A DNA stretch of 64,000 nucleotides, from assembly GCF_963921235.1 (NCBI RefSeq), contig NC_086097.1:157234001-157298000 (forward strand), given 5' to 3'. A program made the position numbers and the translations under genes. Positions 1 through 64,000 of the stretch are shown here, piece by piece. The notes below the pieces were generated by a model. The model saw only the letters and a list, made by a program, of their open reading frames with translations. It was not told the DNA's origin and did no database searches. The stretch comes from Mobula hypostoma (Eukaryota). Within the stretch, counting starts at the first letter, position 1. Each line of letters opens with the position of its first letter.

Positions 1-129
1 AATTGTAAAGAACAAATTTTAAACAAAGTTACTCTAAAATTCTTTGATTAGTATTTCCATGAGGACAATTGCTTTCTAATACACTTCCATGTATGACTCA
101 GGCAAGTCTGTTGTATTTCTTATTCACGT

Positions 130-660
130 GTGACGTGCAGTGATCACTGGCCAGGTGAATACTATTGGCCTCGAGAAGATATTGATGATTTGCCATTTTG
201 AAATGATGTAGAAAGCATGATACTAGTATGCGATAGGGAGTTCTAGGATTTTAGCTCAGTGAGAATGATGAAACAGTGAAAAGTTTCTAGGTTGGGATAG
301 TTTGTAACTTGCAGGGAATCTTGCAAGTGATGGTGTTAACATGTTTCTTCCATTCTTATCTTTCTTGATGGTAGATTTTGGAGGCTACTATCAAAAATAT
401 TTTTGATTTCCTTCAAAGTAGGTTGAAAAGTATGAATGCTTGAATGATTAAAGGAATGCGAATTGAGTGGGAAGTTTTATACAGTACTATTGGATACTAG
501 TTTATTGGATGCATTAGCGGTCACATTCCTGTAGAGGGCATTCCGTCATATAACTGTCTTGTGCCTTGTAGATAGTGAAAACCATGGAAAGCCAGAAAGC
601 AAGTCATTTATGACTGGATAACTAGCTGTCTTGTAGTTAATTGTGATTTACAGGATTCTG
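130..660 (-). mobile_element. Ancient, highly decayed CR1/L2-like LINE fragment
   Basis: Resembles by eye the 3' region of old elasmobranch CR1/L2-type LINEs (e.g. gggagttctaggattttagctcagtg); no ORF. Confidence 0.35.
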
Positions 661-811
661 AAGTGGCACTGATATCATTGAACATCTGGCTATATCCACA
701 GAAAGACTGTCAAGTGCAACTTTAATGGAGCTGGATGGTTGGACAGTGAGGGCATTTTATTTTGTGAGAGAACAATATACTTAAAGAACCTGCTAGCTGT
801 GAGAACTGGAT

Positions 812-945
812 TGGTCCTGATGAAGGGTCTTGGCCCAAAACGTCAACTGTACTCTTTTCCATAGATGCTGCCCAGCCTGCTGAGTTCGTCCACCATTTTG
901 TGTATGTTGATTGTATTTCCAGCATCTGCAGATTTTGTCTTGTTT
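812..945 (+). repeat. Penelope-derived terminal repeat (pLTR-like) with mutated hammerhead core
   Basis: tggtc-CTGATGA-agggtcttggccc-AAAA-cgtc-aactg then tttccatagatgctgc...ctgctgagtt...cattttgtg; same family as 38881-39018; GAAA changed to AAAA. Confidence 0.8.
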
Positions 946-1899
946 CTGCTTGTCCTCAGCCTTCAGAAATATTAACATAAGCATGGACTACTGAAATAAA
1001 TAATCCATTACAAAAATTGCCCCAGTTATCCAAGAGTCTGCAATCGGAAATCTTGCTGTAAATGTCAAGGATTAGCTAGAATCAGTAGAGATACACAGCT
1101 GGAGAAGATTTTAAGACTTGTTATTTTTCCCACCTAACATTCTGGGTACAGAAACAGTTTTCACACCTGAAATTCAATTTAAATGAAAAGTGTAACCAAA
1201 TATAACTACTAGAATTTTTTGACCACCCAAAACGCAATTTAGATAATGAAATTTTCATATATTAATTTCCTTTTCAAACAAATGAAGAAGATGTAGGATA
1301 GCAAGCTAAATCCTGTTTCTGAAACCACTGTTTGGATCGAGGAATGGAGAGACCACTCCTTTGGAAGCGGCGAGTGAGAGACTGTCACATGCATACACCT
1401 TCCTGTGGTAGCTGCGAGCAAGCGACTGTTGATGGCATTCCACACTCACCACAATGTTTTCAATCTTCCTCGATGCTTTAACTGGTGAGATCATAAAGCA
1501 CCATCAATGAATACTGTGGGATATAGATTAGTTACTGATACACGTAGAGGAAAACCTGGTGGAGTTTAATCAGGGCAAACGTGAGCAGTTGTATTTTGGG
1601 ACATGAAATTAAAGAAGAAGGTACACTGTTATTGTCAGCATTATTAACAACTGTGAAGTACAGCAGGATCTTGGGGTTGAAGTCCATACTGCCCTTAGCA
1701 ATCCCTTCTGAGCCCGTAAAACCACAATGGAGACAATTTATTCTCCATCCTTGAGGACTATCTACAGAGAAGAAAAATCCAATGCTGAGATGGTCATACA
1801 ACCAAATTAGAAATCCTAAATCCCTATTGATATTAGGCGAATCCTCATCATAGTGGCTGAAAAATATATTTACAGATAAGGGAAACATATTCCTACAAG

Positions 1900-2312
1900 A
1901 GGACCACAACTTTGTTGTTGTTTGGAGGCTTGCTTGCCCCAATAACCTGGAGAGCTATGCTGGCTGGAGTCCAATTCTTATGCTTTGGTTCCTGATAAGG
2001 TCACCTATGCCAAACAGATCAAAGGGTAGAGGCCAGACCCAGAGTGATCCACTGTTCCTCCAGGTTTGGGAGTTCAGCTCAGGGCTAGCAACCCTGACTA
2101 GTCAAACAAAACTATTATGGAAAGAGCAATGAAGAAACCTTCTGCATCTGTGTATGATGGTACAGGAGACCAAAGCCAACTTGGTGGTGTACTGTAGAGG
2201 CATAAATGAGGGCCCTGAACCACACCTAGAGCACAATAGAGAAGAAGGCCAAGCACAGACAGAGATGGAGGACCTTCATTGCTGCCGTAAACGCCAGCAG
2301 TATGATGGAATC
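1900..2312 (+). mobile_element. RTE-like non-autonomous LINE derivative (5' and 3' ends joined)
   Basis: 5'-like segment gggctagcaaccctgactagtcaaac; 3'-like segment reads ...KAQTEMEDL / RWRTFIAA, resembling RTE ORF ends; recognised by eye only. Confidence 0.4.
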
Positions 2313-2646
2313 AGTGTTTTTTAAGGGATTGTGGTCAGAGACAGAGAGAATCCTTGTGGGAATATCCAGGCTGAGATTTCAAAGACATTGCAAAAAATAT
2401 ATTAACTGGCTATGAGTGGCATCTAAATTATAGCAAGAAACACCATTAAGTATAACAAATAAGAGTGTACAGTATATCTATACATGTATGTTATTGTACA
2501 CACAAGTGGCCAGATCTTCAGTGTTTGTTATGTGTTCGAGCTTCTGGGCTAAAAAGTTAAAAAAGAAAGTGTAAAGTTAACAAGTTGAAATGAAAAGTTT
2601 GGATACAATGGTGTATTTGTTGAGCTTCACAGGAATATAAATTGTA

Positions 2647-2711
2647 ATGCTGAGGATGGAGCCTTCCTTCAAAGCAACAAGTGAGCTTCAGTCAACAAGT
2701 CTCATAAATCA
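2647..2711 (+). CDS. Candidate first coding exon of an unidentified plus-strand gene
   Basis: Acceptor cttcacag ends at 2632; in-frame TAA at 2638 precedes ATG 2647; reads MLRMEPSFKATSELQSTSLIN; consensus donor gtaagt at 2712; phase 2 matches the next candidate exon. Confidence 0.4.
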
Positions 2712-3598
2712 GTAAGTGCTGGTTATAAAGTGACTAACATTGATCATAATAGAAAAATATGATTTATAACATGGAGTATGCTCATAAAATATAAACACTG
2801 CTTTTGCAGATGGAATATAATATTGTTTTACAAACTAAGAGCAATACTTATGATAAACAGAATATTTCTATAAAATTACAACTAATTTGAAAGGGAACAT
2901 ATTGTTTCAAAAATTAAACCACAGTCTTCCACTGGAATTGCTTTTGCTAAACTTAGAGAATGGAATTACTCCCAAGGTGCGATTATGATCACAACAGTAG
3001 TTTCACATGTGATTGAAAGTATATCTCAGCACAAATATTAAAAAGCTTTGATTCCCTTGAAATTCACAGTTTTAAGAAAAAAATTAAAAATTTGTTCCAG
3101 TAATCACTATCTTTATTTTTTAATTGTGAATGTTACATTGTAAGTTTGTAATAGTGATATAATTCCTCTCATAAATAAATGTAGTTAATACATTACATTT
3201 TACACCGAATTTAGTGCTGGAAGTTCAAACATGATATTGAGATCAGACATCGCTGCACAGTGTAATGGAATTACAGTATGCGCTAACAAGAAGCAAAGAT
3301 ATAGGGGTAGAAATTCAACCTAGCCAGCTGCCCATGTTATTCCCACTTTGATCATTTTTCAGTTTTTCCATCTATTGAGAATAAAATCAGCCAGAGTACA
3401 ACTCAAACTGTTGATTCACTGTTTTCTCATTCATAGCCTAAGATGAATATCTACCATAAAGATTTCAAAATGACACTCTGCAAAGATTAATAAATGGGTT
3501 AACCCTTCCATTAAAATAGATAAGAAATTTCATTTAAGATTTCATTAGTACACTGTATGCAATTCCAAAACAATTATCTGTTTTATCCTATTAAAAAG

Positions 3599-3713
3599 AT
3601 ATAAAGAAACTGTCCAAATATTGAGAGCAATAGATTTATTTGCAGACATACTTCAACAAAAGATGACAGTTACTGAAATTGTTGGACATGTTTCTGCATA
3701 CTGTAATAATCTG
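3599..3713 (+). CDS. Candidate coding exon of an unidentified plus-strand gene
   Basis: Acceptor ctgttttatcctattaaaaag; open frame YKETVQILRAIDLFADILQQKMTVTEIVGHVSAYCNNL; donor gtaggt at 3714 (alternative gtcagg at 3718); lies in non-repeat sequence. Confidence 0.45.
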
Positions 3714-4013
3714 GTAGGTCAGGATATCTGGCATTTTCTTGGCATCCACAAACCCCAGATGGTTTACATTCTTATTAATATATTCCATCTGAGCTTTACT
3801 TCATTATCTTTTCTAGAGCTTTACCTTCAGTATCATTTTATGCTAGTCTCACAGGCTTTGCATGCTGCCGAATAATTCCAAATTATTTGTGGCTCAGTTA
3901 AATTGATTTGGTATCTGTATTTCTTGCTGCCGATGACTTTATTTGATCAATATCCATTCCATTTTTCTTTTGGAATATCAGCTATTGAAATGCAATATCT
4001 CATCAGTTAATAT

Positions 4014-4340
4014 CACAGCAGGGGTGATTGATAAGTTTATGGCCTAAGGTAGAAGGAGATGAGTTATTAACTTCAAACTTTCTGCATAATCACTCAGAGT
4101 TGAACTGCATGTGCATGTAACATGAGCTGGATAACTCATCTCCTTCTACCTTAGGCCACGAACTTATCAATTACCCCTGCTGTGGACACTTTCTGGAGGT
4201 CCAAGATCCGTATGTTCCACGACCGCTGGACTAAGTGTGTAAATGTAGGAGGGGACTATGTTGAAAAATAAATGTGCTAGGTTTTCTAAAATTGAGTCCT
4301 TCTACCCTATAGGCCACAAACTTATCAATCACCCCTCGCA
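4014..4340. mobile_element. Mariner-like MITE with nested inverted repeats
   Basis: 4014-4067 is the near-perfect reverse complement of 4131-4184; a third arm at 4297-4338 ends ...atcacccctcg, like a mariner-type TIR. Confidence 0.75.
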
Positions 4341-5454
4341 CTTGGACAGTACAATTGTGGCTGTATCTTGCTTTTGTACACTGCTTATGGATTACATTGA
4401 AATCCTTTGGATACTTCCTCAGGAAAGTGTTTGATATGTAAGCAAATACAAACAGCCGATTTATATGCACTGTACAAAATGGACAATGATTCAAAGTATA
4501 GATTGTCTGTTTTTAAAGGAGTTGATTAGGAAAACCATGTTGGCAAGAAGGGCTCAACTTTCTCTGTTCTTTGCCATGTGCCTACTCTAATGTTTCATCG
4601 TAAAATTATTATAGCATAAAATTATTGAATCACAGTTACCGATGGTAGACTGCCATTTGGCCTGTCAAGTCTGTACCAGTTATATGTATGAATAATCTAG
4701 CTTGTCCTACATTTATAAAATTTCTCTTACTTCAGATACTTGTCCAGCTCCTTTGAGAACACAACAAATTAACCTCTCATCCCTGTTATGCCTACCAGTG
4801 CATTTCAGAATCTAACCATAGGCTATGCAAAAAAGCTCTTCTCCCTCATGTTCCATTTGGTTCTATTGCCAGTCCTGATGCAAGGTTACAACCTGAAATG
4901 TTATTTGTTCATTTCCTTCTATAGATTCTGCAACTCACCCATTACTCTGGATTCAAGCACCAAGTGTTTCCATAACCCTATTGCCAAACACCTTTATTGT
5001 GTTCTTCAATTCCTGGTCTTCTTTACCAATCGGAACACTTTCTATTTGCTCTTTGTATCCTGCATTATATCAGATCCCTTTGAAATCAACTCTATTCCTG
5101 GGAGAATGACCATGGGGTATCCACATAACAAAAGCATATTATCTCTGTGATCTGTTCACAGGATCTCTTTCATATCTTTTCTGAAGCCTTTACATTTTTC
5201 CAAAAAGGTAGTGTGCATAAATTAACACAATACATCAAGGGTGGTCACATCACCATTTCACAAATGTTCAACATGTTTTCTTTTCTCTGTTTTTCTACTT
5301 ATCAGACCCAAGTTCTTTTCCACATCTTTAACTACTTCCTCAATTAAATATGAACATCTACCCAAGATCTCCCTGTTCCTAATTCTGCAGTTTATTTTGC
5401 TTCTTCTCATTCTTCCTGCCACTTTGCATTGCTCAACATTAAATTTTAAATTTT

Positions 5455-6035
5455 ATTTACTTGAGGTCTTCTGTTGGTCAGGGTTGACCATGAATGTTGT
5501 GTCCTAGCTCTCCACATGATATGTAAGACAGGGCAGTACGATATGGAGAGCAAGCTGTTTCTCATGTAGCAGACTCCCCCTCACCTCACTGCTGAGGAAT
5601 TCAAAGGAATGGCAGGTACCGATAGAGGTTGGTTCCAGCGGTGTCAAGGCGTTGCCGGTCAGCATTGAGCTCAGCATGGGACTGTCTTAGGGACTCCAGC
5701 TCCGTATTTTTCCCTCTGGGTTTACTCCCAAATGAGTGGGTATAGCTACAAGGCAGTGGAGGTTTGTGATCAGAGGTTTCCTTCTCCTAAATGAGCTGCT
5801 AACCATGAATGATGAGCCCCATCTGCCCACAGCAACTGTTTTTTAGGTGTCAGTAACACGCCTTTTCCCCTTCTTCTGTCAGTAGAAACAGTTCTTCCAG
5901 GATTAATAGTTAAGCCTCACCTGAAGGCCACAAGCTGGATTGATTGTCAGAGGCTATTTGGGATGCATGCCATTGGGAGCATTTAATAGGTAGCTAGGGC
6001 TTATTCCTGTTACCACCCCCAGCTACAACAATCAT
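5455..6035 (-). mobile_element. Probable RTE-like non-autonomous element
   Basis: GC-richer block with sharp borders; by-eye resemblance to RTE-type UTRs; no ORF. Confidence 0.3.
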
Positions 6036-6039
6036 AAGG

Positions 6040-6486
6040 AATACACACAAACTGCTAGAGGAACTCAACAGGTCAGGAAGCATCTATGGAACTGAATAAA
6101 CAGTCGATGTTTCAGAGGAAGACACCAGCATAAAAAGGTGGGGGAAGGGGAATGAGAATAGCTAAAAGGCGACGGGTGAAGCCAGATGTGTAGGAAAAGC
6201 GAAGGGCTGGAGAGGAAGAAATCTGATAGGAAAGGGAGTTCACCATAGGAGAAAGGGAAGGAGGAGATGACCCAGGGTGGGTGATATGCAGGTGAGAAGA
6301 GGTTAAACGGCCAGAGTAGAGAATAGAAAAAGAGGGAAGGGGGAGGGAATTTTTTTTTTACTGGAAGGAAAAATCGAAACTCATGCTGCTAGGTTGGAGG
6401 TTACCCAGACTGAGTATAAGGTGTTGCTTTTTCACCTTCAGGATGGCTTCCTCGTGACAAAAGAGGCGGCCATGGACAAACATGTT
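6040..6486 (-). mobile_element. Penelope-like element 3' end (ORF end, UTR, pLTR remnant)
   Basis: Minus strand reads MFVHGRLFCHEEAILKVKKQHLILSLGNLQPSSMSFDFSFQ* (GIY-YIG C-terminus), then a pyrimidine-rich UTR and the repeat gaaacatcgactg...tgagttcctctagcagtttgtgtg. Confidence 0.8.
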
Positions 6487-8065
6487 GAGTACAGAGAGGA
6501 AATTAAGAACCTGGTGGCATGGTGCGAAGACAATAACCTATCCCTCAATGTCAGCAAGACGAAGGAATTGGTTGTTAACTTCAGAATGAGTAGCAGACCG
6601 CACGACCCAATTTACATCGGTGGTGCGCAAGTGGAACAGGTCAAAAGCTTAAGATCCTTGGGGTCGATATCACAAATGACCTGACTTGGTCCAACCAAGC
6701 AGAGTCCACTGCCAAGAAGGCCCACCAGCGCCTTTACTTCCTGAGAAAACTAAAGAAATTTGGCCTGTCCTCTAAAACCCTCACTAATTTTTATAGATGC
6801 ACCATAGAAAGCATTCTTCTAGGGTGCATCACAACCTGTTATGGAAGTTGTCCTGTCCAAGACCGGAAGAAGCTACAGAAGATCATGAACACGGTGCAGC
6901 ACATCACACAAACCAATCTTCCATCCGTGGACTCACTTTACACCGCACGCTGTCAGAGCAATGCTGCCAGAATAATCAAGGACACAACCCACCCAGCCAA
7001 CACACTTTTCGTCCCTCTTCCCTCCGGGAGAAGGCTCAGGTACTTGAAGACTCGTACGACCAGATTTGGGAACAGCTTCTTTCCAACTGTGATAAGACTG
7101 CTGAACGGATCCTGAACCTGATCTGGGCCGTACCCTCCAAATATCCGGACCTGCCTCTCGGTTTTTTTGCACTACCTTACTTTTCATTTTTCTATTTTCA
7201 ATTTATGAATGTAGCCCCCTGGCCAGCCTCAGGGTCACTCAGCTCGCTGTTGTCTAGGGAACCAGCCCTTGGCCCCGCCAAACTGAGTAATTAGTTTGTG
7301 TGGATGCTGTGTGATGTACCCCACCCCGCCCAAATAACAGACAATACACCAGATACGATTAACTGATTTACAGTTTATAGTTATTACTGGAACTATATAA
7401 TTAATAGAGAATAAAATATAAAAGGAAAATATAAGGTGCCACACTTAACAAAGTTCAATCTGTTCGTGCACAAACAGTTGGAGCTCAGGACCCTCCTTCT
7501 TCACTCTGCAATCCCCTCGGACCACCTCGACCTGCCACCTGGGACCAACAACAGTGGTCGACCAGATGATCCACACGAGTCCGTCTCCGTCTCCCCTCCT
7601 CGCCGAACACCCTGGACCTCGGATTCCTGCTCAGGGTCCGACCCCCTTAACGGACTCACAGCACCTGGTCCATCCTCTGTCTCTCTCTCTCCTGCCTTCT
7701 CCCCCAAAACCCGTGCATACAATATCTTACAGACACACAGAAAGCATGACAACTATCCCAATTGGTTCATTTGTCCTCTTATCAATAGATAATCCAAAAC
7801 AATCTGCTAGCTGGAGGACTTTCTCAGCAGTTAGCATAACAAAGAAGCCCTTTCAATTATAACATAACAAAGAAGCCATTTTAATTAGACTACACGGTGA
7901 CAAAAAAACCCTTACAATTTATAATTTAAATTTTTAATATTTACTATTGATTTGTAATCCAGGGAGCGGGAAGCGTGGAATCAAATATCGCTGTGGTGAT
8001 TGTGCATTCTAATATCAATTGTTTGGCGACAATAAAGTATAAAGTAAAGTGTAAAGTAAAGTAAA
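6487..8065 (+). mobile_element. 5'-truncated Rex1/Babar LINE (RT C-terminus), interrupted by a solo LTR
   Basis: EYREEIKNLVAWCEDNNLSLNVSKTKELVVNFR ... IIKDTTHPANTLFVPLPSGRR...NSFFPTVIRLLN; tail aataaagtataaagtaaagt. Confidence 0.9.
7210..7916 (-). mobile_element. Probable solo LTR inserted in the Rex1/Babar 3' UTR
   Basis: TGTA...TACA termini; about 700 bp GC-richer block that splits the AT-rich LINE UTR; no clean TSD seen; strand tentative. Confidence 0.6.
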
Positions 8066-8076
8066 ATTAAATCAAA

Positions 8077-8435
8077 TTAAAATGTTTGGCCACTGGAAAA
8101 GTTTCACTTTTGGTAGATGGAGACGTAGGCGCTCTATGAAGCAGTTCCCCAATTTACCGCAGGTCTCATCATTGTAGAGGAGGCTGCATCAGGAGCATTG
8201 GACACAATAGATGGCCCCAGAAGATCCACAGCTGAAGTGTTGCCTCACCTGAAAGGACCGTTTGGGGCCCTGAGTGGAGGTAAATGGGTAGGTGTAGCAC
8301 TTTGGCCGCTTGCAGGGATAAGTGCCGAGAGGGAGATTAGTGGGGATGGACAAATAGACAAGGAAACCACAGAGGGAGCAATCTCTGCAGTAACTGGGTG
8401 GGGTAGTAAAGATATGTTTGGAAGTAGGATCCCTT
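8077..8435 (-). mobile_element. Penelope-like element GIY-YIG endonuclease fragment
   Basis: GTYPCKRPKCYT...QGPKRSFQVRQHFSCGSSGAIYCVQCS*CSLLYNDET: Cys-rich linker plus GIY-YIG-like motif; collinear with 6040-6486. Confidence 0.85.
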
Positions 8436-11269
8436 AAGGATCCTACCATCAAAGGAATAATTTTATGGGTCATTTTTAATTTACTACCAATCATTTATTC
8501 TATCAGCTTAATTATAACCCCTTATTATTACCGTCAAATACTCAGATAGAGGCTATTTAACGTATTGTCCATGTTGGTTCTTTGCAGAGTAATCTAGATA
8601 TCCCATATCACTGCTTTATCCCATTGAAATGCAAAGTATTTTTCTTCAAGTGTCTGTCTAATTCCCTTTTGATGTCAAAAATTAATTTTCCATCTCTGTC
8701 AATGGAGTGCATAGTGACTGTATGCTACAGTCTGTAATTGATTTGAAATGGAGTTGTATTACAAATGTGAGCCAATATTCCAGTCCTCCACCTAGGACAA
8801 GAATCAAGCTGGGTATTTCTTGAGGTGGTCTGTCCTCAGAGAAGTGCCATACATTGCTCATAAATAGTTCAGAGTGAAAATATTGCATTCTAGTTATATG
8901 AGTTAATACAACTTGAGGCTATTATAAATGATTAATTATAATATTATTGCAAAAGTAATAAATAGAGGCTGCATGGTAACAATCTACAATAAGCTTATTA
9001 AGCAGTTAAAAGGATTTCATTTATTGGAAACCATCAAGCAGAGCAAAATTATACACACACAAAGCCAGAAGGCATGTGCTTCTCTAAGTAGTTCTTAAAT
9101 GTGTCTGGAATTTAACATTTTCAAACAAATTCATTGATAATTGTGTGAATTACAGATAGCATTCTCTCATACTTAGCTGTGAGCAGCCACACTCTGAAGA
9201 CCTGGCTTATCAGTCTCCTTAGTAAGAACTTATTTATACAGGCTTGGTTAGCGCACTGCCAGTAAATTTAATATCATGTCAGAGTTGAGTTCATATTCTC
9301 CCAAAAATTTTAAAAGGAATGCCGTACCTGCCATCTCAGTGAGCTAACAGGATTTCAGTTTCAAAAGGTGGCACGTTCTGTGGCACAGCATTCTCTCAGT
9401 ATTCATTATCAACTTAGATTTTTGTGTTTGAGTCTCTGGCTTGAGACATGAACCCACGATCTTCTGTCCTTCCCCCCACACCCCCCCCCCCGATCCTCCA
9501 GCTCTCAGAGGAAACAGAGAACGAGTGAAGAGCTTTGTGTAAAAGCGGTTTTCCCAGTATGTTGAAATGACCTGTGGGTAGGCTGAACAGAAAGGCGCAT
9601 GCACTTGTCATGATCAAAATCATGCCCAAAGAGCACTGGATGCTCAATAATCCAGTTTAGGCATTTCTTCCGCATCATATGACAGCTCCTTTCTTCACAG
9701 AAGAGCCATGATTCTCATGGGACTAGTGCACTGAACGTGTGCATTCTGCTGAGCAATTTAGGCAACACATAGACTTCAAGCTTCCATATCCAACAGCACA
9801 AGGAGTTGAATGACAACTCTCGGATCTTTCTACAAAGAACAAAATACACCTGAAATAAAACAATTCCTCCTTAGTTTTGCTTTCCCCTTCATTTGCTTGA
9901 AAAGCCAGTGGTGTTGGTTGATCTCCTCAGAAGCAATGGTAAGCTAGAAGTTTAGAATTATGGTTATTTAGAATTGGTACAGCAGTTTCAGGTAACCTTA
10001 AATGGAGACTAAAACCCACTCTAGTCCTTGCTAACTTTGTATGGAAACAACAGACTCAGAATAGGCTGTGGGTACCAATTTAACTTAATTTTTATTTATA
10101 AATTCCAAGTGTATGTTATTAGTGCTATTTATGTTAATTGGCAGATTGGTCAGTTGGTAACACATGGATTATCCAAGCACACCAGAAGTATGCACAGTAC
10201 GCTATTGATGTCATCAATTTCGTTGCAACAGCCATTGATGCCAGTCCTGCCAGCTTTGCATGTGACAATCCAGTAAGGATTAATGAAGCAAGAGGAAGCT
10301 AGCATGTAACAGCAGGGAGACTCCATAATCATCTCTACTCAACATAATGCCCACAAAGGGGATCCTAAACATCACATATGTTTGCTTGTTGTTGATATTA
10401 TTGGGGAAAACTGTAGTAATAGCTTTGAATAAAAAGGTAACACTCTCGTAATCCTTCAGTGAATGTTTAAGATGGGTCTGACTGCTCTGTGCAAGGAACG
10501 TATTGTCTGAGCTGTGATGGTGGGTCTGACTGTTAAACTCTTACTGTCTCTTACGTCCAGGTCTGGCTTCATCTGAAACAGAGAGGTACAGTACCGAAAC
10601 AGCCCTTCGGCCTACCATGCCGATGCTGATATTCTATACCAGCACGAGTCTATAGCCTTGTATTTCTAGGCTATTCAAAGACAATTCACTCTATTTGGTG
10701 TGTAGTGGTAGTGCAGTGGTGGAGAGCAGCAAAATATGGCTATGTAGAGTCTTGTTAACTTTGTGGGCTTGCCAGGGGAGCAATTTTGACTGACAGCACC
10801 CAATTTGCCTTGCCAAAATTTGGTATTAGCACCCTCCCACAGGAAATCCCAAACCACAGTATTATAAACCTGATGGTTAATCATGGACATGAGAGGCAGT
10901 GTGGAAAGGTACCTTAAAACCTTAACCCTCCTCCAAGCTCTTTATCTTTTGGTTCCTACACTGGACCAATAGATTGCTGCTTGAGAAAAAGGTTATCCTT
11001 GTTAAACCTGGTTCCAGACACCAATCCAAGCCAACACAGGAAGTGTTCTTGAAAAAGGATAAAATAATCAGCAGACTATTGGCATTCGAAAGGAATAGTC
11101 TCACTTATTGAACTACTTTCGACATAAAACTGTTATGCACTGCAGTGAAGGTTTTCCAGCATGTGGTGATTGCTAATTCTTCCACAATCTTGGTTTAGTC
11201 CATGTTCAGACACTATCAAGAGGAGAGACTGAATGATAGAAATGGCCTTAAAAAGCCCTCCTATTTTTT

Positions 11270-11510
11270 TGGACATGCAGCATGGTTTTCGGCCTTTCGG
11301 GTTCAACAAGCCTGCACTGCCCAATTGCACCTATGTGACCAATTAACATACTAACCCACATGTCTCTGGAATCTGGAAGCAAACTGGAGTACCCATAGAA
11401 AACCCATGTAGTCAAAGGGAGAATGTACAAACACCTTACAGGCAGTGGTGAGAATTGAACCTGGGTCACTGTGCTATAACAACGTTATGCTAATCATGCC
11501 ATTACCATGT
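11270..11510 (-). mobile_element. HE1-like tRNA-derived SINE
   Basis: B-box-like ggttcaattct on minus; V-SINE-like core (aaaacccatgtagtcaaagggagaatgtacaaac); CR1-like tail. Confidence 0.7.
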
Positions 11511-11730
11511 CACTTTCGTATGGATAAAGCTGTGACGAAAAACATCATAATATCACTTCATTCTTCAGGGAAGCATTCTAGGTTCAAGAATCCTTGTTGC
11601 TTCTTCAACAGTTTCAATAGATTCAATTCTTCATAAGATTAGAAGTGAAGGGTATCCATAGCAGATCGTAGGTGACAAGTAAAACTTGTGCTGCTGCAAG
11701 GTCCAGGTAATAAGCAAACTGCTGGGTCAA

Positions 11731-12212
11731 CTCAGCAGGCCAATCAATACCTGGGGAGGAAAAGGATTTGAATGCATTTTGGGGAGGGATCCCAAAACAT
11801 CAACTGACCTTTTCTCTCCACAGTTGCTGCTCAATAGGCTGAGTTCCTCCAGCAGTTTGTTTGTTGCTCCTGATTCTAGAATCTTCAGTCCCTTCTAATC
11901 TCCGAGTGCAGGCAGTGATTATCTATAACAATGACAGCTAACCCTACTCCTCTTAAAATTCAACAGCACTCATTGTGAGCTCCTCCACCATAAACATTCT
12001 GTATGTCATCACACATCAGAAACAACTAGTTTGATGAGTAAAAAAAGCACAAGTGCTGAGTATCTGCTGGTGTTCTGTATGTCAGGTTTCTTTGCAGCAG
12101 CTCCATATCCCCCACTTCTACCATCTGGAAGAGAAAAGGCGGCATGTGTCTGGGTAACTCACCATCTGCAGGCTTACCTCCACATGACACATTATTCCAA
12201 GTTGGAATTACA
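11731..12212 (+). repeat. Local duplication, copy 1 (copy 2 at 13138-13601)
   Basis: Collinear from ctcagcaggccaatcaatacctgggg to attattccaagttggaattaca; composite of a pLTR remnant and an old LINE fragment. Confidence 0.9.
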
Positions 12213-13137
12213 GTATTTTAGTGATCCTTCATTCTCAATCTATTAAAACCTAGCAAATCTCTTCCTAACAACACGTTGGCAGTACATTCATCACAAAAAC
12301 TACACTGGCTCATGATAGTGAACCCTGGCTATCAGGACAACAAGGAGTGCGTAATAAATGCTTGTTTTGAAAGCACTGCCCATGTTCTATAAAGGAATAT
12401 GAAAAATGTGAACTCTTATTAAATCTGTCTAATAATCTCTTCTTCCTCATTAATGTATTTAGTTGCAATTAGTCATGTTCCTCATTAAGTAACATGCCTG
12501 GGTGAAGGTATTATGTTTCTGTATTCAATTTCCCCACCATGCAATGTTGGAGACTTGCATCTAATTGGAATTGCATGGTGGTTTGTGAACAGTAAAACTG
12601 AGGCACTGCACATTAATTTTGATCATTTGCAGTCTTTATAGACTCTAAAATTGGAATTACCCAGCTTGGTGGAGGGTATGTACTGCCACATGGAATAACC
12701 ATACATCACAGGGATTAATCACAATGCCACATAATATAAATTAACTCATGTCTGCATTATAATTATTTAGCATTTGTTTATTTCTCACAAAACCTTTATT
12801 TCCTACTAGAACAGTTAATAATTTTTAAGAACTCTTCCAGTATTTCAATATGATTAATCATATTTTTACCGTCAAAAGTATCCTGACCGGTTACATCATG
12901 GCCTGATATGATAATTCAAATGTGCAGGAACATAAGATATTGTGGAGAATAGTAGACTCAGCTGACCACATTCTTTCCCACCGTCAGTTGTATCTACAGG
13001 TGACATTGACTTAGGAAGGCGATATCCGTCATCAAAGAACCCTACCATCCTGCACATGAAATCTTCTTGCAGCTACCATTAGCTACCATTAAAGGTTAGA
13101 AAAAAAACTTGAAGTTCCATATCACCAAGTTCAGAAG

Positions 13138-13601
13138 CTCAGCAAGCCAATCAATACCTGGGGAGGAAAAGGATTTGAATGCATTATGGGGAGGGATCCC
13201 AAAACATCAACCGACCTTTTCTCTCCACTGTTGCTGCTCGTTAGGCTGAGGTCCTCCAGCAGTTTGTTTGTTGCTCCTGATTCTAGAATCTTCTGTCTCT
13301 TTTAATCTCCGAGTTGCAGGCAGTGATTATCTACACCAATTGACAGCCAAACCTCTTCCTCTTAAAATTCAACAGCACTCATTATGAGCTCCGCCGCCAT
13401 AAACATCCTGTATGTCATCGCACATCAGAAACAACTAATCTGGTGATTTAAAAAAAATACAAGTGCAGAGTACCTGCAGAGTGTTCTATATGTCAGGTTT
13501 CTTCTGCAGCAGTTCCATATCCCTCACTTCTACCATCTGGAAGTAATTCACCATCTGCAGATTTACTTCCACATTGCACATTATTCCAGGTTAGAATTAC
13601 A
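13138..13601 (+). repeat. Local duplication, copy 2
   Basis: Matches 11731-12212 with substitutions and a small deletion; directly follows a Rex1/Babar fragment (about 12870-13135). Confidence 0.9.
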
Positions 13602-14168
13602 TCAAGAGTGTTAAAAATTAAGTTAAATGATATTTTATCATCCCTTATCTTTCAAAGATAAGGAGCCCGGCAATTTCATGTTCTTGTCTCTTTAATGTAT
13701 TAACCCATTTATCATATATAAGGCAGAAACAGCTTTCATACAGCACAACTCCAATGCCATATTTAACTTTGCTGATGACACCACAATTGTTAGCCAAGTC
13801 AAAGATGGTGACAAATGTGTGTATAGGAGGGAGACTGTAAATCTGGTTGAGTGGTGCCACAACGGCAACCTCTTTCTTTTCGTTTTCTTAGCCTTAATTT
13901 TTCTTTTATTTCTCTTTTATTTTTTATTTTACTTTTTTTCTTTTTTGCTCTTTTTTCTACATAATTTTACACATTTTTTTGTTTTACTATTTTGTATTGC
14001 AATGTACTGCTGCCACAAAACAACAAATATCATGACATATGCCAATGATATTAAACCTCATTTGATTCCGATTCTTACTCAATGTCAGCAAAACCAAAGA
14101 ACTGATTATTGAGTATAGGAGGAAGAAACCAAAGGTCCATGAGCCACTCCTAATGAGTCCTAACTCAC

Positions 14169-14302
14169 TAGTCCTGCTGAAGGGTCTGGGTCCGAAACGT
14201 TGACTGTACTCTTTTCCATTGATGCTGCCTGTCTTGCTGAGTTCCTGCAGCATTGTGTGTGTGTTGTTTGGATTTCCAATATATACAGATGTTCTCTTGT
14301 TT
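14169..14302 (+). repeat. Penelope-derived terminal repeat with near-intact hammerhead
   Basis: tagtc-CTGCTGA-agggtctgggtcc-GAAA-cgtt-gactg; one core substitution (CUGAUGA to CUGCUGA). Confidence 0.8.
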
Positions 14303-15381
14303 GTAATTGGATTTATTTGTAATTGTATTCATCTCTCTGACTTTTTGTTTCAGTCTTGTGAAGTCTTGACCGAAACACAGTGATGGTAACACTCCCTACT
14401 TACCTCAGTCCACATTCCTAGAAAGTGGATCAGTGATTTGTATAGACACAGTTAATGGAGCAGTATTAATTTAATTCCAGGTTACTGCTTTTGAGCCACA
14501 GTGATGGCATTAGTTTCTAGTTAGTTTGAGAATTTTTATAGTTACTGGCCCTGTTGGCCTAGTGTTTATTATTTTCCTTTGTACTGTACAGGTCTTAATA
14601 AAACTGAGTAAACTGTTCATTCCGTATCTGTGGCTCTCCCTCTGCACTGGGGCCATCACTGAACTCCTGTCATCAGCCTACTGAACCAGAATGGGTAACT
14701 TCACTCACTTCAACACTAAACTGATTCCACGACCTATTGACTCACTTTCAAGAACTTTACAACTTATATTCTCAGCATTTGTTTATTCATTCATAATTAT
14801 TATTATTATTTGTCTTTTGCACATTGGTTGTTTATCAAGCTTTGATAGTGTATAGTTGTTCATTGATCTATGGTGTTTCTTTGTTCTGCTGTAAATACCA
14901 GCATGAATAAATGATTTTCAGGTGTCATATGATGACATATGTACTTTGATAACAAATTACTTTGAACTTAGAAACAGTTATACATTGAGTTATATCATTT
15001 TACTATAAGAAGTTTGAATTTTACAAAATTTATATACATATAATAATACAGAAATTGAACTAATTGAATGGGTTAAAGCTCAATTCTTTGGAAGAGGTTT
15101 AAGGTATTTTTTAATATAGGATGTGCATAAAGGATGGTTCCAATTGCAGGCAAGATCAGAGCAATAAGTAAAAGTATACAATAAAATCACCAGCAACTTC
15201 AACAGAGATACAGGAAAAAAACATGTTTGCTGATATATTTGTTAGAAAGAGCCCCACAAAAGGGATTTGGACTAAATAACATACTGTAGTTTCACATAAA
15301 GGAAAGTGAGAATAACGTATGGAGTTAGGAAACTGGAGGATATGTTTGTGGAGTTTGATGGACACTGATGATGAGTCTGTG

Positions 15382-15908
15382 TGTCTTGCAACGAATGAGG
15401 CGAACCCAAATGCAGGACACAGGCATGGAGATTGAGTTAGGATGCAGACGCGGGCGTGAGCGCTGAACGGCAAACAGGAGGGAGTGCAGGAAAGCAGGAG
15501 GCAGGCAGAACTTATCTTGACACAGAGCGTAGAAAGGAAAGTGGCAGACAAAACTTTTCTTAGCACAGAGAGACTGAGTTACACAGGTAAACCTTGGTGC
15601 TGAAATAAACCTTAGAATACTTATCTTGACATGGAGAGACTGAGTTTCACAGGTAAATCTCGGTACTGAAGCAAAACTTAGAACACACAGTCCTAAGCGG
15701 CCGGGAAACGTTAATTACCACCCTGACAAAACCAACAATCTGGCAACTAGTGGGTGCAAAGCCGGGCTTCTTATGCTACAGGTCATGATGAAAACAGGTG
15801 TGCTATCATCAAAGGAAATTAGGAGAAAATAGGGAATTAAGGTCGGAACCCTGGCACAATCAATGGGAATTAGGAGAAAATGGGGAATTAATGGTCAGGA
15901 CCGTGACA
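15382..15908 (-). repeat. 3' LTR of the chromovirus
   Basis: TGTC...GACA termini; adjacent purine tract gaggagaggctac on minus; last ~113 bp repeated at 18623-18736; contains internal tandem repeats. Confidence 0.85.
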
Positions 15909-17588
15909 GTAGCCTCTCCTCAATGGGAGCCTCAAGGTGAACCACTAGGCTTGTCTGGATTGTCTCAATGTAAATCTCGGATGAGGGAAGAGTCCAGGAT
16001 GAAGGAGCAGGGAATCCATGAGCGTTCTTCCAGGCCATATCCCTCCCAATCAACCAGGTACTGGTGACCCCTGCCTCAACAATGCACATCCAGTATTCGC
16101 CGGATGGTGTAAGCTGGGTAGTCATCAATGATCCGGGCGGGTGGAGGAGGTTCAGCTGGATGGCACAAAGGGCTGACAGACACAGGTTTCAGTTAGGAGA
16201 TGTGGAACCTGGGATGAATGTGCATGGACCTGGGCAGTTTGAGTTTGACCATCGAGGGGTTGATAATGCTCTCTATTTCGAATGGTCCAATGTAACAAGG
16301 AACGAGTTTCTTGGGTTCATTCTTGAGGGGGATGTTTTTTGAAGAGAGCCAAACCTTCTGGCCAGGCTGATAGTTGGGTGCAGGAATTCGATGGCGATCG
16401 GCAATCCTCCGGTTGCGTTCAGCTGAGTGGAGCAGGGCCACGCGTGCATCCTTCCAGAACTTACAGCACCAGTGGAGATGGGCCTGAACTGAAGGCACAG
16501 TAATGTCGTCTTCATGGGCAGGAAACAGAGGGAGTTGATAACCGAGGGAGCTTTCGAAGGGAGACATTCCGGTGGCGGTGCTAACCAGGGAGTTGTGGGC
16601 ATACTCCACCCAAGAGACACTTACAGTACCCTGGAGGAACTCAGCAAGTTGGGCAGCATCAGTGGAAACGATGAGTCAACGTTTCGGGCCGGAAGGATTT
16701 GAAGAATCCACCCAAGTGAGATGGGTGCTCCAGGATGACGGGTTGTTGGCAGATACACAGCACAGTGCTGCTTCCAAATCTTGGTTTGCTTGTTCCATTT
16801 GACCATTAGTCTGTGGATGGAAACCGGAAGACAGACTTACTGAGTCTCCAAGGGCTTGACAGAAGGATCTCCAGATTTGAGAGATGAATTGGGGGCCCCG
16901 GTCAGAAACAATGTCAGAGGGAATTCCATGAAGGCGGAATACGTGATGGACAAGGAGGTCGGTGTTTCATGGGCTGTAGGGAGTTTGGGAAGGGCTATGA
17001 AGTGCAGGGCTTTGGAGAAACGGTCTGTGTCTGGACTCTTCCCTCATCCGAGATTTACAACAAGACAGTCCAGACAAGCCTGGTGGTTCACATTGAGGCT
17101 CCCATTGAGGAGAGGCTACTGTCACAGCTGAGTACAGCAGTGTTACCATGTGAAGGGGTAGTCCAGCAACAAAATCCAGAGCAATGTGGGACCAAGGGCA
17201 GCCAGGGACAGGGAGGGGACGAACCAACCCAGCGGGTGGCCGATGGGAGGCTTTTCCGTGGGCACACACAGAACAGGCAGAGACGAAGGAACGAGTGTCA
17301 GCATCCATGGTGGGCCACCAGAAATGTCACTTCAAAAGGGACAGAGGTCGATCGATTCCAGGATGGCAGGTGAACCGGGAAGTATGCCCCGAATGGAGAA
17401 CCTGAGACCAAACAGAGTTAGGCACGAAGAGACCACTGGGGGGTCCATTGCCTGGGTCAGGTAGATTCTGTTGTCCTCCTTGATTATGGATTTGATCTCC
17501 CAGGTGAGGGCAGCCACAACACAGAACAAAGAACGTAGAACAGTACAGCACTGTATAGTCCCTTCAGCCCACAATGCTGTGCCGACTC

Positions 17589-18611
17589 TCAAACCCTGCC
17601 TCCCATATAACAGGATGGTGGAAGGATGTTATCAGGGTTGGGAAGGCAGTCCTTGGAGACGTATTGATGAGAGAGAGCATCTGGCTTCCCATTCTTGGAA
17701 CCAGGACAATAGGTGAAGGTGAATTTGATACAGCCAAAAAATAATGCCCAACGGGCTTGGTGGGAATTAAGGCGTTTAGCGGTTTGGATGTATGCCAGGT
17801 TCTTATGGTCCATCCAGACGATGAATAGATGTTCTGCTCCCTCCAGCCAGTGCCTCCACTCCTCCAATGTGAGTTTGACGGCCAGCAACTCCCGGTTCCC
17901 AATGTCATAGTTCCGTTTGGTGGGAGATAGACAACGAGAGAAGAAGGCGCAGGGATGGAGCTTTTGGTCTGGGACGAAGCATTGAGAGAGGACCACTCCC
18001 ACCCCAGAGTCGGAGGCGTCAACTTCCACAATGAATTGGCAAGAGGGATCAGGTTGTGCCAGGATGGGAGCAGAGGTGAAATGCCTCTTCATCTCTGAGA
18101 AGGCTGAATCCACTTTGGGGGTCCAGTGGAAGGGGGTCGCAGGAGAGGTGAGTTGAGTAAGGGGCGCTGCCACCTGGCTGTAATCCCTGATGAAGCAACG
18201 GTAGAAGTTTGTAAACTCCAGAAAACGCTGGATTTGTTTGAGTGTCGTGGGTTTTGGCCACTCTGCCACCACCGGGATCTTTTCGGGATCCACCCTTACT
18301 TGCCCGCTCTCAATGATGTACCCCAGGAAACTGACAGAACGGGCATGGAACTCGCACTTCTCTGCCTTAACGAATAGCTTGTTCTCCAAAAGCCTCTGAA
18401 GAACCTGACAGACATGATGGGTGTGTTCCTGAAGACTACGGGAGAAGATTAGGATGTTGTCCAAATAAATGAAAATGAAACGGTTAATAAGGTCCCTAAG
18501 GACGTCGTTGACCAGGGCTTGGAAGATGGCAGGGGGTATTGGTGAGACCGAATGGCATGACCAGATATTCAAAATGACCAAGGGGGGTGTTAAAAGCTGT
18601 TTTCCATTCAT
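17589..18611 (-). pseudogene. pol: Gypsy pol fragment (RT-RNase H), catalytic YLDD changed to YLDN
   Basis: 340 aa ORF with Gypsy RT/RNase H motifs; frameshifted N-terminus; no gag or protease upstream. Confidence 0.9.
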
Positions 18612-20840
18612 CTCCCTTCCTTAGGTGTGCTATCATCAAAGGAAATTAGGAGAAAATGGGGAATTAATGGTCAGAACCGTGGCACAATCAAAGGGAATTA
18701 GGAGAAAATGGGGAATTAACGGTCAGGACAGTGACGGTGTAGAGTTTAAACACCGGTGAAAAACCTATCTTGGTTCTGAATTTGCCATCTAGTTGTAAAG
18801 TTGTCTGATTAGATATTTTGTAGTGAGTGAAAACCCTTTGGCATAAGGGATACAACAGCAATCATTCAGTGATTTTAAAATTGGAACAAGTCATTTGTAC
18901 AGACCTGAAATCTGATGAAAAGTTATTGGCATGAAATGTTCTCTCTATGAATGCTGCCTGATCTGCTGAGTTTTCCAACATTTTCTGCTTTTATTTTATA
19001 TTTAAGTTGTGATAACTTGCCATCCTCTACAAATGAAGGGATTATAGATCCTGTGCAGGCAGACAGAATTAGTTTAATTTGGCTTCACATTTGGCACCAA
19101 AGGACCTGTTTCAGTACTGGACTATTCTATGATCTATATTCGTCCTCAAATTGTCATTGTGATTCACTACAATAAAAACTCTCCATCTCCAAAGATTCTG
19201 CTTTAAAAGATCTTGCACAGTAGGTTGCAAGAAGCCATCTCCTCAACGTTATCCAACTACTTGCCCTCAATTGTACTGACGAATATTTTTGATGTACGCT
19301 TACATTTTTCATCCTATCTTTAAGACAGCAAGAACTACAATATCAATTGACCTTACTGGAGATTATTTCCAGAGATTCCAGTCTGTTCCCCCTCCATCAA
19401 CCAGGAAGTAAAACAAGAAGTTGACCCAAACATGCTGGATTATATTGATCCTCTTAATTTGTTTTGAAGAGAGAAAAACAATGTTTATCTGAGAAGGACT
19501 AAACTATAAATGTAAATGATAAGGCATGTTAATGGAATTCCCTCTAGGATCATTGAGAGAACAAATGGTTGTTAGTCTTTAAACAAAGGGATTTTCGTGA
19601 CTCAGGCTTGAGTAGATTTTTCATTGACTCCTTTCAGTGTAGGAACACAATTGTGATTAGATAATGTTGTAAATAAGTAAAAGACCAACAAATATCACAA
19701 ACTGTCTTCAGACCCATAGGCTGCTTGCTCAGTCTTTGGACCTTCTGAAATGTTCAGCAGTCCCTATGACTGTAATGAGCTGTTTTCAATTATGTGCATC
19801 CTGGCTTTATTCCAGAGCAGCATTTCTCTTTTCATTGCTAAACTGTTACCTTTATTTCTCTGTGACTTGCAGCTGGATTATGTTAGGTTCCCAGATTTCT
19901 GTACTCACCTGGCCCATGTGTGGAGAGGAGATCACACTGGCACTCTGAATTGGCTGCAACAGCCCAGCATCCTCTCATCCTGCACCCAGAATGTCACTGG
20001 GGTCTGCCTTCTGTCAGAACTTCAGGTGAATCCAACAACATTTAATGGTCTCTAGTTATGAAAATATTAAGTAAATCATTTTAAACTAACTAAAATTAAG
20101 TAGTAAGAAGTTAAATAGAAGCATACAAATAATTTAGAAATAATTTGAAAAACTGAATATAGTAAAAAGAAAATGGCTTACTTACTCCTATGACATAAGA
20201 GATTCTACAGATGCTAGATATCTTGAACAACACACACAAAATGCTAGAGGAACTCAACAGGATTTTGCTAGCATCTATGGAGGGAAATGATCAGTCCATG
20301 TTTCAGACCAAGACCCTTCATATGCAGATGAACATCAGTTCTAATGAGTCATTCAGCTCAGAAAAAAAAAGCTGTTTAGTCTACTGAATCCACACATCAA
20401 TCTACACTAATCTCATTCAATAAGTCTCTCCAATTCTGCGTATTGTTCTGCTGAGCATTGTGGACATGGTATGCAGACACTGAAATGTGAGGAAAAACTT
20501 GAAATATTGTGTTGGTTGTTAACATTAATAATCTACTTCACATGTAAATTTGATTAATAAATTAATCAATTTAATCCAGTCCAATCTGATATGCCCGCAA
20601 TCACATGAATAATAGCAGCAGTTTACAACAGCCTACCAGCCTGCTTATTTTGGAGTTGTGGGAAGCCAGAGAACTTAGAAGAAGCCCATTTAAATATCAT
20701 ATAAAGTACCAGAAGAGTTGATGAAAGTATGAGGAAAGTAAAATGAAATAGGTGTAAAGGGGAACCTGAATATCAGCATGGAACTACTGGCCTAGTTCCC
20801 TGATATATTTAAAAAAAACCTCAAAAGTTCATTTCTTCAG

Positions 20841-20974
20841 CAGTTCACTGGGAAATCCCTGTAAGTCTGGACTTCACCATAGAAGTCCAGCAACAGAGTG
20901 CAGTCACAAATGCGAAACCCCCTGTCTCTGTAAGGCTCAGCCTTGTTGAGCAGTCTATCCATTTCAATGGATGA
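20841..20974 (+). CDS. Candidate terminal exon of the plus-strand gene
   Basis: Acceptor ttcatttcttcag; frame VHWEIPVSLDFTIEVQQQSAVTNAKPPVSVRLSLVEQSIHFNG*; AATAAA motifs near 21602-21620; a competing minus-strand ORF overlaps it. Confidence 0.25.
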
Positions 20975-21699
20975 AAGCCAATCAAAACTGTCAAAATCAG
21001 TCTTGCAAGATTCAGTCCACCGTATCATCAGAAATGCACAGATCTATACATGCAATGCAATATCTTCAAAGTGGAATTGTTTGAATTGCACACAATAATT
21101 GTATTAACCTGATTCTGCGAAGAAAGTTAAATATAATTGCACTTTTGAAGAAAAATACCATGGCAACAACATCTAAACTTCCAATTCCTTTTGTCAGTAG
21201 AGTATGAATTTTGCAATGAGCTATGTAAGAGATGGAACAGGTTGTGTGAACATGAGATGTGATATTTAAATTCTGACTGCTGACTTTTGGAACCTATTCA
21301 GAATGAAATCCAGAGGAAAAAAAAAGAATCATTACTACACAATCTGTCAGTCTTAATTCAATTAAAATTACAAAATTAGACTGCTTTATAATGGGTAAGA
21401 GCATACTGCAGGATTCTGAAACTACAGTATGTAACATATTAAAGCAAAATTGCAGTTATTTGTCATTGTTTAATGAGACAATCTGTGTAGGTTGATGGAA
21501 TAGGACTGGGAAACCATTTGACAGTAACAACATAGAAATCAATTTCTGAAAAAAAGATAAAAATACTCTTAAGTACTAGAGTCTCAGAGTACATACTAGA
21601 AATAAACAGCAGAAATAAATATAAAACAATCTAGGGTCACCCTATTCCAGTGGTAAGAAAAAGAAAGAAACATTGGTTAAAAACAAAGGATTTCCCAAC

Positions 21700-21798
21700 A
21701 ACACACACAAAATGCTGGAGGAACTCTGCAAGTCAGGCAACATCCATGGAGGGAAATGTACAGTCATCATTTCGGGCCAAGACCCTTCATCAGGACTG
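21700..21798 (-). repeat. Penelope-derived terminal repeat, hammerhead core intact but stem III mutated
   Basis: Minus: cagtc-CTGATGA-agggtcttggccc-GAAA-tgat-gactg; perfect 5-bp stem I. Confidence 0.8.
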
Positions 21799-22654
21799 GA
21801 AAGGAAGGGAAAAGAAGCCAAAATCCCAAACAAATTTCTGCATTTGCAGTATTTTTAAAAACACAGACAATTGTGGAATCTGCTCCCCCCCCTTAAGTCG
21901 TTGGAAAAGAAAATTTAACTTCAATTAATGATGCATTCTGTATATCATTAATATCCTATTTTATAATTAACTAAACAGGAATTTCCGTAACCTTAGTTAC
22001 CTTAGTTCAAAGTTAAGATTCCTAAAGCTCAATGCAATGTTTACTATCTCAAGAGGGGATTGGCACTTTAATAAGACATACATCACAATCATATTTTGCA
22101 CCAAAAATAAATGACTATAGTTACATTTCAAATTGCTTATCAATTGGCTTAGCCATCCACATAGTTTATTGTTATATGCATATGTCTGGCTAAATATAAA
22201 AAGTATAAGTTAGGATAATATCCAAGATAAATATGTCCAGCGGTAAGTGGAAGGGATTTTTTGCTCATTAACTGAGGGAAATATGATAATTGTTATGACG
22301 TACATCCCTATAATTAACTATTTTTCTGGTTTATGGGTCTGCACTTGTTGACTGGCAATGAAATGACATCCAAATATCCTTAACAACCAAACAAGTTCTG
22401 GGCTTAGCATAGAAATAGAGATTTAGCATAAGAACAGACTGATATTCCAGCAAATAAACATAGAAACAGCTATCCAAGGAAGCACAATTTGAATATCTGA
22501 ACATATGACTATGTAGTTTTGAATATATGAACATGTGGACATACAAGTGGTCAAATATTTGAACACTCAAGCATGGCAGCATTTGAATTAGCTTAGAAAG
22601 GACTTACTGATCCAAGAGCCCTCTCCAACACATTTCCATATTTATACTCTGCAG

Positions 22655-22734
22655 CTGGGGTTCCTTACCTGGGGTCCACAAACCCCTTGATTAATGCTCA
22701 CGTTCCATGGCATAAAAAGGGTTGGGAAGCCCTA
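22655..22734. mobile_element. 80-bp hAT-type MITE
   Basis: Imperfect TIRs ctggggttcc...gggaagcccta; 8-bp TSD ctctgcag/ctctacag. Confidence 0.75.
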
Positions 22735-22855
22735 CTCTACAGCCTTCCTGGCAGTCACCCAATCTCATGGAATAGGGGAGAAACAGATAAACCCCAAGTT
22801 ATTTAGGAAGGACATAATCCAGGACATTCATCTCCAAAACAAGTCAGAGATCTTG

Positions 22856-23105
22856 TCACTGATAAACACCTCCCGGTTCATGTATAAGCTGATTTTTCAG
22901 GCCAAACTGTAAACTCCGGAACCCAATAGAAGAATTCATCAAATCAGTGTTCATTTCAGAGCCAGCAGGCTGCTCCACTGCTCCACTGACAAAAGAGCTT
23001 GTTTTCATCTTCAACCGAGATTTGCTCTGATATCCCTTGAGATTATAACCCTGTGGTTTTCCCCGAGATTTCACAGATTCCAGCTGATGTAGGAAGGATG
23101 CAGTC
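22856..23105 (-). CDS. Candidate terminal exon of an unidentified minus-strand gene
   Basis: Acceptor tttgtacttttcatgggtcag; 82 open codons TASFLHQLESVKSRGKPQGYNLKGYQ...HEPGGVYQ*; phase 2 matches the 43320 donor. Confidence 0.35.
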
Positions 23106-23330
23106 CTGACCCATGAAAAGTACAAATTAGAAATTCAAAGATTAGCTTGTCAAACTTACTGTTCTTACTGTCAGATAGTCAGTTCCTAAATTATTGCAGA
23201 CATCTGGCTCACTAAATCCACTTACACTAAATGTATTTCGTTCTCCCCAGTTTCCCAGTAACTCTGCTACAGTTTCATCGTTCCCCTATTTACCACAGCC
23301 AATTTATAGCAACATGCATATCTTTGGAAT

Positions 23331-25015
23331 TGTTGTGTATTTAATATTTCAGTAAAATTTGAATAATATTGTAATTATGTTGATTAAGCATTCTTTGTTT
23401 AAATAATTCATTATGGATTATTTGTAAAAGTACGTAAATGGCATTCGTCATCACACCACTACATCTTGTGCACACAGCTTACTTAGACGTAAATACAAAC
23501 CTACACAGTTACTCTCAGCTCTGTGCTTTTATATTCAATTAGTGTTTTATGCTGTGCAGTTACAAAACATAAAAACTAATTGTTAAAGTGCAGCAAGAAA
23601 TGATTGTGTTAAAAAAAAGCACAGCACATCTTCACCAAAGGAATGACAGTTCAGTTTAAAAAAAGAAAAAAAAGACAGAAAATGGAACAATTCACTGGTT
23701 CATAAGTAATGACTATCAGTTGATCATAATCCAAAAAAAAAGAGCAGAAATTTCTGGCTACATCGGATAGATTGTCATGCTGGATTGTTCAACAGATAAC
23801 TGGTTCATGTATTCTGAGCTTATTGAACAGTATTTTGAAGCACTGAAATAGCCATTGAGAAGTGACTACCAGTATTGCTATGTATTGGGATTAAAGGCAT
23901 AGAATTTGTTTAGAAATTTGACTGAGATAAGCTGAAAAGAGCATGAGTGATACTGTGAAAGTAATACAGCAACCTTGAGAACTGAAACCATGGCTGATTG
24001 TAGAACACTTTTAGGTTTTATAACCAAATCAAAAAGAAGGTGAGTCTAATTCAGTTTATTCGGCTGAATTAGAGATTGTCGGAGCATTTGTCAGTTCAAT
24101 GATGGTCTTAAGTTTGATCATTTAGTTTGAGGAATCTTACAAGAAAGCTTTCAAAAATGCCTTCTAACTACAACTTCAGAGGGAAGACAAAAATATTTTA
24201 AAAAATCAAGTCGCAATTTCAAAAAGAGCTCTCATCTTATGCTGTTGATGAACGATCTAGTAATGATGAGAATGAAACAGGACTTGATAGCTTTGAGATT
24301 TACAATGTGAAAACTAAAAAGAGACATGCAACACACACAAAATGCAAAAGGAACTCACCAGGTCAACTGTTGAGTTCCTCCAGCATTTTGCGTGAGTTGC
24401 TCGAATTTCCAGCATCTGCAGCTTTTCTCTTGTGTGTGAAGAGACATGCAACATGGATTACACGGAAGTGAGCAGCAAATTAATTAAAATTTCATTGGTC
24501 ATTGGCTCTGCTGTTTCAGTCATTCCACAAAATGAGTTTGAACAGCATTTCAAAGGTACTGAACTGAAGCCTGCAGACATCCAGTTTAGAACCGATAATG
24601 ATGAGAGTGACACAGGACAGGGTAACCTTGATATTTACATGTGAAAACTAACAAGAGACAAACAACATGGCTTACACCAAAAGTGAATGGCAGATTAATT
24701 AAAATTGGCATTGCTTTGGCTGTTTCAGTCATTCCACAAAATTAGTTTGAACCTCATTTCAAAGGTATAGTACTAAAGCCTATAGATATCCAATGAAGAA
24801 CTTATACTGGAGAAAAGATATCTCCTATAGGAGTACAGTCATATCAGTAAAATAAAACAACCAAAAAGAAACAATGGGCTTGTATGTGGTAAAAGCAGGA
24901 GGGCTAGCATTGTGGGGATGTGAGTGGCTGAGACAACTATAATTTGATTGGAAATCCATCCACCATTTGCATGCCACATTCCCTGTAATAGAGTCAACTG
25001 AGAGCGAATGAAAAC
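23331..25015 (+). mobile_element. Decayed Gypsy-like LTR retrotransposon (LTR, gag and protease remnants)
   Basis: AT-rich LTR-like block starting tgttgtg; gag remnant GYIG..DNWFMYSELIEQYFEA; protease-like IGSAVSVIPQNEFEQHFKGTELKPADIQ present twice. Confidence 0.7.
24334..24438. repeat. Inverted (hairpin) pair of Penelope pLTR ends with 15-bp TSD
   Basis: cacacaaaatgcaaaaggaactca ... tgagttcctccagcattttgcgtg; flanked by aagagacatgcaaca at 24319-24333 and 24439-24453. Confidence 0.8.
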
Positions 25016-25017
25016 AC

Positions 25018-25550
25018 CTACAAAATGTAGTGGAGATGGCACAGTCCATCAGGGGTAAAGTCCTCCCCACCAATGAGCACATCAATATGAAGCATTGTCA
25101 CAGGAAAGTAGCATCCATCATATCACCAGGGCCCTCTACTACCCAGCACATGTTCCCTTCTTATTGCTGCCATCAGGAAGGAGGTACAGGAGCCTCAGGG
25201 CTCACACCACCAGGTTCAGTTACAGTTATTACCCCTCAGCCATCAGGCTCTTGAACCTAAAGTGAAAACTTCACTTGCCCATCACTGTGACATTTCCATA
25301 ACCTATTGACTCATTTTCTGGGGTCTTCATCACATGTTCTTGATATTTATTGCTTAGTTATTTATTATCACTATTTCTTTTTTTTGTACGTGTTGTCTTT
25401 TGCACACTAGATGAACACCTAAGCTGGTTCAGTCTTTCATTGAGTTTATTATGGGTATTATTCTATTACGGATTTATTGAGTATGCCCACAAAAAAATGT
25501 ATCTCAGAGTTGACATCTATGTACTTTGATAATAAATTTTCTTTGAACTT
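25018..25550 (+). mobile_element. Rex1/Babar LINE 3' end
   Basis: LQNVVEMAQSIRGKVLPTNEHI...LLPSGRRYRSLRAHTTRF; tail aataaattttctttgaact. Confidence 0.8.
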
Positions 25551-27084
25551 AAAAAGGATGGACACTATAACAACACTGACTTCTCAAAACAGAAGACCAT
25601 TGATGCATACAAGAAAATCACCAAAACAATTCTAAAAGATAAGCTATCTTCTTCAGTTTGTTCACTAATTCTCCAATTACAGAGACAACTGAAAACCGAG
25701 CGTAAAGCATTGGACATTGATGTTCCACCTCTGGGATCTCAGTTTGAATTAAACTCAGACTAACAAGATTAAAGCCTCCTGGAGATATGGGTTATACAAG
25801 AAATAAGTTTCAGCCATCTCAAATCTGAGCTCACAGCAGAGACAGCAGCAAATAACTGTTAATTGGGACTTCACTCAAGAGAGCCAGCGTGGGAAGTGAA
25901 AAGATGTCAGAGTGCTGCAGCAGTGTGTTATCCTTCTAAGTTTGGGGCTCAATACATTTTCAGGGGAAGGTAGAGTAGGTTTACCCCACAACCAGCTATT
26001 ATATTCTAAAATGGAAATCCTTTTACTGATTTGAAATTAACCCTCGTTAGTGTTCACAAACTCTACCCATTGATAAGCATAAAATCAAAGCAAAGAGATT
26101 AAAGTAATAATCAACAGAGGGAAAAAATGTACTTATAGTCAAGAGTTTAAGCAGAAAATTGCAGCCTGCTCCCCACGTTAAAGTGAAAATTAAACTTCTG
26201 TTCTAAGCAACTTTACAGATGTTGACAGGTCTGGGAAAGCTAATGTATCAAAAATAATCTCAGTGCTGTGGAGAATTGCCAAATGCCTTTTAATTATATA
26301 GTTGCTTTTCATCCATCTTGCTTCTTTCATGCAAATATGACTTTTTCCACATATTTGCCTTCTCTTCTATTATAAATTCTTGAGGTTAGCTACGGTCTCA
26401 TACCCCTTCCTACTGACCTGTAGAATTTAAGGATTGAATATCGGTACAGATTTTATTTGTGGATTTAAATGGCTCTGTAATCAAAATCATGTATAGTCAC
26501 ACTCTAGACAGAAATCACAGTGCTGAACTTAAAGTGCACTCTTATTTTCCCCTCCATAACTCAACCGTAAATTTACTGCTTTCATCACCATTGCAAATCA
26601 TGTCAACAATTTAGGTAGCTTTAGATTACAAACATTTCTTTCTTTTGTCATTGAATTCCCTTGCAGAATACAATGTATGAGTAATTGAGCTAATATAAAG
26701 AAAGTGCTTCCAAGGAAATAGTTGATTGGCTCTCCTCAAAACAAATTAAGAGAATAAATATAATCCACCATAATCCATCTTGCTTTACTCCTTGGTTGAG
26801 TGAGTGTGTGTGTGTGTGAGTGAGAGAGAGAAGAAAAAAATGAAATAAAAGAAAACATACCAGAATCTGGAAACAATCCCCAGTCGGAACAAATGATATT
26901 GTAGTTCTTGCTATCTTAAAGATAGGATGAAAAGTGTGCGTCAGAAATATTCTTCAATACAATTGAGGGCAAGTCGTTGGATAACTTTGAGGGGATGGCT
27001 TTTTGCGACCTTCTGTGCAAGATCTTTTAAAGCACAATCTTTGGAAATGGAGAGTTTGTTAATCTTGAGGATTTTTGTTACTTG

Positions 27085-28440
27085 TTTGTGTCCCAAATTC
27101 TGTTTTTTGTAGCTCTGTGCATAATTGATACTAAATGTCTTCACACATTTCATCAATATGACGAACTACATAGTTATTACTTAGGGGAATTGATTTTAAA
27201 ATAATGTTATCCATTTTGAGAACAGTGGTGAGCTCTTCTGATATAGCAGGCATTATTAATCTTTCACCAGTTGTATGAGATTTTGCACACTTTTCCATCA
27301 TTTTTGGATATGTTATAAGAAGCAATGAGACCACTATCAAGGTCATTTTAGCTTTCTGGGCATATGACTAAAGTGTGCAATGCTCAAATGCTTCTTATCA
27401 TCTTCTGGAACTGAGTAATACCATAAGTAGCCTTTCCAGGGTGCTTTTATGAAAGTGTTCCTACACTTCGTGATTTCATGGCTTCATTAGACAGTACAGT
27501 ATTACAAATAAGACACATGGTTCATCGCTGATCTGATAGGAAGGGGATATGTAATGTTGTATTGACACACTTTCTGTAGTTTCTGTTTCTTAGGATTAGA
27601 ATTCAAGGCTTCACTGCCTTCAGGGCTAAATTAAAATAAAAATTAACACAAACTGGGAGTGTCTATTGGATGTTGATGACAGCAGCGTGTTAACATGGAA
27701 CAATGTAGCGGCACGCAAAGGAACGGTGAGGAGATAATGAAGATCATCATCAACAGTGAAATTTATGTTGACAAGATTCAGACTGGAATCTGAATGTTAG
27801 TCAGGATAGAGCTGGTGTTTGGGAAGCTACCTTTATACTATTGCTGTTAGCGCAATTGACCTATCATGCATGGTCTCATAATCCCCAAAGATGGTTCTTG
27901 ACTGCACATATGAAGTTAAGGCCTCTTTGAACACCTCAAGAGGAATCTTCAAGGTCAGCAGGTTTACTGATTGGCTCTATTTCATCGTTTGATTCCCTCA
28001 GCGCTGTATTGTTGCATGACCTGTTTTTCCATAGGTCTGTAGAGAAAGTTGAGAGGGTGTACTTGACTTAGCAACTGTTAAATGACATGAATTTGTTCCA
28101 TTCCGCAAGTCAAGGAGAACTGTTGGGCAACCTGGTTACTAACTTATCCATTCCCAATCATGTCTGTTTGATTGGTGTGGTCAAATGAGATTGTCGAGTG
28201 TCAGACACGTTATGAGGACAAGTTCTCACCATCTGAAGAGCTATGGTTCTTCCTGTGTTCCAGTGCCTCATCCTTTTTTCAAGGAAGTGCCTCCTCTATT
28301 AACGCTCAGTCAGGTCTCTTGCCTCAAGTTAGGGTGCGGATTACCTCCCCCCACCCAAGAATCTTGAATGTCCGCTGTCGACTTCTATTTTCACTAATGC
28401 CCCCCTAGCACACGTAATTGCCCCCTGTTGGGAATCACTG
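27085..28440 (-). mobile_element. hAT (Charlie-like) DNA transposon 5' fragment
   Basis: CLICNTVLSNEAMK (BED-finger-like); AKSHTTGERLIMPAISEELTTVL..SIPLSNN..RHIDEMCEDI; TIR-like cagtgattcccaac at 28440 on minus. Confidence 0.8.
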
Positions 28441-30421
28441 CTCTCAGATTAAAGCTGATCAAAGGAAAAATGGAAAATTAGATTCAAAGATGATGTTGGT
28501 CAGTATTTTTGTGACTGGAAATCTCTGAACAATGGTGTTTGACAGTAACCATTGCTGGAATCCCACCTATATATATTGTTTTATAATATAATACATATAA
28601 TACAATTATATTTTGACCATCCACTAGATTATTTTATATAAAATCTAGATGTGAATGAGAAGGCATGATGAGTAAATTTGCAAGTAGCATGAAAATTGGT
28701 GATACTTTTGACAGATGATATAGAGTATTGTGAAAAAGTCTTAGGCACATATATATAGTTAGGGTATTTATGTATTGCAATTTACTGCTGCCACACAAAA
28801 AACATAGTTCATGACATATGTGAGTGATAATCCTGATTCTATATGTATCTCCATTGTGGACTGAGAGTTAGAAGGGGGCAGAGAGAGGGAAATCATGGTT
28901 TGGGAAAGGGGAGGGAGCAGGAAGCACCAGAGAGACATTCTGTAATGATCAATATACCAATTGTTTGGAATCAACTAACCTTGCCTGGTGTCTTAGGGTC
29001 AGGTATGTCAGCACCCAAGCCACTGACAGCCCCGGCACTCTTCTCTGCCAGGTGTCCTACACCCCTCCCTCATCAATCCACCCTCATCATTTCCAACATC
29101 CTTTGCTCCCTGCAGATTTACATACTTGCTCTCTGCTCCATGTTCAGGAATACAGTACTGTGCCTAGAACTGTACATCCATTGAAAAGGTGGAATTTATT
29201 TCTGATGAGTGTGCAAGGCAATGAATTTTTTAAAGTCTTGTCAGGGTATACACCATGAATGGAGAATGCAGAAATGAGGATCCCTGGGAGTACTGGAGAA
29301 CAGATATGTTGCTGCTGAAGTCCAAGGATTCATGAAGGTGAAATCATAAGTAGATAAGTTTTGAAGAAGGTATATGAGATATTTGTTTTCATTGGCTCAG
29401 ATGTGGAATATAAGACCAAGAAAATTATGGTACAACTTGAGGAAACATTAAGTGAAACTACAGCCGGAGTATTGTGTTCAACTCTCGTGACAACACTATA
29501 GGAAAGACACAATGGCTCTGGAGATGGTACAGAGAAGGTTCACAGAATGTTGCCTGGAATGGAGTGTTTTGTTAGTGAGGAGAGAATGGATAGACTGTTT
29601 TTGTTTCCATTGGAGGGTGAGTTGGACCTGACTGTGATACAAGTACTCCGCAGGTCGTGGCAGCATTGCATTCCTGTGAATTGTTCATAATCTGGACAGC
29701 TCACAAGTTGGAAATGCTGCCAGCACCAAGTTCTTCAGCTGGCTGAAAATGCCTGCAGCCCCAGAGCAGCCGGCATATCCGTCCCTTCGGTCTGGGCAGG
29801 GGCCAGTATACAAAATTTATGAGGGACACAGATAAGTTAGATGATCAGAAAATGTTCACTGTAGCTGCAGAGTCTAAACCTTGTGGATATCAAGACAAAT
29901 CTACTGTCAGATGCCGTTATTTGATAAGGTGAAGGTAAAAAAAAAAAAATTGAAGGTAAAGAATAAAAGGTTTAGAAAGCTCTGAGGAGCAATTTGACAT
30001 GGATGTGGTGGACTAAAAATTCTGTTTCTGAGTGTTGTGAAATGGGACTGGATGAGATATATCCCAGTTTACCAAGCAAGCAAAGGAAGAGATTGCTGCG
30101 TCTTTGGTGATGAACTGTGCGTCCTCACTGGCCAAGGCGTAGCACCAGATAACTGGACAGCGGCAAATGTTATTCTTTATACAAGAAAGGGATAACTCTG
30201 GGAATTATAAACCAGTGAGTCTTACTTTAGTGGTGGGCAAATTATTTGTGAGACAGGATTTACAAGCATTTAGGAAGCATAGACTGATCAGGGATAGTTA
30301 GGATTGTTTTGTGAGGGGCGGGACATACCTCACGAACCTGAGTGAATTTTTTGAGGATGTAACAAAGCACATTGATAAAGGTAGAGCAGATAAGGTGGTG
30401 TATATGAATTTTAGTAAGGCA

Positions 30422-31625
30422 GTGATGTAGTGTACCTGGACTTTCAGAAAGCCTTTGATAAGGTCCCACATAGGAGATTAGTGGGCAAAATTGGAGCACA
30501 TGGTATTGGGTGTAGGGTACTGACATGGATAGAAAATTGGTTAGCAGACAGGAAACAAAGAGTAGGGATTAACCGGTCCCTTTCAGAATGGCAGGCAGTG
30601 ACTAGTGGGATACTGCAAGGATTGGTGCTGGGACTGCAGCTATTTACAATATACATTAATGATTTAGATGAAGGGATTAGAAGTAACATCAGCAAATTAG
30701 CAGATGACACAAAGCTGGGTGGCAGTGTGAAATGTACAGGGGATGTTGAGATAATGCAGGATGACTTGGACAGGTTGGGTGAGTGGGCAGATGCATGGCA
30801 GATGCAGTTTAATGTGGATGAATGTGAGGTTATCCACTTTGGTGGCAAGAACAGGAAGGCAGATTACTATCTGAATGGTGTCAAGTTAGGAAAAGGGGAA
30901 GTAAAACGAGATGTAGGTGTCCTTGTTCATCAGTCACTGAAGGTAAGCATGCAGGTACAACAGGCAGTGAAGAACGCTAATGGCATGTTGGCCTTCATTA
31001 CAAGAGGAGTTGAGTATAGGAGCAAAGAGGTCCCTCTGCAGTTGTAGGGCCCTGGTGAGACCACACCTGGAGTATTGTGTGCAGTTTTGGTCCCCAAATT
31101 TGAGGAAGGACATTCTTGCTATTGAGGGAGTGCAGCGTAGGTTCACAAGGTTAATTCCTGGGATGGCGGGACTGTTATATGTTGAAAGATTGGAACCACT
31201 GGCCTTAATATACACTAGAATTTAGAAGGATGAGAGGGGATCTGACTGAAACATGTAAGATTATTAAGGGATTAGACACGCTAGAGGCAGGAAACATGTT
31301 CCCGATGTTGGGCGAGTCCAGAACCAGAGTCCATAGTTTAAGAATAAGGGGTAGGCCATTTAAAACGGAGTTGAGGAAAAACTTTTTCACCCAGAGAGTT
31401 GTGGATCTGTGGAATGCTCTGCCTCAGAAGGCAGTGGAGGCAAATTCTCTGGATGCTTTCAAGAAGGAGTTAGATAGAGTTCTTAAAGACAGTGGAGTCA
31501 AGGGATATGAGGAAAAGGCAGGAACGGGGTACTGATTGTGGATGATTAGCCATGATCACAGTGAATGGCGGTGTTGGCTCGAAGGGCCAAATGTCCTACT
31601 CCTGCACCTATTGTCTATTGTCTAT
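30422..31625 (+). mobile_element. Younger 5'-truncated CR1 LINE (RT to 3' tail)
   Basis: YLDFQKAFDKVPH...LADDTKLGG...RPHLEYCVQFWSP...NFFTQRVVDLWNALP; tail cctattgtctattgtctatt. Confidence 0.95.
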
Positions 31626-32212
31626 TTGATAAGGTTCCTCATGGTAGACTGATTCAGAAACTGAGAAAGCATGGAATCGAGGGACGCCTAGATATGTGGA
31701 TTCAGAATTTACTTGCTCGTAGAAGGCAGAGGGTAGTTGTGTATGAAGTATTTTCTGCCTGGAAGTAGGTGACCAGTGATGTTTCCCAGGGATCTGTTCT
31801 GTGATCCCCATTCTTTCTCATTTTTATAAATGACTTGGACGAAGAATTGGAAGGCGAGTTAGCAAGTTTTCAGATGACAGAAAGGTCGGTGGAGTTATCA
31901 AAAGTGTCGAAGGTTGTCATAAGTTATAATAGGGCATTAAAAAGATGCGGCACTGGGCTGAGCTGGGCAGGTGGAACTCAATCCAGAAAAGTTAACTGAT
32001 TCACATTGGAAGGTGAAATTTGAAGGCAAAATACAGGGTTAATGACAAGATTCTCAGTAATGAGGAGGAACAGAGGAATCTTGGAGTTCATGTCCATAGA
32101 TCTCTCAAAGTTGCTGTGCAATTTGCTAGGGTTATTAAATAGGTGTATGGTGTGCTAGCGTTCATTGGTCAAGGGATTAAGTTCAAGAGCCGCGAGGTAA
32201 TGTTGCAGCTCT

Positions 32213-33305
32213 TTTCTTTTTTTCTTTTTCAATCTTTTTATTAGTATCGTAATGATGAAGTTTAACATAACATAATAATCATACAGTTATTGGGATTACA
32301 TTGTAATTATCATATATAAATATAAACCCAGTTAATACATGGATATTAAACCTCCCAATCTTACAGGATACAAATATTATAGGTAAATTAACATGAAAAA
32401 GAAAAAAAGAAAAAAATATATACCCCCCCCAAAAAAACTAATCTAATAAGATAGACCAACAAGACCAACATGAGCTGTTGTGAAAAATAAAAAAAAGAAA
32501 CGTTGGTGTCGTTGACTCCGCTCCCCTCAATATATACTAAAAAGAAATAGAGTACGTTTGGAAAAGGTCAAATTACATCATATGAATGTATTGAATAAAT
32601 GGCCTCCAAGTCTTTCCAAATTTAATAGAGGGATCATAAATAACACCTCTAATTTTTTCTAAATTTAAACTCAACATAGTTTGAGAGAACCAATGAAATG
32701 TGGTGGGCGGATAGATCCCTTTCCCATTCAGCAAAATGGATCTTTTGGCCATTAGTGTAAGAAATGCAATCATCCAACAGGCTGAAGATGTTAAAAGATT
32801 TGGTTCTATCATTGGTAAACCAAAAATTGCAGTAATAGGGTGGGGTTGTAAATCAATACTCAAAACAGTTGAAATAATATCAATGATATCTTTCCAGTAT
32901 TGTTTTTTAAAAGAGGACATGACCAAAACATATGAGTTAAAGAAGATATTTCAGAGTGAAATCTATCACATATAGGATTTATATGAGAGTATTAATGAGC
33001 TAATTTATCCTTAGACATATGAACCCTGTATACTACTTTAAGCTGTATCAACACATGTTTAGCACATATAGGGGATGAATTAACTAATTGAAGAATTTTT
33101 TCCCATTTTTCAATAGGTAAAGTAATCTTAAGTTCCCTTTCCCAATCGATCTTAACTTTATTAGCTACGTCTGGACATATTTTCATAATTATATTATAAA
33201 TGTTTGCTATTACACCTTTCTGAAAAGGATTTAAACCTAAATTTTTTTCCAAATTATCCGATGAACGTAAGTTCGGGAAGGTAGGAAGAATGGTATTTTA
33301 AAAAT
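32213..33305 (-). mobile_element. 5'-truncated L1-like LINE 3' end
   Basis: KIDWERELKITL..WEKIL, AKRSILLN, FGKTWRPFIQYI; A-rich tail at the 32213 end; 12-bp TSD tgttgcagctct (32201-32212 and 33306-33317). Confidence 0.9.
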
Positions 33306-33484
33306 TGTTGCAGCTCTATAAAACCATGTTTGGACCACAATTGAAATAGTATGTTCAGTTCTGGTCACCTTATTATAGAAATGATGAGGAGCTTTAAAGG
33401 TAGGTGCTGAGAGATTCAGCAACATTCTGTCTGAATTAGGAGACATGGCTTATGAGGATAGGTTGAGCGAGCTATAGCTTTAAC

Positions 33485-36400
33485 CAACAGCCAGTCCTGA
33501 TATCAGAAGTTTGGAGAGGAGGGAACTTCCATCAGATCCACTGCCCGAGGATAAGGGGTAGGAGCGGCTCATGGCAGTGCAATAGAGCTTTGATCAGCAG
33601 CCAGTTGACATTTGGGATTGATTAGACAGAGCAAATTAAAGAAAGGCAGGAGGAAGCGCAGCGGCTGTTTTCTGAGTGGACATAGTCAGAGAGGTGATCT
33701 AAAGGATTTAGCTCTTCGAGGCTTCAGCAAAGAGAGGCTTCTCTCAGAGAAAGCAAAGGGTAAAAAAGCTCATTTTTTCCTTCTCTTCTGTATATTTGTT
33801 CAGGGACATTGGAGATGCCAGGCAGGATAGCACAATGCTCCTCTTGCAGGATGTGGGAAGGCAAGGACACCCCAGTATCCCTGGCCACTACACCTGCAAG
33901 AAGTGCATCCAGCTGCAGCTTCTTACAAACCATGTTAAGGAGTTGGAGCTGGAACTGGATAAACTCTGGATCATTTGGGAGGCTGAAGGGGTGATAGGTA
34001 GGACATATAGAGAGGTAGTTACACCCAAGGTGCAGGACACAGGAAAATAGGTAACAGTCAGGAAACGAAAGGGGTTTAGGAGCCAGTGGCCATCCCCCTC
34101 AACAACAGCTATATCTCATTGGATACTATCGGGGGGCGGGGGGAGATGACCTATCAGAGGAAAGGCACAGTGGTCGGATCTCTGGCACTGAGTCTGCCTC
34201 TGTGACTCAGAAGGGAGGGGAAGCAAGAGGCACGCTGTGGGTACAGGGGATTCGTCAGATAGGGGAATGAACAGGAGGTTCTATGGGCAAGAGCGAGATT
34301 CCCAGATGGTATCTTGCTTCCTGGGTGCCAGCATTCAGGATATCTCGGATCAAGTCCTCAGCATTCTAAGTGGGAGGGTGAACAGCCAGAGTCATGGTTC
34401 ATGTAGGTACCTATGACATGGGTAGGACGAGTGATGAAGTTATGAATAAGAAGTTCAGGGAGTCAGGTACCAAGTTAAAGGGGAGGACGTCCAGGGTTGT
34501 GATCTCAGGATTGCTACCCATGCCACATGCTGGTGAGGCTAGAACTAGGAAGATTATACAGTTTAATATGTGGCTAAGGAGTTGGAGGGAGGATAAAAGA
34601 TTTTTGGATCATTGGGCTCTCTTCCAGGGATGCTGGGACCCATACAGAGGGACAGTTTGCACCCGAAATGGAGGGAGACTAATATCCTCACAGAAAGGTT
34701 TGTTATGGCTGCATGGTAGGACTTCAACCAGAGTTGCAGGGGGATGGGACCCAGGGTACCAGAAAAGTTAGTGGAAAGGTTGTGGAGGCTGATGTTGGTA
34801 AGAACTCTGACATGTTAGGAATGAAAAGGTTGAGCATAGTGCAACAAAATCGAAAAGGGTGAATACAGGACTGAAGGCGTTGTATCTGAATGCACTCAGT
34901 AAACAGAATAAGGTAGATTAACGTGCAGCACAGTTGCGATTGGCAGGTATGATGTTGTAGGCATCACTGAATCATGGATGAAAGAAGGTTATAGCTGGGA
35001 GTTTAATGCCCAAGGAGATACATTGTATCAAAAGGACAGCAGGAAGGCAGAAGGTGTGGCATTGCTCTGCTGGTAAAAAATGAAATCAAATCATTAGAAA
35101 GAGGTGACATAGGGTCAGAAGGTGTTGAATCATGTTGGATAGAGTGAAGAAACTGCTGGGGTAAAAAGACCTTGATGGGAGTTGTATACAGACCTCCACA
35201 CAGTAGTAAGGATGTTGACTACAATTAACAATGGGAGATAGAAAATGTATGCCAAAAGGCAATGTTACAATAGTCATGGGGGACTTCAATATACAGGTAG
35301 ATTGGGAAAATCAGTTTGGTACTGGATTACAGGAGGGGGACTCTCTAGATTGCCTCCAAGGTGGCTTTTTAGAGCAGTTTGTGATTGAGCCCACTAGAGG
35401 ACCAGTTATTCTCAATTCGGTATTGTGTAATAAACCAGAATTGATTAGTGACCTTAGGGTAATTTAACCCTTAGGGGTAAGTGATCAAAGCAAGATTGAA
35501 TTCAACCTGAAATTTGAGAAGGAGAAGCTAAAGTTAGATGTATCAATATTACAGTGGAGTAAAGGGGATTACAGAGGCATGAGAGAGGAGTTGGCCAAAA
35601 TTGATTAGAAATAAACACTGGCAGGGATGATGGAAGAGCAGCTAGGCTGGAATTTCTGGAAGTAATTCAGAAGGCATGAGATATATACATCCCAAAGAGG
35701 AAGTAGTAATCTAGAGGAAAGATGATACAAACCTGGCTAACAAGAGAAGTCAACACCAACATAAAAGCCAAAGAAAGGGCATATGGTTGAGCAAAAATTA
35801 GTGGGAAGTTTTTAAAAGCCAACAGAAAGCAATGAAAAATATCATTAAGAAGATAAAGATGGAATACGAAAGTAAGCTAGCCAATAATAGTAAAGAAGGT
35901 ACCAAAAGTTCCTTCAGATACATGAAGTGTAAAACAAAGGTGAGAGTGGATATCACACCGCAGGAAAACAATGCTGGAGAAGTAGCAATAGGAGTCAACA
36001 AAATGTCAGATGAACTGAATGAGTATTTTACATCAGTCTTCACTATGGGAAACACTATCAGTATAGTGGAAGTTCCAGGTGTCGGGGGTATGACATTTGT
36101 GAAGTTACCATAACTAGAGAGAAGGTTCTTGGAAAGCTGAAAGATCTGAAGGTAGATAAGTCACCTGGACCAGATGGTGTCCACCACAGAGTTGGCTGAA
36201 GGTATCATAGAGACATTAGTAATGATCTTTCAAGAATCACTAGATTCTGGAATGGTTCTGGAAGACCGGAAAACTGTAAATATCACTCCTCCCTTCAAGA
36301 AGGGAGAGAGGGAAAGGAAACTATAGGCCAGTTAGTCCGACCTGAGTTGTTGGAAAAACGTTGGAGTCAGTTAAGGTCTCAGGGTACTTGGAGGCACATG

Positions 36401-38235
36401 ATAAAATAGGTCGTAGTCAACATGATTTCCTCAAGGGAAAATCTTGCCTGACTAATCTGTTGGAATTCTTTGAAGAAATAACAAGTAGGATAGACAAAAG
36501 AGAATTGGTTGATGTTGTGCATAATTCCCTAAAGGTTAATTTTTAGGTTTAATTTGTGATGAGGAGGGCAATTGTGATGTTAGTATTCTTTTCAAGAGGA
36601 CTAAAGCTTTCAGAAGGCCTTTGACAAGATGCCACATATGAGATTGTGGAACAAAATATGAGCCCATGCTGTTACAGGAAAGATTCTAGCAAGGATAAAG
36701 CAGTGGCTGATTAACAGGAGACAAAGAGTGGGAATCAGGGGAGCTTTTTCTAGCTGGCTGCACATGACTAGTGCTGTTCTACAGGGATCTGTGTTGGGAC
36801 CGATTCTTTTTACTTTATATGCCAATGATTTGGATGATGGAATTGATGGCTTTGTGGCAAATTTTCCAGACAACATGAGGATACGTGGAAGGGCAGATAG
36901 TTTTGACGAAGTAGAGAGGCTACAGAAGGACTTAGACAGATTAGGAGAATGGGTAAACAAATGGCAGATGGAATACAGTGTCAAGAAGTGCATGGTCATG
37001 CACTTTGGTAGAAGAAAGGGATGACTATTTTCTAAATGCAGAGAAAATGCAAAAAATAAACTGAGGTGCAAAGGGACTTGGCAGTCCTTGTGCAATATTC
37101 CCTAAAGGTTAATTTTTAGGTTGAGTTTGCGATGAGGAAGGCAATTGTGATGTTAGTATTCATTTCAAGAGGACTAGAATATAAAAGCAAGGATGTAACA
37201 CTATGATTTCATAAAGCACTGGTGAGGCCTCACTTGGAGTATTGTGACCAGGTTTGGGCCCCTTACCTTAGAAAGGATGTGCTGAAACAGCAGATGGTTC
37301 AAAGGAGGTTCACGGAAATGATTCCAGGTTTGAACACTTGTCGTAGGAAGAGTGTTTGATGGCTCTGAGCCTATATTCACAATAATTCAGAAGAATAAAA
37401 GGTAACGTCATTAAAAAATGTTGAATGATGAAATGCCTTGATAGAGTGGATGTGGAGAGGATATTTCCTATGGTGGAAGAGCCGAAGACCAGAGGCCACA
37501 GCCTCAGAATAGAGGGGCACCCTTGTAGAAAAGAAACAAGAAGGAATTTCTTTAGCCAGAGGGTGGTGAATCTGTGGAATTCTTTGCCACAGGCAGCTGT
37601 GGAGGCCCAGTCTTTATTATATTTAAGCTAGAGATTGATGGGTTCTTGATTGGTCAGGACACGAAGGGCTATCATAGTCATAGTCATACTTTATTGATCC
37701 CGGGAGAAACTGGTTTTCGTTACAGTTGCACCATAAATAATAAATAGTAATAAAACCATAAATAGTTAAATAGTAATATGTAAATTATGCCAGGAAATAA
37801 GTCCAGGACCAGCCTATTGGCTCAGGGTGTCTGACCCTCCAAGGGAGGAGTTGTAATGTTTGATGGCCACAGGCAGGAATGACTTCCTATGACACTCTGT
37901 GTTGCATCTCGGTGGAATGAGTCTCTGGCTGAATGTACTCCTGTGCCCAACCAGTACATTATGTAGTAGATGGGAGACATTGTCCAAGATGGCATGCAAC
38001 TTGGTCAGCATCCTCTTTTCAGACACCACCGTGAGAGAGTCCAGTTCCATCCCCACAACATCACTGGCCTTACGAATGAGTTTGTTGATTCTGCTGGTGT
38101 CTGCTACCCTCAGCCTGCTGCCCCAGCACACAGCAGCAAACATGATATGAGGAGAAGGCAGGAGATTGGGGGCTGAGAAGAAAATTGGATCAGCCATGAT
38201 AAAATGTTAGAGCAGATGCGATGGGCCAAATGGCT
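33485..38235 (+). mobile_element. Near full-length decayed CR1 LINE
   Basis: ORF1 Cys motifs (CSSCRMW, CKKC) and esterase-like VHVGTYDMG/VVISGLLP; ORF2 endonuclease VMGDFN; RT KGKSCLTNLLEFFEE, GSVLGPILF; many stops and frameshifts. Confidence 0.92.
37672..38146 (-). mobile_element. Rex1/Babar 3' fragment inserted in the CR1 3' end
   Basis: FAAVCWGSRLRVADTSRINKLIRKASDVVG...RKSFLPVAIKHYN; tail aataaagtatgactatgactatga on minus. Confidence 0.88.
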
Positions 38236-38411
38236 CCTACATCATATGGTTTTTCTCTTTGGAGCAAAGGAGGATGTGAAGTGGCTTGATAGGAGTACAA
38301 GATGATAAGGCGTAAATCAAGGGGGTAGCCAAAGATAGTTGCCCCTGGTGGAAATGGCTATTACCAGGGGGTATAATTTTAAAATGATTAGAAAAACACT
38401 TAGGGGAGGAT

Positions 38412-38780
38412 AGAACCACAGAACCATAGAACACTACAGCACAGAAAACTGGCCATTCAGCCCTTCTAGTCCATGCCAAAACATTATTCTGCTAGTCCCA
38501 TTGACCTGCACCCAGTCCCTAACCCTCCAGACCTCTCCCATCCATGCATCTATCCAATTTATTCTTAAAACTTAAGAGTGAGCCCGCATTTACCACATCA
38601 GATGGAAGCTCGTTCCACACTCCCACCACTCTCTGAGTGAAGAAGCTCCCCCTAATGTTCCCCCTAAACCTTTCCCCTTTCACCCTAAAGCCATGTCCTC
38701 TCGTATTTATCTCTCCTAACCTAAGTGGAAAGAGCCTATTCACACTTACTCTGTCCATAGACCTCATAACTTAGTAAACT
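38412..38780 (-). mobile_element. CR1 3' end
   Basis: TRGHGFRVKGERFRGNIRGSFFTQRVVGVWNELP; ttctatgg-type tail. Confidence 0.9.
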
Positions 38781-38880
38781 GTAAGGTCCTTACCCAGAAA
38801 GTGGTGGATGCAGGGAACCTGCCAAAGCTAGTGGCAGAGACAAGTAAACCGGGTTCATTGAAAAAAATACTCTTAGATAC

Positions 38881-39018
38881 CCCTCCCACTTTCAAATCTC
38901 TTGCTAGCTCTTCCTTCAGTTAGTCCTGACGAAGGGTCTCGGCCCGAAACGTCGACTGTACCTCTTCCTAGAGATGCTGCCTGGCCTGCTGCGTTCCCCA
39001 GCAACTTTGATGTGTGTT
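38881..39018 (+). mobile_element. Young Penelope-derived short insertion with 10-bp TSD
   Basis: Flanked by tcttagatac (38871-38880 and 39019-39028); CpGs retained; ends in tgtgtgtt. Confidence 0.88.
38921..38958 (+). ncRNA. Minimal type I hammerhead ribozyme motif
   Basis: UAGUC-CUGACGA-A-GGG(ucucgg)CCC-GAAA-CG-UC/GACUG: stem I UAGUC:GACUG, core CUGANGA and GAAA, 3-bp stem II, palindromic ACGU stem III, GUC triplet ending at 38953. Confidence 0.8.
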
Positions 39019-39069
39019 TCTTAGATACGCAAATGGGTGATAGAAAAATGAGATCATGAGAACTGAAGA

Positions 39070-39910
39070 TCAAAAGACATAGGAGCAGAATTAGGCCATT
39101 TAGCCCATTGAATCTGCTTTGCCATTCAGTCTTGGCTGATCCTTTATTCCCCTCATCAGCCCCACTCCTCATAACCTTTGATGCCATGGCCAATCAAGAT
39201 GCTATCAATCTCCACCTTAAATACACCCAACAACCTAGCCTCCACAGCTGCCTGTGGTAACAAACTCCACAAATTCACCACCTTCTAGCTAAATGAATTT
39301 CTCTACATCTCGGTTTTAAATGGACGCCCCTCTATCATTCAGCTCCCATCTACAACCATTCTTCAGCCACGATTCAGTGTTGGCCACAAAATCATCCCCA
39401 AAACATCCCCAATATACTTATACTCGCCCCAATGGCTGCAATTTTATCCTACCATTTGCCTGCCCTTCCTGACAATCTGACTGCACACTATCTTTGCTTT
39501 TTTTTACCAACCATCCAATCCTGAGTTCCTTCTCCAATTCCCATCCCCCTGCCCAATTAGTTTAAACCTTTCCCCAGCACCTCTAATAAACCTGCCTATG
39601 AGAATATCGGTTCCCCTTTGGGTTCAGGTGCAACCCATCCCTTTCGTACAGGTCATACTTTCCCCTGTAGAAATTCCAGTCATCCAAGAAACTAAAGCCC
39701 TGCCCCCCGCACCAGCTTCTCAGCCATGCATTTATCTGCCAAATCATCCCATTTCTACCCTCACCAGTGTGTGGCACAGGTAGCAATCCAGAAGTTACTA
39801 CCATCGTGGTCCTGCTTCTCAGCTTTCCTCCTGGCTCACTAAATTCTCTCTTCAGGACCTCTTTGCTTTTGCTTCCTCATTGCTACCAATATGTACCAAG
39901 ACATCTGGCT
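39070..39910 (-). mobile_element. CR1 fragments (ORF1 esterase region and 3' end)
   Basis: VVTSGLLPVP...NAWLRSWCGGQGFSFLDDW...RDGLHLNPKG; 3' UTR at 39070-39340. Confidence 0.85.
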
Positions 39911-40774
39911 TAGTATGTATTGGAGGGCTATGTGGGAAGGAAAGATTGGATTGATCTTAGAATAGGTTATAAGGTCACCACCCCATCATGGGCTGAAGCT
40001 TCTGTACTGTGCAGCAGTATTCTATGTTCTATATACTATGAAATTATTCTCAAAGTCTACTAATTCAGGCACATTTATCATTTGAAAAACCTCTCAGGTC
40101 ATCCATTCTCTGAAGAAAAAGTTCAAGCCTGTTCAGTCTTCCATGATAATTGCACATTTTAGTTCTAACATCATCCCTTTAAATTTATTTTGCAGTGTTC
40201 TATATCCTTTTTATGACATGAAGTCTAGACGTGTGCATTACAATCTAAAAGCAGGCTAATCATGGTAAATTTAAATTAACTTCTCTACAACTGAATGTTG
40301 TTCTATTGGAAGTGAACCCCAGTGCACTCCTTTTGCAATTTGATGCCTTTATTAACCTGTGTCAATTCATTTAATAATTTATTATGCTGAATATTCAGAT
40401 TCTTTCAATACATTTATGCCTAGAAATTCATTCCTGTTCAGTCATATTGAATCTTGTTATGTTGTACATTAGTACATTTTGCTACAGATTTCAAATTAAT
40501 TTCATAGGAGAAGCTAAGGGTGGATCTAACAGAGGTATACAAAATTAGGAGAGCATAGATAAGATAGATAGTAGGAAGAACAGACGTGTCTTCAACCATA
40601 GCTTTGGGGTCAGATTTTAAAGCGGATCTAAGGAGGATTCTCTTTTTTAACCAAGAGAGTGGTTGAAGCTTGGAACATACTGCCCAAGAGCCAATATTTC
40701 AGGGGTATCTAGCCAGCTAACCAGTCAATCTATCTCACTCCTGTACATCTCCAATTTGCTACTCTGAGATTCTG

Positions 40775-41570
40775 CCAACAGTGGTGCGATCAGCCAATTT
40801 ATAGATGGTGTTTAAACTGTGCATAGCCTGACAGCCTTGAGTGTAGAGAATGTAGAACAGTGGACTAAGCACATGTCCTTGGTGTTTCTGTGTTGATTGT
40901 CAGCGAGGAAGAGATATTTTTACCAAACCACACTGACTGTAGTCTCTCTATGAGGAAGTCAAGGATCCAATTATAGAGGGAGATACAGAGACCCAGGTTT
41001 TGAAGCCTGTTGATTAGTTCTGACCTAACTCTCAATAGATTACAAATCTCTTGGTTCATCCTCAGCTTCCAATTTGGGTATATCTGGTTCATGAAGGCAT
41101 ACACTCGTCCACACGGGTCTTGATGAAATCACTAACGATTGTGGCATATTCATTCTGATGCAAAGATGAATCCCTGATGAATATAGTGAATATAGAATGA
41201 ATATAGTGAATATAAGATGAATATAGGTCGGTCCAATGATTCAAAACTGTCTTGTAAGCACCCTTGTACCTCCCTTGACCATACCTTCATTGTCCTCATC
41301 ATCGCTGCTGTGGTCCTCAGTCTCTGTCTATATGACAGGAGTAGAAGTACAGCCATGTGATCTGAATTGCCAAAATGCAGGCATAAGATGGCACAGTAAG
41401 CGTATTTGTTGGTGGTGTAACAGTCATCAAATGAGTTGGTTCCTCTGGTTCTAAGTATGACAAAATGATGGTATTTAATGAGATAATTTTCCAAGCTGGC
41501 CTGGTTGAAGTCCCCTGCAATGATTAGGAAGGCATCAGGGTGTGTTGTCTTGTGACTATTGATCAAGTTC
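40775..41570 (-). mobile_element. Rex1/Babar endonuclease and RT fragments
   Basis: HPDAFLIIAGDFNQASL...FGNSDHMAVLLL; LYNWILDFLIERLQSV. Confidence 0.85.
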
Positions 41571-42180
41571 AATGTGTCAATATCTCAGAGGATCTAAACT
41601 GGGCCCAACATATTGATGCAATCCCGAAGAAGGCATGTCATTGGCTATACTTCATTTGTCTGAGGAGATTTCGGATGCACCCAAAGATTCTAGCAAATTT
41701 CTACAGACGTACCATGGACAGCATTCTGACTGGTTGCATTAACTCCTGGTATGGAAAAGCCAAATGCAAGAGGAAAAGAGGTTGCAGAAACTTGTTTTCT
41801 CAGATTGCACTTTCATTGGCACAAGCTCCCCTCAGTCAAGGGCATCTTCACAAGTGGTGCCTCAGGAAGGCAGTATCTATCATTGAGCACTTCACCATTA
41901 GGGACATGACCTCTTCTCATTAATACCATCAGAGAGGCGGTACAGGAGGCTGAAGACATAAATTCAATGTTTTAGGAACAACTTCTTCCGCTCCGCCATC
42001 AGATTTCTTAATGGACCATGAATCCATGAACACTACCTCAATATTCCTGCTTTGAATTATGTATTTATTTATTTATTTTAATTGTAACTTATGGTATTTT
42101 TTATGTTTTGAACTGCAATGTTACCACAAAGCAACAAACTTTATGACATATGTCAGTGCTAATAAACCCGATTCTGATTC
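41565..42180 (+). mobile_element. Rex1/Babar 3' end in opposite orientation
   Basis: VNISEDLNWAQHIDAI..KKA...NFYRRTMDSILTGCINSWYG; tail aataaacccgattctgattctg. Confidence 0.85.
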
Positions 42181-43319
42181 TGTGCAATTGAATTGTTGCT
42201 GCACTCAAGGATATGGACCAAGTGCTGTTAAATGGGATTTGCGTAGGTGGGCACATAATCATTGGCATGAACACATTGGACCAAAGGACCTCATTCTGAA
42301 TGATTAGTTGCCCTTCTGAAGGAATGAAGTAAGTACCAAGGCAATATTCAATGCATTGACATGAACAAATAGTATATCTACCATTGCCAGCTGGGGCTGA
42401 ATTTGCAGGCGAATGACATACTTTTCAAATGCAATTAGACATATGCATATCTGCATGTATGCACACAGATACACTACCACACAGATGAGCGAACACACGA
42501 ACACACATTCTTACACATACAGATGCACAATCCACTCACCTTCTCACACATGGGCACAATCTATATTTGTCTAATGAGCATTTTCTATGGACCGAGACTT
42601 GATATTTACCATTTTTAGTGCTGATTGGTTGATGAATTTTTATTGACATTTTATTTTAAAATTTTATACACTTGATCTCTAATGCCCTGCTGTCTTGCTG
42701 GTTTCTCTGGTAAGAGGTGAAGCAAATTAACCATTCAGCAACTCTGCTGTTTCACCTAGAGTTAATCTTTTGCAAACTTTTGCAGTTCTATACCTTTTTG
42801 ATTGGTTCTTTGCTGTTGATGGAAATTCTACCAGATGTTTTTTGTGTTACTTCACATAATCCCATTTCTTAATCATCATAAATTTAAAATTGTATCTATT
42901 CATTAAGAAAGGACAACCACTTTCATATCTATCAGAACTTTTGGGAGAGGAAGGAGACAAAATCAGTGAAAGAAATTCAGAACATATCAGCAAGCTTAAA
43001 TGTCTTCGAACTTTTAAATGTCTTTAATAGAAGCTTAGACTTGAAGTAATAATTGTCTCTCCACAGATGATCTTTGAATTGTTGAATATTTTTAGCATTT
43101 TCTGTTTTAACTTCAGTCTTCCAACACCTGCGAATTTCCTTTAAAGTTTGCTCATCGACCTGCCACCTCTAATTGTTTTGAGTCATTTTGTTTATTGGAC
43201 AGTTGTTTAGCAGAACATATTGGAGGATTGGCCAACCATGTCTCATAAATGCTCTGGAAACAGGAGCTCATTACCATGATGCCAACAACAAAGCCATCAG
43301 ATGGGCTCATTACTGCTAC

Positions 43320-43408
43320 CTGCCAGCTCTCCTATGGCACAATAACTGTAATGGACTTGTTTTATTTTCACTGATGCCAGCAAAATATTCTTGGTTTTCC
43401 TGAGCAAC
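43320..43408 (-). CDS. Candidate exon of the minus-strand gene
   Basis: Acceptor tttttggttgctcag; VAQENQEYFAGISENKTSPLQLLCHRRAG; donor CAG/gtagca; phases 0-2. Confidence 0.33.
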
Positions 43409-43647
43409 CTGAGCAACCAAAAATATATATTTTTTAGTTCTCTTTTTTTTTTGCTGTTGGTATAGGTTTTACTGAGGAACATTCTCACAGTGCATGTTGA
43501 ACACAGTAGAAATTCTGAATTGTATTAGCATCTTATCTGCATCACAGCTTCCCAAACTTATATGGATTAAAGAGATCACTGCCTCACAGAAGATCCAGGA
43601 GAACAGGAAGAGGCTACTAAGGTCATTTTGATTCTGCTATCACTTAC

Positions 43648-43679
43648 CATGAAGACAAGTTGAAATTTCCTCTCTAACT
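43648..43679 (-). CDS. Candidate short exon of the minus-strand gene
   Basis: Branch-like ttaac, T-rich tract, catag acceptor; (E)LERKFQLVFM; consensus donor ATG/gtaagt; phases 1-0. Confidence 0.38.
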
Positions 43680-45704
43680 CTATGGTAATAGTACACAAAA
43701 TAATAGAAGTTAAACTCTCTGCAAACATATTTTTGCAGAGCCTTTGCCTATAGTATTTTAAAATGAAGCACTCTTGCAAAATTTAGGTTAAATATTTTAG
43801 ATGCACACAGCTCTAGCTCTGTATCGTGACTTAGTACTTCAGCTTTTAGAAGCACAGAAAAAGACAAATAAATGGGATTGTTAGGCCGACTACAATTGAA
43901 TCTATTATCCATCACATTCAAAGTATTATCAGTCTTCATTGTCAGTCAATCTGTAGACACTTAAAAGTATATTCTGTTACTGAGGGTTCATCTGGATAAA
44001 ATGTAAATGCAGTGCTGCATAGCTTCAGTGAAAGGCTTGAACATAAGTATGAAAAAGAAAATATTTTGATGTAGGATTTGAAAGGAAACAGTCAAAGAAC
44101 AGATCTATGTGGACACATTAATATTCTGATAGATGTTTAATGTAATTGAGTTAGAGCGATAATATGAAGTAACAATGAACAGAATTATTTAAGAGAACTC
44201 TCTGGACATGGAAGAATTGAGAACTAGTAGTGCTATAAGACACCATCATGAGGATTTGCTGATGAATGAGCTGTTCAGGATAAAGAAAATAGATTCTGAA
44301 CACGGGCCATTGGCTGAAACACAGGATCAGTTCCCAGCAGTGGAAGCAGGGACGCTGGGAAGTTTGCTCTACAATGACTGTCCACTATTTCTCAATGTGG
44401 CCTTGTAATGCTATTACATTCAAGCTGATAAATATGTTTTTTTACTGAAAATGGTTGATAATAAGCCAACTTCCAAGAGGTGTCAGTGGTTTCAAATCAT
44501 TTACCAGTCCTCATTCTTTCACCACTTCAAATGGGGTAGGATGACAATACTTTTGCCAATCATTCTTTCAAATTTGGCAGAAATATCTTGTGAATGCAAG
44601 AAAGAAATGACAGAAAATGGCATTAGTACTAACTAGAAATAAAGATATCAACAAAAGAATCTCGAATCAGCAAACAATTAGAAGATGGACATAAGTTAAA
44701 AAAATTAATTATGTATTGCCAATAAATAAAATGATAGGTTCACTTAGTGTTTTGCCGTGCTGAATCTTCTCTAAGTACTTCAGTGTGTTTTGAAGTGCTT
44801 TGCTGCAATTAAATAGGTCTGCAGTGAATGGAGAGAGGTAATATAAATTGAATATAGTTCCCATATTATAAATTATAAAGGATGTTCTGAAAGAAGAGAT
44901 GCAAAGAACCAGTGCCCATGTGCCTGGGAGACATATTGCTTGAAAGAGACCTGCAACAAATCATGTCCTACTAGTAGAAACATATTTCAGAACAAAAAAT
45001 GGGAAAGCAAATAAAAATCACTTCTTGTTGTTTAATGGAGCAGGTGGAATAAGAAATTAAAATTGTTTCATCTTGATTACTCGCAGAAAGCTTTTGCTAT
45101 ATTAATATCTGTAATTGTATATAAGTTATTAATTATTAGTGCAATGGAATTTCAGGGCAGCAGGCTTACTTGGGGGAAAAAAGATCAAATCCATTATTAA
45201 GAAAGCCATAGACCAGTATTCAAAAAAAATCCTAATACAATCAAGCAGAGCTATTCCACTATATATGAATAGGAAACTGTGTTTGATCATTTGCTTTAGA
45301 AATTTTTGAAGATGTAAAGAGCAGGATGAATAAAAGTGATCACTAGAAGAGGTACATTTGATGATATACATTATAAAATGTTAGCAACCAACTTAAATAT
45401 TTATGGCCATGAGATAACATATAGGACAGTTGATTGGTTAACTAACCAAGAACAAAAAGTTGGGATAAATGGGACATTTTCAATTGGCTTACTTAGTAGA
45501 ATCAACCATAGAGCTTCAAGTTTATTATGAGCTATTTTCAAGACAAATTTAAAAAAACTGCAATCAAATTTACAGATGATACAAAGAAAGGGGAAAAACT
45601 ACTTTGAAGGACATAACAATCCTCTGGAATTATAGGCAAGTTTAAAAAAAGCTGGCAAACGTATGAGAAAATGGAGTTCCCTGTTGGGAAATGTGAGGTG
45701 TGAA

Positions 45705-46495
45705 ATGCCTGTTCACCTGTGACTGACCATGGCCAGATTCTGCTCTAACTCCACCTATAAATTTGCAGCTGACACCACAGTACGGAACTGCATCTCAAAT
45801 AATGAATAATCAGAGTACAGGGAGTCACAGAGCTTATTAACATGGTGCCATGATAATGACCTTCCCCTCAACGTCATCAAAAAAATAGAGCTGGTTATTG
45901 ACTTCTGAAGGGGGGATGACGCACATGCTCCTCTACATCAACAATACTGTGGTTCAGAGGGTTGAGAGCTTCAAGTTCCTGGGAGTGAGCATCAGCAACA
46001 GCCTGCCTTGCTCTAACAGCCTAGAAAGTTCACCAATGCCTCTACTTCCTCTGGAGGCTAAGGTAAATTCACATGTTCCTATCAACTCTTACCAAGTTTT
46101 ATTGATGCACCATAGGATGTATAATGGATTGGTATGACAACTGCTCTGCAGGTGGCCGCAAGAAATGGCACGTGGACAAAGTTCAACACATCATGGAAAG
46201 CAGCCTGCTCTCTATAAACTCGCCTGTATTTCTCGCTGCATCAATAAAATAATCAAATGGCCCTACCCACCTGGACATTTTATCTCCTCTCGTCATCTAT
46301 TGGGTAGAAGATACAAAAACCTGAAAGAACATATCATTAGCCTCAAGCACAAATTCTATCCTACTGTTTTAAGATGACTGAATAGTTTCCTAGTACAATA
46401 AGATAGACTCTTGTCTTCACAATCTACTTCATTATAATCTTTCACCTTATTGTTTACCTGCACTGCTCTCTGCAGCTGTTACACTTAATTCTTCA
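45705..46495 (+). mobile_element. Decayed Rex1/Babar RT fragment
   Basis: YKFAADTTV, LYINNTVVQRVESFKFLGVSISNSL, LLGRRYKNLK. Confidence 0.8.
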
Positions 46496-46497
46496 TG

Positions 46498-47133
46498 ACA
46501 CTGAGTATCAGGTACCTCCAGTACCTGATAAAATGGCCACTGAGTGTATGTTCACAGTCTTCTGCTGCAGTAGCCCATCTGCTTCAAGACTCAATGTGTT
46601 GCATGCTCAAAAATGCTCTTCTGCACACCATTGTTGTAACATGTGGTTATTTGAACTGAAAGGTCTCAGCCCAAAATGTTGACTGTACTCTTTTCCATAG
46701 ATGCTGCCTGGCCTGCTGAGTTCCTCCAGCATTTTGTGTGTGTGACCTTCATCTTCCTGTCAGCTTGAACCAGCCTAGTCATTTCTCCTCTGACTTTTCG
46801 TTAACAAGACATTTTCACCCACAGAACTGCTGCTTAAAGGATGTTTTTTCTTGTTTTTTTGCAGCATTCTCTGTAAACTCTAGAGACTGCAATGCATGAA
46901 AATCCCAGAATATCAGCAGTTTCTGAGATACTAAACTACTGCTGTCTGTCACCAACTGTCATCCCACAATCGGTCACTTAGATCACATTTCTTCACCCAT
47001 TCTGATGTTTGAACTGAACGTCCTAAACATGTCTTAAACATGTCATAAAATCCTATGCACATGATTGGCCGATTAGATATTTGCGTTAATGTGAAGATAT
47101 ACAGATGTACATAATAAGATGGTTACTGAGTGT
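46498..47133. mobile_element. Tc1-like non-autonomous element containing a pLTR insertion (about 46655-46745)
   Basis: TIR-like taaaatggccactgagtgta and ggttactgagtgta; same family in reverse orientation at 59966-60475. Confidence 0.7.
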
Positions 47134-47958
47134 ATTGTTGTTTTCCCTTGTACTATCTCAGTGCACTGAGTAATGATTTGATCTGCATGGACAGTATGCA
47201 AGACAAGCTTTTCAGTTTTTCTTGGTGCATGTGACAATAATAAACTAATTCTAATTTTACTTTCTTTGATTATCAGTGAAGAAGGAAGAATGGAAAAGAG
47301 GGATACTATTGAAATGGAGAAAGATTTCAGAAACAGCGGCTCAGAAGAATAGGGTGCCCTCATGCATGAATTTAATTAGAAAGACAATGGTGTACAAAAG
47401 TAGAGAAGAACTGCTGCACAAATATTGATGAGACTGTACACAAAGTCCTTCTTGCTGTTTTGATCTCCTTCTTTTAAAGGAGATGTCTTCTGAGGAAAAA
47501 TTGTGCAGTTGGGCCAATGCTCATTGGACATTGGAATGGCTGGCAATCTGTTGAAGCATACAAGTTTCTGAGGAGGTGTTTCATCTAATGGGGGTGTCTA
47601 CAACTATGAACTATTGTTTCAGAAAACAGGGGTCATGCTTTTATGACTGTTTGAGAATTCTTTGTCAAGAATCATGAATCTTTGAAATTCTCCACACCCA
47701 GAGAGCCGTGGAAATAATTGAACAAATTCAAAGCTGAGATGATCCTTGGCCTGAAATCCTATTAGACAGAAACAGGAAAGTGAGGGACAGGTCCAGAGCA
47801 ACTACAAACATATTCAATGGTGTAATAAGTTCAGAGGATAAATGGCCTTCCTCCTCTGCATAGTATGCTGTTGGGCTACAACACACAAGGCAACCTGATT
47901 CAAGATTTACAATGGACAACTTGTTTGCCTTTTAATGTTAAAACCAAAAATGTGAAAC

Positions 47959-48045
47959 CTTTCCAGCAGAGGGCCCTGGTGTTGCAATGTTGCATTGCTT
48001 CTAAAAAACAGGCTTGACTACTGAGTACTGTTTCACTAACCTTAG
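47959..48045 (-). CDS. Candidate exon of the minus-strand gene
   Basis: Acceptor tttctgtcttatag; KVSETVLSSQACFLEAMQHCNTRALCWK; weak donor AAG/gtttca; phases 1-1. Confidence 0.35.
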
Positions 48046-50453
48046 CTATAAGACAGAAATTATGGCATTTTTTATTATGACAGTTCATATGCAAGCAAAG
48101 CAATAATCCATTTCAGAGTAATTAAAAATTATCATTTTATCATAGATATATGAACTAAGGCTTCATTCTTTCAGTGCCCTTAGAATATAAAATATTATTA
48201 TCAATGTAAATGTAATCAGTCTAATTGTCCATGATTATGTCCATTTTTATGCTGACTTTTGACCAGATCAATCCTTATGGTATATTTGCATATTTCATCA
48301 TAGCTAGCTTTTAGAACTGGCTTAATATTAGTACAGATTTAAAAATAATCATTGCTGATCTGACAGATAAGATGCTAAAGTGTATCTTCCTATGAGGCAG
48401 AAAAGACAAGTGCTAGTAATGCATTTCTTTTCTCAATCTATCATTAAATGGCTACCATCAAGAAGAAATGAAGAAAATGTATCCCAAGCTCTTAAAGGAG
48501 CAAGAGAGGAAATAATGAAAGCTCTTACTATCATTTCAATGTTCTTTGGTGATAGGCATGATGCCAAAGGAAGGGAAGATTTGTTAATATTTAACCATTG
48601 TTTAAAACAGGAGAAAGGGATGGACTAAGTAAGAACAGTCAAGTAGTAACTAGTGGAAACAGTAAGATTCTGAACTTAGTGATGTGGACATTGCTGGAAA
48701 AAAATTACTGAGGATAGCATAAATCAGCATTTAGAGGGACACAGATTAATGAGGACAGTTAATAAGGAAAATTTTGGAAAGGCCTTGCCTAATTTGAGGA
48801 GGTAATATATGTCCATTAGATTAGAGCTCTTGGTGTAGTTTATGCAGATTTCATCTAAGCATTTGACAAATTCCTTCATCGACCAAGAAAGTAAAAGCCC
48901 ATGGGATCCAGGGGAAAGTGGCATGACGGAGTAAAAGCTGACAGAAAACAAAGGGCAATGAATGTTAATGAAATGAGGGCTTTATATAGTAGGACAAATT
49001 AATGATTGTAACTTCAAAGCTGAGGTCAGAAGTAAGAAACTTCTCAATGATGCCAAAATTAGCAGTTTGGTTGATAGGTGATGATATTATTGAACTTGTT
49101 GCCTGGTCAAATGGGCTTACAAGAGGAAATATGTGAGATATTGTATTTTGGGAAGACAAACATCACCAAAAAAATAACAGAATTGACAGTAGAACATCAT
49201 AAAATGTAAATGAATACACCAAACAAATCCTGAAGAAAGTTGAACAGATCAAAAACAGAGCGAAGAAGGTAAACAGGATACTGAGCTTTTTTAACTAGAA
49301 GTGAAAAATTACCAGGGGGATGGTCATTCCAGAAATGTTCTTACACTGCAGCTACAGGCTGGTGAGCACATTACAGAAAGGATTTAATAGAATGAACAAT
49401 TTCTTAGGGTGTTCTCTGATATGAGAAAATTTTGTTATGGTTAAAACTGCTTGCTTTGAACAAGGAGACTCGGGAGTTTTAATTGAAGTATATAAATAAG
49501 GAGAGGGTAAGTCATGGTAAACAAAAGTGACCCATTTGCTTTCAAGAAGATTTCAATAACTGAAAGAAGTGGAGGATGGGATGCATAATTGGTAAATTAG
49601 CTTTTTATTTTCACACGTATCAAGGTACAGAGAAAAACTGGCCTTGCATGCTGTTCATACAGATCAATTCATTACAACAGTGCACTGAGGTATTACAAGG
49701 TAACCCAATAACAAAATGCAATGTGTTGTAATTACAGAGAACATGCAGTGTTCATTGGCAAAAAGGAGAAATGTCATTATGTGGAGATTGTGAGGTCAAG
49801 AGTCCATCTTATCATACTAGGTGCCGTTTAATAGTCTTACAACTGTGTGATACATGCTTTCAGGTTTTTATATCTTATGCCCACTGGCAGAGAGTAGATG
49901 AGAGAACATCCGAGATGGGTAGGGTCTTCGATTATGTTGGTTACTTTACCAAGGCAGAAATGTAGACAGAATCCATGGACAGGAGGTTAGCTTCCATGAT
50001 GTCCTGAGCTGCATCCACAACTCTCTGCAATTTCTTGCTGCCAGATGCAGAGCAGGTGCCATATCAAGCCAATATGCATCCAGACAGAATGATGCATCAA
50101 TAAAAGTGGGGTGAGGATCAAGAGGGGCATGCCAAATTTCTATAGCCATCTGAGGAAGCAAAGTCATTGGTAAACTTTCTTGGCCATGGTATCATCAAGG
50201 TTGTACCAGGCTATTGGTGGAACTTAAAGCTCTCAACCCTCTTAATATCAATACCATTGATATAGACAGGAGTATGTGCACAGTTTTCACCCACCCCACC
50301 CCACCCCACCCCACCCCACTTCCTGAAATCAAAGACAAACTCTTTAGGTTTGCAGCCATTAAGGAAAAGATTATTGTCATGACATCTTGTCACAAGACTT
50401 GCTCTCTCTCCTTCAGACTCTTCATTATTTGAAGTACAGTCCACTATGGTGGT

Positions 50454-50843
50454 TGTTGCATGAACGAAATCACCAAAGAGAGAGTTACTAGTAGATACAG
50501 AGCAGCTTCTTTATTTGACAAAACAAGGTACAGCATGCATCATACTGAGACACTTTCAGAGGAAAGGTCTGCTGGCCCAACGTGGGGCTCGATATTTACA
50601 AAGGACAACTCCATATTTACAAAGTATAGATAATGCTTTCTTTTGAAGCTACATGCAAACTTCACACCTTCTGGTTCACATCCATCCCACAGATACCAGC
50701 ACTGTCTGTAGCTTGGGATTCACAGCTTTTAGGAAATGCATTGTTACAAATTAAATCCACAATATATTGTCAAGGAACAAAAGTCTGATAGCCAAAGCCA
50801 TTTGCTAAATGTAAATGACCTAAACCCAAAAATCACTCTAACA
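50454..50843 (-). repeat. 3' LTR (390 bp)
   Basis: TGTT...AACA termini; AATAAA on minus at 50510-50515; PPT abuts at 50844-50855. Confidence 0.9.
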
Positions 50844-51011
50844 GTTCCTCCTCTTGGCCCTCCTGGACAAAAATAAATTTGTACCAGGAAAGGCCAACCT
50901 AGGAAGATCTACTCAAATAGGGCAGCAAAAATGCCCTGCCATGAAATTCCCCCCCAATTTTGTGTGCCTCGATATCTACCCCAGCATTCCCTAATCGCTA
51001 CCTATCAGATG

Positions 51012-51630
51012 TTAAGCAGAGAGGTTGTTCCAGAAATTTGAACAAGTCTTTAGAAATGTGGCTTCTTTCGTGAGTCTCTCGGCTCTTTCCCTGCAGGCTG
51101 ATTGCCGCTTAATCACATTCCTTTGTCTTCACACCTTCATTCTCTGGTCTTTGAAACACTCTTTCCAGGAGCACCCACAGGCCCTCTCATCGATGTAAAA
51201 GAAGAGGTTGGGGTGGCCTCTATGTAAATATCTGCAAGGACCTCTCCCCAGTGGCACCCACTTCCGAATTGTTCGGTCGATCACTGGTCCAACTGCTGAA
51301 AGGGGCCCAGCTCCTCATTCAGACCAAGGGTGACTGCCTTTAGATGTCGTGTGCAGCCTGAAATGCCATCAAAGTTGTGGAACTTGCTGTCTCTGCTTTA
51401 ACTTAAAAATCCATCCTATCTATTTTCCAATCTTTTCTAGTCTATGCTATGAATCTAATCATCTACCTTCAGCAACCAGCCTTCACTACAGTGTACCATC
51501 ATCATCACCCTTTTGCATGCTATTCGTGGTTTTCTGTCACACTCTCAGTGTCTTCTGCCACGCTCTCAGGGTTTTCTGCCTTTGCATTTCCTCTGGGTAT
51601 GTTTTCATCAGCTGTGGTCAGGTCTGCCAT
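51012..51630 (-). pseudogene. Decayed accessory ORF between pol and the 3' LTR
   Basis: gccATGG at 51630; after one frameshift a single frame with several TGA/TAG stops runs to TAA at 51012; includes CRYLHRGHPNLFFYIDERACGCSWKEC. Confidence 0.5.
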
Positions 51631-51729
51631 GGCCGGCTGGTGTTCCTCTCTTAGGTTATCTGTAATTACATGGTTACTGCATACATTTGATCCCCCGCTC
51701 TGTCTGTGGGAGCAACAAGAGGGTGAGTT

Positions 51730-53084
51730 GTATGTCCAATGTTTCCACTGGTTGCCTTGCCAAGTCTGCACACAGACACAAGTATCATTGGTTAAGAGTA
51801 CCGACTGTGGTCCTATCCACCTGGGAGCGAACCCCAGCCTTTCTGGCAGCACCCTCACCATGAGTTAGTCGCCGGGCTGTGGAAGGACGATCTCCTTTCC
51901 CTCTGGCTCTCTCTGATCAGTGATTCGCTGCTGTTGTTTTGCTCGGTCCTTCAATACTTTAAGTTGATTACAAAGGTCTTTCACGTACTGTGTCATTCTA
52001 TCCCTGTAGGCCCCAGGCTCCGCACAACCCATAATTACCCCATGATATAACTTCAGTAATACCTGCCTAATACATGGTGGGGCCACCGCGACTCTTCCCT
52101 TCCCGTGTGTCCAGCTCCCGTCTGGCCCTCCTTTGCTCCCTTTCTCCGCCACCTCTCCTCTTCTGCCTCCACCTCTTCATATAATTTTACTAAACTGACT
52201 TCTGTCACTTCTTCCTGCACATTCGCAATTTCAGTTGCCTCTTGTCCCCCTGCTACCTTATTCGCAATAATGTCTGCCCTCGGAGGGACTGGAAAATCTT
52301 TATGTTCTGGAGACAAGCCATTCAGGATTGCTACAGGGCCGGCCACTATGGGATGCAATCTTGACATGGTCTTAAGGGCGGTATAGCCTCTTAATGGATA
52401 TAATTCACTGGGCTTTACTGGCCATGTAAACAAGTTAGTAGTGGCCGCAGTCTCTCTGAGTATCCCCTGGTGTTTTTGTTCCTTCACTATACCCTGAACA
52501 GCAGTCAGTGTGTTAGTTTTTATAGGGTACTGCTTATAGGGTTTATACAGACCCTCCTCTATTTTAACTGGGTTTATCTTTACTCGACCACAATCTTGCT
52601 TGTGTCTAGCTCACATAGCTGGGAATTGTTGACAAGGTAGCCCATAGACCCCATACTGGCTTCAGTCTCTGGTGATGGTGGCAGCTGCGACTATACTAGC
52701 CAGGTTGTGTATTCTGTTGGTTATGTGTGTTCGCTGCCTCTGACTTTTCCATGTTATTTCTCCCTTTTCCGAATCTATAACAGCTCTTGCTTCCCTGAGG
52801 ATGTCTATTCCAAGGATAGTGCCCTCGATATTTGGACGTACCCAGAAATGCACTGGGAGCTGCATTCCCCCGATTTCTAGTACTTGTGACTTGCTTTTTT
52901 CTGCTTTCACCGCTTTCCCTCCTACACCCCTAATATCAATGGCCTGTCCGGTTGTTGGCAAGGGTAGGTCTGTTATTGATACCGATGCCCTTGTGTCCAC
53001 TAACATATTGCATTGCCGTCCCCGTAACAAGGCTATTGTGTACATCCGTAGGTCACCTGCGCTGGCAGTGGGGCCCGCCGCCAC
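51730..53084 (-). pseudogene. pol: pro-pol remnant with large deletions
   Basis: LVDTRAS...ILGIDIL protease; RHKQDCGRV..YKQYPI..QGIL..TWPVKP RT start; RQVLLKLYHG integrase start; FAPRWIGPQSVLLT integrase C-terminus; RT, RNase H and IN catalytic cores missing. Confidence 0.85.
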
Positions 53085-53099
53085 ATCTTTTTCTCACCT

Positions 53100-54050
53100 A
53101 GGAGGGGTCATTACTAGCTCTTTGATCTGATCGACAGTCAGACTAGTCAGACTGGGCACCGATGGGGTGAAAGATTACGTGTCTGCTCCGACATTCACAT
53201 GTTTTTCCTTCCTCTTTTTTGGACACTGCCTCCAACCATATCCCAATAGGCCGCACCTGTAGCATATCAACTCCTCTACCTTCCCACGTCTATTCCAGCA
53301 ATTCCTCGCTTGTGCCCTGGCTGCCGGCAAACAAAGCAAACTCTCTGGGACATCTCAGCAGCTGCATCCACTATGGCCACTTTACGATCTCTATTGCACT
53401 TTCTTTGGTCTATCTCACTGGCCCATGAAACTATCACAGAGTAGGTTGACCCCACTGTTAAGCCTAAATCTAAAACTTCCTGGTGGGCTGAGCTCAAGCC
53501 TTCCTTCAGCATTTTCAGGAAGACTTGGTCGTCCCTCCCTGGATTATCCAACCCTGAATACTCCTCACATGCTCAATATTTACGTTCTGCATAATCCACG
53601 GCCATCTCATCTGCTTTTTGAATCACTGCCATTATCGCTCCCCAGTTACTCTTGTCTCCCCCCAGTCGCTGCCTCACTTCCCCTTTAAAAGAACGATGTC
53701 TTTCTTTATTGTGGCATTCCCGGTAGTTGCCCAGGAACCATCCCGCACCCCCTGGGCCACCCTGTCCCACATATTCCCTGGAAACTTTGCTTTTACCAAC
53801 ACATGTATATTTTTAGGGTGCATCTGGTGAACTTCAACCATTTCCTCAAGTTTACACCAGAATTCTGAATTCCCACATGCAACTTTAAGTGAGGGCAACT
53901 CAGACAAAATGTTCTGTCTCTCGCCAGCGGTGAAGGGCTTATGAATGGTCATAATAATTGTCAAGGGCTGACTTGGATCATCAGGGTTCTCGACCTGACG
54001 TTGCTTGATCTCAACAGGTGCCATCCTGACAGATATATCTGGGTAAAACC
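53100..54050 (-). pseudogene. gag: gag remnant
   Basis: Frameshifted ORFs; CFVCRQPGH and CYRCGLLGYGWRQC zinc-knuckle-like motifs directly upstream of the protease. Confidence 0.8.
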
Positions 54051-55074
54051 TCTGCCTGAAACACCACCACAGTAATTCCCACACTACACAACATATAAAA
54101 CAGGGGTACCAGTTAAACAGCACGTACTTAAAACCGTAGAGTATGTGCTCCACAATCTGCCACTTTTGAGCACTTGAACTCATGTTGCCTGCTGTATTCC
54201 TTTGCATCGCACTTGCAAACACATACACTAAAATGCAGCTCCCCGAATGAGTACACACGCCCCCACTCCGGAGACCCAAACTGTCGGTAACCACCCTTCA
54301 CAAATGGAGAATGCTTTCTTTTGAAGCTGCATGCAAACTTCACACGTCCTGGTTCACATCCATCCCACAGACGCCAGTATCGATTACAAACTAAGTCCAC
54401 AATACATTGTCAAGGAACAGAAGACCGGTAGCCAAAGTCATTTGCTAAATGTAAATGACATAAACCCAAAAATCACTCTAACAATGGTAATATAATTGGC
54501 AAACTTGTAGATGGAACTAAAGCAGACTCTAGCCATGGAAGTATTGCTGCCTACCCTTACTGATTACAGTCTATTTGTGAGGAAGCCAAGGATCCAAATG
54601 CAAAGGGAAGTGTTGAGTCCCAGATATACAAGTTTGAAGGTGAGTTTGCTTGGAGATATAATGTTGAAGGTAAAGCTGTAGCCAATGAGCAATGGTCTAA
54701 TGTAAGATGGCTTTACTGTCCAGATTCTCCAGAGATACGCACAGCAAGTGTAAGGCCAGAGTAATGGCATCCACCGCATATCTATTTTTGAAGTAGGTGA
54801 ATTGTGGTGAGCCAAGGTTGTCAGATGGGCAGCTTCTATCCCACATATGAGTTTTGAATTAATACATATCATGACCAGCATCTTGAAGCAATTCATGATG
54901 TTGGATATCAGAGCCACCCAGCAGTTGTCATTAAGGTGTCTTATCTTGTTTTTCTTACATACTGGGGTGCCACAACAGGTCAACAGCAGATTTTATTTGA
55001 TTGGCTCTTCATTCAGCTCTGGAACATGTGGACAGTGAAGATGCTTACATCACGATTCTCTTCATTGACTGCAG

Positions 55075-55705
55075 ATATTCATTTAGTATCATCATCCCCT
55101 CAAAACTAATCTACAAACTTCAAGACCTAGGTCTCAATACATTGTTATGCAAATAGATCATCAATCTGCTGACCCAAGTCTCCACAATCACCATCAGCAC
55201 AGGTGCACCACAAGGCTGTGTGCTTAGCCTCTGCGTTACTTTAAATTACTTTTGCAGGAAAGTAATTTCCATCGTCAAAGACACCCGCCACCTGCGCCAT
55301 GTTTTCTTTTCACTGCTGCCATTAAGAAGGTGGTCAAGGAGCCTTAGGACACACACCACCAGCCTCAGAAACTGTTATGACCCCTAAACTATCAGAATCT
55401 TGAACCAGAGGGGATAACTTCACTCTATGTTACTCACCCCAACACTAAACTGTTCCCACAACCTATGGACTCATTTTCAGAGACTCTTCATCTCATGTTC
55501 TTGATATTGATTGGTTATTTATTTATTATTATTATTTTTGTATTGGCACAATTTGTTGTCATATGCACATGGAGTTGTTTGTCCTTCTTATTGTGTGTGT
55601 GTTTTATAGACTTTATGGTGTTTCCCTGTACCTACTGTGAATGCCCATAAGAAGATAAATCTCAAGATGGTGACGTATTTTGTTAATAAACTTGATCTGA
55701 ACTTT
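55075..55705 (+). mobile_element. Rex1/Babar fragments and 3' UTR
   Basis: TISTGAPQGCVLS; SIVKDTRHLRHVFFSLLP; tail aataaacttgatctgaactttga. Confidence 0.75.
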
Positions 55706-56809
55706 GATAGCAGATGGAAAACTCCGATTCAAGCAGGGAGAGGTGAAAAATGTCTGCAAATACCCCCACTAGCTGGATCTGAGCAGGGTCCGAGGATAGA
55801 CGAGGGGTACCATCCAGACCCAGAAACCCTTCACAAATTCATCTCTGGAAGACTGATCTTGCATCTGCAGTTGCGACTGTAGGTCCAGATGCATTAAACT
55901 TAAATTATTTTGTGAAGAGTAGGAGGAAAAACTGATGAAGAGGTAGGGGACTTGAAGTTACTGTGTGGAAGAATGATGGGATTAGAAGTTCTTATCTCAT
56001 TTAAAGTAAGTGCCTGGGTGAGCACTTGAAGCTCCACACCAATTTGGGCAACAAGATTAGCCTGGTCTATTTGTGATGGTGGTAATGGTAGGCCAAATTA
56101 CCTCCTTTTGTGTTGTAAATTTTAATGATTCTATGATCCACAGCCAACATTGACTTTACGTGGGACTCAGTCCTCAATAGTAGATGCTTTTGGAGATTCT
56201 GTTTGTTGTTATTGTTAGGAAGTAGGAGCTATAATTAGGAGTTATGGCGTAGTAGATATTTCATACAAAGAAAAGTCAGTATTCAAACTGTTTTCAAATG
56301 TAACCCACAAACAGTAATTGGTCTTAAAATTACAAAGACAGCTACATAAACAAATACCACACTGATGAAAAGTGCAGCCTACTGCACACTGCAGAGGGCC
56401 ACTAAATACAAATACTTTGGAAAATAAAAAGAAAACCTCTTAGCAGTTACCTGTATAAAGATACCTTGAAAAAGCTGACATCAATCAATACAATAGAGTG
56501 TACAGAGCACTGGAATAGCCATTAGGCAAGTGACATCATAATCTTTGCACCACTAGATAGAGGAACGCAATAGATCAGAATCAGAAGCAGTTTTAATAGC
56601 ATTGGCATATATCATGAAATATGTTAACTTTACAGCAGCAGTAAAATGAAATGCATGATAAATAAATATAGTGAAATGATTAAATTATGTTAAATATTTA
56701 TTTATTTAAAAGGTTAAGTTAAAATGTAATTCCAAAAAAAACCTCATAATCCTGGTCTCATTTGTCAATCTATACTTGTATGGCAGGGTGGGATGCGTCT
56801 CTACCAAAG

Positions 56810-57405
56810 GAAGTCAATTCAAGTCGTGAAGTTTACTGTCATTTAACTACATACATGTATTTAATGTTCATAGAAATGAAACGTTTCTTCGAATCAAGGT
56901 GTGCAGCACATAACACACGATAACGTAGGAAGGCAAGGATAAAATCTACAGATAAATTGCACATAAATACCAAACTGAATTGCATTAATACTAAATATCG
57001 TAAAGTACGGAACAGATTAACCAGTGACACTTCAAAGACAATGCAGTCGGGACTTCAGATGTCTATGGTCTGGAGGAAGAAACTGTTTCTCATCCTGACC
57101 GTTCTTGTTTTTGTGCATCGTTGTTTCCTGCCTGATGGTAGAAAGTCAAAGAGGATGGGTAAAATCCTTAATAATACTAAGGGGCCTGCATAGGCAGCGC
57201 TCCTGATAAATGTCCCTGATGGATGGTAGGGAGACCTCTATGATCCTCTCAGCTGCTCTCACAATCCTTTGTAGGGACCTCAGGTCCGATGCTCAACCAC
57301 CCCCATACCAGATGGAGATGCAACTTGTCAGGATGTTCTCAAAGGTGATCCTGTGAAATGCAGTTAAGCTGGGAAGTGGGAGCCTTGCTTGCCTTAATCT
57401 TCATG
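56810..57405 (-). mobile_element. Rex1/Babar 3' end
   Basis: Minus reads LTSCISIWYG...LPSIRDIYQERC...FLPSGRKQR..TRTVRMRNSFF. Confidence 0.8.
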
Positions 57406-57959
57406 TTGAATATAATGTCCTCCAAAGGGGTTGTCTATTGGCGAGCCCTCAGGTGGCTGTAGACATTGAACTGGGCTGTTAGGGTCGATTTCCTTACTGG
57501 AGAATGCCTGTGTGTGACATTGTTTAAAATGGGCAGGTTGATGCACAGGCAGCTACCACACCGTCCTTGACGGATCGGGATCGGGATCGGGGTCAAGATC
57601 TAGTGGCATGGAGTGTGAGGGAACTGAGGACCCTTCATTTCTGCAGGCTTCCTCCACCTTCACTGCTGTTGTGATGTCTCATCATCTCCATCAGCTCAAT
57701 TGCTGGGGTCTCGGTTAGATCGCTCTTTGACTGAAACTTCCTCCTAGACCTTACCACACTGGGGTGACCTTACCAGGAGCTAAGCACCTGATGGCTGAAC
57801 TCCAGACAGCATTACTCTTAGGATCTCCGGAACTCACAAGCATCTCCAGCACAAAAAGGTGACAATCCTCAGAGAAGGGAATGGATAGAACAAAGGGACT
57901 GTCTCTATAGGGTGAACCCAGTTAAGGGAAGTAGCAGTGAGGATCAGATTATCCTTCTT

Positions 57960-58255
57960 TGTCTGAGAAATATGTTGCAACATAGCATGTTCTAGCAGGC
58001 TGATGATGAAGAAAAAGATACACTGAACCAAAAGATGATAGACAGAAATATCCACTTCTGATACACACATAAAGAAGGAGTGAGAAATCTAAAATTGGAG
58101 AGTTCAACAACAAGTTCAGAAGACTGGATCACGCCCAGGTAGAGGAAGAGGTGTTGTTGCTCAAGTTTACACTGTGTCAAACTAACAGTGCAGAAGGCCC
58201 CGGACGGAAAGATCAGAGTGGGCAGAGGATGTTGAATTAAGATGGCAGGCAATAG
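57960..58255 (-). mobile_element. Penelope-like ORF 3' fragment
   Basis: TQCKLEQQHLFLYLGVIQSSELVVELSNFR, homologous to the peptide at 6360-6484. Confidence 0.7.
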
Positions 58256-58298
58256 AATTCTCCAGCAGACTTGAAGTCTTGCACTGCCTAGTCCTTAC

Positions 58299-58420
58299 TT
58301 GGTACCAGCTCAGGAATTGTGCTTAGCTTCCTGCATTTGCCCAGGTAGAAATTCCACATCCAGGGCTTGCTATCAAAGCAAGCCTTCACAAAATTTCTGC
58401 AGTATGGATCATTTACCACA
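58299..58420 (-). CDS. Candidate exon of the minus-strand gene
   Basis: Strong pyrimidine tract tttcttgttttccctcctttc but unusual gag acceptor; VVNDPYCRNFVKACFDSKPWMWNFYLGKCRKLSTIPELVP; donor gtaagg; phases 2-1. Confidence 0.42.
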
Positions 58421-58761
58421 CTCCAGGTTGAAAGGAGGGAAAACAAGAAACTAATGCAAGATTGTACAATCCATTGACTTCACTTTGAGATTACAGATTT
58501 AATAGATTTAAAATAAATTCAAAACATAGCAACAGTATAACTCATTAATTAAAAATAATGAAGTGTTTCAATATGTAATCTTCCATATTGAAGGCCGTTG
58601 TGGTATAGAAGCACAGAACATGAAAAATCAAATCAAGAGTAGCCTATTCTGGCATTTGAGCCTTTCAGTAATATCAAGGGTGATGCTCTATCTCAACAGC
58701 ATGTTACTATTCTCTTGCTATAACCTTAATCTCTTCTGTTTCTGAAATGCCATGAAATGCC

Positions 58762-59955
58762 CTGACCCACCTGGACAGCCCCAACTCTTACATCAGAATG
58801 CTGTTCGTTGACTTCAGTTCGGCAGTCAGTACTATGATCCCCTCCAAGCTGATCACCAAACTTCGCCAGCTTGGTACCAGCTCATCCCTCTGCAATTGGA
58901 CCTTGGACTTTCTGACTATCAGACCCCAATTAGTTAAGTAAGACAACCTCTCCTCCTCCACTCTCACCCTGAACACCAGTGTACCTCAAGGCTGTGTGCT
59001 GAGCCCTCTTCTGTACTCCCTTTTCACCTATGACTGCGTTCCTATACATGGTTCTAACTCCATAATAAAGTTTGCAGACAACACCATAGTGGTTGGTCTG
59101 ATCAGAGGGGATGACGAGACGGCCTACAGGGACAAGGTCCAGCACCTGGCTATGTGGTGTGCCGACAACAATCTGGCCCTTAACACCCAGAAGACCAAGG
59201 AGATCATTGTGGACTTCAGGCATTCTAGGAGCCACACTCACATCCCCATCTACATCAACGGAGCTGTAGTGGAGCATGTATCAAGTTTAAAATTCCTCGG
59301 TGTCCACATTTCCAAGGATCTCACCTGGTCCCTGAACTCCTCCATCCAAATCAAAAAGGCGCAACAGTGCCTTTATTTCCTGCGGAGCATCAAGAAATCT
59401 CACCTCTGTCCCAGGATACTGACGGACCTTTACCACTGTACCATTGAGAGCATACTCACCAATTGCATCTCAGTGTGGTATGGCAATTGTCCCGTATCGG
59501 ACTGCGAAACACTCCAGCGTGTGGTGAAAATTGCCCAGCAGATTATTGGCACCCAATTGCCCACCATTGAGAACACCTACCATAAATGCTGCCTGGGCAG
59601 GGCGAAAAGCATTATCAAGGATGCATCTCGCCCTAACCATGGACTTTTTACTCTCCTCCCATCCAGTAGGTGCTACAGGAGCCTCCGCTCCCGCACCAGC
59701 AGGCACAGGTGAGCTTCTTCCCTGAGGTTGTGACCCTGCTGAACCTCACACCACAGCACTAAGCAGTATTGCACCCATATTGTACTGTCTCAGTACTTTT
59801 ATATTTGTGTGCTGTAGCACTTACTTTTTATTTGCAGTTATTTTGTAAATAACACTATTCTTTACATTTCTGGTCAGATGCTAACTGCATTTCATTGGCT
59901 TTGTATCTGTACTTGGCACAATGGCAAAAAAGTTGAATCTAATCTAATCTAATTT
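58762..59955 (+). mobile_element. Relatively young 5'-truncated Rex1/Babar LINE
   Basis: 238 aa ORF PQGCVLSPLLYSLFTYDC..KFADNT..WCADNNLALNTQKTKEIIVDFR; tail gaatctaatctaatcta. Confidence 0.95.
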
Positions 59956-59965
59956 CCTTATATAC

Positions 59966-60475
59966 ATACAGTCAGCAGCCACTTTATTATGTACACCTCC
60001 TCATTAGTACAGATATCTAATCAGCCAATCAGGTGACGATAACAATGCATAAAAGCATGAAAATGTGGTTAGGTAGTTCAGTTGTTGTTCAGACCAAACA
60101 TCAGAATGAGGAAAAAATGTGATCTAAGTGACATTGACCGTGGATTGATTATTGTTGCCAGTCAGGATAAATTGAGTATCTCAGAAGCTGCCTGGGATTT
60201 TCATGCACAATTGTTTCTAGAGTTTACAAAGAATGGTGTGATAAATAAACAAACAAACAAAAAAACATCCAGTGAACAGTAGCTCTCTGCTTGAGTACAG
60301 CTTGTTAATGACAGAAGTCTAAGGAGAATGGCCAGACTGGTTCGAGCTGACAGAAGGGTGACAGTAAATCAAGTAGAACACGTTACAACAGAGCATCACA
60401 GAACATACAACACATTCAACCTTGAAATGGATGGGTTATAGCAGCAGAGACCATGAACATACACTCAGTGCCCCT
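59966..60475. mobile_element. Tc1-like non-autonomous element
   Basis: tacagtcagcagccactttatt start; KKCDLSDIDRGLIIVA..LSISEAA transposase N-terminal remnant; homologous to 46498-47133. Confidence 0.75.
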
Positions 60476-60900
60476 ATTATCAAAATCTCTTGCTACAAGG
60501 GCCACAATGCCAATTGCTTTTTTAGCTGCTTGTTACACCTGCAGGTTAGTTGTCAGTGACTGGGCTGCTAGGACTAAATCCTTTTTGTTCATTAGCATCT
60601 CCCAGTCTATCGCTATTTAAAAAAAATACTCTGCCTTTCTGTTTCACTACCAAAGCAGATAACTCAAGGTTATATTGCATCTGCCATGCATTTGCCCACT
60701 TATTTAATTCGGCTATATTATCTTGAAGCTTCTTTGCATCTTCTTCACACCACACCATCAGATCCAGTTTCATGCCATCAGCAAACTTAGAAATAATTAA
60801 TTCAGTTCACTCTTCCAAATCATTGATGCGTATTGTGAATAGGTAGAATTCAGATGCTGTTCCCTACGTAACCCTGCTTATTATCTCCTGCTACCCAAGA
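60476..60900 (-). mobile_element. CR1 RT fragment
   Basis: SKFADGMKLD...LQDNIAELNKWANAWQMQYN. Confidence 0.8.
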
Positions 60901-61547
60901 ACGTTCTGTAACAGATTAAACAATCCAAATGGTAATTAAATTTGTATACAGTAATGAGTAAGAAAAGAGAATTATGAAGATAGAGGAATATAGGAGATGA
61001 GATGTCATGGTGTTATGACTCAGTTGCATGTGGCAAGAGAAAGACAAGTATGACTAAAGCCTCTGCAACTCTCTCCCACTGTAATTTGGAGACACAGGTG
61101 TTCTATGGCATGCTAATTACTTATATCTCTGAATGGAAATTAGATTATTAATATAGCAAAAAAAAAGAAGCAGCTAAGTAATGTGTTGTCACTAGGCCCA
61201 TTTTCAATTATTCTCCATATTTCTAACAATGAGATACATAATCTCAATGTACCTAACATATGCTGTGAAGTAATTGCTTCAAATTAATGAGCTTGATTTC
61301 CATGTAACATCACATTATCAAATGTGCCGTGGTTACTTATTCATTTCCCTCAAATTATAAACTGTCAGCTCAATGAGTTCATTGAGGAACCCCTTCAATA
61401 TCATCAATGACGCAAACTACTGAAGAAAAATACGACTTTGATGCAGTTGAATTATATTCAGATGCTTTATCATATTCTTAAGGCCATCCAGTTCTTTATA
61501 AGAAGTGATTAAGGTATTCATTATTCAACAGAATCTTGTTAATATAC

Positions 61548-61619
61548 CTCATTAGCAAGTATTTTTGCTCCTGTACATGAAAAGGCACTCGACAGCATTT
61601 CTTTGTGAGTGTTTTTTTC
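61548..61619 (-). CDS. Candidate exon of the minus-strand gene
   Basis: Acceptor catttgcaacatttcag; KKTLTKKCCRVPFHVQEQKYLLM; donor GAG/gtatat; phases 2-2. Confidence 0.3.
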
Positions 61620-63379
61620 CTGAAATGTTGCAAATGCAGTGGATAATTGTGACAAACTAGTTGACCATGTTTAACAACCATTTCATGTGCAGCCAGATTT
61701 CACAAAGTTCTATGTTAATAACCACTGATTATACAGTCATCGACCGGAACGTTAACTCTTCCCTCTTTCCGCATATGTTACTGCTGAATAGTTTCAGAGT
61801 TTTCTGTTAATATTTCAAGTTTTCATCATCTATATTATTTAGCTTTTGTATCTATTCATTTATATTCGGTTGTGGTGATAAAAATCCTCGTTATTCCCCA
61901 AATAATGCACTGTAAACCAAGGCATTTTATCATCCTTTATCATATACTGAAACACCATATTATCTTATATCCATACATCTTGGGGTAGGATTTAGCCTTC
62001 AGTTTTCTAGAAAAGTCGGACAGATTGTGATGGAGTTGTTGATATTGAAGTCAGCCTTCCAATTTGTACATTAATTTAATGTCCACAGCTGAGTAAGTCA
62101 GACCATGAAATTATGAGCTTTTATTCAGATTTTATTTTGGGTTTGCAGTATCTGAATTATTTTTTTCATTCGTTTTAATTGAGTGTAACATTGTGACTGA
62201 TTACATCTTCCAGTCTCGTTAGCCTATTATAGGAAAGAGAAGTTAAATTGAAAGAGTGCAATAAAGATTGATGAGAATGTGAGAATGTTGACAAGGGAGA
62301 CACTGACAGATAGAACTTCGTTCCTTAGAACTGAGGGTGTGTTATAGAGCTATATAAAACCACAAGGACGTACAGTGAATGCATGAGCATATTTGCAGAG
62401 AAAGGGAATCAAAAGATAGCAGGGCGTAGGCTTAAGGTGAGAGGGGTAAAATTTAAGAAGAACACGAGAGGCATCCTTTTCACACAGTGTGTGATGCGTA
62501 TATTGAACAAGCTGCCTGAGGAAGCGGTTAAATTTACTTACTTAGGCCCAACACCCCTACTGAACCATTGGCCACTGATAGAAGCTCACCAGAATCCTCT
62601 ACCCTGGGCTATTCTTTAAAGTTGTCCCTAGGTTTAGCCCATCTTGAAGATCCAACTTCTGCGAGGGATACTTCATTGCACCTGTGTCTGAACAAATGAC
62701 AATAAACTCTGACTTTGAACTGGATTTGCTACATGTCAAACAGCAATAGAAACTCGTAACAAGAATGAATAAATTCAGATAGCTAAAGCTAATCAGGAAC
62801 AGATTCGTATGAAGAGATTCATATAATTAATTTCTTGGGGCTGAATTTAATTTAATATTTTATGTGACATGAAAATGAAAATTTGGGCCTCAATCAAAAT
62901 TGCTGTTCTAGCTCGTCGTTAGAGCAAGATGCCACCTGATAAAGGAGTAGAGGTCAATATATGAAATGGCTCCTAGGAGACTTGCTAAATACTGATTGTT
63001 GCTTAAAGATCTGCATATCATTTTGATGCCTGGTGCAGCAGCTGATAACTCCTCTTAGCAAATAGCAGCTGTTCAAGAGAAAACATGCTATTGATACCAA
63101 TTTCAAGTACTAAGAATTGCACTCTTTCATATTCATTGCTTCTTCAGATGCAAAGGCCGTTTCAGAAATACATTGGCATGTTGATTGGCCATAATAAATT
63201 GTCACTGGTGTGCTGATGAGTGGTAAAATCTGAGCAGGGCTAGCAGGAAGAATAAAATGGGATTACTGTAGGATTGACTTTTATGAGTACATGTTGATCA
63301 GTGAAATTTTGGTGATCATTCGCCAAAGCTACACCAAAACTGAGCAGCATTTAGTACAGAAGTTCTTTGAAAACTTTAC

Positions 63380-63945
63380 TGTTATGAATAATTGCTGTAC
63401 CAGTCTACCTGGCTGGACACCTTATAGCAATCACCATAAAAGAATAATTATATACTTGGCTTTGGGCACCCAGTTTCATTCTGATCATGAACAGAATTAG
63501 AATATTTGCCATGTAGAGTAAGACCAGATGCTCTTTGGCAAACTTAGTAGAGTTCTTTGAGGACCCAACGAGCACAATGGGCAAGGGAACAGGTGGATGT
63601 TGTATATATGGATGTCCAGAAGGCATTCAATATGGTGCCACATAAAAGAGTAGAAATAGGGGATGTAGTCTAAAGACTTAGGATGGAGATGAGGAGAAAC
63701 TGCTCATCCCAGACAGTAGTGAATCCGTGCAATTCTCTGCCCAGGGAAGCATTAGAGACTACCTTATTAAATATATGCAAGACATAGTAAGATAGATTTT
63801 TTCATAGTAAGAGAATTAAAGGTCATAGGGAAAAGGCAGGTAGGTGGAGCTGAGCCAAAGACCAGATCAGCCCTGATCTTATTAAATGACGGAGCAGGCT
63901 CAGCGGGCCAGATGACCAACTCTGCTCATATTTCTTATGTTCTTA
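63380..63945 (+). mobile_element. CR1 fragments (RT and 3' end)
   Basis: SLANLVEFFED..VDVVYMDVQKAFNMVPHKR; tail ttcttatgttctta. Confidence 0.8.
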
Positions 63946-64000
63946 AGTTGGAGGAGAAAGGAATACATGAATAATTATGGCAAAGTCCCATTCTCCATCA

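Follow-up and report, generated by a model that had tools for sequence, protein, structure and literature searches.

Dispersed hammerhead-bearing repeats in a 64-kb window of DNA are very probably 5'-truncated ends of an endonuclease-bearing Penelope-like element

The hammerhead-bearing repeats dispersed over the 64-kb stretch of DNA analysed here (the window) are very probably 5'-truncated 3' ends of an endonuclease-bearing Penelope-like element (PLE) with a minimal hammerhead in its terminal repeat, and the copies, which are predicted to be inert, decay by CpG loss. The repeat family, first described in a sequence-only reading of the window, is real; its host is probably a cartilaginous fish. 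An nhmmer profile made from nine of the window's own copies gave 15 hits at E<1e-3, of which 12 insertions were counted as independent. The copies score between E 4.7e-40 and 2.5e-6, the scores of the nine training copies being inflated by construction, and the top hit in the reversed-window control has an E of 0.27. All ten loci of the earlier reading were recovered (812, 4868, 14168, 18912, 38919 and 46656 on the plus strand; 6122, 16691, 20322 and 21799 on the minus strand), together with three plus-strand loci that it had overlooked: 11791, paired with an inverted partner at 11763 (minus strand); 13198, a local duplicate of 11791; and 24367, paired with an inverted partner at 24365 (minus strand). 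PLE termini make up 1,498 bases, about 2% of the window, and its 12 loci correspond to one every 5.3 kb. The family is also very abundant, as had been claimed. Public sequencing runs contain 73,237 (X1), 47,886 (X5) and 19,741 (X9) contigs on the unit, and summed depth 5' of the ribozyme is about half of that on the 3' side in X1 and X5, which is not a copy number. In run X17, whose RNA nature is a guess and whose contigs reveal no ends, strand or level, the unit is covered by 6,533 contigs, with more depth 3' of the cut site than before it. Exact-pattern scans of viral contigs, metagenome contigs and prokaryote genomes returned nothing.

One locus joins the unit directly to the endonuclease ORF of a PLE. 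Here the terminus at 6036-6122 (minus strand), which belongs to a 5'-truncated Penelope element, has a short 3' end and lacks the 5' half of the hammerhead, adjoins C-terminal GIY-YIG codons (6486-6361) and a pyrimidine-rich 3' UTR (together 6123-6486, minus strand; tblastn with protein P0001, E 2.6e-10). The endonuclease is split by a later insertion of about 1.6 kb (6487-8065, plus strand, edges approximate), which holds the end of a LINE-type ORF (6594-7115) and a short tandem tail (8033-8071). Beyond it, at 8126-8485 (minus strand), lie a degenerate zinc-finger linker and the start of the GIY-YIG domain (E 1.3e-32); the best of 20 shuffled queries reached 0.06. This places the motif in a PLE terminal repeat and supports the earlier proposal that the repeats are mobilised by Penelope machinery, the unit being the 3' terminus (pseudo-LTR) of the PLE itself. 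The remark that most copies have no coding sequence holds for 11 of the 12 loci, but not for the supposedly partial copy at 6040-6115, which is the end of this endonuclease-bearing element. P0001 itself has a sub-cutoff Pfam hit to GIY-YIG (E 4.6e-4); most of its relatives carry an RT label in Pfam and some also GIY-YIG. The CX2-5CxxC linker is intact in P0001, has its last Cys changed in the window copy and was detected by the linker-motif test in 49 of the 56 P0001 relatives examined. Full-length proteins with both RT and GIY-YIG (n = 55) matched the window at 8099-8431 only, revealing no RT sequence or full element there, although RT is present in the relatives; nor do two pseudo-LTRs surround an ORF within the 64 kb.

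Other hallmarks of PLEs are a pair of alternative 3' ends separated by about 30 nt, partners in inverted orientation on the 5' side (two of 12 loci) and target site duplications (TSDs) of 10-13 bp. The latter were found at three of the 12 loci, with no significant TSD at the other nine; exact words of at least 10 nt occurred in 1 of 1000 random pairs. A 9-bp candidate around the long 6122 element was within chance and was dismissed. As described in Craig 2021 (PMC8557442) and Arkhipova 2013 (PMC3846280), EN+ PLEs of the Neptune/Nematis type share with our family a C-terminal GIY-YIG, the CX2-5CxxC linker, frequent 5' truncation, an inverted 5'-truncated partner, an optional tail of 30-40 bp and TSDs of about 10 bp. 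Unlike these elements, the window has neither RT nor a partial tandem; the linker suggests the Neptune/Nematis clade.

The ends of the copies hint at how they were formed. The 3' ends fall into two classes, at about +98 to +111 (6/12) and +122 to +136 (5/12). Copies at 812-945 and 14169-14302 (both plus strand) run from +1 to +136 and have the long end, with a tail in the former; the one at 20193-20322 (minus strand) also has the long end and covers about +9 to +134, and that at 46656-46746 (plus strand) starts near +10, its exact edge lying anywhere between +1 and +11, and ends at +98. At 16610-16691 (minus strand), within a gypsy-type element, the terminus starts at about +20 and is flanked by a 13 bp TSD with one mismatch. 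An old head-to-head pair at 11712-11889 (plus strand) joins an inverted partner (11783-11715, minus strand) to a main copy from +23, the 5' half of the hammerhead being absent; the locus at 13131-13301 (plus strand) duplicates it including the flank, is about 90% alike and is not an independent insertion. The pair at 24327-24438 (plus strand), within a 12 bp exact TSD, consists of an inverted partner (24365-24329, minus strand) and a main copy from +68 to +134 without a hammerhead. Two copies reach further upstream: 38881-39022 (plus strand) extends from -40 to about +100 between 10 bp exact TSDs, and 21688-21825 (minus strand) includes some 20-30 nt of upstream pyrimidine tract (5' edge approximate). 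Older relatives are an old subfamily terminus at 18912-19003 (plus strand) and a diverged fragment at 4866-4939 (plus strand; 71% to the window profile, 3' end about +68). A relic motif near 14345-14385 fell below the noise level.

In eight of the 12 loci, the 5' end lies at +1 to +23, inside the ribozyme and 5' of its cut site (+33), and two more end within about 40 nt upstream of the ribozyme; none ends at the cut site. Overall, starts were seen at about -40, -25, +1 to +23 and +68, plus one far upstream. Under the best-fitting geometric model, the clustering of eight in 12 has a P of about 4e-5, with an interval chosen post hoc and an assumed detection floor. Plain random truncation would not predict this, which counts against the favoured reading in its simplest form. 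The idea of a discrete unit is right in that the 5' ends are clustered and non-random, but not in its single unit length. Similar to PAc, the Poseidon element of Anolis (Frangieh 2024, PMC11167929), the family has two 3' ends downstream of the ribozyme, and its insertions retain sequence 5' of the cut site, which an uncleaved template would account for. By analogy, the two classes of 3' ends likely reflect two internal RT start sites, which would yield the optional tail, and the position of the 5' ends suggests that the RNA template was uncleaved. Synthesis would then tend to stop either where the RNA ends at its 5' side nearby or at the ribozyme itself, folded or bound by protein. PAc belongs to another PLE clade and has its ORF start within the ribozyme; the candidate ATG of our family is located downstream of it.

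Within the same reading of 5'-truncated PLE ends, transcription start or splicing could provide another cause for the clustering, a variant that we regard as possible but rather unlikely. The Penelope pseudo-LTR contains a transcription start and a 5' UTR intron, according to Craig 2021 (PMC8557442), and the 5' end of helix I is where this intron stops (Cervera 2014, PMC4209133). In the 21798 copy, the AG of stem I (21797-21796) ranks 4th of the 8570 AG sites of the window as an acceptor in a simple matrix, which serves as a lead only. In five of six copies, a reading frame that begins with an ATG near +54 spans the remainder of the unit. The eight 5' ends at +1 to +23 and the two just upstream also speak for such a cause; however, the ends are not fixed but scattered over about 60 nt, and copies that begin at +1 have no common upstream exon sequence. 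The acceptor of the 38921 copy, 4 nt upstream, has a modest rank (206th), and a U-rich upstream stretch is general among such motifs. The 36-aa peptide of the 812 copy has no relatives among 1.84 billion representatives. As an ORF start, the downstream ATG gave no hits and showed no likeness to the N-termini of nine relatives, and was rejected. More specifically, it is conceivable, if improbable, that the ribozyme is a control point of the element in this lineage: the intron would end inside stem I, splicing would remove three of its five bp and turn the ribozyme off in the mRNA, and RT, beginning at the internal starts, would copy its own transcript's 5' pseudo-LTR back to that point. If so, a stereotyped by-product of 100-140 nt, about one per 5 kb, would be a SINE-like load produced by autonomous elements without any SINE master, and Drosophila Penelope and a vertebrate Neptune-type element would have a splice switch in common.

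That the motif is a hammerhead, as first read, is borne out by its match to the published minimal, dimer-type hammerhead (Cervera 2014, PMC4209133). The complete motif, of type I, at 38921-38958 (plus strand; predicted cut 38953/38954) has a stem I of 5 bp, CUGACGA, an extra A, a stem II of 4 bp, GAAA, the palindromic ACGU and no helix III. As in the published CUGANGA consensus, the extra base lies between A9 and 10.1, followed by a G10.1-C11.1 pair, GAAA and a palindromic C15.2/G16.2. A short stem I, a U-rich upstream region and mostly solitary copies attributed to truncated PLEs are likewise shared. Most helices II listed there are longer than the 4 bp found here, and the chordate rows examined include no cartilaginous fish. 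The study reports thousands of motifs per genome in coelacanth and Xenopus; the density here looks far higher, with 12 loci in 64 kb. Only at 38921 is the conserved core (CUGANGA ... GAAA ... UH) complete together with its stems. Single core changes affect the copies at 812 (G12>A, with stem I broken), 14169 (A6>C) and 21798 (U16.1>A). The sequence-only reading had the first two and the intact 38921 right, but it called the core at 21761-21798 intact, where the cleavage triplet GUC reads GAU. The 46656 copy also has G12>A, the core at 20193-20322 is truncated with H17>G, and the 18912 copy keeps its single-stranded core letters with both stems gone. The bare core pattern CUGANGA..GAAAC occurs at chance level (2 found, 1.3 expected) and an Rfam search of the window gave no hammerhead hit; the evidence for the hammerhead is the repeat family together with the paired stems.

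Folding predictions suggest that these copies are inactive. Stems I and II appear in the predicted folds of 38921 and 21798, but the 38921 fold is no stronger than shuffles (z -1.1), and the alignment fold of six copies recovers stem II and not stem I. The core of the 38921 monomer is predicted to fold into an extended hairpin, and the energy predicted for the active dimer, -16.7 kcal/mol, is less favourable than that of a pair of folded monomers (-25.8). The closest same-strand ribozyme-bearing hits, 7.7 and 20 kb away, are both mutated. Judging from these models and from the published motif, which did not cleave in vitro as a single copy and did so weakly as dimers (Cervera 2014, PMC4209133), a lone copy likely cannot self-cleave. 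Lacking helix III, the motif would depend for cleavage on another copy of itself or on the PLE protein.

With 38921 as reference, 32 of 76 CpG cells in ten copies had changed (29 transitions), compared to 19 of 203 other cells (Fisher p 3e-9), in agreement with the earlier remark on CpG transitions. Depth-weighted changes in X1 amount to 9-13% at seven CpG positions of the motif, including 10.4% at G12, and to less than 3% at non-CpG core positions. In the genomic copies, changes at the catalytic G12 are no less frequent than at neutral CpGs, which suggests that selection does not act after insertion. The proposed decay series is real as CpG loss but is not a single lineage, as there are several subfamilies with distinct sequence immediately 3' of stem I, of at least four kinds. 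The flanks of the 38-nt motif differ between subfamilies on either side, and the motif itself may be under selection in active master elements. Loose contig ends accumulate at the outer edges of stem I, at 38922-38924 and at 38959; as subfamilies diverge there too, those at 38922-38924 are not readable as 5' breakpoints.

These observations make it very improbable that solo copies act as latent ribozymes on host pre-mRNAs, by cis or trans pairing, and are shaped by intronic selection. One complete motif and a very high density would suit that role, but G12 decays like neutral CpGs, the monomer core is predicted to be sequestered in its hairpin and, as noted above, the published single motif is inactive. 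The split of eight in 12 loci on the plus strand is no significant bias (p 0.39). A search for host exons in the window yielded seven and then 21 splice-flanked candidates, none of which was established (exons below about 60 nt would escape); 26 candidate peptides (from the 21 and five ORFs) had no Pfam hit above the curated cutoff, and the best candidate exon, 54570-54638, no meaningful PDB match. The case for latent hammerheads in introns is weak, with one complete motif in 12 loci and mutated neighbours.

The earlier suggestion of an independent SINE- or retrozyme-like unit is not supported either: tandem arrays, a Pol III head and a uniform length are all missing, and at 6122 the unit runs on into the endonuclease ORF. 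We consider a discrete SINE-like family, derived from the pseudo-LTR and moved in trans by the PLE protein, quite unlikely. Non-autonomous PLE derivatives are known (Craig 2021, PMC8557442), and the loci without coding sequence, mostly 65-140 nt long with clustered 5' ends, resemble such a family. However, with at least four sequences after stem I, several subfamilies would each have to yield the identical short form, and the starts vary from -40 to +68. No tRNA genes were found in the window, no B box at the ten loci tested and no Rfam match. The family sequence also extends 5' of the TSD-defined end of the 38921 copy: in the three runs that are DNA or unclassified, 93, 67 and 21 contigs have loose ends before 38880. 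No public-run contig spans this locus, and hence no empty site was observed. Still, a short non-autonomous master is possible for some subfamilies, as only one of the 12 loci has coding sequence and the window holds no full element.

It is highly unlikely that the copies are solo monomers of a non-LTR retrozyme, in which tandem repeats are cut to unit RNAs that form circles and insert again. Pseudo-LTR-derived retrozymes are reported by Li et al. 2026 (10.64898/2026.07.22.740005) in the one chondrichthyan genome of that study, and these and the retrozymes of Cervera 2020 (PMC7229834) resemble our family in their type I hammerhead, pseudo-LTR link and dispersed monomers. Three head-to-tail returns inside the unit were found, but each is one contig, at depths of 5.6-10.1, in a count that covered part of the joints. 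Among the 12 TRF rows of the window there is no tandem array of the unit, nor are there tandem units with complete ribozymes. A ribozyme-cut monomer would start at +34, which none of the 12 copies does, and the motif is minimal rather than of the canonical type described in Cervera 2020.

The ribozyme motif of truncated PLE ends is already known from PLEs. For annotation, this means that hits of this kind should not be taken for host regulatory ribozymes. Craig 2021 (PMC8557442) calls the hammerhead's role in PLE transposition unclear, and 5'-end clustering in the ribozyme is not described in the available text of that study or of Arkhipova 2013. A dense family whose subfamilies share only the 38-nt motif, and whose 5' ends pile up there, is good material for studying that role. 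For the strand-bias test suggested earlier, it matters that copies reaching further upstream include a tract resembling a splice acceptor; this could produce a strand bias in introns with no ribozyme activity involved. An HDV-like fold for the downstream part was discarded after inspection by eye showed no P1.1/L3 pattern. Finally, a C11.1>U variant makes up about 45-59% of depth in X1, X5 and X17 and 10% in X9; it is not unusual, as a G-U at that pair is present in published motifs.

A search profile built from nine copies in the window itself gave 15 matches in the window at E below 1e-3, whereas the best match on the reversed window had an E of 0.27. A recurring unit therefore exists, as the sequence-only reading had claimed, and all ten loci named there are among the matches. 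Two matches are inverted partners that adjoin a main copy (11763 with 11791, and 24365 with 24367), and a third, 13198, arose when 11791 was duplicated locally along with its flank. Setting these three aside leaves 12 independent insertions, i.e., one per 5.3 kb, with identities to the window profile of 68% to 93% (inflated for the training copies). The local duplication spans ~320 bp (11731-12046 and 13138-13455, 88-94% alike) and copied an old inverted Penelope terminus and its flank. In our reading, which we hold with considerable confidence, the repeats are 5'-truncated 3' ends of an endonuclease-bearing Penelope-like element (PLE) with a minimal hammerhead in its terminal repeat. Reverse transcription would have started at two internal sites and stopped early, often at the ribozyme, leaving copies that are predicted to be inert and subject to CpG decay.

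Upstream of the copy at 6122 (-) lie a pyrimidine-rich UTR and then coding sequence at 6486-6361 and 8485-8126. This coding sequence matches P0001, a putative GIY-YIG protein attributed to a ray (tblastn, E 2.6e-10 and 1.3e-32, respectively; the best of 20 shuffled queries reached 0.06), and is interrupted by a later insertion of ~1.6 kb. P0001 was the sole match among seven candidates for the window fragment, at 63% identity. Among its 85 matches, the longer relatives are mostly RT-bearing and some are also labelled GIY-YIG, and 49 of the 56 relatives examined carry a CX2-5CxxC linker, which passages of Craig 2021 (PMC8557442) attribute to Neptune and Nematis. As 55 full-length relatives match the endonuclease region only, the PLE RT is absent from the window. 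A second, older Penelope endonuclease C-terminal fragment is found at 58088-58256 (-) (tblastn E 6.5e-8), with no terminal unit downstream of it in the profile search.

The repeats had initially been proposed to be a SINE- or retrozyme-like unit. Retrozymes are described as tandem units with complete ribozymes in parts of Li et al. 2026 (10.64898/2026.07.22.740005) and Cervera 2020 (PMC7229834), and a head-to-tail return does occur in at least three single public contigs among the joints listed. In the window, none of the 12 TRF rows is a tandem array of the unit, and same-strand ribozyme-bearing matches are at least 971 bases apart. The window contains no tRNA gene and no Rfam match for the unit, and none of the ten loci tested has a B box. 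Numbering the unit from the first base of stem I (+1 = 38921) places the predicted cut after +33; a ribozyme-excised unit should thus start at +34, and 0 of 12 copies do. These results argue against an independent SINE or retrozyme unit. What stands of the proposed discrete unit is that the 5' ends do not follow the spread expected of simple truncation: eight of 12 copies start between +1 and +23, a further two start no more than ~40 nt upstream, another starts at +68, and the last reaches over 800 element bases upstream. Under the best-fitting geometric model, which assumes a detection floor, P is ~4e-5 for eight of 12 ends at +1 to +23, an interval picked after viewing the data; two old copies (4868 and 18912) may have unrecognisable upstream sequence. 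The position of 5' ends upstream of the cut site suggests that the template was likely uncleaved RNA, as Frangieh 2024 (PMC11167929) observed in vitro. The clustering may reflect stalling at a folded or protein-bound ribozyme, or it may reflect run-off at the transcript 5' end, with the RT using the upstream pseudo-LTR.

The 3' ends form two classes, at about +98 to +111 (6/12) and +122 to +136 (5/12), with one copy ending at +68. The two classes are an optional tail of 30-40 bp, which a section of Frangieh 2024 (PMC11167929) traces to two internal RT start sites. Direct repeats of at least 10 exact bases flank three of 12 loci, compared with 1/1000 random pairs: 38919 (10 exact), 16691 (10 exact, or 13 with one mismatch) and 24327-24438 (12). 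At the other nine, no flanking direct repeats above chance were found. At two loci, an inverted partner adjoins the main copy head to head; similar TSDs and inverted pseudo-LTRs are reported in portions of Arkhipova 2013 (PMC3846280).

A complete minimal hammerhead is present at one locus of 12, at 38921-38958. Stem I (5 bp) is followed by CUGACGA and a single additional A, then by stem II (4 bp, closed by G10.1-C11.1), GAAA and a palindromic ACGU, and helix III is missing. This agrees with the consensus that Cervera and De la Pena 2014 (PMC4209133) give for minimal hammerheads. The copies at 812 and 14169 carry G12>A and A6>C, respectively, and the copy at 21798, whose core had been called intact, carries U16.1>A. 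At 18912 the core letters are retained and the stems are gone, and the remaining loci lack the 5' half of the hammerhead or the whole motif. A possible, very decayed second motif seen by eye at 14345-14385 (+), which follows the 14169 copy at a distance of ~180 nt, was below noise in a motif-only scan and was rejected. In the predicted fold of the 38921 monomer, the core is taken up in an extended hairpin (-12.9 kcal/mol). The predicted active dimer (-16.7 kcal/mol) is less stable than two hairpin monomers (-25.8 kcal/mol). In Cervera 2014 (PMC4209133), a lone minimal motif did not cleave, and dimers and trimers cleaved little. Eight of 12 loci are on the + strand (p 0.39), and comparison of splice-flanked candidates with Pfam and PDB identified no host exon in the window; the case for latent ribozyme activity of putatively intronic copies is weak. 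One 70-nt candidate at 54570-54639 (+), with a good donor, a plausible acceptor and open frames, is a possible host exon with no convincing Pfam or PDB match.

Exact-pattern scans gave no matches in collections of viral, metagenome or prokaryote sequence. Four public contig runs were compared with 38800-39070, to which 73,237 (X1), 47,886 (X5), 19,741 (X9) and 6,533 (X17) contigs matched; the first three are DNA or unclassified, and X17 is only guessed to be RNA. In those three runs, at least 93, 67 and 21 contigs, respectively, continue past 38880 with a shared upstream consensus, which means that the family sequence extends further than the TSD-bounded 38921 copy, a truncated form of it. Among those listed, loose ends pile up most at 38922-38924 and 38959, where stem I has its outer edges. 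Beyond them lie the flanks of other subfamilies: the 38-nt motif is common to the subfamilies, and the sequence on either side of it varies between them; we read this as probable selection on the motif in master elements. Among the positions listed, depth-weighted changes in X1 amount to 9-13% at seven motif CpG positions, including 10.4% at the catalytic G12, and to under 3% at non-CpG core positions. As G12 changes like the other motif CpGs, solo copies appear to decay neutrally. The CpG-biased substitution noted in the sequence-only reading also holds within the window (32/76 CpG cells changed, versus 19/203 others). At 38945 (motif position 11.1), C>T makes up 49% of depth in X1, 45% in X5, 59% in X17 and 10% in X9, far exceeding the matching G>A. 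From these per-site frequencies, as opposed to linked haplotypes, a large and young subfamily, marked by a G10.1-U11.1 wobble, is likely in organisms A and B; such a wobble is also found in published motifs (Cervera 2014 supplement, PMC4209133). Of the 12 joints listed, seven (kind of joint not stated) end at 38921-38923, where stem I has its outer edge, and may reflect inverted or tandem junctions that prefer this point.

Within stem I, the 5' arm contains an AG preceded by a pyrimidine tract, and we hypothesize that an intron could end at this candidate acceptor. With a simple acceptor matrix, the stem I AG of the 21798 copy ranks 4th among the window's 8570 AG sites, and an AG 4 nt upstream of the 38921 copy ranks 206th. 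In Drosophila virilis Penelope, the intron extends to the 5' end of helix I (Cervera 2014, PMC4209133). An ATG at ~+54 opens a frame across the remaining unit in five of six copies, which share one consensus and are not independent; no relatives of the peptide were found. However, minimal hammerheads generally have a U-rich stretch upstream (Cervera 2014 supplement, PMC4209133), and copies starting at +1 have no common upstream exon. If an acceptor does lie at stem I, any test for strand bias in introns would be confounded by it.

The motif, solitary truncated copies and the PLE link are already published. We found no paper devoted to the minimal hammerhead in sharks or rays in the open-access literature searched; Li et al. 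2026 (10.64898/2026.07.22.740005) cover one chondrichthyan, and sections of PMC6155905 and PMC544870 hold nothing decisive for this Penelope terminus family.

The window also contains other repeats. The 16691 Penelope terminus lies in a broken gypsy-type LTR element (15790-18740) with repeated ends, an internal inverted segment, and RT and RNase H Pfam matches at 17592-18620. A broken LTR-type retroelement at 50744-54483 (-) has an aspartyl protease match (52665-53093) and a direct repeat of 100 bp whose copies are separated by 3.6 kb. Directly downstream of the 24367 insertion, a 113-nt direct repeat (24488-24600 and 24697-24809, 209 nt apart and 78% alike) overlaps an Rfam match that is weak and below threshold. 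A repeat of ~320 bp forms an inverted pair at 19176-19500 and 26703-27057 (78-89% alike), and a compact, MITE-like inverted repeat at 4014-4184 has 54-nt arms that are 94% complementary, with 63 nt between them.

What the first reader, a model, noticed from the sequence alone, without database searches (positions are those of the whole stretch)
38921..38958. Intact minimal hammerhead ribozyme in a young, TSD-flanked short insertion
Seen: UAGUC CUGACGA A GGG-ucucgg-CCC GAAA CG UC^GACUG, with both core boxes, a closing stem I, a 3-bp stem II and stem III reduced to the palindrome ACGU. It sits in a 138-bp insert bounded by a perfect 10-bp TSD, with CpGs undecayed. Known: Penelope-like elements carry minimal type I hammerheads whose palindromic stem III favours dimeric cleavage, and an extra A after A9 occurs in a natural viroid hammerhead (CChMVd plus strand). 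Inference: this copy could still cleave after C38953, probably only as a dimer.
Basis: partly seen in the sequence, partly recalled or inferred. Interest (0 to 1): 0.8.

Follow-up and report, generated by a model that had tools for sequence, protein, structure and literature searches.

The report
Penelope retrotransposon stump with minimal hammerhead
This is the short tail end of a very abundant Penelope-type jumping gene, carrying the miniature self-cutting RNA motif already known from such elements; thousands of identical copies lie in the genome, the lone copy likely does not cut on its own, and so it is ordinary.

Summary
Confirmed: all minimal-hammerhead positions are present at 38921-38958, within a 138-bp insert between 10-bp direct repeats. 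The insert is the 5'-truncated 3' end of a Penelope-like element (PLE); longer copies carry an RT + Cys linker + GIY-YIG frame of about 1,015 aa. The 38-mer occurs 4,395 times exactly, and a C11.1-to-U variant 29,805 times. It matches the published PLE minimal hammerhead, whose monomers did not cleave (PMC4209133); one relative needed the PLE protein (PMC11167929). The monomer folds into an inactive hairpin. Stems covary between families. Copies were made from uncut RNA: 45 break off at the cut site, and 5' ends pile up at stem I (14.3% of copies) rather than near the cut site (2.3%), likely marking the RNA's start. The U11.1 wobble lineage is less decayed and six times commoner, so this copy belongs to an older wave. 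This scan noted the same motif in at least 16 other genomes, and the stem I pile-up in two notes shown. No RNA data were available. Ordinary.

The parts
38871..38880 (+). Left target-site duplication (10 bp); its last C may be shared with the element (1-nt microhomology)
38881..39018 (+). 5'-truncated 3' end (pLTR) of a Penelope-like element
   Evidence: 97-99% identical to 39 other scored copies, most of those examined continuing upstream into the element; full frames
38921..38925 (+). 5' strand of stem I; the family-wide pile-up of copy 5' ends (38921-38924), likely the RNA start at A38922 (inferred)
38926..38933 (+). Core box C3-A9 plus the extra A between 9 and 10.1
   Evidence: PMC4209133
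38934..38945 (+). Stem II, 4 bp with a CUCG loop; G10.1-C11.1 here, G-U in the commoner lineage
38946..38953 (+). G12-A15.1, palindromic ACGU (stem III possible only between two molecules) and C17, the predicted cut site after 38953
38954..38958 (+). 3' strand of stem I
39013..39018 (+). 3' end at the first of the family's two end clusters (likely reverse-transcription start 1; this copy has no 'tail')
   Evidence: 43 of 85 copies end at insert positions 133-148, 41 at 168-186; PMC11167929
39019..39028 (+). Right target-site duplication
38790..39050 (+). Older dispersed repeat into which the element inserted (CR1-like LINE end by recall, not tested)
   Evidence: continuous 71% match across the empty site in L116

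Best explanation
The 138-bp insert is a 5'-truncated copy of the 3' end of an abundant Penelope-like retrotransposon, likely of the Neptune clade, and its hammerhead is the known minimal pLTR motif, likely carried along uncut and predicted to be inactive as a lone copy. Shown: the parent has a frame of about 1,015 aa (RT, Cys linker, GIY-YIG). The motif lies about 295 nt after the stop and, in tandem copies, ahead of the next start codon (cut site 139 nt before it). Copies end at two sites 65-105 nt past the cut site, often with 9-15-bp TSDs, and in 11 of 11 head-to-head pairs one arm ends at each site. Inferred from PMC11167929: the element's nuclease nicked this site, reverse transcription began inside an uncut RNA at the first site (39018), ran through the hammerhead and stopped 41 nt beyond it, and repair left the 10-bp duplication. 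Inferred: the family-wide pile-up of 5' ends at stem I marks the start of the element's RNA, reached when copying begins in the upstream pLTR. Inferred: if the motif cuts at all, it does so weakly and only with a second copy or the element's protein.
For: Parent frames: RVT_1 E=7e-5 and GIY-YIG E=1e-3 in L069; 55,397 first-look candidates for an RT piece. Copy numbers: 4,395 and 29,805 exact 38-mers, controls 0; 73 related hits in 600 kb sampled at places I chose, about 420,000 per genome. Ends: bimodal 3' ends, 42 of 85 copies with inversions, 11 of 11 paired arms; TSD of 8 bp or more in 13 of 26 simple copies against 9 of 650 mismatched controls. Uncut template: 45 copies break off after C17 against at least 34,200 read-through copies; 5' junctions in the 10 nt before the core 9,334 of 65,497, near the cut site 2,012 of 87,978. 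Fold: core G5-G8 pairs with 15.2-17 at P 0.98-1.0. Literature: monomer without activity, dimer low (PMC4209133); protein-assisted cleavage, uncut RNA the main substrate, no reads at the cut site (PMC11167929); 1 of 9 Xenopus dimers cleaved (bioRxiv 2026.07.22.740005).
Against: Both Pfam scores are below the curated cut-offs, and no solved structure matched. The clade rests on the Cys linker, not on a tree. Stem pairing is kept across families (80% of cells paired against 61% shuffled), which argues that the fold is selected in source elements, possibly for cutting. About 25 of the 100 listed junctions near the cut site fall at positions 73-74 (hand count), so a small cut-RNA class (about 1% of copies) is not excluded. 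The folding model omits tertiary contacts. No RNA reads were seen, so transcription and cleavage of this copy are untested. A host gene around the site is not excluded: 29 of 42 long frames were scanned, and those with Pfam hits look like repeat fragments.
Confidence: 0.88

Rival explanations
1. This copy is a working ribozyme in place: it is transcribed, pairs through ACGU with one of the tens of thousands of other copies or binds the PLE protein, and cuts host RNA after 38953.
For: All core positions and the G10.1-C11.1 pair are intact; partners are abundant; dimers and protein-assisted forms cut in vitro (PMC4209133, PMC11167929).
Against: No other intact copy in the window; active dimer about 9 kcal/mol above two inactive hairpins; copies decay at CpG like neutral DNA; no RNA evidence.
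Confidence: 0.07
2. The stumps are a SINE- or retrozyme-like non-autonomous family with its own fixed unit that starts at stem I, and this insert is one of them.
For: An estimated fifth of young copies start at positions 41-44; PLE-derived retrozymes are described (bioRxiv 2026.07.22.740005).
Against: 5' ends run from insert position 103 to -1841 and continue into the coding frame; this copy starts 41 nt upstream of the pile-up; it is a single unit, not a tandem array.
Confidence: 0.04
3. For the 5'-end pile-up only: it reflects an RT stall, microhomology-driven fold-back, or a 3' splice site at stem I rather than a transcription start.
For: Many of the 30 junction loci are fold-backs, some using stem I or II microhomology; a pyrimidine tract and AG precede the core, and the D. 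virilis intron ends at helix I (PMC4209133).
Against: Several junctions abut the TSD directly with no inversion (L233, L235, L240, L256, L257); no recurring upstream exon among the 100 listed; RT meets the fold from its 3' side, so a structural block should fall near position 78, not 42.
Confidence: 0.4
4. The motif is a chance match.
For: No Rfam match; folding z-score only -1.3.
Against: 1 weak hit per 3 Mb in simulation; the same core with different, paired stems in four other families; fixed position in a PLE terminal repeat.
Confidence: 0.01

Closest known systems
[quoted passage not shown]
   Same: Type I, both boxes, a base between 9 and 10.1, G10.1-C11.1, palindromic 15.2-16.2, 4-5-bp helix I, in pLTRs and as dispersed single copies, often as opposite-strand pairs; reported for Neptune, Poseidon and Xena of fish.
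   Different: Helix II is 4 bp (7-8 in Schistosoma); copy number is far above the 4,000-9,000 quoted for coelacanth and Xenopus; the commonest lineage has G-U at 10.1-11.1.
Poseidon element PAc of Anolis, Frangieh et al. 2024 (PMC11167929; parts 1-2 of 4 read; supplements searched without hits, figures not visible)
   Same: Hammerhead near the pLTR-ORF junction, two internal RT start sites defining a 30-40-bp tail, uncut RNA as template.
   Different: Here the motif lies wholly upstream of the start codon, the protein has a Cys linker, and a 5'-end pile-up at stem I is seen, which the parts read do not describe.
Neptune and Nematis PLE clades (bioRxiv 2021.04.23.441226, passages)
   Same: [quoted passage not shown]
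   Different: Clade not fixed by a tree here.
Non-LTR retrozymes (bioRxiv 2026.07.22.740005; parts 1-3 of 5 read)
   Same: PLE-derived type I hammerheads.
   Different: Defined by tandem units, each with a hammerhead; this is a single truncated end.
CChMVd plus-strand hammerhead (PMC3705267, passages)
   Same: Extra A after A9.
   Different: A viroid hammerhead with a full stem III and loop-loop contacts; unrelated in origin.

Membership tests
PLE minimal hammerhead | CUGANGA and GAAA boxes with a UH cut site | tested here: met
PLE minimal hammerhead | Extra base between 9 and 10.1; G10.1-C11.1 | tested here: met
   G-C in 14 of 15 aligned rows
PLE minimal hammerhead | No stem III; palindromic 15.2-16.2 | tested here: met
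   ACGU at 38949-52
PLE minimal hammerhead | Covariation in stems I and II | tested here: met
   22 cells changed on both sides against 8.0 shuffled, 0/500; between families only; rows are related and hand-picked; family B pairs poorly in stem I; pairs-with-change 198/500 is not significant
PLE minimal hammerhead | Self-cleavage as dimer or with protein | not testable with these tools
   energy model only
EN+ Penelope-like element | One frame with RT and C-terminal GIY-YIG | tested here: met
   (scores below curated cut-offs; motifs visible in the sequence)
EN+ Penelope-like element | pLTR tandem or inverted structure, 5' truncation, 30-40-bp tail | tested here: met
Neptune clade | Cys-rich linker between RT and endonuclease | tested here: met
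   C-x4-C-x2-C in L003, L068, L069, L070; shared with Nematis
Neptune clade | RT phylogeny | not tested
   no reference sequences held
Non-LTR retrozyme | Tandem units each with a hammerhead | tested here: not met
   single copy at the site
Rfam hammerhead families | Score against the covariance models | tested here: not met
   no match at E up to 10

The most novel reading that the evidence does not exclude
In this PLE family the RNA starts at the A of stem I (38922 here), from an initiator that overlaps the helix, so the hammerhead is an uncut 5' leader. The most successful recent lineage swapped the near-universal G10.1-C11.1 pair for G-U while expanding to at least 29,805 identical copies, so cutting has been tuned down or is dispensable and the fold serves the promoter or the RT. 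Stumps such as this one would then be tens of thousands of portable promoters rather than ribozymes.
Probability: 0.35. Interest if true: 0.42.

Novelty: new member of a known kind. Interest (0 to 1): 0.17.

Why it matters
The locus itself matters little. The family gives a genome-wide record bearing on an open question, what PLE hammerheads do: tens of thousands of insertions agree with the in vitro finding that uncut RNA is the template, point to where the RNA starts, and offer a natural pair of variants (G-C against G-U at 10.1-11.1) for a direct cleavage comparison.

Tried and rejected
Rfam scan: no hammerhead hit. Solved-structure search with the parent protein: 0 hits. Sequencing runs could not be obtained, so expression, RNA ends and the empty allele in other samples remain open. 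Spliced copies joining an upstream exon to stem I: no recurring upstream sequence among the 100 listed of 9,334; splicing is not excluded, since PLEs keep introns. A downstream promoter element as in PMC2377424 (passages): the G12-U16.1 stretch matches 5 of 8 letters, 2-3 nt off the expected spacing; too weak to count. Linking families B-E to their own PLE frames: the translated hits near them fit family A neighbours or were absent, so their PLE identity is not shown. Covariation within the young family was not used, because CpG decay mimics it. The per-position table failed through an offset error and was redone. Sequence look-up among earlier findings gave nothing. No paper describing the 5'-end pile-up or the G-U lineage turned up in the searches; most listed papers were seen as listings only, subscription papers are not covered, and figure S2 of PMC11167929 and the bioRxiv supplements, which could bear on this, were not visible.

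Full report
Observation. The motif is at the stated coordinates with every conserved position; C17 is 38953. RNAfold gives stem II four pairs and a CUCG loop, and pairs the core G5-G8 with 15.2-17, extending stem I into an inactive hairpin (-12.9 kcal/mol, z -1.3). The 10-bp repeat at 38871-80 and 39019-28 is a true TSD by three tests: chance about 2e-4; a related repeat in L116 runs across the empty site with one copy of it (1 of 43 hits spans the junction); and 13 of 26 simple family copies have such repeats against 9 of 650 mismatched controls. Rfam does not detect the motif. A descriptor of my own found 5 distinct sites in 264 kb of real sequence and 1 weak hit in 3 Mb of simulated sequence.

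What it belongs to. The window lies in a 3.48-Gb animal genome; that it is a cartilaginous fish is my recall of this repeat, echoed by earlier notes, and was not tested. The 40 scored matches are 97-100% identical, and most of the 29 other fetched ones continue upstream into shared sequence that encodes an RT end, a Cys linker and a GIY-YIG domain. A protein search gave 55,397 first-look candidates, 150 scored. Twenty of these with long frames show a protein of about 1,015 aa from the first Met in L068, the motif about 295 nt after the stop, inverted truncated partners and, in L069, a tandem upstream pLTR whose cut site lies 139 nt before the start codon. Pfam gives RVT_1 and GIY-YIG, both below the curated cut-offs. 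This is the layout of an EN+ Penelope-like element; the linker points to Neptune or Nematis (bioRxiv 2021.04.23.441226, passages), and no tree was built.

Abundance and age. The 38-mer occurs exactly 4,395 times, the U11.1 form 29,805 times, a downstream 30-mer 77,653 times, all controls 0. Sixty 10-kb stretches at round coordinates of my choosing held 73 related hits, 18 of them at 88% or more over 80 nt, giving about 420,000 and 100,000 per genome (arms of inverted pairs count separately). The insert differs from the majority of 22 sister copies at 2 of 138 positions (22 of 30 loci covered it without gaps) and keeps 6 of 6 CpGs. Among 59 of 85 sampled copies that cover the motif, 37 keep core and stem I, and 48 carry U11.1. 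U copies are less decayed than C copies (20 of 384 against 17 of 88 CpG sites). So this copy is a well-preserved member of an older wave. That G-U at this pair lowers activity is recalled from the mutational literature; the papers read only call the G-C pair highly conserved (PMC4209133) or keep it in miniribozymes (PMC544870, passage; PMC2837043, passage, reports compensatory changes there).

Covariation. A relaxed pattern (1,915 matches, control 80) showed, among mostly mutated family copies, four other families with the same core. On 15 hand-picked rows, 80% of cells pair against 61% shuffled, 22 cells change on both sides against 8, and slid registers fall to 20-54%. Against this: the rows are related, two of the five measures are not significant, six rows are gapped in stem II, and family B pairs poorly in stem I. 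The fold is real and selected in source elements; that says nothing about this copy.

How copies were made. For 85 copies picked by a 30-mer downstream of the motif (first 3.4 Mb of contig 1), 43 end at insert positions 133-148, 41 at 168-186 and 1 elsewhere; 42 have inversions, and in 11 of 11 head-to-head pairs the arms end at different clusters. This matches the two internal RT start sites and the tail shown for the Anolis element (PMC11167929). This copy ends at 138. Only 45 copies genome-wide break off right after C17, several by single-base deletions, with the pattern catching about 27 of 64 such ends. 5' ends: after dropping 14 of 85 rows whose alignment stopped at indels against the reference, 13 of 50 at risk end at 39-46 (0.033 per nt) against 6 of 65 at 65-83 (0.005). 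Genome-wide, 9,334 of 65,497 copies have a junction at 35-44 and 2,012 of 87,978 at 65-74 (each pattern catches about 9 of 16 junctions). By hand count of the 100 listed, 80 fall at 41-44 and 55 at 42-43 (about 4 are older-family or indel variants), and about 25 fall at 73-74. Several abut the TSD directly. I infer that the template was mostly uncut and that the RNA likely begins at the A of stem I, in an initiator-like context (consensus recalled); Penelope has an internal promoter (PMC2377424, passages). An RT stall, fold-back by microhomology or a splice acceptor remain rivals.

Would this copy cut? Predicted not alone: stem III cannot form in one strand, and the core is sequestered (P 0.98-1.0). 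The active dimer scores -16.7 kcal/mol against -25.8 for two monomers and -34.1 for an inactive duplex, tertiary contacts ignored. No other intact copy lies in the window. Published relatives: monomer inactive and dimer weak (PMC4209133); cleavage only with the element's protein and not needed for insertion (PMC11167929); 1 of 9 dimers active (bioRxiv 2026.07.22.740005). No RNA reads were seen. Of 42 long frames in the window, 29 were scanned; the Pfam hits look like repeat fragments, and short host exons are not excluded.

Comparison and verdict. All sequence features of the PLE minimal hammerhead are met; it is not a retrozyme (no tandem unit). The scan holds 30 findings with these words in at least 16 genomes, 8 shown, two of which note the pile-up at the front of the motif; I had recorded that reading earlier, and those notes are not independent evidence. 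The locus is a new member of a known kind. What is worth keeping is family-level: the whole-genome counts for uncut templates, the 5'-end pile-up and the G-U lineage. Interest 0.17.

Noticed in passing
genome-wide; L068-L087: The commonest lineage has U at 11.1 (29,805 against 4,395 exact copies). In the long-frame loci the printed copy after the frame shows U wherever one was found (L081's frame-end copy included); 48 of 59 sampled copies carry U. Other motif CpG sites are changed in 20 of 384 (U copies) against 17 of 88 (C copies), p=6e-5, so the change was fixed in a younger source element.
   Followed up: yes
L178-L223 (G000:C1, first 3.4 Mb): In 11 of 11 head-to-head pairs one arm ends at 133-147 and the other at 174-186, as expected if the two nicked strands prime at the two RT start sites.
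   Followed up: yes
L267, L280, L288-L298: At least four other minimal-hammerhead families with the same core and different stems I and II; their parent elements were not identified.
   Followed up: partly
window 811-887, 6035-6113, 14169-14262, 16631-16691, 20229-20319, 21700-21797, 46658-46743: Seven older, decayed copies of related PLE ends, 71-85% identical; translated PLE remnants at 6367-8485 and 58088-58256, minus strand.
   Followed up: partly
window 16196-18620 (-) and 52665-53093 (-): Fragments of LTR-type retroelements: RT, RNase H, SH3 and aspartyl protease domains.
   Followed up: no
window 6594-7112, 30418-31044, 36662-37021, 41528-41920, 58942-59709 (+): RT and ALKBH8_N-like fragments, probably ends of LINE-type repeats (identity by recall).
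   Followed up: no
L068:2576-6082, L069:3465-6593: Several copies keep frames of 900-1,169 aa without a stop, so the family was active recently.
   Followed up: partly
window 38901-38923: A pyrimidine tract and two AG dinucleotides just before the core look like a 3' splice acceptor; sister copies show a branch-point-like word that this copy lacks.
   Followed up: partly
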